Shown: one piece after another, positions 1-64,000 of the stretch
How positions within the stretch are numbered: position 1 is the stretch's first letter
Layout of the letters: each line of letters begins with the position of its first letter
Assembly (NCBI GenBank): GCA_036273715.1
Contig: DASUHB010000064.1
Coordinates: forward strand, 46,495-110,494
From: Gemmatimonadaceae bacterium
GTDB lineage: Bacteria > Gemmatimonadota > Gemmatimonadetes > Gemmatimonadales > Gemmatimonadaceae
Reading direction: 5' to 3'
Length of the DNA: 64,000 nt
The notes under the pieces: model-generated
Told to the model about the DNA's origin: nothing
Databases searched by the model: none
Seen by the model: only the letters and a program-made list of their open reading frames with translations
Position numbers and translations under genes: made by a program

Positions 1-160
1 CATGGCGAGCGTCGCGCTGCTCCGCGCCAACGCGCAGCCGAGCCGCGAGGACATTGCGCACGCGCTCGAGACGAACGTGTGCCGGTGCGGCACGTATCCG
101 CGGATCGTCGCCGCCGTTAGGCGGGCGGCCGCCTCCGGCGGTGGGGAGACGCCGCGATGA
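1..160 (+). CDS. (2Fe-2S)-binding small subunit of a molybdopterin dehydrogenase (CoxS/IorA-like), C-terminal fragment
   Basis: Frame 2 reads ...EDIAHALETNVCRCGTYPRIVAAV..., the NxCRCGTYxRI second Fe-S cluster motif of xanthine dehydrogenase/aldehyde oxidase small subunits. The TGA at 158-160 overlaps the ATG of the next gene (ATGA). Confidence 0.8.
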   Translation, partial: MASVALLRANAQPSREDIAHALETNVCRCGTYPRIVAAVRRAAASGGGETPR

Positions 161-2334
161 ACCCCGCCGATCGACCGGAAGGCGCCTCGCGCCGGGAGTT
201 TTTGAAGATGCTGGGTGGCGGACTGCTGGTGGTGCTCGTCTCGCGCGATGCCCTGGCGAGCCCGGCGCTCGGCGCGCGCCTAACGGAAGGACAAGCGCCC
301 GGCCGGCCGCAGATGCCGGAGAACGTGAGCGCGTGGCTGCACATCGATCAGAACGGCGACGTGACGGTGTTCACCGGGAAGGTCGAGTTCGGCCAGGGCA
401 TCCGCACGTCGCTGGCCCAGGAGGTCGCCGAAGAGCTGCGCGTGCCGATGGCGTCGATCCGGCTCGTGATGGGCGACACCCTGCTCACGCCGTTCGACAT
501 GGGCACGTTCGGCAGCCGCTCGACGCCCCAGATGGGCACCCAGCTCCGCAAGGTTGCCGCCACGGCGCGCGAGCGCCTCGTGGCCCTCGCCGCCGAGCGG
601 TGGCACGTCGATGCGGGCCGCCTAACGACAGCCGATGGGCGCGTCACCGATCCGCAGACGCACAAGTCCGCGCGCTACGGCGATCTCACCGCGGGCCGCA
701 CGATCACCGCCGACGTCAAGGAGGATGTCGCGCTCACTCCCGCGGCGCACTGGACGATCGCCGGCGCGTCGGCGCCGCGCGTCGGCGCCCGGGACCTCGT
801 CACCGGACGCCATCAGTACACGTCGGACATGCGCGTGCCGGACATGCTGTACGCCAAGATCCTTCGACCGGCGTCCATCGGTGCGACGTTGGCCTCGCTC
901 GATTCGAGTGCCGCGGAGTCGATGCCGGGCGTCGTGGTGACGCGGGATGGCGATTTCGTGGGCGTCACGGCGCCGTCGCCGGTGCTCGCGGCCAAAGCGT
1001 TAGGCGCGCTGCGCGCGGCCTGGACGCCGGCGCCGGGTCCGGCGCCGTCCTCGCGCGACATCGACGGCTATCTGCGCCGCACGCCGGCGCCGGAGGCCGG
1101 TCCGGGACACGAAGGCGGCTCCACGGAACCGTTCGAGCGCGGGAACGCGACCGGCGCGCTGGCGTCGGCGCGGCACCGCCTCACGCAGTCGTACACGGTC
1201 GCGTACATCGCGCACGTGCCGCTCGAGCCGCGCGCCGCGCTCGCGCAGGTCACGCATGAACGCGACGGCGACCGGCTGACGGTCTGGACGGGCACGCAAC
1301 GCCCGTTCGCCGTGCGCGACCAGGTGGCGCAGGCGGTCGGGATGCCTAACGATCGCGTTCGCGTCATCGTCCCCGATACGGGATCGGGCTACGGCGGCAA
1401 GCACACCGGTGAAGCGGCCGTCGAAGCCGCGCGGCTCGCCAAGCGGCTCGGCAAACCGGTCAAGCTCGTGTGGACGCGCGAAGAAGAATTCCGTTGGGCG
1501 TACTTCCGGCCGGCCGGCGTGATCGACGTCGATGCCGGCGTCGATGCGGACGGCACCATCACCGCCTGGACCTTCGACAACTACAACTCCGGTCCAGCGG
1601 CGATCCGTCCGCCGTATCCCATCGCCAATCAACGCGTCACGTTCCACCCGTCGGTGTCACCGCTGCGCCAGGGCTCGTATCGCGCCCTGGCAGCGACGGC
1701 CAATCATTTCGCGCGCGAGTCGCACGTCAGCGAGCTCGCCCACATGGTCGATATGGATCCGGTGGCATTTCGCCTCAAGAACATCGATGATCCGCGGCTC
1801 CGCGACGTCGTGCAGAAGGCCGCCGACAAGTTCGGTTGGCAGGGCACGAGTCGTCAGCCGGGACACGGCATCGGTGTGGCCTGCGGATTCGAGAAAGGCG
1901 GCTACGTGGCCACGTGCGCCGAAGTGTCGGTCGACCGCGGATCGGGCGACGTGCGGATCGTGCGCGCCGTGACGGCGTTCGATTGCGGCGCGATCGTGAA
2001 TCCGGATGGCCTGCGCAATCAGATTGCCGGCGCGCTCGTCCAGGGCGTGGGCGGTGCGCTGTTCGAGGCCATCGAGTTCGATCACGGAGTGATTCGCAAC
2101 GCGCACCTTGCCGACTACCGCGTGCCGCGGTTCAGCGATGCGCCGGCGATCGATGTCGTGCTGGTCGATCGCCCCGATGAACCATCGATGGGTGCGGGTG
2201 AGGCGCCGATCATGGCGCTCGCGCCGGCGGTGGCGGCGGCGATCTTCGAGGCGACCGGCGTCAGGCTGCGCAGCCTGCCCATGGCGCCGAGCGGCATCAA
2301 GCTGGCCGCTGCATCGGGCGCCGGCTCCAGTTAG
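157..2334 (+). CDS. Molybdopterin-binding large subunit of an aldehyde oxidase/xanthine dehydrogenase family enzyme (IorB-like), TAT-exported
   Basis: 725-aa ORF with a twin-arginine signal (SRREFLKMLGGGLLVVL). Carries family-typical segments (GQGIRTSLAQ, GSGYGGK, MGAGEAPI). Translationally coupled to the upstream Fe-S subunit. Confidence 0.85.
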   Translation: MNPADRPEGASRREFLKMLGGGLLVVLVSRDALASPALGARLTEGQAPGRPQMPENVSAWLHIDQNGDVTVFTGKVEFGQGIRTSLAQEVAEELRVPMASIRLVMGDTLLTPFDMGTFGSRSTPQMGTQLRKVAATARERLVALAAERWHVDAGRLTTADGRVTDPQTHKSARYGDLTAGRTITADVKEDVALTPAAHWTIAGASAPRVGARDLVTGRHQYTSDMRVPDMLYAKILRPASIGATLASLDSSAAESMPGVVVTRDGDFVGVTAPSPVLAAKALGALRAAWTPAPGPAPSSRDIDGYLRRTPAPEAGPGHEGGSTEPFERGNATGALASARHRLTQSYTVAYIAHVPLEPRAALAQVTHERDGDRLTVWTGTQRPFAVRDQVAQAVGMPNDRVRVIVPDTGSGYGGKHTGEAAVEAARLAKRLGKPVKLVWTREEEFRWAYFRPAGVIDVDAGVDADGTITAWTFDNYNSGPAAIRPPYPIANQRVTFHPSVSPLRQGSYRALAATANHFARESHVSELAHMVDMDPVAFRLKNIDDPRLRDVVQKAADKFGWQGTSRQPGHGIGVACGFEKGGYVATCAEVSVDRGSGDVRIVRAVTAFDCGAIVNPDGLRNQIAGALVQGVGGALFEAIEFDHGVIRNAHLADYRVPRFSDAPAIDVVLVDRPDEPSMGAGEAPIMALAPAVAAAIFEATGVRLRSLPMAPSGIKLAAASGAGSS

Positions 2335-2343
2335 GCGAAAGCC

Positions 2344-2808
2344 TTACGGCCGGCCCCCGGCGCTGTCCGGCCGGAAGCGGCGCCCGCGGCGGTGCTGCCG
2401 GAGCGATCGGAACTTGTCGCGCTGCTCCGGGGTCAGCACGCTGTCGATCTGGGCCCGGGTCGCGCCGATGAGCGCGCGAACCTGCGGGCTCGTCGCTTTG
2501 CGGATCGAGTCCAGCATCGCCATCCGGCGCATCATGATGGTATCGATGCGCGCCTCCTGATCCGGCGTCAGGCGCAGCTGGCGGGCGAGCCCGGCGAGCA
2601 TGTGCGCCCGGGCGCTGTCCGCGTTCGGCCTAACGGGGTTGCGCATCACCCCGAATGCCCCGAACGGAGGGCGGCGAGGCCGGAAGAAGGCACGGTCGAG
2701 GCCGATGCCGACGAGAATGCCGGCAATCAGCGTCACGGCCACGACGACCGCCGCCATTGCGCGCGGCGAGAAGGCGCCGTCGGGTCGATCCCCACGCGGA
2801 GCCGTCAT
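2344..2808 (-). CDS. Spy/CpxP/ZraP-like (LTXXQ) periplasmic stress protein, membrane anchored
   Basis: 154 aa from ATG 2808, which makes an ATGA overlap with the upstream stop. One N-terminal hydrophobic segment is followed by a helical domain with LTPDQ and LTPEQ motifs. The longer track ORF (to 3033) has an Arg/Gly-rich off-frame-like N-terminus that overlaps the neighbouring gene. Confidence 0.6.
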   Translation of the reverse strand: MTAPRGDRPDGAFSPRAMAAVVVAVTLIAGILVGIGLDRAFFRPRRPPFGAFGVMRNPVRPNADSARAHMLAGLARQLRLTPDQEARIDTIMMRRMAMLDSIRKATSPQVRALIGATRAQIDSVLTPEQRDKFRSLRQHRRGRRFRPDSAGGRP

Positions 2809-3194
2809 TGCGCGAGCACCTCGGCGGCGAACGATTCGGTGGTCGGTTGGCCGACGATGGAGACTGACACGTCCTGGTCGGGCGCGGCGCCGGTGACCGC
2901 CTCGATGAGCGTTGGCGCGGCCTCGCTCGATTCGGGCACCGACCGATCGTGCATGATGAGCGCGAACGCCGCGATCGCCGCCGCCACGGCCAGCGGCACT
3001 GCCGCCCGCGTCCAGCGTGCCGCGTGCTCCCACCAGCGCCGCGGCCGCGCCACCGCGCGGCTGCCTAACGCAGCGACGTGGATCCGGCGCGCCAGCGCGT
3101 CCCAGTCCACCTCGTCGTACGGCGGCTCGCCGGACACGCGCTCGAGCTGCGCCCTCAGCTCCGACTCGAGTCGGCCGTGCTGTTCGTCACTCAT
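2805..3194 (-). CDS. Putative anti-sigma factor (single-pass membrane protein)
   Basis: 129 aa; the start overlaps the sigma factor stop by 8 nt. Soluble N-terminus, one TM (AVPLAVAAAIAAFALI) and a short extracytoplasmic tail. No HxxxCxxC zinc motif, so the call rests on position and topology. Confidence 0.5.
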   Translation of the reverse strand: MSDEQHGRLESELRAQLERVSGEPPYDEVDWDALARRIHVAALGSRAVARPRRWWEHAARWTRAAVPLAVAAAIAAFALIMHDRSVPESSEAAPTLIEAVTGAAPDQDVSVSIVGQPTTESFAAEVLAQ

Positions 3195-3849
3195 CGTTCC
3201 GTTCTCCGCGCAGCGGCGCGAGCGCTTTTCGCAACGCGTGCCGCGCCATGTGGAGGTGCCAGCGCACCGTCCCTTGTGAAACGCCTAACATTGCCGCGAT
3301 CTCGACGCCCGACATGCCGTCGATGTCTGCCAACTCCACGATCAACCGCTGACGTTGCGACAATCCGCCCAACGCGGCCTGGAACCGCTCGCGGATTTCC
3401 GTGCGGTCGTACAGGCCGGCCGGCGATGGCTCGGCGGCCTCGAGCGTGTCCAGCGGCATCGCTTCCGTCCGTCGAATCGCTCGCGACTTCCGCGCATTGA
3501 GACCGCGATTCACGACGATGCGGAAGAACCACGGTCCGAACGGGCGCGACAGATCGAACGATGCGATCCGCTCGAGGGCCGTGAGAAACGCGTCCTGCAC
3601 CAGATCTTCGGCGTCCTCGCGATGGCCTAACACACGATAGGCGATCGCGAACGCCCGGCGCATGTAGCGCCGCACCACGAGATCGAACGCCGCCACATCG
3701 CCGCGCTGCACGCGCGCGAGCAGCGCCGCTTCTTCCGCGAACGCGCGCGCGCGCTCCGACGACTCGGGGACGCTCGATTCCACGACCGCGCTCACGCGGG
3801 TCGCAACGCCCCACACGGGCGCGGATTGGACATCCACCGGACACGACAC
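3187..3849 (-). CDS. ECF (sigma-70 family, group IV) RNA polymerase sigma factor
   Basis: Region 2 (EDAEDLVQDAFLTALE) and region 4 (MSGVEIAAMLGVSQGTVRWHLHMAR) signatures. The true start may lie downstream of the first ATG. Confidence 0.85.
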   Translation of the reverse strand: MSCPVDVQSAPVWGVATRVSAVVESSVPESSERARAFAEEAALLARVQRGDVAAFDLVVRRYMRRAFAIAYRVLGHREDAEDLVQDAFLTALERIASFDLSRPFGPWFFRIVVNRGLNARKSRAIRRTEAMPLDTLEAAEPSPAGLYDRTEIRERFQAALGGLSQRQRLIVELADIDGMSGVEIAAMLGVSQGTVRWHLHMARHALRKALAPLRGERNDE

Positions 3850-3947
3850 GATCGGCGCATTCCTCTCACGGGATGACGCTCACCGGGCGAACCGGACAGC
3901 CAGACCACCCGCTACGAATACCGGCTGGCGAGCCAGACCGTTGGGCG

Positions 3948-4487
3948 TCAGGGGCCGTTCCCGCCACCCATGCGCGAGCGCATCTGTTGGTCGCGCTTCT
4001 CGTCCTCATCGTGAATCTTTTGCACGTTGGCGTCGAACTTGGGCTGCTGATCGGGCGTCAACAGGGCGCGCGCATCGCCGAACTCCTGATCGCGCAGCTG
4101 TCGCGCGCCGGTGCGCAGCGACTTGGCCGAGTCCGGATCGGCGCTGCCGTCCTGCATCAGCGTCCACAAAGCACGGCCGTAGTCGCCCAACTGGGGCCGG
4201 AACGCCTTCTCGAGTTTGTCGAGCGTGTCCTTCTGCGCATTCTCGAGCTTGATGTCTTTGAGCGCGGGTTTGAGCGCGGCCATGTCTTCGAAGCGCTTCT
4301 GGGTATCGTCTTCGGACATCTGATGGCGCTGGCCGCCACGGTTGCCTCCGAATCCGCGCCGTCCCATGCCACCCATTCCGCCCATGCCGCCGCCGCCCGG
4401 ATATCCTTGTGCGGCGGCAGCCCCGGGTCCGAGCGCAAGCGCGGCTGCCGCGGCGCTCGCGAGTGTCAGCAGGGTCATCCGTCGCAT
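3948..4487 (-). CDS. Secreted Spy/CpxP-like (LTXXQ) protein with a Gly/Met-rich linker
   Basis: Sec signal peptide (MRRMTLLTLASAAAAALALGPGAAAAQ), a GGMGGMGGMG tract, and a helical domain with LLTPDQQ. The opposite-strand ORF 3873..4823 looks off-frame. Confidence 0.6.
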   Translation of the reverse strand: MRRMTLLTLASAAAAALALGPGAAAAQGYPGGGGMGGMGGMGRRGFGGNRGGQRHQMSEDDTQKRFEDMAALKPALKDIKLENAQKDTLDKLEKAFRPQLGDYGRALWTLMQDGSADPDSAKSLRTGARQLRDQEFGDARALLTPDQQPKFDANVQKIHDEDEKRDQQMRSRMGGGNGP

Positions 4488-4654
4488 CGATCATCTCCGG
4501 CTCGAGGCATGCGAGCGACGCACGCGCGTCGCGGTGAGCATGCATCATACACCGACCGTGCGCGAGTCGTTGGATTCTTTGCGCCGTTGACACCCCTCGG
4601 GGGCGGGGTTATGCTGCGCGCCGGCGCACGGCGCAAGCGTGCCGCGCCGCCATG

Positions 4655-4830
4655 CAGCTCGGTAGGCGAGGTTCCCGCGTCACACACAGGCCACTGCCCG
4701 GCGGTCTCGAGAGAGGCTTCGACCGTGGTAGAGCAGGCACTCCCGAGCAAGGGTTTGCCTAACGTGGCTGGGATTCCAGATGGAATCTCTCACGGGACGC
4801 GGTGCCAAAGCTCAAACGAGTGAGAGCACG
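4655..4830 (+). promoter_or_regulatory. M-box (ykoK leader) Mg2+-sensing riboswitch upstream of mgtA
   Basis: GGUAGGCGAGGUUCCCG...CACUGCCCGG...GGUGCCAAAGCUCAAACGAGUGAGAG parallels the B. subtilis ykoK leader blocks GUUAGGUGAGGCUCCUG...GCUGCCC...GUGCUAAAGCUCUACGA. It sits about 70 nt upstream of a MgtA-type ATPase. An imperfect hairpin follows at 4830-4852 without a U-tract. Confidence 0.75.
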
Positions 4831-4901
4831 GGCTTCCCGACCTCGGGAGCCCGGCTGGCGCCGATCGGCCCCTTCGCTCACTCCCGGGCGATGGGGCCGT
4901 T

Positions 4902-7661
4902 GTGTCGGAACGGGAGGACGCGATCGCGATGCCGATGACGTCGCTGCGCCCGGGGGCGCGCGGGACACAGTGGACGGACCAGGCGCTCGAGCTCCTGCGC
5001 CTGCGCCCGGGCGGCCGCACGCCCAACGACCCCGGCGCCGGCGCGGGCGACCCGCGGGCGCAGGCGCTGTTCGTCTATGCGGGCGCAGACTGGACGGCCG
5101 CGCTCGAGCGCCTGGCCACCACCCGCCACGGCCTAACGACGGCCGCGGCTGATCAGCGCCGCGACGAGATCGGCCTCAACGAAATCGCGCACGAACGGGC
5201 GCCCGCGTGGTACATGCAGCTCGTCCACGCGTTCATCAATCCGTTCATCGGCGTGCTCGCCGTGTTGGGCGTCGTGTCGTACGCCACCGGAGACGTAAAA
5301 GCCGTGATCGTCATCTCGGTGATGGTCACGATCAGCGCGCTGCTGCGATTCGTCCAGGAGTTCCGGTCGAACCGCGCCGCGCTCGCGCTCAAAGCGATGG
5401 TGCGCACCGGCGCCACGGTCGAGCGCACCGACGAGCCATCCGAGGACGACCCGTCGCCGCGGCCGCGTCGCCGCGAAGTGCCGATCGAGGAGCTGGTGCC
5501 CGGCGACGTGATCGCGCTCTCAGCCGGCGACATGGTGCCTGCCGATGTGCGGTTCCTCTCGGCGAAAGACCTGTTCGTTAGTCAATCGGCTCTGACGGGC
5601 GAAGCGGTGCCGGTCGAGAAGGGCGACGCGCCGGTCGACGTCGCCTCCGGCCGCGTCACGTTAGGCGAGCTGCGCAACATCGGCTTCCTCGGCACGTCGG
5701 TGGTCAGCGGCACCGCCGCCGCCGTCGTCGTGGCGACCGGCGATCGGACCTACTTCGGCGCCATGGCCCGCAGCCTCATCGGCCGCCGCCCCGTCACGTC
5801 GTTCGACATCGGCGTCAACAAGGTGAGCTGGCTGCTCATCCGGTTCATGCTGGTCATGGTGCCGATCGTCTTCGTGATCAACGGCGTCTCCAAAGGCGAC
5901 TGGCTGGAGGCGTTTCTGTTCGGCGTCGCGGTGGCCGTCGGCCTAACGCCGGAAATGCTGCCGATGATCGTCACCGCGAACCTCGCCAAGGGCGCGGTGG
6001 TCATGGCGCGCCACAAGACCATCGTCAAGCGCCTCAACGCCATTCAGAATTTCGGCGCGATGGATGTGCTGTGCACCGACAAGACGGGCACGCTCACGCA
6101 GGATCGCATCATTCTCGAGCGACACTTGAACGTCGTCGGCGAGGACGACGAGTCGGTGCTCGCCCTCGCCTACCTCAACAGCACGTATCAGACGGGCCTG
6201 CGCAGCCTGCTCGACCGCGCCGTGCTCGAGCACAAGGATCTGAGCGACGAACTGCGCGTCGAACGGGATTTCCGCAAAGTCGACGAGATTCCGTGGGACT
6301 TCGCGCGGAAGCGCATGTCGGTGGTGCTCGAGGAAAAGCAGACCGCGCACGTGCTCATCTGCAAGGGGGCCGCCGAAGAGATCCTCGCCGTCTGCTCGCA
6401 GGTCCGCGATGAAGACGTCGTCACGCCGCTCACCGACGACGCCGCGGAAAGCGCGATCGATCTCGCGCGCGAGCTGAATGAAGATGGATTGCGGGTCGTC
6501 GCCGTGGCCTATCGCGAATTCCCCGCGCAGGATCGCGCCTACACCGTTGGCGACGAGTCGTCGCTCATCCTCGCCGGCTTCATCGGCTTCCTCGACCCGC
6601 CCAAGGAAACCGCCGGGCCGGCGCTCACCGCGCTCCGCGACCATGGCGTCACCGTCAAGATCCTCACCGGCGACAACGACGTCATCGCGCGCAAGGTGTG
6701 CCACGACGTCGGCCTCGAGCCCGGCGACATTGCGTTAGGCGCGGACCTCGAAGCGCTGTCCGACGACGAGCTGGGCGACCTCGCCGCGCGCACGACGATC
6801 TTCGCCAAGCTCACGCCCACGCAGAAAACGCGCATCGTCGGCGCCCTGCGCACCCGCGGCCACACGGTGGGTTTCCTGGGCGACGGCATCAACGATGCCG
6901 GCGCACTGCGCGAGGCCGATGTCGGCATTTCCGTCGACTCGGCCGTCGACATCGCCAAGGAATACGCCGACATCATCCTGCTCGAGAAGAGCTTGATGGT
7001 GCTCGAAGAAGGCGTCATCGAAGGACGCAAGACGTTCGGCAACATCATGAAGTACATCAAAATGACGGCGAGCTCGAACTTCGGGAACGTGTTCAGCGTC
7101 CTCATTGCCAGCGCGTTCCTGCCGTTCCTGCCGATGCTGCCGATTCAGCTGCTCATCCAGAATCTGCTGTATGACATCTCGCAGATTTCGATTCCGTTCG
7201 ACGACATGGATGCCGACTACCTCGCGCGGCCGCGAATCTGGAAGGCCGACGACATCGGCCGATTCATGGTCTGCATCGGGCCGATCAGCTCCATCTTTGA
7301 CGTCGCGACGTTCCTCCTCATGTGGTATGTGTACAAGGCGAACGCCGTGCCGCATCAGGCGCTGTTCCAATCGGCGTGGTTCGTCGAAGGCCTGCTCTCG
7401 CAAACGCTGATCGTCCACATGATCCGCACCGCCAAAGTCCCATTCCTCAAGAGCCGTGCGGCGTGGCCGGTGCTCGCGCTCACGGCCACGATCATGGTGA
7501 TCGGCATCGCGCTTCCGTTCATCACGTTAGGCGAACGCGTCGGCCTCGAGCCGCTTCCCGGCAGCTACTTCCTGTGGCTGCTCGGCATTCTGTTGTCGTA
7601 CGGGTTGCTCACCCAGGTCGTGAAGACCTGGTACATCCGCCGCTTTCACGCCTGGCTGTAG
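4902..7661 (+). CDS. mgtA: Magnesium-translocating P-type ATPase
   Basis: Carries CTDKTGTLTQ, TGDN, GDGINDAGALREADVGISV, and the MgtA-typical AVGLTPEMLPMIVT. Length is close to the roughly 900 aa of MgtA. Preceded by the M-box. The start is GTG 4902 or ATG 4929. Confidence 0.92.
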   Translation: MSEREDAIAMPMTSLRPGARGTQWTDQALELLRLRPGGRTPNDPGAGAGDPRAQALFVYAGADWTAALERLATTRHGLTTAAADQRRDEIGLNEIAHERAPAWYMQLVHAFINPFIGVLAVLGVVSYATGDVKAVIVISVMVTISALLRFVQEFRSNRAALALKAMVRTGATVERTDEPSEDDPSPRPRRREVPIEELVPGDVIALSAGDMVPADVRFLSAKDLFVSQSALTGEAVPVEKGDAPVDVASGRVTLGELRNIGFLGTSVVSGTAAAVVVATGDRTYFGAMARSLIGRRPVTSFDIGVNKVSWLLIRFMLVMVPIVFVINGVSKGDWLEAFLFGVAVAVGLTPEMLPMIVTANLAKGAVVMARHKTIVKRLNAIQNFGAMDVLCTDKTGTLTQDRIILERHLNVVGEDDESVLALAYLNSTYQTGLRSLLDRAVLEHKDLSDELRVERDFRKVDEIPWDFARKRMSVVLEEKQTAHVLICKGAAEEILAVCSQVRDEDVVTPLTDDAAESAIDLARELNEDGLRVVAVAYREFPAQDRAYTVGDESSLILAGFIGFLDPPKETAGPALTALRDHGVTVKILTGDNDVIARKVCHDVGLEPGDIALGADLEALSDDELGDLAARTTIFAKLTPTQKTRIVGALRTRGHTVGFLGDGINDAGALREADVGISVDSAVDIAKEYADIILLEKSLMVLEEGVIEGRKTFGNIMKYIKMTASSNFGNVFSVLIASAFLPFLPMLPIQLLIQNLLYDISQISIPFDDMDADYLARPRIWKADDIGRFMVCIGPISSIFDVATFLLMWYVYKANAVPHQALFQSAWFVEGLLSQTLIVHMIRTAKVPFLKSRAAWPVLALTATIMVIGIALPFITLGERVGLEPLPGSYFLWLLGILLSYGLLTQVVKTWYIRRFHAWL

Positions 7662-7665
7662 CGCG

Positions 7666-8718
7666 ATGCGATTCGCCTCCATGATCCACGCCGTCGACGC
7701 ACACGCGTGCGGCGAGCCCGGTCGGGTGATCGTCGGCGGCGTGCTCGACGTGCCAGGCGCATCGATGTTCGAGAAGATGTGCCATCTGCGCGACCATGCC
7801 GACGCACTCAGGCTGCGCATGCTGCGCGAGCCGCGCGGCTATCCGGCCGCCAATTGCAATGTCATTCTTCCGCCGACGCATCCCGAGGCCGATGCGGGCT
7901 TCGTGATCATGGAGCAGGTCGAGTATCCCGGCATGTCGGGCACCAACACGATCTGCGTCACCACCGTCCTGCTCGAAACCGGCATGCTTGCGATGCGCGA
8001 GCCGGTGACCGAACTGACCCTCGAGACGCCCGCGGGTCTCGTACGCGTGCGCGCCGATTGTGCTAACGGCAAGGTGCAGCGAGTCACGTTCCGGAACGTG
8101 CCGTCGTTCGCCGTGCACCTCGATGCGCCGGTCGAAGTGCCGCACCTGGGCACGGTGCCGGTGGACGTCGCGTACGGCGGGATGTTCTACGTGATCGCCG
8201 ATGCCGGCCGCTTCGGCCTCCGCCTAACGCCGGACGAGGGGCGCGACATCGTGCGCCTGGGCGAGATGATCAAGGCGGCGGCCCGCGAGCAGTTGCCCGT
8301 GTCGCATCCCGAGCAGCCGGGCTTCAGCGGCATCACCATCGCCCAACTGTCCGGCGCGCCATCGTCGCCGAGTGCGCACGCGCGCAATGCGGTGGTGGTG
8401 TCGACGGGCACGCTGGACTGGAACCGGCCGGCCACCTGGACCGGCGCGATCGACCGCTCACCGTGCGGCACGGGCACCTGCGCGAAGATGGCGACGCTGC
8501 ACGCCCGCGGCCTGCTGCCGCTGGAGCGAGATTTCCAGCACGAGGGCGTGTTAGGCACCGTGTTCACCGGGCGCCTCGTGGCCGAGACGATGGTGGGAGC
8601 CTATCGGGCCGTCGTGCCGACGCTCAGCGGGCAGGCCTGGATCACCGGGTTCAGCTCGTACGTCGTCGACCCGACCGACCCGTTTCAGGAGGGCTTTACC
8701 GTCGGCGATATCTGGTGA
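7666..8718 (+). CDS. Proline racemase/4-hydroxyproline epimerase superfamily protein with a Ser/Cys catalytic pair (specificity unknown)
   Basis: Contains VDAHACGEPGRV and IDRSPCGTGTCAKMATL family motifs. The first catalytic position reads PGMSGTNT (Ser, not Cys). Starts 5 nt after the mgtA stop. Confidence 0.8.
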   Translation: MRFASMIHAVDAHACGEPGRVIVGGVLDVPGASMFEKMCHLRDHADALRLRMLREPRGYPAANCNVILPPTHPEADAGFVIMEQVEYPGMSGTNTICVTTVLLETGMLAMREPVTELTLETPAGLVRVRADCANGKVQRVTFRNVPSFAVHLDAPVEVPHLGTVPVDVAYGGMFYVIADAGRFGLRLTPDEGRDIVRLGEMIKAAAREQLPVSHPEQPGFSGITIAQLSGAPSSPSAHARNAVVVSTGTLDWNRPATWTGAIDRSPCGTGTCAKMATLHARGLLPLERDFQHEGVLGTVFTGRLVAETMVGAYRAVVPTLSGQAWITGFSSYVVDPTDPFQEGFTVGDIW

Positions 8719-8726
8719 CCCGTGCG

Positions 8727-10532
8727 TTAGGCGCCGGCCATCTCCTTCGCCCTCGCAACCACCGCTTCCATCTCGCTTCTGTACCTGGAGAACGTGTCGT
8801 CGACGATGGCGAGGGTCGGAATCTGCCCCTCGCGAAGCGACAGCGTGTGCGGGTTCCACGCGTTGAATCCGGATTCGTGCACACCGCTGCTGCCGCGCCC
8901 GGGCGCCGGATGACTCAAATGCTGGAAGAACCGCGCATACCGCTCGACCTGGTCGCGAACCTCCCATTGCGAGAACGACTGGTAGAGCGGCAGGAACGAG
9001 AGCAAGGCATCGTAGTGCATCTCGCCGCAGGCGAGCACGTGCGGATGTGCGCGCGCAATGTCGTGCACCAGCCGGCGCGTGCCCTCGTGCATGTCGGCGT
9101 GCGGGTTGTTCACCCATCCGCCAGCGATGTCGAGAAAGTACGCGTCCACATCGTATCGCTCGATCGCATCCAGAATCCGGGCGGACAACCAGCTGCGCCA
9201 TGCATCGATGCCGAGATTCATGTACGACAGCCATCCTTCCTGATGACGGTCGTTGTCCCAGTCGACCCAATTCACGTCGAGTGGGTCGCCGTCGATCTTT
9301 GCCGTCGCGGCGCCGGCGATCCGGGCGAAGTGTTCCGCGTGCCGGTTTGCCGCGTTCGCGCCGAACATCGGCATGAATTTGACGCCGAGCGCGTGGCCTT
9401 CCGCCACGAGACGCCGCAGTCCGGTTTCGCCGCCTAACCGATCGGCCGCGCGGTACCGCGGATAATCCCAATAGTACCGGCCGTCCCACGATGGCAGAAA
9501 CGCCAACATGCGTTCGCCGGGAATGCGCGCCGCTGCCCAACGCACGATCTCGAGCATGCGCGCGAAATCGTTGAACACATAGCCTGTGTAATGCATGCCG
9601 TGCAGCGTCAGCACGAGCGCCGTGCGGCGGAGCCAGTCGGGCACGTCTCGACGCGCATCCCACTGCGTTAGGCGATAGGCCTCGCGCAGGTGCGCGAAGT
9701 GAGGCGTCACCGCCGCGGCGAGCGTCGTCTCCCGCGCCAAGCGCCACGTCGGTGTGGTCACATCGGATTGGGGAAGCCAGCCCTCGGTCTCGTGCACGGC
9801 CTCGACGCGATATGCGCGTTCGCCAGGCTGAAAGTAGAAGCGTTTAGTCCGCACGCGATCATCGAGCGAGGACATCGAGATGAAGGATCCGTCGCTCGTC
9901 TGGATGATCGCGAGCGGCGTGGGCATGCCGCCCGCCTCGCCCGGGCCAAAGAGATCGCCGCCGCTGAACGGATAGCCAAGCAGCATTTCGTCGTCGTGCG
10001 GATCGAAAAACGGCGCGCCCGATGCCGAGACGCGCCCGCGCGGCACGCCGCGCACGATGGTCGTGATCGCCTTGATGCGCTTCGGCATGGACGCGCGCAC
10101 GGTCCACGTCAGCGCGCGCTCCCCCTCTCGCCGCAGGTCGAGCGTCACGCGGCCTGACGTGTGCTCCTGTCCGCCCGCCCAGACCAGCCGATCGCAATCC
10201 ACGCGCATTCCGTCGCCGACGGATGCTGCGTGCATTGCGCCGCCGTCCAGCCCGTAGACGTTCTCGTACGTGAACACGAGCACGCCGAAGCGGTAGCCCT
10301 GAAACGCGACCGACGGCTCGGGGAAATCCAAGCTGAACTTGTCGTAGGCGCGTCCGCGCGGCGGAACGAATACCTCGCTCGTGGACGTGAGCGGGAGCAC
10401 CTCGATGGGCGCCGCGGCCCGCGCCACGGCCTCTGCGCCGCACAACCCACCGTTAGGCGCGCCGAGGAGCGCGCCTGCGGAGGTCGCGCCAAGAATCTTG
10501 AGGGCGTCCCGCCGCGAGACGGGACCCGTCAC
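8727..10532 (-). CDS. TAT-exported hypothetical protein (possibly glycoside-hydrolase-like)
   Basis: 601 aa with a twin-arginine signal (SRRDALKILGATSAGALLG). Lies 22 nt downstream of, and co-directional with, the GH127 gene. I cannot name a family; the hydrolase-like idea is inference from context and composition. Confidence 0.65.
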   Translation of the reverse strand: MTGPVSRRDALKILGATSAGALLGAPNGGLCGAEAVARAAAPIEVLPLTSTSEVFVPPRGRAYDKFSLDFPEPSVAFQGYRFGVLVFTYENVYGLDGGAMHAASVGDGMRVDCDRLVWAGGQEHTSGRVTLDLRREGERALTWTVRASMPKRIKAITTIVRGVPRGRVSASGAPFFDPHDDEMLLGYPFSGGDLFGPGEAGGMPTPLAIIQTSDGSFISMSSLDDRVRTKRFYFQPGERAYRVEAVHETEGWLPQSDVTTPTWRLARETTLAAAVTPHFAHLREAYRLTQWDARRDVPDWLRRTALVLTLHGMHYTGYVFNDFARMLEIVRWAAARIPGERMLAFLPSWDGRYYWDYPRYRAADRLGGETGLRRLVAEGHALGVKFMPMFGANAANRHAEHFARIAGAATAKIDGDPLDVNWVDWDNDRHQEGWLSYMNLGIDAWRSWLSARILDAIERYDVDAYFLDIAGGWVNNPHADMHEGTRRLVHDIARAHPHVLACGEMHYDALLSFLPLYQSFSQWEVRDQVERYARFFQHLSHPAPGRGSSGVHESGFNAWNPHTLSLREGQIPTLAIVDDTFSRYRSEMEAVVARAKEMAGA

Positions 10533-10554
10533 TCGGCCCCGCGCCGTCGGCCGT

Positions 10555-12492
10555 TCATGCGCCGCGCGGCGTCACGTTCCAGTACACCGCGTACCGCTCG
10601 TCGATGACCGTGTTGAGCGGCACCAGCGTCACGTCCGTCGCCTGCCCAACGGTGTGGAATTCGAGCGGCGCTCCGGCGGCCGACCGCTTCGTGATCCACG
10701 CCGACGGATCGGCGTCCAATGCCGTGAACGACGGCGCCGGCACGGGATCGGCCTTGTACTCGGGGACGGTGCGGGGCTTCGTGGGCTCGGCGCGCAGCAC
10801 ATCGGGTGTCAAGCCGGCGCTGCCTAACCGGCCGGCGAGCACCAGCGGCCCGTACATCAGGGCCTGCACGGCCGGATTGTCCGGCGTCGGATCCGCGTGC
10901 AGGCCCATCGGCAGCGCCATCTCCAGCCGATCGCCATCCTTCCACGTGCGGTCGACCACCAGATAGCTGCTCGGACCCGCGAACGCGTCCAGCCGCCGGC
11001 CGTTGAGCGTCGCCGAACCGGCGCGCCCAACCCAGTAAGGCACACGCACGCGCATCGCGAAGCGCGTCGGGCGCGCGCAGTGCACGGTGAGGCGCGTCGA
11101 TTCCTCGAGCGGAAACCGCGTCTCTTGCGTGAGGCGCACGCCCCGCTCCCGATCGTCCAGCTCCGACGCGATGAACAGATTCACGTACACGCCCGCGTCG
11201 TCGTGAAAATAGATGCTGTCGCCGAACTTCGAGTACGACTCGAGTCCCGTCCCGTTGCAGCACCAGAACGACTCGTTCGGATGACCGAACAACTTCCAGT
11301 AGCCCGATGCGAGCGGCACATAGTACAGCGTCATCCCGTCGGCCGGATGCTGCGTCCCCAGGATGCCGTTGAACAGCGCGCGTTCGTAAAAGTCCGCGCA
11401 CCGCGGATCGGCAGTCCAACCGAATACATGGCGCGTCAGCTTGAGCATGTTGTACGTCGTGCAACATTCCTGCGTGTATCCGCTCAATTGCGTCGACAGC
11501 ACATCGGGCTCCGCCTGCCATCCTTCGCCGTTGCTCGTCCCGCCGGTGCAGTACGCGCGATGCCCCGTGACCTCTCGCCAGAAGTAATCGGCGACTGCGT
11601 GGTACCGCGCATCGCCGACGACCTCGTACCGGCGCGCCGCGCCGATGATCTTGGGAATGGTCGTGTTGACGTGCAGTCCCTTGAGCTCGTCGCGCCCCAT
11701 GGCCAGCGGCGCGAACACCCGCTCGTGGTCGAACCGGTGCGCCAGCTGCGCCCACTGCGCATCGCCGGTCACCGCCGAGAGATTGTACAGCACTTCGTTC
11801 ATTCCGCCGTACTCGCGCTCGAGCACGCGCGCCATCGCCTCGTCGCCTAACGGAGAGACCCAGCCGCGCGTCCACGCGGCCAGACCCGTGAGCACCGTCA
11901 TCGCCTGCGCGTTGCCGGTGTACGCGTACGTGTCCAACAGCCCGGCGATGATCTTGTGGATCGTGTAGAACGGCGCCCACACGTTCTTCCCTTCGCGCAA
12001 TCGGTCGAAGAACTCTTCGGGAAACGCGCTGACGTACCCGTTGCCATGTGCTTGCTGGCACTGCGCCAGGACGCTCACCACGTACGCGCCGCGCTTCCGC
12101 AGTTCCGGATCGCGCATGCTCGTGCTCATGAGCGCGCACCCCGACATGAAGTGCCCGGTATAATGCCCGCGCAGCTCGTTCACCGGCGCTTCCCAACCGC
12201 CGAGAGGTTGGGCCGATGATGCAAGACCGGCTGTGATGCGGAACATGTGCAGCAGCCGGTCGGGATCGATGCTCAGCAGATGACGGCGCGCAATTTCAGT
12301 TTGATCGAGAAACGGACCGGGGCGCAGTTGGACGCGCGCGAGATCGAATGGTTGCACAATGCTGGGGTCGCTCGCAGCGCCCGAGAACCATCGCCGCCGT
12401 GCAGCCAGCGCGCGTCGCGGCCAGATGGTCGCGGCCGCCGCTGCGGCCGCCGTGCCAATCACGAACTCTCGGCGCGTCACGTCGCTACTCAT
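10555..12492 (-). CDS. Glycoside hydrolase family 127 (DUF1680) beta-L-arabinofuranosidase-like protein, TAT-exported
   Basis: Twin-arginine signal (TRREFVIGTAAAAAAA). DUF1680-type N-terminus (VQLRPGPFLDQ...DPDRLLHMFRITAGL), LRGHYTGHFMSG, and the Cys-rich segments YTQECCTTYN and SFWCCNGTG, which correspond to the Zn/catalytic Cys region of HypBA1-type enzymes. Confidence 0.8.
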   Translation of the reverse strand: MSSDVTRREFVIGTAAAAAAATIWPRRALAARRRWFSGAASDPSIVQPFDLARVQLRPGPFLDQTEIARRHLLSIDPDRLLHMFRITAGLASSAQPLGGWEAPVNELRGHYTGHFMSGCALMSTSMRDPELRKRGAYVVSVLAQCQQAHGNGYVSAFPEEFFDRLREGKNVWAPFYTIHKIIAGLLDTYAYTGNAQAMTVLTGLAAWTRGWVSPLGDEAMARVLEREYGGMNEVLYNLSAVTGDAQWAQLAHRFDHERVFAPLAMGRDELKGLHVNTTIPKIIGAARRYEVVGDARYHAVADYFWREVTGHRAYCTGGTSNGEGWQAEPDVLSTQLSGYTQECCTTYNMLKLTRHVFGWTADPRCADFYERALFNGILGTQHPADGMTLYYVPLASGYWKLFGHPNESFWCCNGTGLESYSKFGDSIYFHDDAGVYVNLFIASELDDRERGVRLTQETRFPLEESTRLTVHCARPTRFAMRVRVPYWVGRAGSATLNGRRLDAFAGPSSYLVVDRTWKDGDRLEMALPMGLHADPTPDNPAVQALMYGPLVLAGRLGSAGLTPDVLRAEPTKPRTVPEYKADPVPAPSFTALDADPSAWITKRSAAGAPLEFHTVGQATDVTLVPLNTVIDERYAVYWNVTPRGA

Positions 12493-12787
12493 TCGATCTC
12501 ACTCCGCGCTCGTCGGCCAGATCGGGTCGCATCGCGAGCCCGCCGCGCGCGCCCCTCCATTTTGCGATGCTACGCCGAGGCACTCGCGGCGTCAATACAA
12601 CGTCCCGCAAGGATAGAGGTACAGTTTGGATCGCTCGGCTGCTCCGCGCTGGATCCAGCTCGGCTCGTGAACATCATTCGTTGTTTGTTGGGCTCTTCGG
12701 GAATTCCCGGGAACGTGGTCGGGAAAAAAATCGAACGAATGGTAGAACATGGATCGTGAGGCGTGCCGGACGGTCAGAGTGCTACGC

Positions 12788-12900
12788 TCATGAAGACGCG
12801 GACAAAGCACGACACAACGGACACGACACGAGCAACACCAAGGCTTTGATTTTTGTCGGTGCTTTGTCCGTTGTGTCCTGCTGTGTCCGCGTCTTCATGA
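12788..12900. repeat. 113-bp imperfect palindrome (long hairpin) in the GH127/bioF divergent intergenic region
   Basis: TCATGAAGACGCGGACA (12788-12804) pairs perfectly with TGTCCGCGTCTTCATGA (12884-12900). Pairing continues inward, with 13 consecutive pairs at 12811-12823/12865-12877 and a few mismatches. The left arm (12793-12843) contains no T. Confidence 0.8.
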
Positions 12901-12971
12901 ACGTAGATGCAAGCCATGAGGGAACAGCATCCCGGCCACTCGCTCAGGAGAAGAACCGGTACCGCAAGCGC

Positions 12972-13001
12972 TTGACCGCGCGTCATCAGCGCGCGTAGTC
13001 T
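12972..13001 (+). promoter_or_regulatory. Candidate sigma-70-type promoter of the bio operon (possible leaderless bioF mRNA)
   Basis: TTGACC (12972-12977), an 18-nt spacer, then TAGTCT (12996-13001). The bioF ATG is at 13009, only 7 nt after the -10 element. Pattern match only. Confidence 0.3.
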
Positions 13002-13008
13002 CCGCACC

Positions 13009-14217
13009 ATGCCAACTCGTGCGATCGCACAATCTTCCTCGGCGCTCGATACTCTGCTTCGCCGCGACCTCGCCGTGCTCGACCATGCGGACTTGCGCCG
13101 CGAGACGCATGCGGTGCGCGGCCGCCGGGGCGCCGCTGTGTCCGCCGACGGGCGCGCGGCCGTCGACTTCTCGTCTAACGACTACCTGGGCCTGGCCGGC
13201 GATCCGCGTATCGCCAGTGCGATAGCGGCCGCGCTCGCGCGTGAAGGCACGGGGGCGGCCGCCGCCCGACTCATTTCCGGAACGAACGAGCTCCACGAGC
13301 AGCTCGAGCGAGCGCTCGCCGTGTTCAAGGGGACCGAAGCCGCGCTGCTCTTTTCCAGCGGCTACGCCGCCAACACGGGTGCGATACCGGCGCTCGCCTC
13401 CCGGGGCGACATCATTTACGCCGACGCCCTCAACCATGCGTCACTCATCGATGGATGCCGGCTGTCGCGCGCCGAGGTCAGGATCTTTCCGCATCTCGAC
13501 GTCGATCGGCTCGACGATCTGCTGCGCGATGACGCCGGCCACACGGGTCGTCGATGGATCGTCGTCGACGCCGTGTTTTCGATGGACGGCGACGTCTTCC
13601 CCCTCGACGCGCTGGTGGCGCTGGCGCGCGAGCACGGCGCGTACACCTACGTCGACGACGCCCACGGCACCGGTGTGTTAGGCGCAACCGGCCGCGGGTC
13701 GGCCGAGCACTACGATGTCGAGCGCGACGTCGACGTCGCCATGGGCACCCTTGGCAAGGCTATGGGAACCACCGGCGCGTTCATCGCCGGCTCGCACCCG
13801 CTGCGCGACTGGTTGCTCAATCGCGCCCGCGCGTTCGTGTTCACAACCGCCGCGCCGCCCGCGCTCGCGGCGGGCACGCTCGAAGCCCTGCGCATCGTCG
13901 AGACGGAACCCTGGCGCCGCGATGCCCTGCGCGCCAACGCGCGCTCGATCCGCGACGGCCTGCGCGCCCTCGGCTACGATGCCGCCGGCAGCGCCGACGG
14001 GCACATCATTCCCGTGATCATCCGCGACGCCGCCGAAACGGCTCGGCTGGGCGCCGCGCTGCGGGCGCGCGGCCTGCTCGTCGGCGCCGTGCGGCCGCCG
14101 ACCGTCCCGTTAGGCAGCTCGCGGCTGCGCATCACCGCCAGCGCGGCCCACACGCTCGAACAGATCGCGCGCCTGCTCGAAGCCCTCGGCGACCTGCTGC
14201 CGCGGCGCGGCTCGTGA
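13009..14217 (+). CDS. bioF: 8-amino-7-oxononanoate synthase
   Basis: PLP-dependent acyl-CoA transferase features (SGYAANTGAI, NHASLIDG, SMDGD, GTLGKAMG). First gene of the bioFADB run. Confidence 0.9.
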   Translation: MPTRAIAQSSSALDTLLRRDLAVLDHADLRRETHAVRGRRGAAVSADGRAAVDFSSNDYLGLAGDPRIASAIAAALAREGTGAAAARLISGTNELHEQLERALAVFKGTEAALLFSSGYAANTGAIPALASRGDIIYADALNHASLIDGCRLSRAEVRIFPHLDVDRLDDLLRDDAGHTGRRWIVVDAVFSMDGDVFPLDALVALAREHGAYTYVDDAHGTGVLGATGRGSAEHYDVERDVDVAMGTLGKAMGTTGAFIAGSHPLRDWLLNRARAFVFTTAAPPALAAGTLEALRIVETEPWRRDALRANARSIRDGLRALGYDAAGSADGHIIPVIIRDAAETARLGAALRARGLLVGAVRPPTVPLGSSRLRITASAAHTLEQIARLLEALGDLLPRRGS

Positions 14218-15482
14218 CCGCCGCCGCGTGGGCCGCGCTCGACGCGCGATACGTCTGGCACCCGTATACCCAACACGGCACCGCACCACTGCCGGTCCCA
14301 ATCGTCCGCGCCGAGGGCGCACGTCTGCATACCGCCGATGGTCGCGTCCTGCTCGACGCGATTTCCTCGTGGTGGGTCACGCTCCACGGGCACTGCAATC
14401 CGGCGATCGCCGCCGCAATCGCCGAGCAGGCGGCCACCCTCGAGCAGGTGATCTTCGCCGGGTGCACCCACGAACCCGCCGCGCGCCTCGCCGCCGAGCT
14501 CGTGAACGTGCTGCCGCCCGGCCTAACGCGCGTGTTCTTCTCCGACGACGGCTCGACCGCCGTCGAGGTCGCGGTCAAGACCGCGCTCCAGTTCTGGCGC
14601 AACAACGGCGAAAGCCGCCCGCTCATCGCCGCCCTCGAACACGCTTATCACGGCGACACCTTCGGCGCCATGAGCGTGAGCGCCCGCGGCACGTTCACTG
14701 ATCCCTTTGCCGACCGCCTCTGGTCCGTCGAGCGGCTCCCCGATCCCGTCGATGGGGACACCGTCGCCGCCTTACGCACGCTCATCGACCGGCGCGGCTC
14801 CGAGCTCGCCGCCCTCATCGTCGAACCGCTGCTGCTCGGCGCCGGCGGCATGCGCGTCTGGTCCGAGCACACCTTGCGCGCGCTCGCCGAGTGCTGCGCC
14901 AAGGCGCACGTGCTCCTGATCGCCGACGAGGTGCTGACGGGGTTCGGACGCACGGGACCCCTCTTCGCCTGCGCGCGCGCCGGCGTCGCGCCCGACATCA
15001 TGTGCCTGTCCAAGGGCCTAACGGGAGGCGCGCTCCCGCTCGGCGCCACGATCACGACGGAGCGCATCTTCGAGGGATTTCGGAGTCAGGATCGCCGGCG
15101 GACGCTGTTTCATGGACACTCGTATACGGCCAATCCCATCGCGTGCGCCGCCGGACGCGCCAGCCTCGCGCTCCTCGACGCCGACTCGGCGCGGAGCCGC
15201 GAGGCCATCGAGCGAGCGCATCGCGAGCACATGGCGCGGCTCGCGGCGCACCCGCGCGTGCGTCGAACGCGCGTGCTCGGCACCATTGCCGCATTCGACG
15301 TCGATGGCGAGGAGGGGTATCTCAGCTCCGTCGGCAGCGAACTTGGCGCATTCGCGCTCCGCAACGGCGTGCTGCTCCGCCCGCTCGGCAACGTCGTCTA
15401 CGTGCTGCCGCCGTTCTGCACCACCGCCGACGATCTCGCCGTGATCTATCGCGTCATCGAGCGCTTTCTCGAGTCCAGATGA
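14214..15482 (+). CDS. bioA: Adenosylmethionine-8-amino-7-oxononanoate aminotransferase
   Basis: GTG 14214 overlaps the bioF TGA (GTGA). The N-terminus YVWHPYTQH and WWVTLHGHCNP are typical of BioA. The 642-aa track ORF is an off-frame extension across bioF. Confidence 0.9.
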   Translation: MTAAAWAALDARYVWHPYTQHGTAPLPVPIVRAEGARLHTADGRVLLDAISSWWVTLHGHCNPAIAAAIAEQAATLEQVIFAGCTHEPAARLAAELVNVLPPGLTRVFFSDDGSTAVEVAVKTALQFWRNNGESRPLIAALEHAYHGDTFGAMSVSARGTFTDPFADRLWSVERLPDPVDGDTVAALRTLIDRRGSELAALIVEPLLLGAGGMRVWSEHTLRALAECCAKAHVLLIADEVLTGFGRTGPLFACARAGVAPDIMCLSKGLTGGALPLGATITTERIFEGFRSQDRRRTLFHGHSYTANPIACAAGRASLALLDADSARSREAIERAHREHMARLAAHPRVRRTRVLGTIAAFDVDGEEGYLSSVGSELGAFALRNGVLLRPLGNVVYVLPPFCTTADDLAVIYRVIERFLESR

Positions 15483-16210
15483 TCCGGTTAGGCGTGACTG
15501 GAACCGACACCGGCGTCGGCAAAACCACCGTCAGCCGCGCGCTCCTCGGCCTCATGCGTGCCGACGGACTTCGCGTCGCCGCGATGAAACCGGTCGAGAC
15601 CGGCGTCGCCGCCGATGACCCGGCATCCGACGCACGCGCGCTCGCGTCGGCTGCCGGCACCGCCGCGCCGATGCGCGATGTGTGTCCCATCGTGCTCGGC
15701 GAACCGCTCGCTCCGTGGATGGCCGCACGACGCGCCGGCCGCGCGATCTCGATGGACGTCCTCGACGGCGCGCAGCGCCGCCTTTCGACCGACGCCGATG
15801 CGGTGCTCGTCGAGGGCGCCGGCGGCGTCCTCGTTCCGATCACCGAACGCGACACCTATGTCACGCTCTTCCGGCGTTGGGCCCTCGATGCAATCGTCGT
15901 CGCGGCCAATCGACTCGGCGCCATCAACCACACGCTGCTCACGGTGTACGCACTACGAGATGCCGCCGTGCCGGTGCTCGGCGTCGTGTTGAATGAAATC
16001 GACGGCGCCCCGCCGGATGTTGCACGCGCCACGAACCTCGAATCGCTCCAGGCGTTGCTTCCGGATACGCCGGTGGTGAGCTTCCCTTGGCTCCCCGCGC
16101 CGGCCGACCATGCGTCGCTGGCGCGCACCGCCGCGGCAAGCAGACTGCGCGAGCTGATCGCCCGCGCCAGGCTCGGACACTCTGTCGACGAAGGACGTGT
16201 GAATCGATGA
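15479..16210 (+). CDS. bioD: Dethiobiotin synthetase
   Basis: ATG 15479 overlaps the bioA stop (ATGA). The N-terminus [19 protein letters not shown] matches the BioD P-loop. Confidence 0.9.
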
Positions 16211-17256
16211 CGTACGAGTACGAATTCCGCGATTGGGATGCGCTCGCCGGACAGTCGCTGGCCGGCGAAATCGTTAGGCGCGAAGATGCGCGCGCAGTGC
16301 TCGCGGCGCCGGACGAAGCGCTGCTCGCGCAGCTCGCCGCTGCCTACCGCGTGCGGCGCCACTATTGGCAGAACCGCGTGCGATTGCACTTCCTGCTCAA
16401 CGCGCAGAGCGGCCTGTGTCCGGAGGACTGCCACTACTGCTCGCAGTCGGCGATCTCGACGGCGGAAATCGCCAAGTATCCGCTGCTCGCGCGCGAAAAG
16501 ATCCTCGCCGCGGCCGAGCGCGCGGCAAGCGTCAAGGCCGGCACGTTCTGTCTCGTGATCTCCGGTCGCACGCCCGGCGAGCGGGTCTTTCAGAAAGTGT
16601 TGGACGCGGTACGCGCCATCCGCAGCACGTACGACCTGCGCGTCTGCGCGTGTCTCGGATTGCTGAGCGAAGAGCAGGCGCGCCGCCTGCGCGACGCGGG
16701 CGTCACGCAGGTCAATCACAATCTGAACACCTCGGAACGGTTCCACGCCGAAGTATGCAGCACGCACACCTTCGACGACCGCCGCCTAACGGTAGAGCAC
16801 GTGCGGGCCGCCGGGCTCAAGACCTGCTCAGGCGGCATCGTCGGCATGGGCGAGTCCGACGATGACATCATCGACCTCGCGCTTTCCTTGCGCGCGCTCG
16901 AGGTGCGCAGCGTCCCGCTCAACTTCCTGATTCCGATTGCAGGCACGCCATTCGCCGATCGCGGCGCGCTCGACCCGCGCCGCTGTCTGCGCGTCTTGTG
17001 TCTCTTCCGGCTGCTGCTCCCATCGCAGGAGCTCCGTATTGCCGGCGGACGCGAAGTGCACTTGCGATCGATGCAGGTGATGGGACTCTATCCGGCAAAC
17101 TCCATCTTCATCGGCGACTACCTGACCACGCCCGGCCAGGCGGCGCGCGACGACCTGGAGATGATTCGCGACGCCGGCTTCGTGCTCGAAGCCCCCGATG
17201 GATCGCCGCTCACTGGAGATCCACTCGAGGGCATCACCGAGACGGTGACAGCGTGA
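16207..17256 (+). CDS. bioB: Biotin synthase (radical SAM)
   Basis: ATG 16207 overlaps the bioD stop. Contains the [11 protein letters not shown] radical-SAM cluster motif, and [25 protein letters not shown] parallels E. coli BioB [26 protein letters not shown]. Confidence 0.92.
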
Positions 17257-17680
17257 ATGTCAGCTCGCCGCGTGCCGGATGGCCGTCGCGGGCCATCGTG
17301 CGCCACCGGATCAGGTAAGGCCCCGGTGCTAACGGACCACGCACGGCGGCCACGACTGCCGCGGTGTCGCTGCCATCGGACAACGAGAGCGGCGCCAATG
17401 GAACCGGCGCGCCGGCCGCCGTGCTGAGCGTGACGCTGGTCGCCGCCAGCTCCGGTTTCTCGGTGAACCAGAACTCGAGCGCTTTGGGCGGTACGCCTAA
17501 CGTGGACCCGTTGCTCGGCGCCGAACGTTTGAGGTGGGTGTGGAACGCGGCGAATCCGCTCGCGCCCACGACGCATAGCGCCACCGATGCACACGCGATC
17601 GCTGCGCGTCTCGCGACGGCCGCCCGCGACACGCCGCGCGCGGCCGCGCGCCGCCCTCCTGTATCCTTCGATTGCCGCAT
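17234..17680 (-). CDS. copC: CopC-domain periplasmic copper-binding protein
   Basis: A signal/anchor is followed by a mature N-terminus [13 protein letters not shown] (the H-x-H Cu site of the CopC/YobA family). The C-terminal part reads [19 protein letters not shown]. Confidence 0.75.
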
Positions 17681-17737
17681 CGAGTCTCCTCAGTCCCTTT
17701 CAGTGACCGCGGCGCAGCTCCGGTGCGCCGCTTCCTC

Positions 17738-18295
17738 ATGAGCAAGATGACCGCCGTGCACGCCGGGTTGAAGAGGCGCTGCCTCTCGCATCGACTCGTT
17801 GGCGGCGTGTCGCTTACACTATTAGTAGTAGCCGTGGCCGCCGCGGCATCGTGCGACCATCCGGGCGCGCCCAACACTGCGCCCGCGGCGCGGCCACTGC
17901 CTCTCTTTCATCTCGCACTGCTGCGCCGCACGTCGGACTTTTTCTACGGCCTTACGGTCATGCGCTGCGGCGACGGAACGCCGTACTGGACCTTCGGTGA
18001 TCGCGGCGCGAAGGGCGCCCCGCCCGACACCGTCACCTACGGCGTGCCTCCGCGCGGATACGAAACCCACATCGGTCCGCTCTCGCTCGACCCGGGCTGC
18101 TATCGCGTCGAGATCACCGGCGGCGCCAGCACGCGATTCAGTGTGGAACGCGATGGTCGCATTGTCGCGCTCGATGATTCCGCCATCGTCACAACGACCA
18201 CGCTCGCGCCGGACTCGACTAAGCATCGATCCGACACCACGACGCATCCCTCCGATACTGCCAAGCATCCCCGGGACACGACCATTCATCTCTGA
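17738..18295 (+). CDS. Hypothetical lipoprotein with a His/Thr/Asp-rich C-terminal tail
   Basis: Lipobox-like LLVVAVAAAASC. The C-terminus reads DSTKHRSDTTTHPSDTAKHPRDTTIHL. Divergent from copC. The start (17738 or 17747) is uncertain. Confidence 0.5.
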   Translation: MSKMTAVHAGLKRRCLSHRLVGGVSLTLLVVAVAAAASCDHPGAPNTAPAARPLPLFHLALLRRTSDFFYGLTVMRCGDGTPYWTFGDRGAKGAPPDTVTYGVPPRGYETHIGPLSLDPGCYRVEITGGASTRFSVERDGRIVALDDSAIVTTTTLAPDSTKHRSDTTTHPSDTAKHPRDTTIHL

Positions 18296-18349
18296 GCTGC
18301 GAGGCCGCACGGCCTAGCGTCAGAGACGTCGGGCGGTGACATTACGTCC

Positions 18350-18739
18350 ATGCGTCGCCGCTGGTACACCCGCATCGGCTCCGCGCTCCTGGCGATCTGG
18401 TTCGTGCTGTGTGTGAGCGAACCGGTTGCCGCCATGCATCGGTGCCCGATGCACGACGGCGTTGCCGGCCTCATGGTCATGCCCAACGGGCAGACGATGG
18501 CCGGCGCGGCGCAGCTCCCGCACAACCCCGACCAGCAGCCCGGCCCGACGCACCACGACTGCACCTGCGTCGGCGATTGCGCCGGTGCGACGTTCGCCGG
18601 TATCCCGGCGGTGTCGGTGACGCTCGCCGGCGCCGGTGTTCGCGTGCTGCGCGTCGACACTCCCGCCGCGCCGGTGACGCATCCGGTGCCGGCGCCGCAC
18701 GCCCGTCCCTTCGCCAACGGACCTCCCGCCATCGCGTGA
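18350..18739 (+). CDS. Small membrane-anchored Cys/His-rich protein (putative metal-binding)
   Basis: 129 aa with an N-terminal TM (IGSALLAIWFVLCV), then HRCPMHDG and HHDCTCVGDCAG. Lies between copC and a TonB-dependent receptor. No family assignment possible by eye. Confidence 0.45.
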   Translation: MRRRWYTRIGSALLAIWFVLCVSEPVAAMHRCPMHDGVAGLMVMPNGQTMAGAAQLPHNPDQQPGPTHHDCTCVGDCAGATFAGIPAVSVTLAGAGVRVLRVDTPAAPVTHPVPAPHARPFANGPPAIA

Positions 18740-18927
18740 TGCACGCCCGAGGCGCGACGCGCCTCGCCGCTGTTCACTCACGCGCTCGCTCACGTCGGTG
18801 CCACCGCGGCCTAACGGTCCTCCGGTGGCGCGTGTCGCGCGCACTCTGAAGAGATTGACCGCGCCGGTTTCGATGGCCCCAGTGCCGTCCCACGCCGGAT
18901 CCACGGTCGCGACATACGGGACGACAC

Positions 18928-21042
18928 ATGCTCTGCTGCCTAACCGAGAGCCGGAATCGCCGGTCGAGGACAAGCGTGGCCACCGCAGTCTTCGCGCTCG
19001 CCTGCGCCGCACCGGCCTTCGCCCAGACCACGCCGCGCGACACGGTCGCCCGCGACACCACGACCCGACGCGATACCACGACTCGACGCGACACCGTCGT
19101 GCGACGCGGCACTGTCGTACGACGCGACACCACCGCGAGGCGCCTCGCCACCGTGACCGTCACCGCGGCCCCGGTGCGACGCAACGAGCCGCAGTCCGCC
19201 ATCACCGTCTCGCCATCGGTCATCGCGCTCACGCCGGCGACGTCTCCATGGGACCTCCTTCGACAGAGCGCCGGCATCGAAGTGCACCTCCAGGGCCAGG
19301 GCCCCGGCTTCGCATCGGATGCGTCGATTCGCGGCTTCAGCTCGGACCATTCGACGGATCTGGCCCTCTGGATCGATGGCGTGCCCATCAACGAGCCGAT
19401 CAACGGACACGCTGAAGGCTACAACGACTGGGGACTCATCTTTCCCTCCGCCGTCCAAGCGATCGACGTGATCAAAGGCCCAACGAGCGCGCTGTTCGGG
19501 AACTTCGCGCTCGCCGGCATCGTGAACGTCCACACGCTCGAACGCATGCAGGGCAGCGAAGCGACGGTCGATGCCGGCACGGCAGGACACATCGATGCAA
19601 CCGTCCTCACCGGCTTCGACCACGGCCCGGAAGGCGGCGGCGTATTCGGCGCCCGCTGGGACCACGAGGACGGCTGGCGGCCTAACAGTCGGTCCGATGT
19701 CGAACAGGGACACTTCCGCGTCGTACACGACCTCTCGTCCGCCTGGCGCATCGACGGCGGCATCGAGCTCTACGGCGCCCAATGGAAATCGCCCGGTTTC
19801 CTCAGCGAAGACGAGTTTGCCGCGCGCGACTACGACATCGTGTCCAATCCCACCGACGGCGGACGAAAATATCGCGCACAGGAACGTATCAGTCTCAGAC
19901 TATTGTCTGGCCCCATGCTGTGGCGCACCACGCTGTACTCGACGCAAGGCAACTGGAAATTCTTTCTCACCATTCCGCCGGCGGGCGGACGCTTCGAGGG
20001 CAGCGGGAGCCAAACCGAAGAAGTCGATCACCGCACAGGACTCGGCGCCACCAGTGCGCTCACGTGGAGTCTTCCCCACACCGACCTCACGGTCGGCTTG
20101 GAGTCGCGCTGGGACGAGTCGCACTACCAGAACTGGTTCTCCACGGACCGCGTGCCGGACTCCGCTGCCACGCTGGTCCACGCGAAGCAGACGTCGGGCG
20201 CGATGTTCGTCCAATCGGACATCGACGCGACGTCGAGACTGCGGCTCAGCCTCGGCGCGCGCTATGATCTCGTCGACACGCATTCCACACCGGAGGGCGA
20301 ATTCACGGCCGGCGACAGCCGCGGCATCGTGTCGCCGAAACTCGGCGCCCTCTTCCGCCTAACGGATGCGCTGGGCGTGTACGCGAACGTATCGCGCGGA
20401 TTCCGCTCGACCGATGGCATCATCGATGACCCGTCGCTCCCGTTCATCACCGCGTGGGCGTACGAGAGCGGACTCAAGCTCGATCACAACGACGTGCACG
20501 GGTCCCTCGCGGTCTTCCGTATGGATGTCAGCAACGAGCAGACATTCAATCCGCTCAGCGGCGCGTCGAGCAACGGCGGCGCGAGCCGCCGCCAGGGCGT
20601 CGAGGTCGAGCTCGAGGCGCCGATCGCGCCCATGCTCTCGATGTCGACCGATTGGACGTTCAACGACGCCCGCTACAACCGGCTGATCACGCAGCAAGAA
20701 GATGATCCGTCCGTCATCGATACGCTGTCGGGCCTCCGCGTGTACAACACCGCCCAGTACGTGGGCATCGCATCCTTGCAGTTCACGCCGCGCGCGCAGC
20801 CCTGGCGGATTCGCGTTAGCACAAATGTCGTCGGCCCGTACTCTCCGTTCGACGAGCCGGGGGTCGTGCTTCCAGCGTACGGCCTGTTGCACGTCGGCGG
20901 CCTCATTCAGATCGGCGTTGCCCAGCTCGAGGTCGGCGTGCGAAACGTGCTCGACAAGGCGTACCCGGAGCTTGTGGCAGGGCACGTCGTGTCCCCGGGA
21001 CAACCGCGCTCATTCTACGGGACGGTGCACTATGCTTTCTGA
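18928..21042 (+). CDS. TonB-dependent outer-membrane receptor
   Basis: Signal peptide ending AFAQ. Plug-domain motifs (IRGFSSDHSTDLALWIDGVPINEP, IDVIKGPTSALFGN) and a beta-barrel terminating in a C-terminal aromatic residue (YGTVHYAF). Confidence 0.85.
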   Translation: MLCCLTESRNRRSRTSVATAVFALACAAPAFAQTTPRDTVARDTTTRRDTTTRRDTVVRRGTVVRRDTTARRLATVTVTAAPVRRNEPQSAITVSPSVIALTPATSPWDLLRQSAGIEVHLQGQGPGFASDASIRGFSSDHSTDLALWIDGVPINEPINGHAEGYNDWGLIFPSAVQAIDVIKGPTSALFGNFALAGIVNVHTLERMQGSEATVDAGTAGHIDATVLTGFDHGPEGGGVFGARWDHEDGWRPNSRSDVEQGHFRVVHDLSSAWRIDGGIELYGAQWKSPGFLSEDEFAARDYDIVSNPTDGGRKYRAQERISLRLLSGPMLWRTTLYSTQGNWKFFLTIPPAGGRFEGSGSQTEEVDHRTGLGATSALTWSLPHTDLTVGLESRWDESHYQNWFSTDRVPDSAATLVHAKQTSGAMFVQSDIDATSRLRLSLGARYDLVDTHSTPEGEFTAGDSRGIVSPKLGALFRLTDALGVYANVSRGFRSTDGIIDDPSLPFITAWAYESGLKLDHNDVHGSLAVFRMDVSNEQTFNPLSGASSNGGASRRQGVEVELEAPIAPMLSMSTDWTFNDARYNRLITQQEDDPSVIDTLSGLRVYNTAQYVGIASLQFTPRAQPWRIRVSTNVVGPYSPFDEPGVVLPAYGLLHVGGLIQIGVAQLEVGVRNVLDKAYPELVAGHVVSPGQPRSFYGTVHYAF
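19027..19143 (+). repeat. In-frame tandem repeat encoding (R)RDT[T/V][T/V/A] units right after the receptor signal peptide
   Basis: Translation: TTPRDTVARDTTTRRDTTTRRDTVVRRGTVVRRDTTARR. The periodicity is about 15-18 nt at the DNA level. Confidence 0.7.
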
Positions 21043-21172
21043 TGGAAACAAATGCCGTCCCCGAAATCCGTTGTAACAGATATGCGGTCATGCTGTTAAT
21101 ATTTCCTGACTTGACGCGCCATCTGGTGCATCACATTGTTGCACTCCCGCGCGCATGCGACCGAGAGCGTTC

Positions 21173-21310
21173 ATGTACGATTATCGCCGCCGTTCACGCT
21201 GGCTCCGATCGATCCCCGCACCGTCCAAGGCCGAGGCGGTGCTGCTCGCCTCCGTCGCGGCGTTCATTGTGGGAGAGCTCGCCTTTTTCTGGTTTCGTCA
21301 GCACCAGTAA
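21173..21310 (+). CDS. Possible 45-aa small membrane protein (below the ORF-track cutoff)
   Basis: ATG 21173 to TAA 21308-21310 translates to MYDYRRRSRWLRSIPAPSKAEAVLLASVAAFIVGELAFFWFRQHQ (basic N-terminus plus one TM). It lies in an AT-richer intergenic region upstream of the CHAD-CYTH gene. No other support. Confidence 0.25.
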   Translation: MYDYRRRSRWLRSIPAPSKAEAVLLASVAAFIVGELAFFWFRQHQ

Positions 21311-21351
21311 CCAACCAGACATAACCGCGGGCGAAAGCCCGTTGGCCCGCC

Positions 21352-22833
21352 GTGAACATCTCGCTTCCCGCTGACGCGCTGGATCGGCCCGCCGCCGAGA
21401 CAGCGCGACGCATCGCGCTCGCGCATGTCGCCGCAGCGCGCGCCGCGTACGATGTCCGCGACGACGAACGCGCGCCCGATGCGCTTCACGACCTTCGTGT
21501 CGCGCTCCGCCGGCTCCGAAGCTGCGACCGCACCTTCCATGACGAGCTCGACGACAGCCTCTCCAAGAAACGCCGTCGGAAACTGCGGCGGTTGGCAAAG
21601 GCCACCGGCGCCGGGCGTGACGCCCAAGTCCACATCGAGTGGATCGAGCGCGAGCTGCCTTCGCTGACTCGCCGCCAGCGCGCTGGCGCTGCATGGCTGC
21701 TCGAACGGATGCGCGCTTCCAAGCAAGAGCAGGACGCCCGGATGCACGCGCGGCTCGCCGATCAGCTCGAGCCGCTTTGCGAGGGGCTCGAGCACGCGCT
21801 GTCCACCTGGCAGCTCACGGTGCACCTGGACGAGCCCGTGGTTCCACCGAACGCCGCGCACGTGCTCGGACTCCGACTCGCAGCACTCGTCGATGGGTTT
21901 GAGCGCAGACTCGCGCGCGTGCACGATGCGGTGGATCAGCGGTGCGCGCACCGCGCGCGGATCGCGTCAAAGCATCTGCGGTACGCGCTCGAGCCGTTCG
22001 CGGAGATTGTGCCCGATGCCGCTCCGTTAGTCGACCGGCTGCGCGTGCTGCAGGACACGCTGGGCGACTTGCACGACGCGCACCTCTTTGGAGGCATCGT
22101 CGCTGATGCAATGGAAGATGCGGCGCACGAAGCAGCGCAGCGTCTGGCCGCGATGGTGCGCGACGGCAGCTCGCTCGCTGGCGTCCGCTCGACTGCCTCA
22201 GGAAGCCGCGACCCGCGTGCGGGCCTGCTCGAATTGGCGCGGCGCCTCCACGCGCGCAAAGAATCGCTCTTCGGCGCGTTCACGGTCGAGTGGTCAGGCT
22301 CGGCGTCGCGGCCGTTCGTCGATCGCGTTCGCGAGCTCGCGGGACGGCTCGCGCAGCGCCGCGCCGCGGGAACCGAGATCGAGCGGAAGTACCTGCTCAG
22401 CGATCTTCCGTCTGGTCCGTTAGGCGATCCGGCCACCACGGTCCAGGACATCGCGCAGGGCTACCTGCCCGGCGGGCACGTCACTGAACGCGTTCGTGCG
22501 GTCGTCGCCGACGGCGTCACGCGGTGGTATCGCACGGTCAAGGGTGGAAATGGCCTGGTGCGCCTGGAGCTGGAGGACCAGATCGATCGGAACCTGTTCG
22601 ATGCGCTGTGGCCGCTGACCGCCGGCCGGCGCGTGCACAAGCGCCGTTATCTGGTGCGCGAGGGCGACGTCGAATGGACGATCGACGAGTTTCTCGACCG
22701 ACCATTGACATTGGCCGAGGTCGAGCTGGCCCAACCAGACGATGCGCCGCCGCCGCCGTCGTGGCTCGCGCCGCACGTCGATCGAGAGGTGACGGGAGAT
22801 CCCACCTACGACAACGCCCGCCTCGCGATGTGA
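21352..22833 (+). CDS. CHAD domain - CYTH domain fusion protein (polyphosphate/triphosphate-associated)
   Basis: The N-terminal two-thirds has CHAD-like helical repeats (LHDLRVALRRLRS, RIASKHLRYALEPF, LQDTLGDLHD). The C-terminus has CYTH signatures (EIERKYLL, LAEVEL). The start is GTG. Confidence 0.8.
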   Translation: MNISLPADALDRPAAETARRIALAHVAAARAAYDVRDDERAPDALHDLRVALRRLRSCDRTFHDELDDSLSKKRRRKLRRLAKATGAGRDAQVHIEWIERELPSLTRRQRAGAAWLLERMRASKQEQDARMHARLADQLEPLCEGLEHALSTWQLTVHLDEPVVPPNAAHVLGLRLAALVDGFERRLARVHDAVDQRCAHRARIASKHLRYALEPFAEIVPDAAPLVDRLRVLQDTLGDLHDAHLFGGIVADAMEDAAHEAAQRLAAMVRDGSSLAGVRSTASGSRDPRAGLLELARRLHARKESLFGAFTVEWSGSASRPFVDRVRELAGRLAQRRAAGTEIERKYLLSDLPSGPLGDPATTVQDIAQGYLPGGHVTERVRAVVADGVTRWYRTVKGGNGLVRLELEDQIDRNLFDALWPLTAGRRVHKRRYLVREGDVEWTIDEFLDRPLTLAEVELAQPDDAPPPPSWLAPHVDREVTGDPTYDNARLAM

Positions 22834-22839
22834 CTTACG

Positions 22840-24102
22840 TTAGGCAGCCGACGAGGCGGCGGCGTCGCGGCAGTCGTCTGCCGGCGAGCGGCGCCGCAGC
22901 GTGTATCGATCGAAGAACGACCGCGCGAGCGCCAGATCCGGCTCGGCGATGAATCCCGGGCCGAGGCGCGCGCATCCCTGCAGGCCGATCTCCACCAATT
23001 GCACGGACACCGCCGCGATCGCCGGATCGCGCAGCGCCGCGTAGCCCGCGCACTCCAGTAGATCGCCGGGGGCGTGCAACGCGTCCAGCGCGTCGGCGAG
23101 CGCGGTTCGATCGTACGCCAGGCCGCCTAACAGGGCCAGCGGCGCGATGCACCATGCCGGGTCGATCGCATCGGCCCCGCGCACCTCGAAGTAGCCGCGC
23201 GGCCGCACCTCCGGAAACAGCGTCGAGAGATGGCGATGCCACTCGTCGAGCGTCGCGTCGCCCGCCTCCATCCAGTCACCGAACGAGCGGTACGTCCCAT
23301 CGCGAGTACGCCGCATCATGTCGGGCGCCCCCAGGGCGAACCCGAGGTACGCTGCCACCGGATCGTCGCCGCCAATCACGCCGGTGCGCGAGGGATCGAG
23401 CCGCCGCCAGCACGCCGCACGGACGCTCTGGTGCCCGGTCAGAATACCGTCGTATCGCGGCGAATTCGCGAACATCGCGACGATGTACGGCGTGGCCGCG
23501 TTCAACATGCGCCAGCGCCGTCGTCCGGCATCCGAGTCCCCGATGTCGAGACACACCTGGAACGATGCCGTCTGACGCATCATCCGCGCGCCGCTCGGCC
23601 CGATGGCGGCGAAATACGTCTCCATGCGCTGATAGCGTTCGGCCTCGAGTTGCCGCGGCGTCGACCACACGTCGCGCTCGGACTCGATGCCGGCGGCCAC
23701 GAGCTCCAATCCCTCCGCCGACGCGTAACGTCGCAGCGGCTCCAGTGCCGACCTGATGTCGCCGGCGAGGACGGATGCGCCGCTGGCCGGCGGTGCCGCG
23801 TATTCGAGCTGCCCGCCCGGTTCGAACGTCAACCGGCCGCCGTTAGGCAAATGGAACGACGGCGTGCCTTTCTCGGTCCGCGTCTCCGACCAGCAGCGCG
23901 ACGCGCCGAACCGGCGCAGCACCGCGAGCACACCGCGCTCACCCTCGAGCGGCGCGATGCAGCGCGTGCTGCTGTCGATGGGCAGCAGCTCCACCTCGGC
24001 GCCGATCCGCCGCGTCGACGCCCGGTTGGGCGCGAAGCTCCGTCGCGCGAGGTCCGCCGCGAGGAGCGCGCGTCCGCGCGCGCCGCGAGGAATGCTCGTC
24101 AC
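22840..24102 (-). CDS. egtA: Glutamate-cysteine ligase family 2 protein (EgtA-like)
   Basis: GTG 24102 overlaps the egtD TGA (GTGA). Contains GAEVELL and TFEPGGQLEYAAP motifs of GCS2/EgtA-type ligases. The N-terminal 141 aa of the 561-aa track ORF overlap egtD and look off-frame. Confidence 0.75.
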   Translation of the reverse strand: MTSIPRGARGRALLAADLARRSFAPNRASTRRIGAEVELLPIDSSTRCIAPLEGERGVLAVLRRFGASRCWSETRTEKGTPSFHLPNGGRLTFEPGGQLEYAAPPASGASVLAGDIRSALEPLRRYASAEGLELVAAGIESERDVWSTPRQLEAERYQRMETYFAAIGPSGARMMRQTASFQVCLDIGDSDAGRRRWRMLNAATPYIVAMFANSPRYDGILTGHQSVRAACWRRLDPSRTGVIGGDDPVAAYLGFALGAPDMMRRTRDGTYRSFGDWMEAGDATLDEWHRHLSTLFPEVRPRGYFEVRGADAIDPAWCIAPLALLGGLAYDRTALADALDALHAPGDLLECAGYAALRDPAIAAVSVQLVEIGLQGCARLGPGFIAEPDLALARSFFDRYTLRRRSPADDCRDAAASSAA

Positions 24103-25058
24103 CGGCGCGGTCCGCGCGATGCGATCGCCAGCGCATAGGCTGGATCCTCGTTGGCAAGCCATGCATCGAGGACCAACTCCGCGTCGTCGAACATGCGCTG
24201 TACGCTCGCGCGGTCGTACTTGCAGCTGATCTCCGTTCGAATCGACTCGCCTGCCCTGAACGGCACGCGGCCGATGTGCGGGATGTGCACGTCGAGCGCG
24301 CGCCGAGCGACGAGGTGCATCTCGATGCGATGCGCCTCGCGGTTGTACCACGCGCGGTGAAAGAAATCGCGCACATCGAAATCGGCGCCGAGCTCGCGAT
24401 TCAGTACGCGCAAGACGTTCGCGTTGAACGCGGCCGTCACGCCGCTCGAGTCGTTGTACGCCGCTTCGATCACCCGGCTGTCCTTTTGCAGGTCGACGCC
24501 GAGGAGGAAGTGGTCGCCCGGACACATGGCATCGCGCACGCGCCGCAACAGCGCGATCGCGTCCTGCTCCTCGAAATTGCCGATGGTGCTGCCGAGGAAC
24601 GCGAACAGCACCGGCCGCGGCATCCCGCGCGGCAAGCCGAGGCCGGCGCTGATGTCTGCCACCACCGGCACCACGCGCAGCCCCGGGAGCTCACTGCCTA
24701 ACTTTACCACCGACTCGCGTAAAAAATCCGCGCTGACGTCGACCGGCACGTACGCCGCGGCCTCGCCGCCGGCGCGCATGGCATCGAGCAGCAGGCGCGT
24801 CTTGGCCGCGCTGCCCGCGCCTAACTCCACCAACGTGCGCGGCGCCAGCCGCGCGATCACCGGCGGCATCCGCGTCGCCAGCAGCGCGCGCTCGGTGCGC
24901 GTGAGGTAATACTCGGGGAGCTGCGTGATCTCTTCGAACAACTCCGACCCGCGCCGGTCATAGAACAGCGTGGGCCAGAGCTCCTTTTGCGCGCGCGACA
25001 ATCCGTCACGCACTTCCTCGATCAACGGAGACGGCGGACGCACCGCGGCTGCTGTCAT
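24099..25058 (-). CDS. egtD: L-histidine N-alpha-methyltransferase
   Basis: Contains EITQLPEYYLTRTE, the SAM-binding ELGAGSAAKTRLLL, and FLGSTIGNF, all typical of EgtD. Coupled to egtB by an ATGA overlap. Confidence 0.85.
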   Translation of the reverse strand: MTAAAVRPPSPLIEEVRDGLSRAQKELWPTLFYDRRGSELFEEITQLPEYYLTRTERALLATRMPPVIARLAPRTLVELGAGSAAKTRLLLDAMRAGGEAAAYVPVDVSADFLRESVVKLGSELPGLRVVPVVADISAGLGLPRGMPRPVLFAFLGSTIGNFEEQDAIALLRRVRDAMCPGDHFLLGVDLQKDSRVIEAAYNDSSGVTAAFNANVLRVLNRELGADFDVRDFFHRAWYNREAHRIEMHLVARRALDVHIPHIGRVPFRAGESIRTEISCKYDRASVQRMFDDAELVLDAWLANEDPAYALAIASRGPRR

Positions 25059-26467
25059 GGCTCACTCCGCGCGCAGCGGAATCCGCTGAAGATCTGGCGC
25101 CGAATCGGATAGTCCCAATTGCGGAACGTGTTGCGGATCGCTCCCGGACGCGTGGCCCAGGAGCCGCCGCGCAGCACTTTGTACTCGTCGCCGAAAAACA
25201 CCTCGGAGTACTCCGGATACGGATAGCTCTCGAATCCCGGGTATCCTGTGAAGTCGCTCGATGTCCACTCCCACACATCGCCGATCATTCCCTGACAGCC
25301 GATCGGCGAGATGTTGCGTGGATAGGCGCCTACACGCGCGGTGCCGAACGACAACTGGTCGACATTCGCGTGCTCGATGGTCGCCGGCTCCTCTCCCCAG
25401 GGATGTGAACGCGCGCAACCGGCGTCTGGATCCCAGGATGCGGCCGCTTCCCATTCGACTTCCGTCGGCAGGCGTTTTCCGGCCCAGCGCGCAAACGCAT
25501 CCGCCTCATGGTAGCACACGTGGCAGACCGGCTTCGATGCATCCACGCGCTCGACGAGATCCATGCTGCGCGTGAACCACCCATCGTCGCGGCACTCCCA
25601 GTACTTCGGCGCGGACACGCGCGCTTCCTGGAGCCACTGCCACCCGGCGTCCGACCACCAGGCGCGGTTATCGTACCCGCCGGCGTCCATGAACGACAGG
25701 TACGCTCCGTTAGTCACCGGATACACGTCGATCCAGAATGGCGGGATGTCGACCTCGTGGCGCGGCCGCTCGTTGTCGTACGCACGGGTCCGGTCGTTGG
25801 TTCCCATCGGGACGCGCCCGCCGGGGAAGCACACCATCGGCGCATCGTTAGGCGCGAGCGCCGGCGCCGCCGGCAGACGCACGCGGCGCGGCGCGCGGTA
25901 CGGTGCGCCCGTCTTGAGCTGCAGCGTCTGCAGTATCGTTTCGTCGTGCTGGTATTCGTGCTGCGCGACCATCGCGTACACGTAGCCATCCCGCAGCAGA
26001 TCGCCGCCATCCTCGAAGTCCACGGCGCGCAAGCGCTCGAGCACGCGCCCACGAATCTCGTGCATCTCGGCGCGGCACTCGCGCAGGCTCGGCAGCGGGA
26101 GCGCGCCACGCACGCGACGAGGATGCTCGAACGGGTTGTACAGGCCCGGCATCTCGACGAACTCCACGGGCCCGTCCAGGTTGCGCGTCAACCACAGCTC
26201 CTCGAAGTGCGCGATGTGGCCGAGGTCCCAGATCACGGGACTCATCAGCGAATCGTGCTGCAGGTGCAGATCCTGCTCACTCAATGGCTCGATGAGCAGC
26301 AGCGTGCGTGCACGTGCTTCCTCGAGCATGGCAGCGATCCGATCGGCCGCGGGAGGGGCTGCATTCAACTGAGTCTGGGTCATCGGTCGAGCGGCTGGAG
26401 TGACTGCCGCTGAGTGCGCGGCAGTTCGGGCGCCGCGCATCGGTGCCCGAATCGAAGTAGATACCAC
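25055..26467 (-). CDS. egtB: Ergothioneine biosynthesis sulfoxide synthase (DinB-like plus FGE-sulfatase domains)
   Basis: N-terminal DinB-like region (VIWDLGHIAHFEE) and a C-terminal FGE-type domain (VLRGGSWATRP...FRNWDYP...FSGFRCA). The start could be the internal MTQTQL. Confidence 0.85.
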   Translation of the reverse strand: MVSTSIRAPMRGARTAAHSAAVTPAARPMTQTQLNAAPPAADRIAAMLEEARARTLLLIEPLSEQDLHLQHDSLMSPVIWDLGHIAHFEELWLTRNLDGPVEFVEMPGLYNPFEHPRRVRGALPLPSLRECRAEMHEIRGRVLERLRAVDFEDGGDLLRDGYVYAMVAQHEYQHDETILQTLQLKTGAPYRAPRRVRLPAAPALAPNDAPMVCFPGGRVPMGTNDRTRAYDNERPRHEVDIPPFWIDVYPVTNGAYLSFMDAGGYDNRAWWSDAGWQWLQEARVSAPKYWECRDDGWFTRSMDLVERVDASKPVCHVCYHEADAFARWAGKRLPTEVEWEAAASWDPDAGCARSHPWGEEPATIEHANVDQLSFGTARVGAYPRNISPIGCQGMIGDVWEWTSSDFTGYPGFESYPYPEYSEVFFGDEYKVLRGGSWATRPGAIRNTFRNWDYPIRRQIFSGFRCARSEP

Positions 26468-26644
26468 TCATCAGCCCGATGGCAAGCCTCGATTGGCCGA
26501 CCCAAGGGCGGACCAGCCTCTCAAGCAATTCGCGTTCTCGCCAGCGCGGTTCGAGTCCGGCAGATGGTGCCTTGATTCGCTGCTGCATGCTCGATGAGCG
26601 TTACTCGGCGGACCCTCGACTGCCTTCCCAACGGAGCACTGCGC

Positions 26645-28033
26645 ATGACCGATGTACACGTCGATGCACTCGTCATTGGATCGGGCCAAGGTGGAGGTCC
26701 GCTCGCGGGCGCGCTCGCGCGAGCCGGTCGCCGCACCGTGTTGGTTGAGCGGCGTCATATCGGTGGCGCTTGTATCAACGAAGGCTGCACGCCCACCAAG
26801 ACGATGATCGCGAGCGCGCGCGTCGCATATCTCGCGAAGCGCTCGGCGGATTTCGGGGTCCGGTGCGGCAACGTCACAGTCGACTTGCCTGCCGTCGTCG
26901 CGCGCAAGCGCGCCATCGTGTCCGAGTTCAGACAGAGCAGCGAACACTCGATCACTCGCGCCGGCGTGGAGATTCTCTTCGGCGATGCCCACTTCGTCGG
27001 AGAACGTCGCGTAGAAGTGCGCGCGTCAGACGGTTCGACGCGCAAGATGGCCGCCTCCACGATCATCATCAACGCCGGCGCTCGTCCTGCACGACCCGCC
27101 ATTCCCGGGCTCGAGCAGGTGTCGACGTTGGATTCGACCTCCGTCATGGACCTGGAGGTGCTGCCGGCACATCTGCTCGTCCTCGGCGGCGGGTACGTAG
27201 GCGTCGAGTTCGCGCAGATGTTTCGCCGATTCGGCAGCCGTGTCACGATCGTCGAGCACGGCCCGCGGCTCCTCGGCCACGAAGACGAGGACGTCGCGCA
27301 GGCAGTCGCGTCGATTCTGCGCGAGGACGGCATCGACCTCGTCCTCGACGCGCGCGCCACCGGCGTCGAGCAGTCGCCTAACGGAATCAGTCTCGGCGCC
27401 GCAACGCGCGACGGCGACCGGCGCATCACGGCGACGCATCTCCTGGTGGCCACCGGGCGTGTGCCTAACACAGACACGCTCGCCGCCGAGCGTGCGGGCG
27501 TCGCGCTCGACGAACGAGGTCACATCCGCGTCGATGACCATCTCGCAACCACGGCTCCCGGCGTCTACGCCGTCGGCGACGTGAAAGGCGGCCCGGCTTT
27601 CACACACATCTCCTACGATGACTTCCGGATTCTGCGCACGAACCTGCTCGAGGGCGGCTCGGCGTCGATCGCCGGCCGGCTCGTGCCGTACACCGTGTTC
27701 ATGGATCCCCAGCTGGGCCGGGTCGGGATGACGGAGCGCGAGGCGCGCGATCAACAACGCCGCATTGCCGTCGCGACGATGCCGATGTCGAAAGTGGCTA
27801 GGGCGCTCGAGACGGCGGAATCGCGCGGCTTCATGAAAGCCATCGTCGATCGAGACAGCCACCTGATCCTCGGCTGCGCCATCCTCGGCATCGAGGGCGG
27901 CGAGATCATGAGCATGCTTCAGCTCGCCATGATGGGCGGCCTGCCATACACCGCGCTGCGCGACGCGGTGCTCGCGCATCCAACGCTTGCCGAGTCCTTG
28001 AACAACCTCTTCCTGGAGCTGACTGCGGTGTAG
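26645..28033 (+). CDS. Class I pyridine nucleotide-disulfide oxidoreductase (flavoprotein disulfide reductase, substrate unknown)
   Basis: FAD-binding DALVIGSGQGGGPLA, a redox-active GGACINEGCTPTK (CxxxxC), and the C-terminal dimerisation-domain HPTLAE. Start taken at ATG 26645. Confidence 0.8.
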   Translation: MTDVHVDALVIGSGQGGGPLAGALARAGRRTVLVERRHIGGACINEGCTPTKTMIASARVAYLAKRSADFGVRCGNVTVDLPAVVARKRAIVSEFRQSSEHSITRAGVEILFGDAHFVGERRVEVRASDGSTRKMAASTIIINAGARPARPAIPGLEQVSTLDSTSVMDLEVLPAHLLVLGGGYVGVEFAQMFRRFGSRVTIVEHGPRLLGHEDEDVAQAVASILREDGIDLVLDARATGVEQSPNGISLGAATRDGDRRITATHLLVATGRVPNTDTLAAERAGVALDERGHIRVDDHLATTAPGVYAVGDVKGGPAFTHISYDDFRILRTNLLEGGSASIAGRLVPYTVFMDPQLGRVGMTEREARDQQRRIAVATMPMSKVARALETAESRGFMKAIVDRDSHLILGCAILGIEGGEIMSMLQLAMMGGLPYTALRDAVLAHPTLAESLNNLFLELTAV

Positions 28034-28139
28034 TACCCGAACGCACGCAGCGCGCTCGGCGAACCGGGCTGCACCGTGTACATTCAGAAACGGGAGAGGT
28101 TGGCCACATGCTGCGGATCGATACGACGCCGGCCCTTCG

Positions 28140-29762
28140 ATGACGATCGAATTCCAACCGTTCAGCCCGGACGCGCGCGCACGTTTGACGCGCGTGTGGC
28201 CCGTCGCACGACCATGGTTCATCTGGAGCGCCATTCTGACGGCCGCTACCGTGGCCATGTATTACGTGCGCACCGACATCAACGAAGGGCACGTCGCGCT
28301 CGCGTATCTGCTGATCGTGTTAGGCGGCAGCGTGAGCGGCGGACGCGCGCTCGGGTTGACCCTGGCGTGCTCCGGCTTCCTGCTCATCGATTACTACTTT
28401 CAGCCGCCATTCGACCAGTGGAACGTCGACAAACCACTCGACTGGGTCGCGCTGATCTCGTTCCTCGTCGTGGCCGCGGTGGCCACGCAGCTGCTCGTTC
28501 GCGCGCAGGAAGCCGCGAGCCGCGCGAGGCAACGCGCCGATGAAGTCGCATGGCTGTCGCGACTGGGCGCGGAAGCACTGAACGCCGGCCGTGCGTCCGA
28601 TGCGCTGCACGCCATTGCAGAAATCGTCCATCGTACGCTGAACGCGGTCGGCTGCAGCATCTTTGCCTGGGACAATTCGCGGTTAGGCGACGAACCGATC
28701 GCCAGCGCCGGGCAGGACGCGGGCGCCCTCGATGCCGGCGACCGCGAGCTCGCCGCCTGGGTCGGTGAACGCGGATTTGCCGCCGCCATCGGGCCCGGCG
28801 GCGAGATCCAGCGAGGCGTCTCGGCGGTGGCCGATGATGGGCTGGGGGTCGACGCGGACGATGCGCGCACGCTCGTGCTGCCGCTGCTCGTGAATGCGCG
28901 CACCGTCGGCGTGCTGCACGTCGCGTCCTCCGAGCCGATCGCGCGCGGTCGCGCCCGGCGGCGCTTTCTCGGTGCATTGGCGTACTACGCAGCGTTAGGC
29001 GTCGAGCGCCTCCGCCTCGAGACGGAAGCCGACCATGCGACCGCCCTGCGCGAAGCCGATCGCATGAAGGACTTCGTGCTCGCATCGGTGTCGCACGATC
29101 TGCGCACGCCGCTCACGGCGATCAAGGCGCTCGCCCACGACGCCGCCGGCCGCGGCGAGCCGAGCGCTGCCGTCATCGAGGAGCAAGCCGATCGGCTGAG
29201 CCGAATGGTGGGCGACCTGCTCGACCTGTCGCGCATGAAAGCCGGTCCCTTCCCGGTGCGCGTGGAGCTCAACACCGCCGAAGACCTCATCGGCGCGGTG
29301 GTGCGTCAGTTAGGCCAATCGCTCGACGGGCGCTTGCAAACGCCGCGGCTAAACCTCGAACAGCCCGCGCTGCTCGGCCGGTTCGACTTCGTCCAATCGA
29401 TGCGCATCCTCGTGAACCTCATCGAGAACGCGGATCGGTATGCACCGCCGGGTACGACCATCGATCTCGACGTGTGCCGCCGTGGCGACGCGATCTGGTT
29501 CGCGGTGTCCGATCGCGGCCCGGGGGTGCCACCCTCGGAAGCAGAGCGGATCTTCCATCCTTTTTATCAGCCCGACACTCGCGCTGGCGGCCGCAAAGGC
29601 GGCGCTGGCCTGGGCTTGGCGATCGCTCGAGGGCTCGCACAAGCGCAAGGCGGCGATTTACGCTATGAACCCCGCAAAGGCGGCGGCAGCGTGTTCAGCC
29701 TCTCGCTGCCGGCGATGGACGACGCCAACTCGACCAGTCCGACCCCAATAGCCGCCACATAG
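28140..29762 (+). CDS. Sensor histidine kinase with a KdpD-type membrane domain (DUF4118)-GAF-HisKA-HATPase architecture
   Basis: N-terminal 4-TM region like the KdpD C-terminal half, an H-box SHDLRTPLTAIKA, and a G2 box GGAGLGLAIARGLA. No response regulator is adjacent. Confidence 0.85.
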   Translation: MTIEFQPFSPDARARLTRVWPVARPWFIWSAILTAATVAMYYVRTDINEGHVALAYLLIVLGGSVSGGRALGLTLACSGFLLIDYYFQPPFDQWNVDKPLDWVALISFLVVAAVATQLLVRAQEAASRARQRADEVAWLSRLGAEALNAGRASDALHAIAEIVHRTLNAVGCSIFAWDNSRLGDEPIASAGQDAGALDAGDRELAAWVGERGFAAAIGPGGEIQRGVSAVADDGLGVDADDARTLVLPLLVNARTVGVLHVASSEPIARGRARRRFLGALAYYAALGVERLRLETEADHATALREADRMKDFVLASVSHDLRTPLTAIKALAHDAAGRGEPSAAVIEEQADRLSRMVGDLLDLSRMKAGPFPVRVELNTAEDLIGAVVRQLGQSLDGRLQTPRLNLEQPALLGRFDFVQSMRILVNLIENADRYAPPGTTIDLDVCRRGDAIWFAVSDRGPGVPPSEAERIFHPFYQPDTRAGGRKGGAGLGLAIARGLAQAQGGDLRYEPRKGGGSVFSLSLPAMDDANSTSPTPIAAT

Positions 29763-30101
29763 CAGGCCGCCTTCCGTTTCCCAGCCGCGGCAGGTGCTGT
29801 CGCAAAACAACCCCACCCTCGCAGTTAGCCCCGTCTAACGCACCCGTGCCCCCCGGGCGCGTTCTGTAACAACGGTGTCCAGCTCTTAGACACCGCTCCG
29901 GCGGACGGCGCGTGCAAACCAGCCAGCAGAACTGCTTTAGCCACTGATAGGTATCGTACCGCGCGCGGCGAATCGGTCATTCTGACTTTCCGGTACGGCG
30001 GTTGCCTTAGGTCTGGGCGCGATCCCAGGTGGGGTCACCGCGCCGGCGGCGCCAAGCCGGCGAATGGCCAAGTCACCCAGTGCACGTGCAACGGAGACCC
30101 T

Positions 30102-30671
30102 ATGCTGCGAACCAGAATGCGCATGCTTGTCCTGTCGGCGGTGCTCATCGCCACGAGCGCCAGTTGCTTTTCCGACATGGGCCCGACCGGGATCTCCACG
30201 CCAGAGGTTCCGAAGACCAATCAGTCGCTGAACCTGCCGATCCTGACGCCGATCCTCAATACGGCGACCAGCCTGGTCGGTACGCTGTTTCAGTGCACGC
30301 CGCAGCCGTTCGCGGCAGACACCGAGGTCGTCGGCTCGGCCGGCGGTGTCATCACGATGGGCAAGCACAAGCTGGTGATCCCGGCCGGCGCGTTGTCGAG
30401 TCCGGTGCGGATCATTGGTTCGGCCCCGGTCGACAAGGTGGTGTCGGTGCAGTTCCAGCCTGAAGGGCTGCAGTTCAACCCCAATCATCTACCGCAGCTC
30501 ACGCTGGACTACAGCGCATGTCCGATCGTTCCGGTGCTCCTGCCGAAACGCATCGCGTACACCGACAGCAAGCTGAACATCCTGTCGTACTTGCTGTCGG
30601 TCGACAACCTGCTGACACGCCGCGTGAGCGGGCAGGTGCATCACTTCTCGCGGTACGCAATCGCCTGGTGA
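30102..30671 (+). CDS. Hypothetical lipoprotein
   Basis: Signal peptide with a lipobox (LIATSASC). No recognisable domain. Visibly less GC-rich codon usage than its neighbours. Confidence 0.55.
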   Translation: MLRTRMRMLVLSAVLIATSASCFSDMGPTGISTPEVPKTNQSLNLPILTPILNTATSLVGTLFQCTPQPFAADTEVVGSAGGVITMGKHKLVIPAGALSSPVRIIGSAPVDKVVSVQFQPEGLQFNPNHLPQLTLDYSACPIVPVLLPKRIAYTDSKLNILSYLLSVDNLLTRRVSGQVHHFSRYAIAW

Positions 30672-30679
30672 GGACGTAA

Positions 30680-32320
30680 GTGTCACACACGATCCCGACG
30701 CGCTCCGGCGTCGGTCTCGCACAATCGCCGACGCGGTGGGGGAACGCGCAGTACCCCTACCGCGCCGGCGATCTGCTTGTCCGGGCGCGGGAGTGCGAGC
30801 GATCCGGCTGCATTCCCGAAGCAATGGATGCATACGACAGCGCCGTCGCAGCGGCGGAGACGAGTGGCGAGAAGACGGTGCTGGCGGAAGCGCTGCGCCG
30901 GTTGGCGGTCCTGCACCATCACCGCAACGACGCCACGCGCGCGCGAGCGCTGTGCGAGCGCAGCCGCGACGTGGCCATGGAGGCGCAGCACCTCCTGCTT
31001 GCTGCGGAAGCCCTGAACGTTCTCGCGGGCTTCGAGTTCGAGGCGGGCAAAATCGCGTCCGCCCGGGACACGTTCCACCAGGCGCTCGAGTTAGGCGGCG
31101 ATGTACTCGAGCTGCGAGCGCGTGTGGAACAGAATCTCGGCGTCCTCGCCAACACGCAGGGCGACGTCGTCGCTGCGCTGGCGCACTATCAGCGCTCGCT
31201 CGATGCGTGCCGGACGCTCGGCGACGAGAAAGGCTGCGCCATCGCCTACCATAACCTCGGCATGCTCAGTGCGGACCGCGAGCAATGGGATGACGCGGAT
31301 CGCTACTATGCGCAGAGCATCGCCATCGCCGAGTCGATCGGCGACGTCCACCTGCGCGGGTTGTGCCTGCTCAACAACGCGGAGGTGCATCTCGCCCGCC
31401 AGCGGTACGACACCGCGCGCCGGGGCGCCGAAGCTGCGTTAGGCATCTTCGATCAACTGGGCGCGCGGCTCGACAAGGCCGACGCGTACAAAGTGATCGG
31501 CGTCGTGTTCCGCGAGACGGGGCGCTACGCCCTTGCCGAGTCGCGCCTGCGGGCCGCCATCGATCACGCGGTGTCGACGGGCTCGGTCCTCAGCGAGGCG
31601 GAAAGCTCAAGGGAGCTCGCGCGTCTGTTCCAAGCGATGGGGCGGAATCAGGAAGCGCTCACCATGCTCAACTCGGCGCACCGGTTGTTCGGCCGCCTGG
31701 ACGCGCGCCGGGATCTCGTCGATGTCGATGCCAAGCGCGCGAATCTCGAGGATACGTTCCTGGCGATCGTTCGCGACTGGGGTCAATCGATCGAATCGGC
31801 CGACAGCTACACGTTCGGCCACTGCGAACGCGTGGCGCAGTATGCGATCGAGGTGGCGCGCGCGCTGGGCCTGGACGAGACGCAGCAGACGACCGTTCGG
31901 TTAGGCGCGTATCTCCACGACCTCGGCAAGGTCCGCGTGCCGCACGAGATCCTGAACAAGGCCGGGCCGCTCACGGCGGATGAATTCGCGACCATGCAGA
32001 TGCACCCGGTGTGGGGGATCGAGTTGCTCGCGACGGTGGAATTCCCGTGGGATCTCAAGCCGATCATCCGATGGCACCACGAGAAGTACGATGGCTCGGG
32101 GTATCCCGACCGGCTGCGCGGCGACGAGATTCCGTTGGCGGCGCAGATCATTTGCATCGTCGATGTGTTCGACGCACTCACCACGACCCGCAGCTACCGC
32201 GGCGCGTTGCCGTTCGAGGAAGCGCTGCGCCGCATGCGCGAGTCGCGCGGCTGGTGGCGCCCCGACGTGTACAACGCCTTCATGCAAACGGTCGCCCTCG
32301 GAAAACAGCCGGCCGCCTGA
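30680..32320 (+). CDS. TPR-repeat protein with a C-terminal HD-GYP domain (c-di-GMP phosphodiesterase family)
   Basis: Multiple TPR-like helical repeats, then HCERVAQYA...YLHDLGKVRVP...HHEKYDGSGYPDRL. The start is GTG. Confidence 0.85.
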   Translation: MSHTIPTRSGVGLAQSPTRWGNAQYPYRAGDLLVRARECERSGCIPEAMDAYDSAVAAAETSGEKTVLAEALRRLAVLHHHRNDATRARALCERSRDVAMEAQHLLLAAEALNVLAGFEFEAGKIASARDTFHQALELGGDVLELRARVEQNLGVLANTQGDVVAALAHYQRSLDACRTLGDEKGCAIAYHNLGMLSADREQWDDADRYYAQSIAIAESIGDVHLRGLCLLNNAEVHLARQRYDTARRGAEAALGIFDQLGARLDKADAYKVIGVVFRETGRYALAESRLRAAIDHAVSTGSVLSEAESSRELARLFQAMGRNQEALTMLNSAHRLFGRLDARRDLVDVDAKRANLEDTFLAIVRDWGQSIESADSYTFGHCERVAQYAIEVARALGLDETQQTTVRLGAYLHDLGKVRVPHEILNKAGPLTADEFATMQMHPVWGIELLATVEFPWDLKPIIRWHHEKYDGSGYPDRLRGDEIPLAAQIICIVDVFDALTTTRSYRGALPFEEALRRMRESRGWWRPDVYNAFMQTVALGKQPAA

Positions 32321-32327
32321 TGCCAGA

Positions 32328-32360
32328 AACCCCCATGCCCAACGATCGGGCATGGGGGTT
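32328..32360. terminator. Bidirectional hairpin between convergent genes
   Basis: AACCCCCATGCCC (32328-32340), loop AACGATC, GGGCATGGGGGTT (32348-32360): a perfect 13-bp stem. On the minus-strand transcript it is followed by UUUCU; the U-tract is weak on the plus strand. Confidence 0.6.
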
Positions 32361-32440
32361 CTGACATCAGCGGACGCGCGGGGCGCCCCGGAGCGCCCCC
32401 CGGTGCCGCTGGTGCCGGACCGGGAAGGCGAATGGAGGCG

Positions 32441-32872
32441 TCAGTGGCTGGTCGTGTCGTGCGGCATGCTCGACGAGTCACTCTTCACTGTGAAACTGAG
32501 ATTCAGGGCTTTCAGCACGTCGTTGATGTCGGTGCTCGTGATGTTCTTCTGCTGACGGATGCACTGGACGCCCTGCTCGGTCTTGGCGCTCCACACGCCA
32601 TCAGCCGATCCAGCGTCGCATCCGTTCGAGTTGATGGCCTTCTGCAACTGCTTCACCTGGTCGCTCGTTAGGCCAGGATTCTTGGCCGTGGTCATCGGCG
32701 AACCGAGTTTCCCGTACGACGTGTCTTGCGTCACCTTGCTCGTCGTGTCCATGCGGGTCGTCGTGTCCATCCGCGTGGTCGTGTCGTGCGTCGGTGGTGT
32801 CGTTTGCTGCGCGAACGCCAGTGCGGGGACCAGCGCGAGCGTGCAAGCGAGCGCGGTGATCTTCCGGATCAT
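32441..32872 (-). CDS. Secreted protein with a peptidoglycan-binding-like domain and an N-terminal TTTRMD repeat
   Basis: ATG 32872 is preceded by GGAGG. Signal peptide ending AFAQ, then QTTPPTHDTTTRMDTTTRMDTTSK, then LTSDQVKQLQKAINSNGCDAGSADGVW (PG_binding_1-like). Confidence 0.65.
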   Translation of the reverse strand: MIRKITALACTLALVPALAFAQQTTPPTHDTTTRMDTTTRMDTTSKVTQDTSYGKLGSPMTTAKNPGLTSDQVKQLQKAINSNGCDAGSADGVWSAKTEQGVQCIRQQKNITSTDINDVLKALNLSFTVKSDSSSMPHDTTSH

Positions 32873-33105
32873 AGTAAACCTCCTAAGCATCTGCGAAGAC
32901 GATCGCCTTCCGTGGTGCTCGTCGCTGAAGTGCGCGAGTCCGGGGCGCACCTAGCACATGAGCAAGCAATGGACCGATGGATCGGTGCGACGCATGGACG
33001 ACCACGTGTGCGGCGATGATTGTGCGACTTTAATTCCGCTCGACGCGACGGCTCGCTCTCAGAGTGAGAATCGTGTAATAAACCGCTCGATTCCCGCTGC
33101 GCAGG

Positions 33106-33681
33106 TCACTCGCGCAGGCCGATGTGTCTCCCCGTATGCGATGTGCTGTCCCGTTTGCCGGACGTCGTGTAATCGCTCGGATAGTAAAAGCGGAACGCGA
33201 CGCGGTCGCACTGAATCACTGCAAACGGGTCGCCGCGCTCGATCAGCTTTTCGTAATCCTCGCGGCTGGGCTGGCAGCTGTACGCCTCGGGGCCGCCGGC
33301 AGTGCAGTACTGCGGATCGTCCGTCAGACAGGTTGCCGGCGTGTGCGTGTGCAGCTCGGGCGTCCCGGCGTGGCACTCGAACGAGACGTGGTTAGGCGAC
33401 GCAGCCGTCACGTTCGCGGGTCGGACCTCGAGCACGTGGAAGATGCTGTCGACCTTGGTCGGCGAGATCATGCGGGCGACGATCCTCGCGCGGCGCACGC
33501 AATACGCGCGCTCCGGCTGCGCCGAGTCGTTTCGCCATGCGGCGCGCAACATGGTGCGCGCGCTGTCCTCCATCACACCGAAGCGCACGACCTGCGCGCG
33601 TGCGCTCGCCATGATGAGGCACACTGCGCCAAGTGCCCAACGGAAGGCGCGCGCATCCACAATCAGCGGCGACCGTCTCAT
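33106..33681 (-). CDS. Hypothetical secreted Cys-containing protein
   Basis: 191 aa with an N-terminal signal-like segment. The start overlaps the S9 peptidase stop (ATGA), implying co-transcription. No domain recognised. Confidence 0.5.
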   Translation of the reverse strand: MRRSPLIVDARAFRWALGAVCLIMASARAQVVRFGVMEDSARTMLRAAWRNDSAQPERAYCVRRARIVARMISPTKVDSIFHVLEVRPANVTAASPNHVSFECHAGTPELHTHTPATCLTDDPQYCTAGGPEAYSCQPSREDYEKLIERGDPFAVIQCDRVAFRFYYPSDYTTSGKRDSTSHTGRHIGLRE

Positions 33682-35669
33682 CGCGATCGCTCCGGCGCCG
33701 CGCGCGCGAGTGCGCGCTCGAGAAACGCCGCGACGCGACGGTAGGCGAGCACCCGATTGGACGCCACCCGAAGGCCCCGCCCTCCGTCGGGAAAGCGCAG
33801 ATACTCGACCGCTCCGCCATTCGCGCGGACGGCGCGAACGAACCGGTCGGCCGCGGCCACCGGGTCGTGTGGATCCTGCGTGTCGTGGATCACCATGAGC
33901 GGGGCGCGAATGCTGTCGACGTGCGAGATCGGTGAGATGTCGAGCAGAAATTGGCGGTTCGTACTGTCATCCACGGTTCCGTATTCGGCGCGATCGATGG
34001 CCGCGCGCATCGGCGGCGAAGCGGCCAGCGCGGCGACCCAGTTAGACACCCCCGAAATTGCGACGCCTGCCTTGAACCGGTCGGGGAGCAGGGCGAGCGC
34101 GGCCAACGCCATGAATCCGCCATATGACCTGCCGTACACCGCGGCGCGCGAGGTGTCTGCCAGGCGGGAATGTGCGAGCCAGTCCATTGCCGCACCCATG
34201 TCACGCACCGCATCGGCGCGATGACGGCCGTCGTCCAGTTGCGTGTATCGTCGGCCGTAGCCGGTCGAACCGCGGTAGTCGAGGTCGAGCACGGCGATGC
34301 CGCGGGTGACGAGATACTGAAACAGCGGGTGGAATGTCGCCGTCGCGTGGCTGGACGGCCCGTCATGCAGCGCGAGCAGCACCGGCGGTTTGTGTTTGCC
34401 CGCGTCGGACGGCAGGTAGAGCAATCCGTGGATCGTGTCGCCGCCCCAGCCGGCAAACGACACCGCGCGCGGTGCGACGAAGTCATCCGGATCGAGCCCC
34501 GCGGTCGTGGACCGCGTCGCTCGCGTTAGGCGGTGCCTGTCCACGTCGTAGAGATATACATCGCCCGGCACCTCGACACCGGCGGCGCGAATCACCAGGA
34601 CGTCGGCGCGCGGCGCCCAGCCGATGTGGTACGTGCCGTCGGGAAGCGGAGGCTGTTGCTCGGTGCCTGCGCCGCGGAGATCGAGGAGGTGCAGCGCGCT
34701 CGTGCCGGCGACGTCCTCCGTCCACGCAAGCCATCGCCCGTCGCCGGACAACGACACGGCGTCGACCGGATGACGACTAACGCCGATCCACGTGAGCGCG
34801 CGCGCGGTGGTGTCGTAGTAGGCGAGGCCGGCGATGTCGCGGCCGTCGTCGGTGGACAGGTAGAAGCCGCGGCCGTCCTGGGACCACGCAGCGCTGCGAA
34901 AGGAGGCGGCGCTGTCGGGTGCGAACAGCGTATCCACGGCGCCGGTGGTCAGGTCGAGGAGGAAGAGGTCGTTCGTCGTCTCGCCTCGCGCGCGAGACAA
35001 GAGGAGGGCGTTGCCATCGGGCCGCCACGCCTCGACGGTCACGGCGCCCGACGCGTCGAACACGCGGCGCGGCGGCTCGGATTTCCCGTTAGGCGGAATG
35101 TCCTGGATGTAGACGTCGAAGTCCGCGCCATTGCGCGCCGTGGACGTGAACGCGATGCGCCGTCCGTCGGGCGACCATCCGCCGAAGACGCGAGATGAGG
35201 AATCGGGCGGCACGAGCTCGCGCTCCTCGAGCCCGTCGGGAGAAATCAGGTAATAGCCGTCGCGTTCATCGCCGCCGCGGTCGGATGCGTAGAAGATCCA
35301 GCCGCCGGCCGGCGACCAGGCTTGCGATGTGACGCCGGTTTCGGCGAACGTCAACTGGTGAGGCGCGGGCACTCCGGGAAAACCGCTCGCCACGCTAACG
35401 GCCCAGATCTGCGGCAGACCCGTGGTGCTCGTGATGAACGAAACCTGTTCGCCGTCGGGCGATGGCGATGGATCCGTTGCCGAGCGCACATCGAGATAGC
35501 GCGCGATGGCAGGTTTATCCGAGCCTGCGAGACCGATGTCACCGGGAACCGGGCGCGGGAGATCCGCGGTATCGGTTGTGTCGGCGGCCTGCGCCGCGAG
35601 CGGTGGCGTGATGGCGAGCAGCAAAAGTGCCGTCGCGCGCCGGGCGACCGTCGACCACGCAGCGCGCAT
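33678..35669 (-). CDS. S9 family serine peptidase (prolyl oligopeptidase/acylaminoacyl-peptidase-like) with an N-terminal beta-propeller
   Basis: Signal peptide, repeated propeller-like segments (SPDG...), the catalytic GRSYGGFMAL (GxSxGG), and a C-terminal HDTQD...H region. Confidence 0.85.
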   Translation of the reverse strand: MRAAWSTVARRATALLLLAITPPLAAQAADTTDTADLPRPVPGDIGLAGSDKPAIARYLDVRSATDPSPSPDGEQVSFITSTTGLPQIWAVSVASGFPGVPAPHQLTFAETGVTSQAWSPAGGWIFYASDRGGDERDGYYLISPDGLEERELVPPDSSSRVFGGWSPDGRRIAFTSTARNGADFDVYIQDIPPNGKSEPPRRVFDASGAVTVEAWRPDGNALLLSRARGETTNDLFLLDLTTGAVDTLFAPDSAASFRSAAWSQDGRGFYLSTDDGRDIAGLAYYDTTARALTWIGVSRHPVDAVSLSGDGRWLAWTEDVAGTSALHLLDLRGAGTEQQPPLPDGTYHIGWAPRADVLVIRAAGVEVPGDVYLYDVDRHRLTRATRSTTAGLDPDDFVAPRAVSFAGWGGDTIHGLLYLPSDAGKHKPPVLLALHDGPSSHATATFHPLFQYLVTRGIAVLDLDYRGSTGYGRRYTQLDDGRHRADAVRDMGAAMDWLAHSRLADTSRAAVYGRSYGGFMALAALALLPDRFKAGVAISGVSNWVAALAASPPMRAAIDRAEYGTVDDSTNRQFLLDISPISHVDSIRAPLMVIHDTQDPHDPVAAADRFVRAVRANGGAVEYLRFPDGGRGLRVASNRVLAYRRVAAFLERALARAAPERSR

Positions 35670-35684
35670 GCCGTTCGCCCGGCG

Positions 35685-36248
35685 TCAGTGCGTCGGGGCC
35701 GTCGAGCGCCGACGCGTGTTCGACGCGCGGATGGGCTGCTGCATCGCGTCCTCGAAGAAGAGGGCGGGCGCATCCGTGACGCCCATTTCGCGCACGATGC
35801 GTCCCAGATGTCGCGCGAGCACGCGGCACTCCGAGCCCGAGAGATTGCGCAGCGCACCGATGAGGCGGATCTGGGCGACCTCTGGCGACGAGCGAAGCAG
35901 GGACCGTCCGGACGGCGTGAGTGCGAGCACGACGCGGCGGCCATCTTCGGCGGAGCGGGTGCGCGAGACGAGACGGCGCCGCACGAGGCGGTCGACGACG
36001 ACCGACACCGAGCTCTGGTGCGTGAACGTTCGGGCGGCGAGCTCGTTGAGCGAGTGGGCCGGGGCTTCGGCGAGCGCGTGCAGCACGAACAGTTGGGCAC
36101 CGCTCACGCCGAGGCGTCGTTCGGCGGCGCGAGCGGAGACGCGGAGCGATTGCACGATCCGGCGAATGGCATCGAGGGCGGCGGTGAGGTCAGCCGAGTC
36201 TTTGCGCGTGCGAGCCGGAGCGGGCCGGCGAATCGTATTGGTGGCCAT
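35685..36248 (-). CDS. MarR family transcriptional regulator
   Basis: Winged-helix segment LFVLHALAEAPAHSLNELAARTFTHQSSVSVVVDRLVRRRLVSR...DGRRVVLALTPSG. Lies upstream of the peptidase operon. Confidence 0.85.
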   Translation of the reverse strand: MATNTIRRPAPARTRKDSADLTAALDAIRRIVQSLRVSARAAERRLGVSGAQLFVLHALAEAPAHSLNELAARTFTHQSSVSVVVDRLVRRRLVSRTRSAEDGRRVVLALTPSGRSLLRSSPEVAQIRLIGALRNLSGSECRVLARHLGRIVREMGVTDAPALFFEDAMQQPIRASNTRRRSTAPTH

Positions 36249-36460
36249 TCGCGACTAATTCGAGAGGTTGCCTCGGGCGTGCCGCCGATGCCGACACAAT
36301 ATACGCCTCCCAACGAAGTCGGCTACGCGAGCGAGCGGACTCGGCGCATCTCGGCGGTGGGATGGACTGGCTAGCGAGGGTGGCGGATTGTTATCTTCAC
36401 ACCCGGCTCGCCGTTGCGAGCCGAGTCGAATGGCTCGGGTCAATCTCGTCGAGGACAAGA

Positions 36461-36739
36461 ATGATCAACCGTCGCCGTCACGGTGTGGCGCTTGTGATCT
36501 GCTGGATTCTTTCAGCGGCGCTGTTCGTGTTTTTGTTCATCACGTACGACAACACGAAGCTGTCGTACTCGATGTATTTCCCGGGCATGCCGCTCTATGG
36601 CGCGATGACGTGGTGGTTTTTCTTCACCATCCCATTGATTGGCTGGACGTGGGGGTTCTTCAACGACCTCAAGGACTCGATCGAGCCGGAGCCAAGAAGG
36701 GGACCGACGCCGCTGCGTCCCAAGGACGAACATCGATAA
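36461..36739 (+). CDS. Small hypothetical membrane protein
   Basis: 92 aa from ATG 36461 with two hydrophobic segments (VALVICWILSAALFVFLFI, WWFFFTIPLIGWTWGFF). Lower-GC codon usage, followed by a canonical terminator. Confidence 0.45.
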   Translation: MINRRRHGVALVICWILSAALFVFLFITYDNTKLSYSMYFPGMPLYGAMTWWFFFTIPLIGWTWGFFNDLKDSIEPEPRRGPTPLRPKDEHR

Positions 36740-36756
36740 GCGTGGTCGATGAGATC

Positions 36757-36785
36757 GAGCCCGGCGAAGGCCGGGCTCTTTTTTT
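36757..36785 (+). terminator. Rho-independent terminator
   Basis: GAGCCCGGC-GAAG-GCCGGGCTC, a 9-bp GC stem followed by seven T (36779-36785). This is the only canonical stem plus U-tract terminator I found in the window. Confidence 0.8.
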
Positions 36786-36893
36786 GTGTGTGGCGTCGTT
36801 GGGCGGCCGGCGCGAGCAGGTCGGAAAGCCGGCAATAGTGTGTGTAAGTGGTTACTTGCTTTGCTCGTGAGGGCTGGATAGGCTTGGGCCCTT

Positions 36894-37493
36894 ATGGATA
36901 TACGCGAACGGCTGCTGGGCGCCGCGGCCCAGGTATACGCCGAGGCTGGATATCGAGGCGCGACGACGCGGCGCATCGCGCAGCAGGCGGGCGTGAGTGA
37001 AATCACGCTATTCCGCCAGTTCGGGTCGAAAGAAGCGCTGATGCTCGAGGCGTTGACAGCGGCGAGCCGCACGGCGGTGTTGGCGCTGCCGGACGTCCCG
37101 ACGGATCCGGTGCGGGAGCTCGCCGAGTGGAGTCGCGGGCGATTCGAGACGCTGTTTCGAATTCGGTCGCTGCTGCGGAAGGTGATGTCCGAGGTGGAGG
37201 AGCATCCCGAGATCATCAATTGCGCCAAGAGCTATCCGCGTCATCCGGTGAACTTCCTCGAGCAATACGTGCGGCGGTTGCAGGAGCGCGGTTGGGCGGC
37301 CGGCGACATCGATCCGAGGGTCGCAGCGGCAATGCTGGTCGGCGCGATTTTCACGGAGGCAATGGTGCGGGACATGATACCGGAGGTTTACTCGTACGGG
37401 ATCGAGGAGGCGCTCGACGGCTACGTGCGATTGTTCCTGCGCGCGATCGGCTGCGATGCGGGCGCGGCGGCCGTCGCGGTGCGGGAGACGTGA
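36894..37493 (+). CDS. TetR family transcriptional regulator
   Basis: N-terminal HTH LLGAAAQVYAEAGYRGATTRRIAQQAGVSEITLFRQFGSKEAL. The stop overlaps the start of the efflux operon. Confidence 0.85.
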   Translation: MDIRERLLGAAAQVYAEAGYRGATTRRIAQQAGVSEITLFRQFGSKEALMLEALTAASRTAVLALPDVPTDPVRELAEWSRGRFETLFRIRSLLRKVMSEVEEHPEIINCAKSYPRHPVNFLEQYVRRLQERGWAAGDIDPRVAAAMLVGAIFTEAMVRDMIPEVYSYGIEEALDGYVRLFLRAIGCDAGAAAVAVRET

Positions 37494-39118
37494 GCGCGCA
37501 TCGGTGGCACGCGGTTGCGTGGGGTGCGGCGCTGGCGGCTGCCACGGCGGTGCCGTTAGGCGCGCAGGCGGCAGACTCGACGCGGCGCATGTCGCTCGAT
37601 GACGCGCTCACGCTGGCCGAGTCGCGGAGCGAAGACGTTGCGATCGCGCAGGCTGGGGTAGAGCGCGCGCGCGGCCAGGAGACGAAGGCGCATAGCGGAT
37701 ACTGGCCGCAGATCTCGGGTTCGCTCTCGTACACGCGAACGCTCAAGTCGATCTTCCAGAACTTTGCGATCGATACGACGGGGGCGCCGCCGTCGTGCGA
37801 CACGTTTCATCCGAATCCCTCGGCGCCGTTGGACCAGCGGGTTGCGTTGCTCGAGCAGGCGTTCGGGTGCGCGCCGTCGTCGGGCAATCTGTTCAGCGAA
37901 TTCTCGAGCGTGGGGTTCGGATCGGCGAACCAGTACACGCTCGGGTTGTCGGTGACGCAGAACCTGTTCTCGGGCGGGCGCGTCGGCGCGCAGGTGAAGG
38001 AGGCGGGTGCGCAGCGGGAGACGGCCGCGATCGGCCTAACGGCGGCGCGGGCGCAGCTGATCCTGCAGGTGACGCAGGCCTACTACGACGCCGCGTTGAG
38101 CGACCGGCTGCTCGAGATTGCCGTGGCGACGCTCGCGCAGGCGGACACGACGCTCTCGCAGACGCGTCTGGCGAAGAACGTCGGCAATCAGCCGGAGTTC
38201 GATCTCTTGCGTGCGCAGGTGACGCGCGACAACCAGGTGCCGGTGGTGATTCAGCGCCGCTCGAGCCGGGATCTCGCGTACCTGCGGCTCAAGCAAGCGC
38301 TCAACCTGCCGCTCGACCAACCGGTGGCACTGACGACCGCGTTAGGCGACACGGGATCGGCCGTGTCGACGCGGTTGGCGTCGCTGCTCGCCGCGACGCC
38401 GGACACGACGTCGGCGCGTCGCGCGCCGGTGCGGGAAGCGGACGAGGCGGTGGTCGCGGATCGCGCGGCGCTCAGGGTGGCGAAGGCGCAGCGCATTCCG
38501 TCGCTGACGGTGTCGTCGCAGTTCGGGCGCGAGGCCTTTCCGAATTCCGGGTTTCCGGATTGGAGCCAGTTCCGGTCCAACTGGACGGTGACGGGCGGCA
38601 TCCAGGTTCCGCTGTTCACGGGCGGCTCGATTCACGGCGATGAAATGATCGCCGAGGCGAATCTTCGGGAGTCGGAGGCGCGCGAGCGTCAGACGCGCCA
38701 GCTGGCGGCGCTCGACACGCGGGACGCGGTGTCGCAGCTCGAAGCGGCGCAGGCGCAGTTCGCGGCGAGCGAGGGCACGGTGGAGCAGGCGGTGCAGGCG
38801 TATCGAATCGCGGAAGTGCGGTATCGGGAGGGTATTTCGCCGCAGACCGAGCTTTCGGATTCGCGGATTTCGCTGCAGCAGGCGCAGGCGAACCGGGCGC
38901 AGGCGGCGCGCGACCTTCAGGTGGCGCGGGTGCGGTTTGCGTTGCTGCACGATCTGCCGATTTCGGCGAGCGTGGCGCCTAACGCCGGGACGATGACGGC
39001 GCCGCAGCAGCCGGCGCAGTCGCTGACCGTGCCGCCGGTGATGACGGTGATGCCGGCGCAGCCGGCGCCGGGCGTGCTGACCAACACGTCGCCTAACCCA
39101 TCGGGAGGACCGCTATGA
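37490..39118 (+). CDS. TolC-like outer-membrane efflux protein
   Basis: GTG 37490 overlaps the tetR TGA. Signal peptide, then duplicated OEP repeats (LSLDDALTLAESRSEDV..., YYDAALS..., AEVRYREGIS). Pro-rich C-terminal tail. Confidence 0.8.
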   Translation: MSAHRWHAVAWGAALAAATAVPLGAQAADSTRRMSLDDALTLAESRSEDVAIAQAGVERARGQETKAHSGYWPQISGSLSYTRTLKSIFQNFAIDTTGAPPSCDTFHPNPSAPLDQRVALLEQAFGCAPSSGNLFSEFSSVGFGSANQYTLGLSVTQNLFSGGRVGAQVKEAGAQRETAAIGLTAARAQLILQVTQAYYDAALSDRLLEIAVATLAQADTTLSQTRLAKNVGNQPEFDLLRAQVTRDNQVPVVIQRRSSRDLAYLRLKQALNLPLDQPVALTTALGDTGSAVSTRLASLLAATPDTTSARRAPVREADEAVVADRAALRVAKAQRIPSLTVSSQFGREAFPNSGFPDWSQFRSNWTVTGGIQVPLFTGGSIHGDEMIAEANLRESEARERQTRQLAALDTRDAVSQLEAAQAQFAASEGTVEQAVQAYRIAEVRYREGISPQTELSDSRISLQQAQANRAQAARDLQVARVRFALLHDLPISASVAPNAGTMTAPQQPAQSLTVPPVMTVMPAQPAPGVLTNTSPNPSGGPL

Positions 39119-40251
39119 CGCCGCTCGGGCGGCGGCGCTACGGATGGGCGGTGCGCGGTGGCGCGGTGGTGGCGTCGGCCGCGATCGTGGTCGCGTGCCG
39201 GGGCAACGGCGCCGCGCGCGCGTCGGCGCCGGCGGCCGTCGAGGTGGGGCGCGAGAACGTCGCGGTTGCGGCGGTGGAGCAGCTGCAGAGCGGGCCGGCG
39301 GTCTCGGGAACGCTGGAGGCGCGGCAAACTGCGACGCTGCGCGCGGAGGTGGCGGGACCGGTCCTGCAGACGTACGTGGACCGGGGCCAGTCCGTTAGGC
39401 GCGGCGCCTTGTTGGCGCGCATCGACGACACCGCGCTCCGCCAGGCGGCGTTGTCCGCGCAGTCTGCGGCGCGCTCGGCCAAGCTGTCGTTGGACAATGC
39501 GCAGCGGAACCTGGATCGGTCGGCTGCGTTGGAGAAGGCCGGTGCGATCGCGGAGCGCGATCTGGAATCCGCGCAAAGCGCGCTCGCGGCCGCGGCGGCG
39601 GCGAACGAGGACGCGCAGGCTCGGCTCACGCAGGCCCGGCAGACGCTGGACAAGACATTCGTTCGCGCGCCGTTCGACGGGCAGGTGAGCGACCGCCAGG
39701 TGAGCGCGGGCGACGTGGTGCAGCCCGGCACGGCGCTGATGACGGTGATCGATCCGGGGAGCATGCGCCTCGAGGCGTCGGTGCCGTCGGAGCAGATTGC
39801 CGCGATCAAGCGCGGCGCGCCGGTGCGGTTCACGGTGTCGGGATATCCGGGGCGGACGTTCGTTGGGCACATCGAGTTTGTGAGTCCGGCCGCCGATCCC
39901 GTGACGCGGCAGATCAAGATCGATGTGACGATTCCGAACGACCGGAGCGATCTGGTGGCGGGATTGTTCGCGCAGGGGCGCGTGGCGTCGGAGACGCGGA
40001 CGGCGCTGGTGGCGCCGCTCACCGCCGTGGACCAGCGCGGCGTGACGCCGGCGGTGCTCCGCGTGAAAGGCGGCCGCACGGAGCGGGTGGCTGTACAGTT
40101 AGGCATGCGCGACGACGTGCGCGGCGTGTACGAGGTGACGGCGGGGCTGTCGGCGGGCGACACCCTGCTCATCGGGGCGGCCCAGGGCATCACGCCCGGC
40201 ACGCCGGTCAAGATCCTGCTGTCGTCGGATTCGACGGCGGCCGGTCGTTAG
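39115..40251 (+). CDS. Efflux RND transporter periplasmic adaptor (membrane fusion protein)
   Basis: ATGA overlap with the tolC-like gene. HlyD/AcrA-type lipoyl, coiled-coil and beta-barrel segments (RAPFDGQVSDRQVSAGDVVQPG). Confidence 0.85.
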   Translation: MTPLGRRRYGWAVRGGAVVASAAIVVACRGNGAARASAPAAVEVGRENVAVAAVEQLQSGPAVSGTLEARQTATLRAEVAGPVLQTYVDRGQSVRRGALLARIDDTALRQAALSAQSAARSAKLSLDNAQRNLDRSAALEKAGAIAERDLESAQSALAAAAAANEDAQARLTQARQTLDKTFVRAPFDGQVSDRQVSAGDVVQPGTALMTVIDPGSMRLEASVPSEQIAAIKRGAPVRFTVSGYPGRTFVGHIEFVSPAADPVTRQIKIDVTIPNDRSDLVAGLFAQGRVASETRTALVAPLTAVDQRGVTPAVLRVKGGRTERVAVQLGMRDDVRGVYEVTAGLSAGDTLLIGAAQGITPGTPVKILLSSDSTAAGR

Positions 40252-40266
40252 GCACGCGGGGCGGTC

Positions 40267-43200
40267 ATGTTCATTTCCGATTTTGCCATCAAGCGGCCCA
40301 TCGTCACGATCACGGTGATCCTGGCGCTCGTCGCGTTCGGCGTCGCGTCGTTGTTCCGGCTGCAAACGGACGAGTTCCCCGATATCCAGCAGCCGATGAT
40401 CGCGGTGAGCATCTCGTATCCCGGCGCGTCGCCCGACGTGGTCGAGCGCGAGGTCGTGGATCCGATCGAAGATGCGTTCTCGTCGATCACGGGCATCGAT
40501 TGGCAGCGCACGACGTCGACGTCGACCGACGGGCTGGCGCAGTTCCTGGTCGTGTTCGACTACGACAAGGACATCCAGCAGGCGTCGCAGGACATACGCG
40601 ACGCGATCTCGTCGAAGCGGGAAGATCTGCCCACCGAGATGAAAGAGCCGGTACTGAGCCGGCTCGATCCGAGCGAAATGCCGGTCGTGTCGCTCACGCT
40701 CACGTCGTTGACCATTCCGCCGGCGACACTGACGCGCATTGCCGATCCGGGCATCGTGCGCGACTTGCGCGCGGTGCCGGGCGTGGGCGAAGTGACGGTG
40801 GCGGGCGGCATCAAGCGCGAGATGACGGTGCAGGTCCACCCGAGCGATTTGCAGGCGAACGGCGTCAGCATCGCGGAGGTGGTGCAGGCGATCGGGCAGC
40901 AGAATCTGGCGGCTCCGGTCGGGCGGTTGAACAGCGCGCTGGAGGAGCAGTCGATCCGTCTCAAGGGGCGGCTCGAGGACGCGCAGGATTTCGCCAACCT
41001 GGTCGTCGCCGAGCGCAAGGGCGCGGTGATTCGGTTAGGCCAGGTGGCGTCGGTGTTCGACGGCACCGAGGAAGCGCGCACGAGCGCCATGTTCAACGGG
41101 CGCGAGGCCGTGGGTATCGACATCAAGAAGTCGAAAGGTTACAGCACGACGGCCGTCAGCAAAGCGGTGCTCGAGCACGTGGCGCGTTTGCAGCGGACGC
41201 TGCCGGCGGGCGCAAAGCTGGAGGTCGTGCAGAATGCCGGCGAACGCGTGCAGCACGCGGTGTCCAACGTCGAGGAGGCGCTGGTCGAGGGAGCCCTCCT
41301 CACCGTGCTGGTGGTGTTCTTCTTCCTGAATTCGTGGCGATCGACGGTGATCACCGGGCTGGCGTTGCCGGTGAGCGTGCTCGCGTCGTTCATTGCCGTG
41401 TGGGTGTTCGGCTTCACGCTGAACACCATGTCTCTGTTAGGCCTGTCGCTTGCGATCGGCATTCTGATCGACGATGCGATCGTGGTGCGGGAGAACATCG
41501 TGCGGCACATCGAGATGGGGAAGAACCATTACGAGGCGTCGCACGAGGGGACCAACGAGATCGGGCTGGCGGTGGCGGCCACGACGTTCTCGATCGTCGC
41601 GGTGTTCGTGCCGGTGGCGTTCATGTACGGTCTGGCCGGGCAGTGGTTCAAGCCATTCGCGCTCACGATCGCGTGCGCGGTGCTCGTCTCGCTGTTCGTC
41701 TCGTTCTCGCTCGACCCGATGCTGTCGGCGTACTGGGCGGATCCGCAGGTGGAAGCGCATCAGCACCGCGGGTTCGTCTCGCGGCACCTGGAGCGATTCA
41801 ACGCATGGTTCGAGCGGATGGCCGACGGCTACAAGCACGTGATCGGGTGGGCGCTCGACCATCGCGCGGCGATGATCGGATTGGCGTTCGTGAGCTTCGC
41901 AGGCGCGATCGCGCTCGTGGCGAGTCAGAAGGTGGGCGCGGAGTTCGTCCCGGTGAGCGACCGGAGCGAGATCGACTTCATCATCCAAACGCCGCCGGGC
42001 TCGAACCTCGAGTACACGAAGCTCAAGGCGGAGGAGGCGGCGGGGATCGCGCGCGCGCATCGCGAGGTGGCATACACGTACACGACGGTCGGCACGGAGC
42101 TGATGGGCAGGGCGCCGGGCGTGGATCAGGCGCAGGTGTACGTGCGGCTCGTCCCCAAGGCGGGCCGGTCGCTGAGCCAGGATCAGTTAGGCGAGATCCT
42201 GCGGCGCGAGCTGCAGCGCATCGGCGGCGCCACGCCGTCGGTGTTCACGAGCGGCTTCGGCGGCTCGATAAAGCAGATTCAGATCCAGATCCGGGGCAGC
42301 GACCAGAGCGTGTTGCGGACGTTTGCCGAGCAGGCAGCGCGGGTGTCGGCGCGGGTACCGGGGGCGGTGGACGTCGGATTGTCGGTGCGCGGGCAGAAGC
42401 CGGAGCTCGAGGTGCAGGTGAATCGGCCGCTCGCCGGTTCGTTAGGCATAACGGTGGACCAGGTGGCGCAGTCGCTGCGGCCGGCGTTCGCGGGGCTCAA
42501 GGCCGGCGACTGGGTGGATCCGTCCGGCGAGACGCGCGACGTGACGGTGCGGCTGTCGCCGGAATCGCGGGAGCGGGCGGCGGACCTGTCGCGGCTGCCG
42601 CTGGTCGTGGGCGGTGGACCGGGCGCGGCGCCGGTCACCATTCCGTTAGGCCAAATCGCAACCGTGACCGAGGGCGTCGGGCCGGCCGAGATCCAGCACC
42701 TGAACCACGAGAAGGTGGTGAGCGTGGAGGCGAACGTACAGGGGCGGCCGCTCACCGAAGTGTCGAAGGAGATGAACGCGCGCATCGCCAAGCTCGAGCT
42801 GCCGGCGGGCGTCGACATCACGCAGGGCGCGCAGGCGCAAGACCAGGCGGAGGTCTATGGCCGCATGGCGATGGCGTTAGGCATCGCGATTCTGCTGATG
42901 TACCTCATCCTCGTCGTCCAGTTCGGCTCGTTCCTCGATCCGATCTCGATCCTCGTGTCGCTGCCGCTGTCGCTGATCGGCGTGGTCCTGGCGCTGCTCG
43001 TGACCGGCAGCACGATCAACATCATGAGCCTGATCGGCGTGATCCTGCTCATGGGGATTGTGGCGAAAAACGCGATTCTGCTCATCGATTTCGCGAAGTG
43101 GGCGCGCGCGCGGGGCCTTCCGCTGCGCGAGGCGTTGATCGAGGCGGGCCGGATCCGGCTGCGGCCCATCATCATGACGACGCTGGCGCTGATCGCGGGC

Positions 43201-43431
43201 ATGCTGCCGGTGGCCATCGGGTTCGGCGAGGGCGCGGACTTCCGGGCGCCGTTGGGCCGGGCGGTGATCGGCGGCGTGATCACGTCGACACTGCTGACCT
43301 TGTTGGTCATCCCGACCGTGTACGAGATTCTCGAGGGGTGGAAGGGAGCGTTGGCGGAGCGCTTCTTCAAGCGGCGCGGCACGGGCGAGTTCGCGGTGCC
43401 GAACGCCGAGCCGGCGCACGGGGACGACTGA
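40267..43431 (+). CDS. Efflux RND transporter permease (AcrB/CzcA family)
   Basis: 1054 aa with the typical N-terminus FAIKRPIVTITVILAL, a 12-TM architecture, and LSLAIGILIDDAIVV and GIVAKNAILLIDF motifs. Confidence 0.92.
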   Translation: MFISDFAIKRPIVTITVILALVAFGVASLFRLQTDEFPDIQQPMIAVSISYPGASPDVVEREVVDPIEDAFSSITGIDWQRTTSTSTDGLAQFLVVFDYDKDIQQASQDIRDAISSKREDLPTEMKEPVLSRLDPSEMPVVSLTLTSLTIPPATLTRIADPGIVRDLRAVPGVGEVTVAGGIKREMTVQVHPSDLQANGVSIAEVVQAIGQQNLAAPVGRLNSALEEQSIRLKGRLEDAQDFANLVVAERKGAVIRLGQVASVFDGTEEARTSAMFNGREAVGIDIKKSKGYSTTAVSKAVLEHVARLQRTLPAGAKLEVVQNAGERVQHAVSNVEEALVEGALLTVLVVFFFLNSWRSTVITGLALPVSVLASFIAVWVFGFTLNTMSLLGLSLAIGILIDDAIVVRENIVRHIEMGKNHYEASHEGTNEIGLAVAATTFSIVAVFVPVAFMYGLAGQWFKPFALTIACAVLVSLFVSFSLDPMLSAYWADPQVEAHQHRGFVSRHLERFNAWFERMADGYKHVIGWALDHRAAMIGLAFVSFAGAIALVASQKVGAEFVPVSDRSEIDFIIQTPPGSNLEYTKLKAEEAAGIARAHREVAYTYTTVGTELMGRAPGVDQAQVYVRLVPKAGRSLSQDQLGEILRRELQRIGGATPSVFTSGFGGSIKQIQIQIRGSDQSVLRTFAEQAARVSARVPGAVDVGLSVRGQKPELEVQVNRPLAGSLGITVDQVAQSLRPAFAGLKAGDWVDPSGETRDVTVRLSPESRERAADLSRLPLVVGGGPGAAPVTIPLGQIATVTEGVGPAEIQHLNHEKVVSVEANVQGRPLTEVSKEMNARIAKLELPAGVDITQGAQAQDQAEVYGRMAMALGIAILLMYLILVVQFGSFLDPISILVSLPLSLIGVVLALLVTGSTINIMSLIGVILLMGIVAKNAILLIDFAKWARARGLPLREALIEAGRIRLRPIIMTTLALIAGMLPVAIGFGEGADFRAPLGRAVIGGVITSTLLTLLVIPTVYEILEGWKGALAERFFKRRGTGEFAVPNAEPAHGDD

Positions 43432-43450
43432 TTTCGCTCGGGGGACGACG

Positions 43451-44158
43451 ATGGAACTGAAGAACGCGAAGGTCCTGGTGACGGGTGGCAGCTCGGGGAT
43501 CGGGTTGGCGACGGCGAAGCGCCTGGCGTCGGCTGGCGCGAAGGTGGCGATCTGCGGACGCAATGGCGAGCGGTTGCGCGCGGCGGCCAAGTCGGCAGGC
43601 GCCGTGGCGATCGAGGCCGACGTAAGCCGCGAGGCCGACGTCGCGCGGCTGGTCGAGACGGCGATCCGGGAGTTAGGCGGGTACGACACGCTGATCAACA
43701 ACGCCGGATTCGGCCGGTTCGCACCGCTGATCGACATGACGGCGGCCGACGTCCGGAGCGTGTGGGAGACGAACGTGTTGGGCGCGATGCTGGTGGCGCG
43801 GGATTCGGCGCGCCACTTCGTGCGACAGCAAGGCGGCAACATCGTCAACGTGGTGTCCACGTCGGGACAGCGCGGTGGGGCGAACGGGACGGCCTACGCG
43901 TCGAGCAAGTTCGCGCTCGCCGGCCTAACGGACGTGTGGCGGACGGAGCTGCGGCAGTATGGCATTCGGGTGATGCAGATCAATCCCAGCGAGGTGCTCA
44001 CCGAGTTTCGCTCGAACTCGGGGCGGCCCGGTGGCGGCGAGAATCCGACCAAGCTGCACGCCGAGGACATCGCGGACGTGATTGCGAGCATGTTGATGCT
44101 GGACGACCGCGTGTTGGTGAAAGACGTCACCGTATGGGCGACGAACCCGAAGGACTGA
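43451..44158 (+). CDS. SDR family oxidoreductase
   Basis: TGGSSGIGLATA cofactor motif, NNAG, and the catalytic YASSKFA. Confidence 0.85.
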   Translation: MELKNAKVLVTGGSSGIGLATAKRLASAGAKVAICGRNGERLRAAAKSAGAVAIEADVSREADVARLVETAIRELGGYDTLINNAGFGRFAPLIDMTAADVRSVWETNVLGAMLVARDSARHFVRQQGGNIVNVVSTSGQRGGANGTAYASSKFALAGLTDVWRTELRQYGIRVMQINPSEVLTEFRSNSGRPGGGENPTKLHAEDIADVIASMLMLDDRVLVKDVTVWATNPKD

Positions 44159-46614
44159 TGAGCGGCCGCCCGGCCGACGTCCCGCGCGAAGCGCGTGCGG
44201 GGCGTGGGAGTGCCGCGGGTACGGATCTGACGTTCGCGCTGCGGCAACTTCGGCGGCACCCGGCGTTCGCGACTGTGGCGGTGTTGACATTGGCGTTAGG
44301 CATCGGCGTCACGACGGCAATGTTCAGCGTCGTGCACAACTTGCTGCTCGATCCGGCTCCGTTCCGGGATAGCGGCCGCATCGTCCGCCTCTATGAAACC
44401 ACACCAGGATACGGTCTTGACCAGGGCTCCGGTCCACAAACCATTTTACTGATGCCATCGAGGCCGATCGCGGATGCGTGGCGTGATCGCGCTCGGACCC
44501 TCGAGAAGGTTGTGTGGCTGCAGCCGCGCGACGATGCCCTGCTTGTCGGCGGAGCCGAGCCCGAGCTCGTTCATGCCGAGGCGATGTCCGCCGATGTGCC
44601 GTCCTTTCTGGGCGTTAGGCCAGTGCTCGGTCGCAGCTTCACTCCGGACGAAACTACGCGGCGCGCTGCTCCGAGCGTTCTCTTGGGCTATGGCTTGTGG
44701 CGCAGTCGGTTTGGTGGTGCGCGAGACGTTGTCGGGCGTGGACTCGACGTGAACGGGACAGTGCACACCATCGTCGGTGTCATGCCGGCCGGGATCGACC
44801 TGCCGGGGGCGCCGCCGATCGGTGTTTGGCTTCCACTCGTGGACACCGGCGACAGCGGCATCGTGATACCATGGGCACGCCTGCGCCGCGGAGTTTCAGT
44901 CGTGATGGCAGAGCGGGAGCTCGCAGGCATTCTGGCCGCCACCGCGCGGCCTTGGACACCTGCGGGGCAGCAACCGGGTGTTCAAGTCGTTCCACTTCGC
45001 GAGTACCTCGGCTCCCATGTCGAGAAGACGATGGCGTTGGTCGCCGGGGCCGTGGGGCTAGTCTTGCTCATCGCCTGCGGGAACGTGGCCAATCTCTTCC
45101 TCGCGCGGGCAGCGAGCAGACAGCGCGAGCTCTCGATGCGTATTGCGTTAGGCGCTAGTCGAGGTCGCCTGCTGCGGCAATTCGCAGTAGAGAGTCTGTG
45201 CGTCACAATCATGGGCGGGGCGCTTGGTGTGCTGGTGGCGTGGCGTGGTATCGCCCTGGTTGACTCAACGCGGCCGGCTGTGCTGGATGCACTCGACTCG
45301 GCACGGCTAGACGGCACGTCGGTTCTCTGGACCGTCGGGATTTCGATTGCGACAGGATTGGCGTTCGGGATAGTGCCGTTGCTGATCGGCGCTCAGCGAA
45401 ATCCCGCAGACGTGCTCAAGAGCACTTCGCGAACGGCTTCGGGCGGCCGCGACGTTGGCCGACTTCGCGCTGCGCTCATTGTCGGTGAGGTCGGCCTGTC
45501 CACGGCGCTGCTGGTTGCGGCGGCCTTGCTGATTCGGACGGTGCACAGTCTGCAGAAGGAAGATATCGGCTTTGACCCGCACAATCTCACCGCGCTGTAT
45601 GTGTCGCTGCCGCGGACTCTTTATGCGGCACCTGCTCAGAAAAAGGCCGTGATGGATCGGCTCGTTCGGCACGTGCGCCTTCTTCAGGGAGTTGAGGACG
45701 TGACACTCGCGCACGGAGCACCTCCATACTCCGGCGTCGCGATTGGCGCGGCCATGGAAATCGCCGGCCGCCCAACAGGCGCAAACGACTCGGTAAAGAT
45801 GATTGGCTACGACGTCGTGCAGCCGGACTACTTCAGGGTGCTTCGGCTGCCAGTCGTGGCCGGTCGGATTTTCGATGAGGACACGCTGACACACACTGCC
45901 ATGGTCAGCACGGAAACGGCTCGCCACTTCTGGCCTGGGAGTAGTGCGTTAGGCAAGCGATTTCGTATCGACCCTAAGGGGCCATGGCACGTCGTCGTAG
46001 GCGTCGTGGCCCAGATGAAGGCACCTGGCTTCGCCGGGGCGCTCGCGGATCAGATCTACGAACCGTCCGGAGCAAACACGGGCACAACGATGATCCTTCG
46101 GACGCGTGGCGCTTCACCCGAGCTCCTCGCGTCGACGAGCCGATTGGCGGCAACGATCAATCCGCAGATCCGTATCAGTGGCAGGGCAATGGCGGCAGAG
46201 TTTGCGGCGCTCTTTGCAGGACGCCGTTTCACCATGTTCCTCTTGTCCGTGTTCGCGGGTATTGCGTTAGCCCTGTCGACTGTTGGACTTTATGGTGTGG
46301 TCGCGTACTCGGTCGTGCAGCGACGGCGAGAGATGGGAATCCGCTTGGCACTCGGCGCGCTCCCGTCCGCAATTACGCAGCTTGTCGTGATGGAGGCGGC
46401 GAGGTTGGTCGGCACTGGACTATTGCTCGGCGCCATCTTGACCTTCGCCCTGAGTCGCGTGTTGCGGTCATTGCTGGCGGAAATAGGGCGGGTGGATCCG
46501 GCCACTTGCACGATTGTGGCGTTGCTCTTGGCGGCCGCTGCGCTACTTGCCGCGTACGTGCCCGCGCATCGAGCGTCTCGTGTCGATCCGGTGATCGCAC
46601 TGCGCGCGGAGTAA
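44158..46614 (+). CDS. ADOP-type duplicated FtsX-like permease (orphan ABC permease)
   Basis: ATG 44158 shares one base with the SDR stop (TGATG). The N-terminus ...LRQLRRHPAFATVAVLTLALGIGVTTAMFS is the hallmark of MacB/FtsX-like ADOP proteins. Two FtsX domains and no adjacent ATPase. Confidence 0.8.
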   Translation: MSGRPADVPREARAGRGSAAGTDLTFALRQLRRHPAFATVAVLTLALGIGVTTAMFSVVHNLLLDPAPFRDSGRIVRLYETTPGYGLDQGSGPQTILLMPSRPIADAWRDRARTLEKVVWLQPRDDALLVGGAEPELVHAEAMSADVPSFLGVRPVLGRSFTPDETTRRAAPSVLLGYGLWRSRFGGARDVVGRGLDVNGTVHTIVGVMPAGIDLPGAPPIGVWLPLVDTGDSGIVIPWARLRRGVSVVMAERELAGILAATARPWTPAGQQPGVQVVPLREYLGSHVEKTMALVAGAVGLVLLIACGNVANLFLARAASRQRELSMRIALGASRGRLLRQFAVESLCVTIMGGALGVLVAWRGIALVDSTRPAVLDALDSARLDGTSVLWTVGISIATGLAFGIVPLLIGAQRNPADVLKSTSRTASGGRDVGRLRAALIVGEVGLSTALLVAAALLIRTVHSLQKEDIGFDPHNLTALYVSLPRTLYAAPAQKKAVMDRLVRHVRLLQGVEDVTLAHGAPPYSGVAIGAAMEIAGRPTGANDSVKMIGYDVVQPDYFRVLRLPVVAGRIFDEDTLTHTAMVSTETARHFWPGSSALGKRFRIDPKGPWHVVVGVVAQMKAPGFAGALADQIYEPSGANTGTTMILRTRGASPELLASTSRLAATINPQIRISGRAMAAEFAALFAGRRFTMFLLSVFAGIALALSTVGLYGVVAYSVVQRRREMGIRLALGALPSAITQLVVMEAARLVGTGLLLGAILTFALSRVLRSLLAEIGRVDPATCTIVALLLAAAALLAAYVPAHRASRVDPVIALRAE

Positions 46615-46636
46615 TAGGGTGCGCGCAGGCGAGCGG

Positions 46637-47746
46637 CTACTTCCAGCGGAATAACTTCAACGCGACGAGGAAGCTGACCACCAGCCAGGCCAGGGTTATG
46701 CCTAACTCGCCGGCCACGTGGCCGAGCCCCGCACCCTGAAGCATGTTCGCGCGCAGGGCGTTGTTCACCGCGGTGAGCGGCAGCGCCTGGATGAAGGGCT
46801 GCATCGTCTTCGGGAAGTTCGAGGCCGAGAAGAAGACGCCCGAGAACACCCACATCGGCAGCATCACTAAATTCATCAGGCCCGACGCGCCTTCCACCGT
46901 GCGCGCGCGCGAGGCGACCAGAAGTCCCATCGCGCCGAAGGTGAGCGACGCGATGAGGCAGATGAACGCCAGCTCGAGGTACGAGCCGCGCAGCGGAACG
47001 CCGAAAATCAGCGCGCCGAAGCCCAACAGCGTCACCACCTCGAAGAAGAGCATCGTCAGGCGCGACAGCAGGAACGATGCGAGGTATTCGGGCTTGCGCA
47101 TCGGCGTCGCGATGAGCCGCTTGAGCAGCTTCTTCTTGCGCGCGTCGACGATGGCGAAGCCGATGCCCCAGATGCCGCTGCCCATCAGGTTCATGCCTAA
47201 CAGGCCCGGAATCACGAAGTCGATGTAGCGCGATCCGCGCTCGTGGATGTGCTGGTCGCCCGCGGCCACCGGGTCGCGCCGCCCCGCCGCGCGCTGGACT
47301 GCAGCATCGGCGACGAGCCGTGCGGCGCGCGCTTCGGGCCGCGTGTCGTCATAGCGGTAGGACACGGCGCCGGCGCCCTGCGGCACCACGACGAGTGCTA
47401 CCTCGCCGGTGCGCAATGCCTGCGCGGCGGCGCTGTCGTCGAGCAGATCGACATTGAGCGACGAATCGCTGCGTAAGGCTGCCGCGAGCGGCGCCGCACC
47501 CGGCGCGGTGGACAACACCGCGACGTGCTGCTTTTCCGCGGGCCGATTCCGGAACGCGATGCCGAGTCCGGCTGCGAGCAGCACCGGGAAGACGAAGACC
47601 CAGAAAACCGCCTCCGGCTCGCGCAAGAACTCGCGGTAGCGCACGAGCGTGAGCTGCACCAACGAGCTGTCGCGAACGCCGCGCGGCTTTCGCGGCGCTC
47701 GGGCCTGGCTCTCCCGTGCGGGCGGGGCGAGCGTCGTCTCAGTCAT
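46637..47746 (-). CDS. ABC-2 type transporter permease
   Basis: Start at ATG 47746 overlaps the ATPase stop by 8 nt. Large first loop followed by 5-6 TMs, as is typical of ABC-2 exporters. Confidence 0.75.
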   Translation of the reverse strand: MTETTLAPPARESQARAPRKPRGVRDSSLVQLTLVRYREFLREPEAVFWVFVFPVLLAAGLGIAFRNRPAEKQHVAVLSTAPGAAPLAAALRSDSSLNVDLLDDSAAAQALRTGEVALVVVPQGAGAVSYRYDDTRPEARAARLVADAAVQRAAGRRDPVAAGDQHIHERGSRYIDFVIPGLLGMNLMGSGIWGIGFAIVDARKKKLLKRLIATPMRKPEYLASFLLSRLTMLFFEVVTLLGFGALIFGVPLRGSYLELAFICLIASLTFGAMGLLVASRARTVEGASGLMNLVMLPMWVFSGVFFSASNFPKTMQPFIQALPLTAVNNALRANMLQGAGLGHVAGELGITLAWLVVSFLVALKLFRWK

Positions 47747-48659
47747 CGCGCAAATGCCGTCCGGTGAGCGACACGAACACATCCTCCAGCGTGGCCGAGT
47801 GCGTCTGCAACTCGTTCATCTCGATGCCGCGCTGGGTAAGCGCAGCGAGCAAGGCCGGCACGACGCGGTGCAGCTCCGAGACATCCAGTTGGAAGCCGCC
47901 ATTCTCGGCGCGCGCATCGAGGACGCCGTCGATGGCGCGCAACGCCGAGAGATCGATTCGGGCGGCCTGCGATGCCGAGAACGTCACCACATGCTCTGCG
48001 CGCCGGGCGCGGATCAACTCGCGCGGCGTGCCGAGCGCGATCACCTTGCCGTGGTCCATGATCGCGACGCGATCGCAGAGGCGTTCGGCCTCATCCATAT
48101 AGTGGGTGGTGAGGACGATTGTTCGGCCGGCAGCGCGGAACTGCTCGATGAGATCCCAGAGCTGTCGCCGCGCCTGCGGATCGAGTCCCGTGGTTGGTTC
48201 ATCGAGGAAAAGCAGATCAGGGTCGCCGACCAGCGCGCAGGCAAGGGCGAGCCGCTGCTTCTGACCACCGGACAGACCGCCGACGCGCGAGTGCTGCTTC
48301 TCCTCGAGCTGCACGAGCGCGATGACATCGGACACCTCTCGTCCTTCGCGAAAGAAGGACCGAAAGAGTCGCACCGTTTCCTCGACGGTGAGTTTTTCGG
48401 AGAGCTGCGTCTCCTGCAGCTGGATTCCGAGGCGCTCGCGGAGCTCGCGCGGCTGTTCGGTCCACCGGCGGCCCAGGACGATGACATCGCCGCTGTCGGG
48501 ACTAGTGAGGCCTTCGCAGATCTCGATGGTGGTGGTTTTGCCGGCGCCGTTGGGTCCGAGGAGGCCGAAGCACTCACCCGCGCGCACGTCGAGGTCGAGG
48601 CCATCGACGGCCACGACATCCGGATACGACTTGCGGAGGGATCGGATCGTGAGGGACAT
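47739..48659 (-). CDS. ABC transporter ATP-binding protein
   Basis: From ATG 48659: Walker A GPNGAGKTT, the signature LSGGQKQRL, and Walker B LLFLDEPTTGLD. The longer track ORF N-terminus is off-frame-like. Confidence 0.9.
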   Translation of the reverse strand: MSLTIRSLRKSYPDVVAVDGLDLDVRAGECFGLLGPNGAGKTTTIEICEGLTSPDSGDVIVLGRRWTEQPRELRERLGIQLQETQLSEKLTVEETVRLFRSFFREGREVSDVIALVQLEEKQHSRVGGLSGGQKQRLALACALVGDPDLLFLDEPTTGLDPQARRQLWDLIEQFRAAGRTIVLTTHYMDEAERLCDRVAIMDHGKVIALGTPRELIRARRAEHVVTFSASQAARIDLSALRAIDGVLDARAENGGFQLDVSELHRVVPALLAALTQRGIEMNELQTHSATLEDVFVSLTGRHLRDD

Positions 48660-48897
48660 GGGCGCGGCCAAAGGGACGCGAAATATAGCGGGGGCAAGGA
48701 GAGAGGAAGTGGGAGCGGGCGCGGCCAGCGGCCGGCGGCGAGCGCGCGTCTCGCGCGGGGCGCGACCCGGGCGCCAGATTGCGTGAGAGGCTATCGACCG
48801 GACTTGTGAGGGAGCGCGGATTGGATACTTTATCCCGGAGCTGCCAATTGAAGCAGCGTGGCTGCGACGACCGTTCACCGTTAGGCAGCGAGCGCAC

Positions 48898-49641
48898 ATG
48901 ATCAACCCACCGGCACCCAGGTCCGGCATCCGCACCGATGGCGCGGCGGGCACGCTTGCGCCTCGGGCCCCGGCGGGCGCGCCGATCGAACGATTCACCC
49001 TGGCCGGCGCGACTCTCCAGGCGATCCGGGAGCGCATTCTTTCCGGTGCCTATGCGGAGGGCGATCCGCTTCGGCAGGATGCGATTGCCGCTGAGCTGGG
49101 TGTGAGCCGCATACCGGTGCGCGAGGCGCTGCGGCAGCTAGAAGTCGAGGGACTGGTTACATTCAGTCCCCATCGTGGCGCTGTAGTGTCAACATTTTCG
49201 CTCGCGGAAATCGAAGAACTATTCGAGCTGCGGGCGCAGATCGAAGCGGATCTGGTGCGCCGAGCGGTGCCGAGGATGACGCCGCCAGACTTCGCGCGGG
49301 CGGAGGAAGTACTGGACGCATACGATTCCGCATTTCGGCGGCGAGACATCGCCGCTTGGGGTGAGCTCAACTGGCATCTGCACTCGACTGTGCTGGCGCC
49401 GGCGCAGCGACCGCTTACGCTTGGGATTGCGGAGCGGTTGCATCGACACGCCGAACGGTATGCTCGGATGCAGCTCGCGTTGACGCATGGCGAGTCCCGG
49501 GCGAGTGAGGAGCATCGCGCTATCGTGACGGCGGCGCGGCGTCACAACGCGGATCGCGCGGCGCAGCTCATGGGGACGCACATCACGGGGGCGGGTCGTT
49601 CGCTCATCCGCTTCCTCCGCGAACGGCGGGGCGAGGGCTGA
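48898..49641 (+). CDS. GntR family (FadR/FCD subfamily) transcriptional regulator
   Basis: HTH segment LRQDAIAAELGVSRIPVREALRQLEVEGLV plus a C-terminal FCD-like helical domain. Heads the hydroxyproline operon. Confidence 0.8.
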   Translation: MINPPAPRSGIRTDGAAGTLAPRAPAGAPIERFTLAGATLQAIRERILSGAYAEGDPLRQDAIAAELGVSRIPVREALRQLEVEGLVTFSPHRGAVVSTFSLAEIEELFELRAQIEADLVRRAVPRMTPPDFARAEEVLDAYDSAFRRRDIAAWGELNWHLHSTVLAPAQRPLTLGIAERLHRHAERYARMQLALTHGESRASEEHRAIVTAARRHNADRAAQLMGTHITGAGRSLIRFLRERRGEG

Positions 49642-51086
49642 TGACGTCGGCGGTTCTGGCTGACCTGGTGGGGGGAGCCTTTCGACCGGCGGCGGGCGGG
49701 GCGACGGTTGCGTCGGTGAATCCGTCTGACGAGTCCGACATCGTCGCGATGGTGCCCGAGGGCTCTGCGGCGTCGGCGCGGGCGGCGGCGGATGCGGCGG
49801 CAGAAGCGTTAGGCGGCTGGCGATCACTGACCGGGCCGGCACGGGCCGAGCATCTGTACAACTGGGCCGAGGTCATCCGGCAGCGCGCGGACGAGCTGGC
49901 GCGGGCGATGACGCGCGAGGTGGGGAAGCCGATCGCCGAGTCGCGCGGCGAGGTGGCGCGGGCGGTGGTGATCCTGCGGTACTATGCGGGCGAGGCGGTG
50001 CGCGCGGTGGGCGAGGTGATTCCATCGCAGGCGCCGGGCGCGCTGCAGTTCACGCTGCAGGAGCCGTTAGGCGTGGTGGCGCTCGTCACGCCGTGGAATT
50101 TTCCGCTGGCGATTCCGCTTTGGAAGGCGGCGCCGGCGCTGGCGTTCGGCAACACGGTGGTGCTCAAGCCGTCGGAGATGTCGGCGCAGGTCGCGTCGCT
50201 CCTGGCCGAGACGGCCGTCGCGGCCAAGCTGCCGCCGGGCGTGTTCAACGTCGTGCACGGGATCGGGCCTAACGTCGGCACGCCGCTGCTCGAGCATTCC
50301 GCGGTGCGGGGCATCTCGTTCACGGGCTCGAGCGCCGTGGGCGCGCAGGTCGCCGCGCTCGCCGCGCGGCGGAACGTGCGCTTCCAGACCGAGATGGGCG
50401 GCAAGAACGTGCTGATTGTGGCGCAGGACGCCGACCTCGATGCCGCCGCGTCGCTGGCGGCATCGGGCGCGATGCGCTACGCGGGCCAGAAGTGTACGGC
50501 GACGAGCCGCGTCGTGGTGGTGCGCGATGTCGCGGCCGACTTTCTGGCCCGGCTGCGGGCGCAGATCGAGCGGCTTCCGTTAGGCCCGGTGGACGACCCG
50601 GCCGCGGCCGTCGGTCCGGTGATCAGCGCGCGTTCGCGCGCTTCGATCGCGACGGCGTTGCGCGACGCGCGGCCGGAGCGCCTGTTCGGCGGCGAGCTGC
50701 CCAACGACGCGCGGTTCGCCCGCGGATATTTCGTGGCCCCGCTGGTCATCCGGCTGGCCGATCCGGATGCGCCGCTCGCCCAACGCGAGCTGTTCGGCCC
50801 GGTGCTCGGTGTGTTCGAGGCGGAGGATCTCGATCACGCGATCCATCTGGCGAACCGCACGCCGTTCGGGCTGAGCGCGTCGCTGTTCACGCGCGACATC
50901 CGGTCGGCGCTCAAGTACGTGCGCAGGATCGAGGTCGGGCTGGTGCGTGTGAACGGCGACACGACCGGCGTCGACCCGCACGCGCCGTTCGGCGGCATGA
51001 AGGGCTCGAGCTCGGGCAGTCGCGAGCAGGGGCCGGCGGCGCGCGAGTTCTACACCGAGACCAAGACGGTCCAGATCAACCCGTGA
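49641..51086 (+). CDS. NAD(P)-dependent aldehyde dehydrogenase (alpha-ketoglutarate semialdehyde dehydrogenase by context)
   Basis: ALDH motifs TPWNFPL, EMGGKN and GQKCTATSR (catalytic Cys). The functional assignment comes from operon context. Confidence 0.8.
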   Translation: MTSAVLADLVGGAFRPAAGGATVASVNPSDESDIVAMVPEGSAASARAAADAAAEALGGWRSLTGPARAEHLYNWAEVIRQRADELARAMTREVGKPIAESRGEVARAVVILRYYAGEAVRAVGEVIPSQAPGALQFTLQEPLGVVALVTPWNFPLAIPLWKAAPALAFGNTVVLKPSEMSAQVASLLAETAVAAKLPPGVFNVVHGIGPNVGTPLLEHSAVRGISFTGSSAVGAQVAALAARRNVRFQTEMGGKNVLIVAQDADLDAAASLAASGAMRYAGQKCTATSRVVVVRDVAADFLARLRAQIERLPLGPVDDPAAAVGPVISARSRASIATALRDARPERLFGGELPNDARFARGYFVAPLVIRLADPDAPLAQRELFGPVLGVFEAEDLDHAIHLANRTPFGLSASLFTRDIRSALKYVRRIEVGLVRVNGDTTGVDPHAPFGGMKGSSSGSREQGPAAREFYTETKTVQINP

Positions 51087-51997
51087 CGACATCCATGCGC
51101 ACCGACGATTGGCGCGGCGTGTTTCCCGCGATTACGACGCCGTTTCGCGACGACCTGAGCGTCGACCACGAGTTCCTGTGCGAGCACGCGGCGTGGATGG
51201 TGGCCCAGGGCGCCACCGGCCTGGTGCCGCTCGGCTCGTTAGGCGAAGCGCCGGCGCTGTCGTTCGACGAGAAAGTGCGTATCCTCGAGACGTGCCGGAG
51301 CGCGCTCCGCGCCGGCACGCCGCTCATCGCCGGCATCTCGGCGTCCAGCACGGCGGAAGCGGTGGCGCTGGCGAAGGAGGCGCATCGCGCCGGGTGCGAC
51401 GGGCTGATGGTGCTGCCGCCATACGTCTATCGGGGCGATTGGCGGGAAACGAAGGCGCACGTGACGGCGGTGCTTCGCGCGACGCCGCTGTCGTGCATGC
51501 TGTACAACAATCCGATCGCGTACGGCACCGACTTCGTGCCGGAGCAGATCCGCGAGCTGGCGCAACACGACAACCTGCACGCGGTCAAGGAATCGAGCGG
51601 CGACGTGCGGCGCATCACGGCGATCAGGCAGTTGTTAGGCGACCGGTTGACGATCCTGGTGGGCCTGGATGATCTGGCCGTGGAGGGCGTCGCGGCCGGT
51701 GCGCAGGGGTGGATTGCGGGATTGGTGAACGCGCTGCCGGCGCAGACGATGCGGCTGTGGGAGCACGCGACGGCCGGCCGGTGGCGTGAGGCGCGCGCGC
51801 TGTACGACTGGTTCCTGCCGCTGTTGCGGCTCGACACGACTCCGAAGTTCGTCCAGCTGATCAAGCTCGTGCAGCGCGAGGTAGGGAAGGGAAGCGCGCG
51901 GGTGCGGCCGCCGCGGCTCGAACTGGATGGCGACGAGCTCGACGCCGCGCTGGCGGGCATCCGCGCGACGCTCGCGTCGGCGGAGGCGCGCGGGTGA
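51083..51997 (+). CDS. DapA/dihydrodipicolinate synthase family lyase (delta1-pyrroline-4-hydroxy-2-carboxylate deaminase by context)
   Basis: GTG 51083 (GTGA overlap) or ATG 51095. Contains FPAITTPF, GSLGEA and the AVKESSGD Schiff-base lysine region. Confidence 0.8.
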   Translation: MTTSMRTDDWRGVFPAITTPFRDDLSVDHEFLCEHAAWMVAQGATGLVPLGSLGEAPALSFDEKVRILETCRSALRAGTPLIAGISASSTAEAVALAKEAHRAGCDGLMVLPPYVYRGDWRETKAHVTAVLRATPLSCMLYNNPIAYGTDFVPEQIRELAQHDNLHAVKESSGDVRRITAIRQLLGDRLTILVGLDDLAVEGVAAGAQGWIAGLVNALPAQTMRLWEHATAGRWREARALYDWFLPLLRLDTTPKFVQLIKLVQREVGKGSARVRPPRLELDGDELDAALAGIRATLASAEARG

Positions 51998-52962
51998 GCA
52001 CGGCGGCCGGTACGATCGACGCCATCGAGGTGGTCGACTCGCACACCGAGGGCGAGCCGACGCGGGTGGTGATCGCCGGATGGCCGTTGCCTAACGGTAC
52101 GACGATGGCCGAGCGCCGCGAGTCGATGCGCCGCGATCAGGATCGGCTGCGCCAGGCCGTGATTCTCGAGCCGCGCGGGCACGACGCCGTCGTCGGCGCG
52201 CTGCTCACCCCGGCGGTGAGTCCGGGCGCGGCGACGGGCGTGGTGTTCTTCAACGACGTCGGCTATCTCGGGATGTGCGGGCACGGGCTCATCGGCGTGG
52301 TGCGCACGCTGGAGCATCTGGGGCGCATCGGCCCGGGGGCGGTCTGCGTGGATACGCCGGTCGGACTCGTGCGTGCGGAGCTCGCGCGAGACGGGTCGGT
52401 GTCGCTCGAGAACGTGCCGTCGTTCGTGCATCGGGAAGAGGTGGCGCTCGAGGTGCCGGGTGTGGGCGCGGTGTGCGGCGACGTGGCCTGGGGCGGCAAC
52501 TGGTTCTTCCTAACGGAGCTCGACGGCGCCGAGCTGGGGTTGTCGCGGGTGCGCGAGCTGACGCAGGCGACGATGGCGATTCGCGATGCGCTGGCGCGCG
52601 CCGGCGTGAGGGGCGAGCATGGCGCGCCGGTGGATCACATCGAGCTGTTCGGGCCGCCGGCGCGGGAGGACGCAGACAGCCGGAACTTCGTGTTGTGTCC
52701 GGGCGCCGCGTACGACCGCTCGCCGTGCGGCACCGGCACATCGGCGAAGATGGCGACGCTGCACACGCGCGGCAAACTCCGAGCGGGCGAGCGGTGGCGC
52801 CAGGAGAGCATCACGGGCAGCCTGTTCACCGGGTGGGTGGAGGAGCGCGCGGGGATGCGCGGGGTGATCCCGCACATCGAGGGGCGCGCGTTCGTGACGG
52901 GGCGTGCGACGCTGCTCTTCGACCCGCGCGACCCGTTCCGGTTAGGCATCGCGGCCGCGTGA
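51994..52962 (+). CDS. 4-hydroxyproline 2-epimerase (Cys/Cys proline racemase family)
   Basis: Contains HTEGEPTRVV, LGMCGHGLIGV (first Cys) and DRSPCGTGTSAKMATL (second Cys). Embedded in a hydroxyproline catabolic operon. Confidence 0.85.
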   Translation: MSTAAGTIDAIEVVDSHTEGEPTRVVIAGWPLPNGTTMAERRESMRRDQDRLRQAVILEPRGHDAVVGALLTPAVSPGAATGVVFFNDVGYLGMCGHGLIGVVRTLEHLGRIGPGAVCVDTPVGLVRAELARDGSVSLENVPSFVHREEVALEVPGVGAVCGDVAWGGNWFFLTELDGAELGLSRVRELTQATMAIRDALARAGVRGEHGAPVDHIELFGPPAREDADSRNFVLCPGAAYDRSPCGTGTSAKMATLHTRGKLRAGERWRQESITGSLFTGWVEERAGMRGVIPHIEGRAFVTGRATLLFDPRDPFRLGIAAA

Positions 52963-54158
52963 CGGACGGCGCCCGGTTCGGCGCGCGGCGAACGGCGCGG
53001 CCGGATGTGGTGATCGTCGGCGCCGGCATCGTCGGCGCGGCGTGCGCCCTGGCGCTGGCGCGGGAACAGCTCGACGTGCAGATCGTCGATGCGTCGTTTG
53101 CCGGCAGCGGCTCGACCGCGGCGGCGATGGGCCATCTCGTCGTCATGGACGACACGCCCGCCCAACTGGCGTTGACGAGCTTCTCGCGCGGTCTCTGGGA
53201 CCGCATGGCGGATGAGCTGCCGGCCGGCTGCGAATACGAGATGCGCGGCACGGTGTGGGTGGCCGGCAACGACGAGGAGATGGAGGCAGCGCGGGCGAAG
53301 CAGGCCGTGTACGCCGCGCACGGCGTTGCCTCGTCGCTCGTGGATGCGGCGGAGTTGGCACGGATGGAGCCGGCGCTGCGGCCGGGCCTGGCCGGGGCGC
53401 TGTCGGTGCCGGGGGACGGCGTGCTGTACCCGCCTAACGCAGCGCGCTGGTGCATCGAGCGGGCGGTGGCGCTGGGCGCCGTGGTGCGCGAGCGGTGCGA
53501 GGCCGTTGCGCTTTCGCGCGGCGCCGTGCGCGTTCGCGCAGCGGGTGGCGTCGAGGAATCGATTTCGGCCGGCGCGATCGTCATCGCCGCGGGCATCGAT
53601 GCGCCGCGACTGGTGCCGGAGCTGCCGATCGTGCCGCGCAAGGGACATCTCGTGATCACCGACCGGTATCCGGGGCTGTGTCACGCGCAGCTTGTGGAAC
53701 TGGGGTACCTGCGGAGCGCGCACGGATTGAGCGGTGAATCGGTGGCGTTCAACGTGCAGCCGCGCGCGACCGGACAGCTGCTCATCGGATCGTCGCGCCA
53801 ACTGGCCGGGCGCGATGGCGCGATCGACGATGTTGTGTTAGGCGCGATGGTGCGGCGTGCGACGTCGTTCCTGCCGGCGTTGGCGCGGTGCGACGTCGTG
53901 CGGGTGTGGACCGGCTTTCGTCCGGCGACGCCCGACGGGCTGCCGTTGATCGGGCGGTGGCACGCGGAGCCGGGCGTGTGGATCGCCGCCGGGCATGAAG
54001 GGTTAGGCATCACGACGGCGCCCGGGACGGCGGCATTGATCGCAGCCGACCTCGTCGGCCGCGCGCCGCCGATCGACCCTGCGCCCTACGATCCCGGACG
54101 CCCGATGCGTCCAGCGAGCGACGCGACGCCGGAGGAGCACGCGTGCCGCGCGACGTGA
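52959..54158 (+). CDS. FAD-dependent oxidoreductase (DAO family; D-hydroxyproline dehydrogenase subunit by context)
   Basis: GTG 52959 overlaps the upstream TGA. Contains the VVIVGAGIVGAACALALA dinucleotide-binding fold. The 627-aa track ORF is an off-frame extension. Confidence 0.8.
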   Translation: MTDGARFGARRTARPDVVIVGAGIVGAACALALAREQLDVQIVDASFAGSGSTAAAMGHLVVMDDTPAQLALTSFSRGLWDRMADELPAGCEYEMRGTVWVAGNDEEMEAARAKQAVYAAHGVASSLVDAAELARMEPALRPGLAGALSVPGDGVLYPPNAARWCIERAVALGAVVRERCEAVALSRGAVRVRAAGGVEESISAGAIVIAAGIDAPRLVPELPIVPRKGHLVITDRYPGLCHAQLVELGYLRSAHGLSGESVAFNVQPRATGQLLIGSSRQLAGRDGAIDDVVLGAMVRRATSFLPALARCDVVRVWTGFRPATPDGLPLIGRWHAEPGVWIAAGHEGLGITTAPGTAALIAADLVGRAPPIDPAPYDPGRPMRPASDATPEEHACRAT

Positions 54159-55705
54159 CGGTCACCGTCGACGGGCGGCGGATCAGCGCGCCGGAGGGCT
54201 CGACCTTGGCGTCGGCGATGCTGGGCGCCGAGGTCACGCATTTTCGCACGTCGGTGACGGGCGCGCCGCGGGCGCCGGTCTGCGGGATGGGCGTGTGCTT
54301 CGAGTGCCGCGTGACGGTGGACGGGCGACCGCACCAGCGATCGTGTCTCATCCCGTGCACCGACGGCATGCGCGTGGAGACGTCGCCTAACGAAATCGGC
54401 GCATGGGCGCCGCCGCCGGACGCGGTCCACGAGAGCCGCTCGTGTGATGTGGCGGTTGTGGGCGGCGGGCCGGCGGGCATCGCCGCGGCCGTCGCGGCGT
54501 CGGCGGCGGGTGCGCGCGTGATCGTGATCGATCAGGGGATGCGTCCGGGTGGACAGATCTGGCGGCACCGCGACCCGGCGGCGCTGCCGAAGGCCGCCCG
54601 GAACTGGTTGGCGCGACTCGGCGAGAAGGGGGGCGGCGCGCCACCGGAATGGCTCGCCCGGTCGACTGTGTTCGATGCGAGGGTGGGCGAGGACATCGTC
54701 TTGCGCCTAACTGGTGAGGGCGCGCGCGGGTGCGGCGCGGTGCGCGCGCGGCGCGTTGTGCTCGCGACCGGCGCGCGCGAGCTGCTGCTGCCGTTCGATG
54801 GATGGACGCTGCCGGGCGTCCTGGCGTTGGGTGGCGCGCAGGCCCTGCTCAAAGGCGGCATGGTGGTGCGCGGCAAACGCGCGGTGGTTGCGGGGTCCGG
54901 TCCGTTGCTCCTGCCGGTTGCCGCGGCGTTGTCGCGCGCCGGGGCCCGCGTCATGTTCGTGGCCGAGCAGGCGCCGATCGCGCAGGCGGCCGCGTTCGCG
55001 GCCGGCCTGTGGTCGCATCCGGCGAAGCTCTGGCAGGCGGCGGCGTACGGCGCGTCCCTGCGTGGCGCGACGGTCCGGTTCGGCACGTGGGTGCGCTCGG
55101 CCGAGGGCGACCAGGGCCGGGTCGCTCGGGTGCGCCTAACGAACGGACGGCGGGCCTGGACGGTGCCGTGCGATCTGCTCTGCGCGAGCTACGGATTCGT
55201 GCCGGCCGTCGAGCTGGCGCGCCTGATGGGGTGCGACGTCGAGCGCGGGCGGGTGGCCGTGGATGCGCTGCAGCGCACGACCGTGCCCAACGTGTGGTGC
55301 GCGGGCGAGCCTACGGGCGTCGCCGGCGAGGCGGCGGCGCTAGTCGAAGGCCGCATCGCCGGGCTGGATGCGGCGGGCGACGAGGCGCGCGCGCGATCGG
55401 CGCGGCTCCAGCGCGCGCGCGACGGCTGGCGTCGCTTCGGTGAGCGCCTCACGGACGCGTTTCGTCCGCGGGATGAGGTCCGGCGGCTGGCGAGCGACAG
55501 CACGGTGGTGTGCCGGTGCGAGGACGTGCGGCGCGAATCGCTCGATCCGTCGTGGTCGGTGCGCCAGGCGAAGCTGTACACGCGCATCACAATGGGCCCG
55601 TGCCAGGGCATGGTGTGCGGCGCCGCCTGTACGAGCTTGTTCGGCTGGTCGCCGGGAACGGTGCGGCCGCCCGTCGGCGGGACGGAGGTCGCTCGTCTCG
55701 GTTAG
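54143..55705 (+). CDS. Fused (2Fe-2S)-binding / FAD-NAD(P)-binding oxidoreductase (opine oxidase/HcnAB-like subunits fused)
   Basis: N-terminal 2Fe-2S-type segment (VTVDGRRISAPEGSTLASAML...CGMGVCFECRVTVDG), then VAVVGGGPAGIAAAVAAS and a second Rossmann-like region. Late Cys cluster VVCRCEDV...GPCQGMVCG. Confidence 0.75.
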   Translation: MPRDVTVTVDGRRISAPEGSTLASAMLGAEVTHFRTSVTGAPRAPVCGMGVCFECRVTVDGRPHQRSCLIPCTDGMRVETSPNEIGAWAPPPDAVHESRSCDVAVVGGGPAGIAAAVAASAAGARVIVIDQGMRPGGQIWRHRDPAALPKAARNWLARLGEKGGGAPPEWLARSTVFDARVGEDIVLRLTGEGARGCGAVRARRVVLATGARELLLPFDGWTLPGVLALGGAQALLKGGMVVRGKRAVVAGSGPLLLPVAAALSRAGARVMFVAEQAPIAQAAAFAAGLWSHPAKLWQAAAYGASLRGATVRFGTWVRSAEGDQGRVARVRLTNGRRAWTVPCDLLCASYGFVPAVELARLMGCDVERGRVAVDALQRTTVPNVWCAGEPTGVAGEAAALVEGRIAGLDAAGDEARARSARLQRARDGWRRFGERLTDAFRPRDEVRRLASDSTVVCRCEDVRRESLDPSWSVRQAKLYTRITMGPCQGMVCGAACTSLFGWSPGTVRPPVGGTEVARLG

Positions 55706-55724
55706 GCCAGGACGCCGGCGGCCA

Positions 55725-57137
55725 TCACTGCGCGTAGCGGAGTACGTCGTACAGGTACCGGATGCCGGCGCGGACGTTGGCCGTCGAGATCCGCTCGTCG
55801 TTGCCGTGGACGCCCCGCTGGGCATCGCTGCTCTCCACCTGGAACGGGTCGAAGCCGTAGGTCACGATGCCTAACGCTCGATAGTACGGGCGATCGGTGG
55901 CGCCCGTGAGCATCGGGGTGGTCACGATGGCGCCGGGCACGCGGTCGCGCGCGGCACGCTCGATTGCCCGGAACAGATCGGTGTCGATCGGGCTTTCGAG
56001 CGGCGCGTTCACCGGCGCGAAGGGCGTCCAGTGCACGGCCGTGTCGTTCACCACGGCCTGGAGCCGCGCCAACACGGCAGCCGGATCGGCGTCGGGCAAC
56101 AATCGGATGTCGAGCTCCGCGGTCGCTTCGGATGGGATGACGTTCGTCTTGTTCGATGCCGAGAGGACGGTCTCGGAAATCGTGTTTCGCAGGATCGCAT
56201 TCCAGTAGATGTTGCTCGTGATCCATGCGCGCGCGCGCGGATCGCGTAGGGCGGTGCGCACGTCGGAGAGCCACGCACGCTCTTCGCCGGAGTACGTCGG
56301 GGCGATGTCGTGCAGGAATTTTGCGACGCCCGGTGTGACGTGCAGCGGTGTCTCGTAGTGCGCGAGCTTGTCGAGCGCCGCCACAAGGCGCGGCACCGGG
56401 TTGTTCTTCGTTGGGCGCGATCCGTGCGAGGCGATCCCGTGCACGGTGAGATGCTGCCAGAACGTCCGCTTCTCCGAGACGCTGACGCCGACGTACTCGA
56501 GCGTGCCGTCGTGGACGAGGTTGTCGCCGCCCTCGGTGAGCAGGTACTCGATGCCATGGAGCAGATTCGCGTGCCGCGATGCGAAGATGCGCGCGCCGCT
56601 GCTGCCGAGCTCTTCGTCGGAATTACCGATGAACACGATGTCGCGCGTACGATGGATTCCGGAGCGTTCGAGGGCGATCATCGCCATGAGCTGCACGATG
56701 CCCTCGCTCTTCATGTCTAACGCGCCGCGACCGTAGATGTAGCCGTCCTTGATGACGCCGCCGAACGGATCGACGCTCCAGAATTTGGGCGTCGCCGGCA
56801 CCACGTCCATGTGGTGCACCAGCGCGATGCCTTTCTTGGCGCCGTCGCCCGTGAGGCGCACGTACAGGTTTCCCCGCGACGGACCGAGCGCCGTCGATTC
56901 TGTGTCGAGCACTTGCACCGTGAACCCTTCGCGCTCGAGGACGGGTATCAGGAACTTGATGGCCGCCATCTCGTTGCCCGGCGGGTTTGTCGTGTTGACG
57001 CGGATGTAGTCGGCGAGCAGCTGCACCGCCGTGTCGCCCAACGCGTTCCAGTCGAGCGCGGCCGATCGTTGGGCATGAGCCGCGGTCACCGGCGCCGCGA
57101 GCATGGCGAGCGTCGCCGCTAGAGCAGAGAATCGCAT
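55725..57137 (-). CDS. M20/M28-type secreted metallopeptidase
   Basis: From ATG 57137: signal peptide MRFSALAATLAMLAAPVTAAHA, then HHMDVVPA, GRGALDMKS and NSDEELGS, which are typical of the M20 family. Confidence 0.8.
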   Translation of the reverse strand: MRFSALAATLAMLAAPVTAAHAQRSAALDWNALGDTAVQLLADYIRVNTTNPPGNEMAAIKFLIPVLEREGFTVQVLDTESTALGPSRGNLYVRLTGDGAKKGIALVHHMDVVPATPKFWSVDPFGGVIKDGYIYGRGALDMKSEGIVQLMAMIALERSGIHRTRDIVFIGNSDEELGSSGARIFASRHANLLHGIEYLLTEGGDNLVHDGTLEYVGVSVSEKRTFWQHLTVHGIASHGSRPTKNNPVPRLVAALDKLAHYETPLHVTPGVAKFLHDIAPTYSGEERAWLSDVRTALRDPRARAWITSNIYWNAILRNTISETVLSASNKTNVIPSEATAELDIRLLPDADPAAVLARLQAVVNDTAVHWTPFAPVNAPLESPIDTDLFRAIERAARDRVPGAIVTTPMLTGATDRPYYRALGIVTYGFDPFQVESSDAQRGVHGNDERISTANVRAGIRYLYDVLRYAQ

Positions 57138-57243
57138 GGCAGGAATCGGCGATCGTGCGCATGAAATCGCAATGGGGCCGGCCGACGAAACCGGACTGCG
57201 CAGGCGCTCGTACGGCGCACACGACACCCACGTGACCGGCGGC

Positions 57244-59535
57244 ATGATGCTTTGGCTTGGAGTTGTGTTCGCATTGCAGGCTCACGCTGCGCGAGACACC
57301 GCGCAGACGTCGACGCGCGCCGACACTCCTCTGGTCGCGACGCCGGCGCAAATCGCCAACGCGTACGAGGATTCGAGCGCGCGCACGCTCGTGGCTCGTG
57401 CGCGGGCGGCGCGCGTCAGCCAGGATTCGTCGCTCAAAGCATACGACGCGACGGCAAAGCGCCGCTTCACCGTCAACTTCGGGCTGGGTGCGCACGGTCC
57501 CGAGCGGCTCCTCATCCGCAGCGAAGGTGCATCGCGCGTGCGTTGGACGCGCGGCGTTGGTGCGCACATCGACATTCTCGCGGCGCGCACGGCGATCCCG
57601 CTCGCGTATCCGGGTGCGCGCGTGCTGTCGGAGATGTTGGATGACAATCCGGTGCCGTATTTCCCGGGTCGCGAGGGCCTGGTTGGCTTCTCGGAAGTGG
57701 TGCGATCGCGCCAGCGGCACGACTCGCCGATGATTCATCCGCTCGAGGACGGCGCGGAGTCGATGTATCGATTCGCGACCGGCGACTCGGTGTCGCTGGC
57801 GTTTCCGGACGGCCGGCGGATTCGGCTACGCGAGATTCGGGTGATTCCGCGCTCGCCGCGGTACGACTTGATCGTCGGCTCGCTGTGGATCGATGAATCA
57901 TCCGGGCAGCTCGTGCGCGCCGTGTACCGCCCCGCGGCGGACATGGACATCGCCGACATGGCCCGTCGCGACGACCCGCACTCGTTCGACGACGTTCCAG
58001 CGTTAGTCAAGCCGTTGATCTTCCCGATGAGCGCGACGATCTCCGCGTTCATCGTCGAGTACGGCCTGGTGGACGAGCGCTGGTGGATGCCGCGCGTACA
58101 GACCATCGAGGGTCGCGCGCGCATGGGCCCGACGCACGCGACGTTCTCGGTCGAACAGAATTTCCGGTACGCGAGTGTGAACGTGGCGGATTCGCTGCCG
58201 CCGATCGCGATGGCCGCGGTGACGGATTCGGCGCGTGAAGCGCGGCGTGATTCGATCCGCACGGCTCGTCGCCGCGACCGCCGGCACGGCGACGACGACG
58301 AGGATCCGGACATGCAGTCGATCAGATGCCCGCGCGCCGACACGCTCGTGCGATATCAGATGCGCCACGACGGCGCGCTGCCGATCGAGATCCGGATTCC
58401 GTGCGACACGGCGGCGTTGGCGCATTCGCCGGAGCTGCCGCCGTCGATCTTCGACTCGGGCGCGGAGACCTTCGGCGTTCCGGACCGCGATGCGGTGCTC
58501 AAGTCGCTTGGGTTAGGCGTGCAGCCGGGCTGGAGTCCGGGTGCGCCGTCTCTGCACTACGGCCTCGAGGATGGGCTGACCCGTTACAACCGGGTGGAAG
58601 GGTTGTCGCTCGGCGCGCGCCTGGACGAGCAGTTCGGCGCCGGGCTGTCGGGAAGCGTCACCGGCCGCATCGGCGTCGCGGATCTGCAGCCGGGGTTCGA
58701 CGCGCAGGTGCAGCGGTCGGACGGCGTACGAACGTTATCGTTAGGCACCTACCGGAGATTGGTGCCGGCGAGTCCGTGGGGCGACCCGTTCTCGCTTGGC
58801 AGCTCGATCGGGGCGCTGATGCTGGGCAACGACGATGCATTCTATTATCGGGCGTGGGGTGTGGAGCTCGGCGGCCGGCGTGACGGACGAGCCACCATCC
58901 AGTGGCGCGCGTTCGCCGAGGACCAACGGAATGCCGACGTCAACACGCCGTTTTCGCTGTATCATGCGTTAGGCGCGCGCGATGGCGCGCCGCCCAACAT
59001 TCGCGCCGCGCGCGCCGGCGAGGCCGGCGGCGTGGTGTCGGCGCACGAAGACTTCGGACTCGACCCGGCCGGCTGGCGCGTCGGCCTCGGCGCCTCGCTC
59101 GAGGGAGCGGGCGGCACGTTCGATTACGGGCGCGGATCGCTCGACGCATCGGTGTCGCGCGGCATCTGGTCCGGGCTCAGCGCATCGCTGGGCGCGAGTG
59201 CGGGCACGAGCGTCGGGACCGTCGCCCCGCAACGTCTGTGGTACCTCGGCGGCGCGCAGACCGTGCGCGGCCAGATCATGGGTGCGGAGGCGGGCGACGC
59301 GTACTGGTTCGGCCGCGCGGAGCTCGGGTACGGGCTCCTGGCTCTTCGCCCAACGGTGTTCTTCGACATCGGCTGGGCGGGGTCTCGGAGCGAGTGGTGG
59401 TCGCCCGGCCGGCCGATCAGCGGCGCGGGCGTCGGGTTGTCGTTACTGGACGGTTTGCTACATGTGGATGTCGCGCACGGCATCCAGCCGTCGAGGTCCT
59501 GGCGGGGCGCGCTGTATTTGGAGACCCGCCCGTAA
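57244..59535 (+). CDS. Outer-membrane protein with a C-terminal Omp85/surface-antigen-type beta-barrel
   Basis: The C-terminal region ([39 protein letters not shown]) resembles the bacterial surface antigen (D15) barrel. The N-terminal roughly 500 aa are unassigned. The start (57244) is uncertain. Confidence 0.6.
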
Positions 59536-59544
59536 AGGCGGACC

Positions 59545-59574
59545 GGACGGACAAGGACGGACACGGACGGACAG
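59545..59574 (+). repeat. Three tandem 10-nt units GGACGGACA-N inside a 44-nt T-free tract, followed by T6
   Basis: GGACGGACAa GGACGGACAc GGACGGACAg at 59545-59574. No T occurs between 59534 and 59577, then TTTTTT at 59578-59583. It sits between the Omp85-like stop and panD. Confidence 0.8.
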
Positions 59575-59705
59575 GGATTTTTTGGCGGAAAGGATCTGTC
59601 GTGATCGGCCTACCGGGTCGGCTATCTTTCAAGAGAGAAAACAGCGTTCGGGGCGGAGAGGTCCGGGCGCGGAATCTGGCATCTACGAGTGAGAGCGCGG
59701 ACACT

Positions 59706-60077
59706 ATGCGTCGCAGGATGTGCAAGTCGAAGATCCATCGCGCAACGATTACCGGCGCGGATCTGCAGTATGAGGGGAGCTTGACTCTGGACCGCGACCT
59801 GATGGACGCGGCCGATCTGGAGCCCTACGAGCAAGTGCAAGTGGTGAATGTGAATACGGGCTCGCGACTCGAGACCTACGTGATCGAGGGTGAACGCGGG
59901 AGCGGCGTCATCCAGCTGAATGGGGCGGCGGCAAGGATGGGCGCGCCGGGCGATCCGGTGATCGTCATGAGCTACGCTGACTACGACGAGAGCGAGCTTG
60001 CGCTGTTCGCGCCGAGGGTGGTGTTCGTGGACGAGCGGAATCGGATCGTCAAAGGGCGGATTCGGCGCGCGAAGTAA
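59706..60077 (+). CDS. panD: Aspartate 1-decarboxylase
   Basis: [29 protein letters not shown] aligns with E. coli [29 protein letters not shown], including the Gly-Ser self-processing site. The 391-aa track ORF is an off-frame extension. Confidence 0.92.
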
Positions 60078-60281
60078 GTCAGCGGGTCGTCTGGCGGCAG
60101 CGGGCGACGCGTCGTCGACTGGTTACATCGTGCTTGGGCGCGTCGTCGAAAGAGCACGCCAGCACGCTGTGCAGCAATCGCCAGGTTGCCGAACGTCGCA
60201 CGCGCTTTCGTCGCTTTTCCTAAGGGACGTGCGCCGGCGTCTGCGCTCCCCATCGTGGCGCTCACCACGCAGTCATAGCGG

Positions 60282-61538
60282 ATGCCAGACGCACTCTCGA
60301 CTACGACGCCGTCACACGCCCACGAGCAGACCAACGCCGAGGTGCTGTTGTGGCAGGGCAAGGTTCGCGCGGGATTCGCGGCCTTGGCCGGCGCAGTCGG
60401 GCTGATCCTGCACCTCACGGCGACCGTCACGCGGTCGCCGCGCGTTGGGCTGTTGACGTTGCTCAGCTATCTGGTGGTCAACTTGTGGCTGAGCCGCAGC
60501 GCCCGCCGGCGCGGCGCGGCGCGCGATTGGATGGTGGCGGTGACGATGGCGTCCGACGTGTTGTTCATGCTGGCCATCGCGTACCTGTTGATCCCGCCGC
60601 AGCATTACGACCGCGTGTTGTTAGGCGGTTTCGCGATTCTGCACCTCACCGAATTCTATTTCGGACGGCGGCTGTCCTGGATGGTCTTGGGCGGCCTCGT
60701 GGCCGGGTACCTCGGCCTGGTGTCGAACGCGATCGCGAACGGCGCCGTGCTGTCCTGGACGTCCGAGTTAGGCACGGCGGCGGTGTTCACGGTGGCGGCC
60801 GCGACGTTCATCGTCCACTACAGCAATTTCAACTGGCGGCTCAACGAGATCGTCTCGCTGTTCGATCGGGCGGAAGGCGGCGACTTCTCCGGCGAGTACG
60901 ACGCCGCGGCCGACAAGCGGCCGGACAGCGTGACGCTGGTGGGCCGCGCGTACAACCGCGTGCGCCCGCAGCTCGCGAATCTCGTGATGACCGACGCCTT
61001 GAGCGGATGCCAGAACCGGCGCGGGTTGGAGCAGCAGCTGGCGCGCGAAGTGTCGCGGGCAGCGCGGACCGGGCGCGAGCTGGCGCTGATTGCGATCGAC
61101 GTCGATCACTTCAAGACCATCAACGACACCTTCGGGCATTTGGCAGGCGACGCCGTGATCCAGGAAGTGGGCGAGCTCTTGCGGTCGGTGGCGCGCACGG
61201 GCGACGTGGTGGCCCGCACCGGGGGCGACGAGTTCATGCTGCTTTTGCCGGAGACGAACGCCGCCGGCGCATTCCGCCTGGCGACGCGCACACGGGAAGA
61301 AGTCTCGAAGCGCCGTTTCCAGGGGATTTCGGGCAAGGTCCCGGTGACGGTGAGCATCGGACTCGTGGCCGACCGCGTGACGGACGAGAACGTGGTGCAC
61401 GATCTGCATTCGCGCGCCGACGAGGCGTTGTACGCGGCGAAAGACGGCGGACGCAACCGCGTGAGCATCTGGACGCCGAACTTGCGCGCGATCGCGGTGC
61501 AGCGGGCCGGGCAGGCGCTCATGCGCACCGGCACGTAG
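60282..61538 (+). CDS. Membrane-bound diguanylate cyclase (GGDEF domain)
   Basis: About 5 N-terminal TMs, then DALSGCQNRRG, IDVDHFKTINDTFGHLAGD and RTGGDEFMLLL (the GGDEF active site). Confidence 0.85.
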   Translation: MPDALSTTTPSHAHEQTNAEVLLWQGKVRAGFAALAGAVGLILHLTATVTRSPRVGLLTLLSYLVVNLWLSRSARRRGAARDWMVAVTMASDVLFMLAIAYLLIPPQHYDRVLLGGFAILHLTEFYFGRRLSWMVLGGLVAGYLGLVSNAIANGAVLSWTSELGTAAVFTVAAATFIVHYSNFNWRLNEIVSLFDRAEGGDFSGEYDAAADKRPDSVTLVGRAYNRVRPQLANLVMTDALSGCQNRRGLEQQLAREVSRAARTGRELALIAIDVDHFKTINDTFGHLAGDAVIQEVGELLRSVARTGDVVARTGGDEFMLLLPETNAAGAFRLATRTREEVSKRRFQGISGKVPVTVSIGLVADRVTDENVVHDLHSRADEALYAAKDGGRNRVSIWTPNLRAIAVQRAGQALMRTGT

Positions 61539-61557
61539 CCGGTCCCGCGCCGGCCGG

Positions 61558-61586
61558 TTGACAGGCCGCGTCGCTTGTCCTAGACT
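61558..61586 (+). promoter_or_regulatory. Candidate sigma-70-type promoter of the PadR/ADOP operon
   Basis: Consensus TTGACA (61558-61563), a 17-nt spacer, then TAGACT (61581-61586), 30 nt upstream of the padR ATG. Pattern match only. Confidence 0.5.
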
Positions 61587-61614
61587 CTCAGGTGAGATTA
61601 TTCACTGAGAGTCT
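61582..61614. promoter_or_regulatory. Perfect 10-bp inverted repeat overlapping the -10 element (candidate PadR operator)
   Basis: AGACTCTCAG (61582-61591), 13 nt, then CTGAGAGTCT (61605-61614). It spans the -10 element and the predicted transcription start and ends 2 nt before the ATG. Confidence 0.5.
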
Positions 61615-61616
61615 CA

Positions 61617-61967
61617 ATGGCGGCCGAGGCGTTGCCCCTGGTCAAGGGGACGTTGGATGTGCTGGTCCTCAAGGGATTGTCGTGGGGGGCCATGCATGGC
61701 TTCGAGATCACGTCGTGGCTCGAGGCACACTCGAGCGGCCGGCTCGACGTCGATGACAGCGCGCTCTACCAGGCGCTGCATCGCATGGAAGAGCGCGGTC
61801 TGGTCGAAGCCGAGTGGGGAGTAACCGAGAACAATCGTCGGGCGCGGTACTACCGGATCACGCCGGCCGGCCGTGCGCATCTGCGCGCTGAAAGCGCGCG
61901 GTGGGTGCGCTACGCGGAGACGGTGACGAGCATCCTCACCGCGCGCCAGCGCGCCGCGCCGGCGTGA
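61617..61967 (+). CDS. PadR family transcriptional regulator (acidobacterial-type, ADOP-associated)
   Basis: LVKGTLDVLVLKGLSWGAMHGFEITSWLE...LYQALHRMEERGLVEAEWGVTENNRRARYYRITPAGR is a classic PadR winged helix. Confidence 0.85.
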   Translation: MAAEALPLVKGTLDVLVLKGLSWGAMHGFEITSWLEAHSSGRLDVDDSALYQALHRMEERGLVEAEWGVTENNRRARYYRITPAGRAHLRAESARWVRYAETVTSILTARQRAAPA

Positions 61968-61986
61968 TGCGCGCGCGGGGTGCGCG

Positions 61987-64000
61987 ATGAGCGAGCGGCG
62001 CGTTAGGCGGCTGCTGCGGCTGTCGGAGGGCCGCGATCGCGTGGGCGCGGAGATGGACGAAGAGGTGGCGTTCCATCTGCAGCAGCGCGTGGAGCAGCTC
62101 GTGGCGCGCGGCCTGTCGCCGGAGGATGCGCGGGCCGAAGCGCTCGCGCGATTCGGACCCATCGAGCTGGCGACGCAGCGGCTCCGCGAGTCCGCCGTGC
62201 AGCGCGAGCGGCGCCGCGAAGGGCGCGAACGCGCCGGCATGCTCCGGCGAGACCTCGCATACAGCATTCGCTCGCTGCGCCGCAGCCCGGTGTTTGCCGC
62301 GGCGGCGATCGTGACTCTTGCGTTGGGCATCGGCGCCAACAGCGCCGTGGCGGGGTTGATCCGCGCGGTGCTGCTCCGGACGCCGCCCTACACGGCGCCC
62401 TCGCGGCTGGTGATGGTGTGGGAGCGCTTGCCGGCGTTAGGCGGAAGCGGCGACCGGTTGGGCGCGTCGCTGCCGGAATTCGTGGACTATCGAGACCGGA
62501 ACCGGGTCTTCTCGGCGATGGCGGGCTTCGAGAACAATGAGCTCGACCTGACTGGCGACGGGCCGCCCGAGCGTCTCGCCGCGGCGGAAGTGACCAGCAA
62601 TCTCTTTGCGACGCTTGGCGTCCGGCCGGTCCTCGGCCGGGATTTCACCGCGGCGGACGGGCAGGAAGGTGCCGGCAAGGTCGCGATCCTGAGCTACCCG
62701 TTGTGGCAGAGTCGCTTCGGCGGCGATGCATCCGTCGTTGGGCGCGTGGTTCGTTTGAACGAGGAATCGTTCACGGTGGTTGGCGTGATGCCGCGCGGGT
62801 TCGAGTTTCCGTGGCCGGGCATGCCGCTCTCCGACAAGGCGGACCTCTGGACGCCTCTCGTGTTCACGCGCGCCGCGCTCGCCGCTCGCGCGGAGAGCTA
62901 CGATGTGCGGATGGTCGCGCGCCTCGCGCCGGGTGTGACGCTCGACCATGCCCGCGCCGACCTCACGAGAATCGTCGACGGGTTCCGCGAGGAGTATCCG
63001 CAGATTTACGCCGGGAACGTGCAGACGCAGACCATGGTCGACGGACTGGTGGCGGACGCGCGGGCGGATGCGCGCCCGCTGCTGCTGGCGCTCGCCGGCG
63101 CGGTGGTGGTGGTGCTGCTCATCGCCTGCGCCAACGCGGCGCATCTGCTGCTGGCGCGCGCCGTGTCGCGGCGGCCGGAAGTGGCGCTGCGGCGCGCGTT
63201 AGGCGCGGGCGCCGGCCACGTGGTCGGGCAGGCGCTGATCGAGGCGCTGGTGCTGGCCGCGGTCGGCGCGGGTGTAGGGATCGGGCTGGCCGCGGCGCTG
63301 GTGGGCATCATCAGGCGATTCGGACCGGACAACATCGCGGGACTGGCACAGGCGCGCATCGATGGACACGTACTGGCGTTCACCGCGGTGCTGGCGTTAG
63401 TCACAGCGCTCGTGTGCGGCGTCGTGCCGGCGCTCCGCTCGGCGAAGAGCGATGCGGGCGAGACGCTCAGATCGGGGCGACGTGATGTGGGGGGCGGACG
63501 CGGGCGGCAGAAGCTGCGAAGCGCGCTCGTGGTGTTCGAGGCGGCGAGCGCGATGGTGCTGGTGGTGAGCGCGAGCCTGCTCGTGCGCAGTTTGATTCAC
63601 GTGCTCGAGGTGCCGCCCGGATTCGATCCGGACGGCGTGGTCGTGGCGCGGACCACATTCGACTATCATCGCTACGCGAGCGACGACAAGCGTCGGACCG
63701 CCGAGCGAACGATCCTCGAGCGACTGCGTGCGCTGCCCGGCGCGCAGGCGGTTGGCTTGACGACGCATCTCCCGATTGCGGACGAGCGCGAGATCGGGTT
63801 CACGGTGGACGGCCGCGATCCGAACGAGTTTCACTGGGCTGCCAACGCGCTCGTCGGCGACGACTATTTCCGCGTGATGCGGATTCCGTTGTTGCGCGGC
63901 CGCACGTTCGGCGCGGCCGACGTCCCGAGCGCGCCCTGGTCGGCGGTGATCAACGAGAGCATGGCGCGGCACTACTGGCCTAACGGAGACGCGGTGGGCC
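61987..64000 (+). CDS. ADOP-type duplicated FtsX-like permease, 5' partial (runs off the window)
   Basis: ATG 61987. The N-terminal permease prefix domain (EMDEEVAFHLQQRVEQLVARGLSPEDARAEALARFG) is followed by LRRSPVFAAAAIVTLALGIGANSAV. The frame stays open to position 64000, which is why it is absent from the closed-ORF track. Confidence 0.8.
   Translation, partial: MSERRVRRLLRLSEGRDRVGAEMDEEVAFHLQQRVEQLVARGLSPEDARAEALARFGPIELATQRLRESAVQRERRREGRERAGMLRRDLAYSIRSLRRSPVFAAAAIVTLALGIGANSAVAGLIRAVLLRTPPYTAPSRLVMVWERLPALGGSGDRLGASLPEFVDYRDRNRVFSAMAGFENNELDLTGDGPPERLAAAEVTSNLFATLGVRPVLGRDFTAADGQEGAGKVAILSYPLWQSRFGGDASVVGRVVRLNEESFTVVGVMPRGFEFPWPGMPLSDKADLWTPLVFTRAALAARAESYDVRMVARLAPGVTLDHARADLTRIVDGFREEYPQIYAGNVQTQTMVDGLVADARADARPLLLALAGAVVVVLLIACANAAHLLLARAVSRRPEVALRRALGAGAGHVVGQALIEALVLAAVGAGVGIGLAAALVGIIRRFGPDNIAGLAQARIDGHVLAFTAVLALVTALVCGVVPALRSAKSDAGETLRSGRRDVGGGRGRQKLRSALVVFEAASAMVLVVSASLLVRSLIHVLEVPPGFDPDGVVVARTTFDYHRYASDDKRRTAERTILERLRALPGAQAVGLTTHLPIADEREIGFTVDGRDPNEFHWAANALVGDDYFRVMRIPLLRGRTFGAADVPSAPWSAVINESMARHYWPNGDAVG

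Follow-up and report, generated by a model that had tools for sequence, protein, structure and literature searches.

The hyper-abundant heptamer GTTAGGC in a subclade of Gemmatimonadaceae: a possible self tag of the USS/DUS type

The closest precedents for the word reported here are the uptake sequences DUS and USS, HIP1 and the Chi/KOPS words, precedents named by a sequence-only reading of this DNA and upheld on closer analysis. HIP1, the other classic hyper-abundant word, is now also experimentally linked to transformation. The published traits of USS include even spacing and the rule that one word per fragment is enough (PMC1939737). For GTTAGGC itself, no published description was found in the literature searched.

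The window, by which we mean the entire 64-kb stretch of DNA analysed (GC 67.9%), contained 104 exact copies of GTTAGGC/GCCTAAC, 63 reading GTTAGGC and 41 reading GCCTAAC on the + strand. This is the count of the sequence-only reading, whose coordinates were all correct except 47194, which is 47195 (Table 1). The mononucleotide expectation was 7.0 copies, and the resulting observed/expected ratio of 14.8, the highest among all 7-mers of the window, agrees with the earlier figures of about 15-fold and 6-7 expected copies. Markov models of order 1 and 2 predicted 2.1 and 2.4 copies, respectively. Per-gene synonymous codon shuffling, which left every protein and the inflated number of TTA codons unchanged, yielded 10.8±2.1 copies (maximum 20 in 1000 shuffles), with 11 copies that are non-coding or in stop codons lying outside the reach of the shuffle. 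The codon-shuffled and Markov nulls proposed earlier as a check were surpassed 10- to 50-fold. If models of orders 4-5 "explain" the count, it is solely because the sub-words on which they are built come from GTTAGGC itself.

As had been claimed, TTAGGC was always preceded by G in the window (ATTAGGC, CTTAGGC and TTTAGGC, 0 each). The one-mismatch neighbours, put at about 15 in the earlier reading, numbered 134, the commonest being GTTGGGC (41), GTTCGGC (39) and GTGAGGC (11); scarcity was limited to the neighbours retaining the TTA core.

Table 1. Copies of GTTAGGC in the window. Strand is that on which the word reads GTTAGGC; coding and non-coding assignments follow our own gene calls.
Position	Strand	Class	CDS	Remark
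116..122	+	non-coding		
278..284	-	Leu-Thr	157-2334(+)	xGC CTA ACx
620..626	-	Leu-Thr	157-2334(+)	
999..1005	+	Leu-Gly	157-2334(+)	xxG TTA GGC
1344..1350	-	Pro-Asn	157-2334(+)	xxG CCT AAC
2330..2336	+	TAG stop	157-2334(+)	
2628..2634	-	Val-Arg	2344-2808(-)	GTT AGG Cxx
3063..3069	-	Leu-Gly	2805-3194(-)	
3283..3289	-	Leu-Gly	3187-3849(-)	
3625..3631	-	Leu-Gly	3187-3849(-)	
4757..4763	-	M-box riboswitch		overlaps CCUAA conserved in family consensus
5131..5137	-	Leu-Thr	4902-7661(+)	
5660..5666	+	Leu-Gly	4902-7661(+)	
5941..5947	-	Leu-Thr	4902-7661(+)	
6734..6740	+	Leu-Gly	4902-7661(+)	
7526..7532	+	Leu-Gly	4902-7661(+)	
8222..8228	-	Leu-Thr	7666-8718(+)	
8550..8556	+	Leu-Gly	7666-8718(+)	
8726..8732	+	TAA stop	8727-10532(-)	
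9432..9438	-	Leu-Gly	8727-10532(-)	
9667..9673	+	Leu-Thr	8727-10532(-)	
10452..10458	+	Pro-Asn	8727-10532(-)	
10822..10828	-	Leu-Gly	10555-12492(-)	
11845..11851	-	Leu-Gly	10555-12492(-)	
13677..13683	+	Leu-Gly	13075-14217(+)	
14109..14115	+	Leu-Gly	13075-14217(+)	
14521..14527	-	Leu-Thr	14214-15482(+)	
15016..15022	-	Leu-Thr	14214-15482(+)	
15487..15493	+	Leu-Gly	15479-16210(+)	
16273..16279	+	Val-Arg	16207-17256(+)	
16784..16790	-	Leu-Thr	16207-17256(+)	
17495..17501	-	non-coding		
18809..18815	-	non-coding		
18938..18944	-	non-coding		
19680..19686	-	Pro-Asn	18976-21042(+)	
20357..20363	-	Leu-Thr	18976-21042(+)	
22419..22425	+	Leu-Gly	21352-22833(+)	
22839..22845	+	TAA stop	22840-24102(-)	
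23125..23131	-	Leu-Gly	22840-24102(-)	
23842..23848	+	Pro-Asn	22840-24102(-)	
24696..24702	-	Leu-Gly	24099-25058(-)	
24819..24825	-	Leu-Gly	24099-25058(-)	
25847..25853	+	Pro-Asn	25055-26329(-)	
27376..27382	-	Pro-Asn	26645-28033(+)	
27463..27469	-	Pro-Asn	26645-28033(+)	
28319..28325	+	Leu-Gly	28140-29762(+)	
28682..28688	+	Leu-Gly	28140-29762(+)	
28994..29000	+	Leu-Gly	28140-29762(+)	
29309..29315	+	Leu-Gly	28140-29762(+)	
31090..31096	+	Leu-Gly	30680-32320(+)	
31438..31444	+	Leu-Gly	30680-32320(+)	
31900..31906	+	Leu-Gly	30680-32320(+)	
32667..32673	+	Leu-Thr	32441-32872(-)	
33391..33397	+	Pro-Asn	33106-33681(-)	
34525..34531	+	Leu-Thr	33678-35669(-)	
35088..35094	+	Pro-Asn	33678-35669(-)	
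37555..37561	+	Leu-Gly	37490-39118(+)	
38034..38040	-	Leu-Thr	37490-39118(+)	
38341..38347	+	Leu-Gly	37490-39118(+)	kept in 9/9 word-clade genomes aligned there
38977..38983	-	Pro-Asn	37490-39118(+)	
39091..39097	-	Pro-Asn	37490-39118(+)	
39394..39400	+	Val-Arg	39115-40251(+)	Val-Lys (GTGAAGC) in sister clade
40098..40104	+	Leu-Gly	39115-40251(+)	
40247..40253	+	TAG stop	39115-40251(+)	
41034..41040	+	Leu-Gly	40267-43431(+), AcrB-like	CTG/CTC-GGN in sister clade
41436..41442	+	Leu-Gly	40267-43431(+)	
42186..42192	+	Leu-Gly	40267-43431(+)	Ile-Gly in sister clade
42441..42447	+	Leu-Gly	40267-43431(+)	
42645..42651	+	Leu-Gly	40267-43431(+)	
42876..42882	+	Leu-Gly	40267-43431(+)	
43672..43678	+	Leu-Gly	43451-44158(+)	
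43923..43929	-	Leu-Thr	43451-44158(+)	
44295..44301	+	Leu-Gly	44134-46614(+)	
44614..44620	+	Val-Arg	44134-46614(+)	
45147..45153	+	Leu-Gly	44134-46614(+)	
45948..45954	+	Leu-Gly	44134-46614(+)	
46700..46706	-	Leu-Gly	46637-47746(-)	Leu-Ala in sister clade
47195..47201	-	Leu-Gly	46637-47746(-)	
48880..48886	+	non-coding		
49808..49814	+	Leu-Gly	49641-51086(+)	
50066..50072	+	Leu-Gly	49641-51086(+)	
50267..50273	-	Pro-Asn	49641-51086(+)	Pro-Ala in sister clade
50579..50585	+	Leu-Gly	49641-51086(+)	
51238..51244	+	Leu-Gly	51083-51997(+)	
51634..51640	+	Leu-Gly	51083-51997(+)	
52089..52095	-	Pro-Asn	51994-52962(+)	Pro-Ala in sister clade
52941..52947	+	Leu-Gly	51994-52962(+)	
53432..53438	-	Pro-Asn	52959-54158(+)	Pro-Ala in sister clade
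53837..53843	+	Leu-Gly	52959-54158(+)	
54002..54008	+	Leu-Gly	52959-54158(+)	
54385..54391	-	Pro-Asn	54143-55705(+)	
54705..54711	-	Leu-Thr	54143-55705(+)	
55134..55140	-	Leu-Thr	54143-55705(+)	
55701..55707	+	TAG stop	54143-55705(+)	
55869..55875	-	Leu-Gly	55725-57104(-)	
58512..58518	+	Leu-Gly	57103-59535(+)	
58740..58746	+	Leu-Gly	57103-59535(+)	
58968..58974	+	Leu-Gly	57103-59535(+)	
60620..60626	+	Leu-Gly	60282-61538(+)	
60767..60773	+	Leu-Gly	60282-61538(+)	
62002..62008	+	Val-Arg	61987-63999(+)	
62436..62442	+	Leu-Gly	61987-63999(+)	
63198..63204	+	Leu-Gly	61987-63999(+)	
63978..63984	-	Pro-Asn	61987-63999(+)	

By our own gene calls, the copies encoded Leu-Gly (56), Leu-Thr (16), Pro-Asn (16) and Val-Arg (5), the earlier tallies being exact for Pro-Asn and one too high for the other three (about 57, 17 and 6, respectively). 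The remainder comprised the stop codons of five genes (3 TAG, 2 TAA), as previously stated, and 6 rather than 3 non-coding copies, of which the one in the M-box riboswitch lies for the most part on the conserved CCUAA of that element. The word is made of the least preferred and rarest codons, contrary to host codon preferences. It occupied 36-59% of the positions able to encode it synonymously and contained 56 of the 70 TTA codons of the window (113 of 123 in Gemmatirosa). The frequency of the Pro-Asn dipeptide was raised 1.67 times. In Gemmatirosa, density was higher in non-coding than in coding DNA (1.17 versus 0.63 per kb), and the word supplied 28 of 41 TAA stops. The AT-rich islands do indeed lack it, as had been observed, but at about 1.8 kb combined and about 3 copies expected this is not significant. 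Occupation of four coding classes, both stop-codon frames and non-coding DNA indicates an effect at the level of the DNA, regardless of frame and orientation. The core claim of the sequence-only reading, that the DNA word itself is acted on, holds: neither a protein motif nor a codon-pair effect accounts for the abundance.

The copies were spaced more evenly than chance. Only 5 gaps in the window were shorter than 200 bp, versus 24.0±3.5 expected for random draws from codable sites, and none of 5000 draws had so few. Eight relatives showed the same deficit of short gaps, as did Gemmatirosa, with 6 such gaps versus 21.8±4.1 expected. The 2:1 excess of sense copies, read earlier as a transcription-sense bias, is a matter of coding capacity, since 206 codable positions were sense and 71 antisense; antisense classes were saturated at least as much as sense classes.

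The word was found at about 1 per 600-1300 bases in a group of Gemmatimonadaceae, which are soil bacteria. At the syntenic locus, nine related genomes carried 1-1.9 copies per kb, and sister genomes (72-76% DNA identity) had 1 copy in 86 kb. Densities per kb were 1.66 for the word clade and 0.012 for the sister clade. The abundance is specific to one subclade, with an abrupt phylogenetic onset. Confinement to a single contig, which the sequence-only reading had named as grounds for refutation, is contradicted by the enrichment in these nine genomes, in about 19 further, well covered and independent soil-metagenome contigs, and on the megaplasmids of the cultured, PacBio-finished strain Gemmatirosa kalamazoonensis KBS708.

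At positions where the word clade has GTTAGGC, GCTCGGC or GCTGGGC stands in the sister clade. GTTGGGC was enriched 9-fold and precursors of the word were depleted. The sites originated through point substitutions that turned CTG into TTG and then TTA, with a six-of-seven intermediate. When 29 sites were compared with the sister clade, about one in three showed a word-associated amino-acid change, which in three cases was Pro-Ala to Pro-Asn. In comparisons of species that share 80-84% DNA identity, conservation was 69-83% for the sites versus 25-34% for all 7-mers, and at 95% identity 37 of 38 sites were conserved versus 74% of all 7-mers. Such conservation points to active maintenance of the sites.

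The best explanation, to which we assign a probability of about 45%, is that GTTAGGC serves as a self tag resembling USS and DUS and that bias in DNA uptake and recombination keeps it in place. A component of DNA acquisition would bind the double-stranded word in either orientation; the likeliest candidate reader would be a surface receptor of natural transformation. Fragments bearing the word would be taken up and recombined more frequently, so that mutations creating or improving it would be over-transmitted and those destroying it replaced. Such a molecular drive, which amounts to biased gene conversion, would gradually fill weakly constrained positions, namely synonymous sites, tolerant residues, stop codons and spacers. 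Since a short fragment would gain nothing from carrying two words, accumulation would halt at about one per few hundred bases. Under this model, word-bearing Gemmatimonadaceae would be naturally transformable, and an uptake or transformation component would read the word. Counting against it, the literature searched contained no uptake, transformation or competence data for any Gemmatimonadota. The presence of the word on megaplasmids fits the self-tag model, although the model makes no specific prediction of it.

A possible alternative is a self mark that is Chi-like or architectural. Strand polarity was weak, which favours the self tag. The G-rich form showed a modest preference for the G-rich strand in the window (Mantel-Haenszel odds ratio 2.2, p = 0.007) and an odds ratio of 1.15 (not significant) in the independent contigs; orientations on the Gemmatirosa plasmid stood at 142:130, and those of neighbouring copies were random. 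An m5C-linked repair ratchet is likewise possible; the published KBS708 methylome contains no m6A motif matching GTTAGGC. The sequence signatures expected of the self tag would equally arise if a very large population were under weak selection for an intracellular binding site. The word is also the consensus core site of attC/attI (GTTRRRY), a match absent from the sequence-only account; a link to integrons was tested and rejected for this locus.

Several differences from the known uptake sequences count against the self-tag reading. At 7 bp, GTTAGGC is shorter than known USS/DUS cores (9-12 bp), and it uses the least preferred codons, whereas the choice of frame by Pasteurellaceae USS correlates with preferred codons. 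The strand bias of the window is foreign to classic USS, and since no separate word exists in the sister clade, there is no DUS-like dialect pattern. In other respects GTTAGGC behaves like the USS of Pasteurellaceae (Haemophilus) and the DUS of Neisseriaceae (Neisseria): it alters proteins, as USS do (PMC2817400), and its non-coding excess in Gemmatirosa is likewise published for DUS and USS.

An exact-match count on the forward strand of the 64-kb window returned 63 copies of GTTAGGC and 41 of its reverse complement GCCTAAC (together, the word), a density of 1.6 per kb. The coordinates listed in the sequence-only reading all agreed with this count except 47194, which is in fact 47195. At a GC content of 67.9%, mononucleotide composition predicts 7.0 copies, and the observed-to-expected ratio of 14.8 was the highest among all 7-mers of the window. 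A 15-fold ratio alone was not decisive, since codon-driven words approach it; the ordinary ATCGATG, with 39 copies, reached 11.8. Markov models of order 1 and 2 predicted 2.1 and 2.4 copies, respectively, while orders 4-5 reproduced the observed count, a "prediction" that is uninformative because the word constitutes its own sub-words. Per-gene synonymous codon shuffling, which preserves every protein and also the inflated TTA count, gave 10.8±2.1 copies against the 104 observed, and 11 copies in that result are non-coding or stop-codon copies out of the reach of the shuffle. A frequency of about one copy per kb, far above the composition and codon nulls (104 against 2-11 expected), is shared with the USS and DUS words. 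TTAGGC was in no case preceded by A, C or T in the window. One-mismatch neighbours had been put at about 15, an undercount of the 134 found (chiefly GTTGGGC, 41, and GTTCGGC, 39), but variants retaining the A/T core were almost absent, as had been described.

Forty-eight genes were called from codon statistics, covering 92% of the window, and 20 of them represent unrelated Pfam families. Within or at the ends of conserved coding sequences lay 98 of the 104 copies, distributed over four dipeptide classes and two stop codons as tabulated below. All codable sites in the window, defined as positions whose amino acids allow the word synonymously, were counted; 206 were in the sense and 71 in the antisense orientation, and the antisense classes were at least equally saturated. 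The 2:1 excess of sense copies, previously read as a transcription-sense bias, is therefore explained by the codable positions available in each orientation. Fifty-six of the 70 TTA codons of the window were inside the word. The word acts as a DNA word and not as a coding feature. An M-box (magnesium) riboswitch (98 bits) was located upstream of a P-type ATPase gene, and the copy at 4757 is largely dictated by the RNA consensus because it overlaps the conserved CCUAA of this family.

Classes of the word in the window, with the positions of the window features discussed in the text
Class or feature	Window position	Copies of the word	Codable sites occupied
Leu-Gly (xxG TTA GGC), sense		56	56/157 (X-Leu-Gly)
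Val-Arg, sense		5	5/49 (Val-Arg-X)
Leu-Thr, antisense		16	16/44 (X-Leu-Thr)
Pro-Asn, antisense		16	16/27 (X-Pro-Asn)
TAG stop codons		3	
TAA stop codons		2	
Non-coding		6	
M-box riboswitch	4651-4831		
P-type ATPase gene	4902-7661		
Region of the GC and GC3 skew sign change	28000-36000		
AcrB-like protein	40267-43431		
MacB/FtsX-type duplicated permease gene	44134-46614	4	

The AcrB-like protein was used as a query to obtain 26 loci from species-representative genomes, and the window was placed among uncultured Gemmatimonadaceae. Nine genomes with an orthologue at least 86% identical (with the window genome, the word clade) carried the word at 1.0-1.9 per kb. Syntenic genomes with an orthologue at most 81% identical (the sister clade; 72-76% DNA identity) contained one copy in 86 kb, and more distant Gemmatimonadales and other genomes two copies in 184 kb. 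The sister clade was searched for a hyper-abundant word of its own and none was found; the candidate dialect CGAGAATCTC was rejected, as it reaches only about 0.3 per kb, also turns up in the word clade and looks codon-driven. JANWIF01 is among the word-bearing genomes, and DASVWN01, DASUKE01, DATNDS01, JADGGM01 and DASUXC01 are MAGs of the sister clade. The MacB/FtsX-type permease gene of the window was also present in loci L001, L003, L018 and L024 and absent from the syntenic position in L002, L009 and L017. Its normal word density suggests loss of the gene in some lineages and not recent gain.

A metagenome scan for three words at set distances yielded three kinds of DNA: low-GC repeats of no relevance, integron cassette arrays, and about 45 high-GC contigs with isolated copies inside genes. 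In 17 of 19 well-covered high-GC contigs, the density outside the seed was 0.8-2.2 per kb; across the 19, TTA was nearly confined to the word and occupancy was that of the window classes (Leu-Gly 30%, Leu-Thr 50%, Pro-Asn 47%, Val-Arg 7%). The cassette arrays (contigs L033, L079, L096 and L135, also L034, L036, L047, L130 and L145) display a known, unrelated use of the same heptamer. Each attC site in them begins with GCCTAAC and ends with GTTAGGC, the pair lying about 50-120 bp apart, so that forward and reverse counts are equal. Two scans of viral contigs with a three-word pattern, aimed at word-bearing phages of these hosts, gave no high-GC match, but their low sensitivity makes this result uninformative. 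A low-GC (42%) virus-like element, recovered from two collections (L062, 1-14153, and L158, 1-7504), held 34 isolated copies in 14 kb against about 1.3 expected, in and out of ORFs and with unrelated flanks. Its genome is unrelated to the word clade and encodes a pentapeptide/DUF5758 protein, an RNA ligase, NeuB, a DegT aminotransferase and a radical-SAM protein.

The cultured type strain Gemmatirosa kalamazoonensis KBS708 was word-bearing too: a 350-kb stretch of plasmid 1 contained 272 copies (0.78 per kb; orientation 142:130), and plasmid 2 had 0.5 per kb over its initial 50 kb. A 53-kb tandem duplication makes up the opening 105 kb of plasmid 1 and left word density unaffected; apart from it, no IS-like repeats were detected in the 350 kb sampled. 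A plasmid search with the AcrB-like protein of the window returned no Gemmatimonadota among the top records listed, and an exact match to this protein was absent from the assembly index. In Gemmatirosa, 113 of 123 TTA codons were inside the word. On plasmid 1 (L147-L153, 1-350000) the word supplied 28 of 41 TAA and 14 of 58 TAG stop codons, which is why many genes there end in Ala-TAA (GCC TAA C), and its intergenic density in Gemmatirosa exceeded that in coding DNA (1.17 and 0.63 per kb, respectively). The process behind the word thus fills weakly constrained positions. Class usage thus differs among lineages, since the Leu-Thr class was almost unused on plasmid 1 (4%) but reached 36-50% in the window clade.

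The history of the sites was followed by aligning the efflux operon across 15 genomes. At many positions, all nine word-clade genomes aligned there had the identical copy, and the sister clade carried GCTCGGC or GCTGGGC. The substitution path to the word is CTG/CTC to TTG to TTA. The intermediate GTTGGGC was enriched 9-fold (0.72 per kb in the word clade, 0.08 in the sister clade), and precursors of the word were depleted in the word clade. GTTGGGC, with Leu as TTG, alternated with GTTAGGC at orthologous sites between species (window and loci L002-L024) and may be a weaker version that still functions, a step towards the word or a product of its decay. The sites had spread by substitution without insertions or deletions and, as in USS and DUS, accumulated in coding DNA (sister sequence CTC/CTG-GGN) with an effect on the proteome. 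Among 29 window copies aligned to sister genomes, nine were synonymous in all of them and roughly a third were accompanied by a word-linked amino-acid change (Pro-Ala to Pro-Asn three times; also Ile to Leu, Lys to Arg and Ala to Gly). In the word clade, the frequency of the Pro-Asn dipeptide was raised 1.67 times. Where two species shared 80-84% DNA identity, 69-83% of word copies were conserved compared with 25-34% of all 7-mers, and at 95% identity 37 of 38 were conserved compared with 74% of 7-mers overall. Word sites are strongly maintained.

Spacing was compared with 5000 draws in which the same number of copies per class was taken from the codable sites. The window contained one gap below 100 bp (13.1±2.9 expected) and five below 200 bp (24.0±3.5 expected), and none of the 5000 draws had so few of the latter. 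In Gemmatirosa, six gaps were below 200 bp where 21.8±4.1 were expected, again fewer than in any random draw, and the deficit of short gaps recurred in eight relatives, with a mode of 300-500 bp. The spacing was thus more even than chance in both the window and Gemmatirosa, as is that of USS and DUS. It was over-dispersed and not periodic (CV 0.63-0.83, gaps up to 2.8 kb). The closest two copies of the window were 87 bp apart, and the orientation of neighbours was random.

In the window, the G-rich form preferred the G-rich, putative leading, strand (72:32 raw, 69%; class-stratified OR 2.2, p = 0.007), and the orientation ratio flipped near 30 kb, where GC3 skew flips. In independent contigs the corresponding OR was 1.15 and not significant, and the Gemmatirosa plasmid was balanced. 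The window bias could result from strand-asymmetric cytosine deamination, because GCCTAAC contains three C and GTTAGGC one. GC skew and GC3 skew changed sign near 30-33 kb on both gene strands, from negative on the left to +0.1 to +0.2 on the right, and left of the switch the gene orientation does not follow the inferred leading strand. A search of the whole window for the DnaA box (TTATCCACA, up to one mismatch) found none; the switch could mark the origin or terminus of replication, or the breakpoint of an inversion.

The bases flanking the word added little beyond its seven strongly specified positions. C stood at -1 in 62% of copies, largely owing to NCG codons. T at +7 was absent from the 104 window copies and present in 7 of 354 (2%) distinct copies across the clade, against 13% at the equivalent position of sister-clade sites; the motif that is recognised may be the longer GTTAGGCV. 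In the SMRT methylome published for KBS708, RGATCY, ATGCAC and CCAGN7TCA are the only motifs, so that no m6A motif matches the word and the word is not an m6A methylation motif. SMRT does not detect m5C reliably, which leaves room for a cytosine methyltransferase acting at the word.

From these patterns we infer, tentatively and with a probability of roughly 0.45, that the word tags self DNA and is kept up by a bias in DNA uptake and recombination; a protein that recognises it and a competence system would be part of this reading. Under this proposal, uptake and recombination biased toward GTTAGGC would maintain it, and one word per fragment would suffice, which would produce even spacing. An uptake tag is favoured because all sequence-level signatures match those published for USS and DUS, and because HIP1 is also tied to transformation. 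The published signatures are abundance of an exact word, both orientations, even spacing, substitutions that spread it inside genes, a rise in the peptides it encodes, a non-coding excess and enrichment of one-mismatch forms (PMC1939737, PMC2817400). The analysis covered about 64 kb of this genome and about 23 kb of each relative, and the scan of 20 window proteins brought up no competence gene. A full-text literature search for the heptamer returned only an integron paper and a primer, and searches for uptake sequences or competence in Gemmatimonadota/Gemmatimonadetes returned nothing relevant.

Several other explanations were weighed. A compositional, codon-pair, protein-motif or contig-assembly artefact, to which we give next to no chance, could point to the ordinary words that also attain mononucleotide ratios near 10. 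It is nevertheless already refuted by the codon shuffle, by codable-site occupancy and by the sister-clade orthologues, where genomes of equal GC, equal codon usage and orthologous proteins are without the word; the scanned window proteins come from unrelated families, and the word is no assembly artefact because it is seen in many independent assemblies, including a PacBio-finished genome. That the genome was seeded with secondary sites for an integron integrase is very improbable, even though the letters agree: attC/attI core sites read GTTRRRY (R') and RYYYAAC (R''), and GTTAGGC/GCCTAAC are identical to the canonical core and inverse core (PMC12901181). The metagenome scan with the word also fetched genuine cassette arrays with GCCTAAC...GTTAGGC pairs. 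Yet attC sites, in which inverse core and core form a pair enclosing an imperfect 50-140 bp palindrome where cassettes meet, have no counterpart in the window, where copies are single, never in the arrangement GCCTAAC-N(50-120)-GTTAGGC, at least 87 bp apart and randomly oriented to their neighbours. They are in frame within conserved housekeeping-type genes and arose by substitution at orthologous positions, while GTTAGAC, GTTAAGC and GTTAGGT, other variants of GTTRRRY, are not enriched; moreover, we know of no way in which an integrase would create its own site by point mutation. Unpaired, in-frame, substitution-born and non-degenerate copies effectively refute an integron link at this locus.

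Rather unlikely, in our judgement, is that the word is read inside the cell by a clade-specific, non-m6A system and is not an uptake tag. A nuclease, recombinase or conversion machine could take GTTAGGC every few hundred bases as "self" or could convert near-matches. Such a system, if real, would be a new class of genome-wide self-marking written in primary sequence, with the force to overrule codon usage, alter residues and supplant stop codons. A Chi-like intracellular signal, at which a helicase-nuclease (RecBCD/AddAB-like or a defence nuclease) would switch from degradation to repair while selection retained a copy no more than a few hundred bases from each break, is improbable. The G-rich-strand preference of the window and its flip with GC3 skew, the strong site conservation and the presence of the word on megaplasmids and chromosomal contigs alike, as any resident DNA would need, all fit it, but the polarity was not replicated in independent contigs or on the Gemmatirosa plasmid and could reflect deamination, and a Chi-like role gives no reason why neighbours closer than 200 bp are avoided. 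Known Chi sites are only mildly over-represented and fall on common codons, whereas the word is 15- to 140-fold enriched on the rarest ones; rare-codon make-up, extreme enrichment and weak polarity therefore argue against Chi. We also think it improbable that the copies form an array of sites for a chromosome-organising protein (nucleoid-associated, condensin-loading or similar), held at regular intervals by weak selection in very large soil populations. Even spacing with its deficit of short gaps, the usability of either orientation, the presence of the word on all large replicons sampled and the conservation of sites are in keeping with such an array, and a like idea was put forward for HIP1 and for the spacing of USS. 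However, an abrupt none-to-all switch between clades of about 75% DNA identity would need a newly gained essential architecture, the spacing is over-dispersed yet not periodic, and we know of no nucleoid protein whose need for one exact 7-mer, thousands of times over, is strong enough to force the rarest codons and amino-acid changes. Improbable as well is a ratchet of biased repair or gene conversion, for example an m5C methyltransferase on GCCTAAC with a Vsr- or MutH-like nicking enzyme that would turn near-cognate mismatches into the word, as in Elhai's model for HIP1 and resembling very-short-patch repair in E. coli. It would account for exact-word specificity, the excess of six-of-seven variants and substitution without indels, would act on every resident replicon, and is compatible with a SMRT methylome unreliable for m5C. 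The word is no m6A site, though, and the change from GCTSGGC takes two GC-to-AT changes at separate positions, whereas Vsr-type repair drives T:G to C:G, the reverse direction; nor would repair bias give mutual avoidance within 200 bp. Close-copy avoidance and the two separate steps thus argue against the ratchet.

We regard the word as a new case of a hyper-abundant genomic word, in a new phylum and with an unusually sharp phylogenetic onset. Such exact words are rare; the textbook cases, USS, DUS and HIP1, have been routes into the discrimination of self and foreign DNA and into molecular drive that reshapes thousands of genes. This would be the first in Gemmatimonadota, a phylum abundant in soil and poorly cultured, in which neither transformation nor a word of this kind is reported in the searchable literature. 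Because the onset falls between still-syntenic genomes, gain of the recognising protein should be traceable by comparative genomics, and because the drive runs against codon bias, its strength is measurable. Uptake, binding and recoding experiments are feasible now, since KBS708 (ATCC BAA-2150) is cultured, finished, methylome-typed and word-bearing. The word is a sharp taxonomic marker for binning and, if the uptake-tag reading is true, could help make these bacteria genetically tractable.

Set beside known systems, the word departs from integron attC/attI sites in that its copies form no attC stem, belong to no cassette structure and show no degeneracy. That repair or conversion, and not per-site selection, can shift word abundance is illustrated by very-short-patch repair in E. 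coli, with its CCWGG excess and CTAG deficit. The effects of this repair are few-fold and run from AT to GC; the word involves GC-to-AT changes at two positions and an enrichment of about 140-fold over relatives. Chi and the KOPS/SRS words of FtsK/SpoIIIE are also short, asymmetric and G-rich, and in the window the G-rich form of the word leans modestly toward the G-rich strand. Unlike them, the word is enriched one to two orders of magnitude more strongly, is written in rare codons and avoids its neighbours, and its polarity is weak and unreplicated. KOPS-type polarity exceeds 85%, and a best ratio of 72:32 is too weak for the word to be KOPS-like.

The cyanobacterial HIP1 (GCGATCGC) resembles the word as a hyper-abundant exact word spread by substitution, with conserved orthologous sites in coding and non-coding DNA and quasi-regular spacing; its function, long obscure, is now linked to transformation. 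HIP1 is palindromic, contains the sites of two methyltransferases and is phylum-wide, whereas GTTAGGC is asymmetric, differing from its reverse complement, coincides with no m6A motif of the three in Gemmatirosa and is confined to one subclade of one family. The closest likeness is to the USS of Pasteurellaceae (9-bp core AAGTGCGGT) and the DUS of Neisseriaceae (10-12 bp, with dialects), which like the word are exact, short and non-palindromic, occur about once per kb in both orientations and are spaced more evenly than chance; they have little or no replication polarity, which may also be true of the word. In all three, point substitutions inside genes fall in several frames, encoded peptides are inflated, one-mismatch forms are enriched too and the word is clade-restricted. 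GTTAGGC differs from USS and DUS in its sequence, in having only seven strongly specified bases with weak flanks, in its use of the rarest and not the preferred codons, in its higher density in the window and, compared with DUS, in the lack of a dialect in the sister clade; it also belongs to another phylum, Gemmatimonadota, without known competence.
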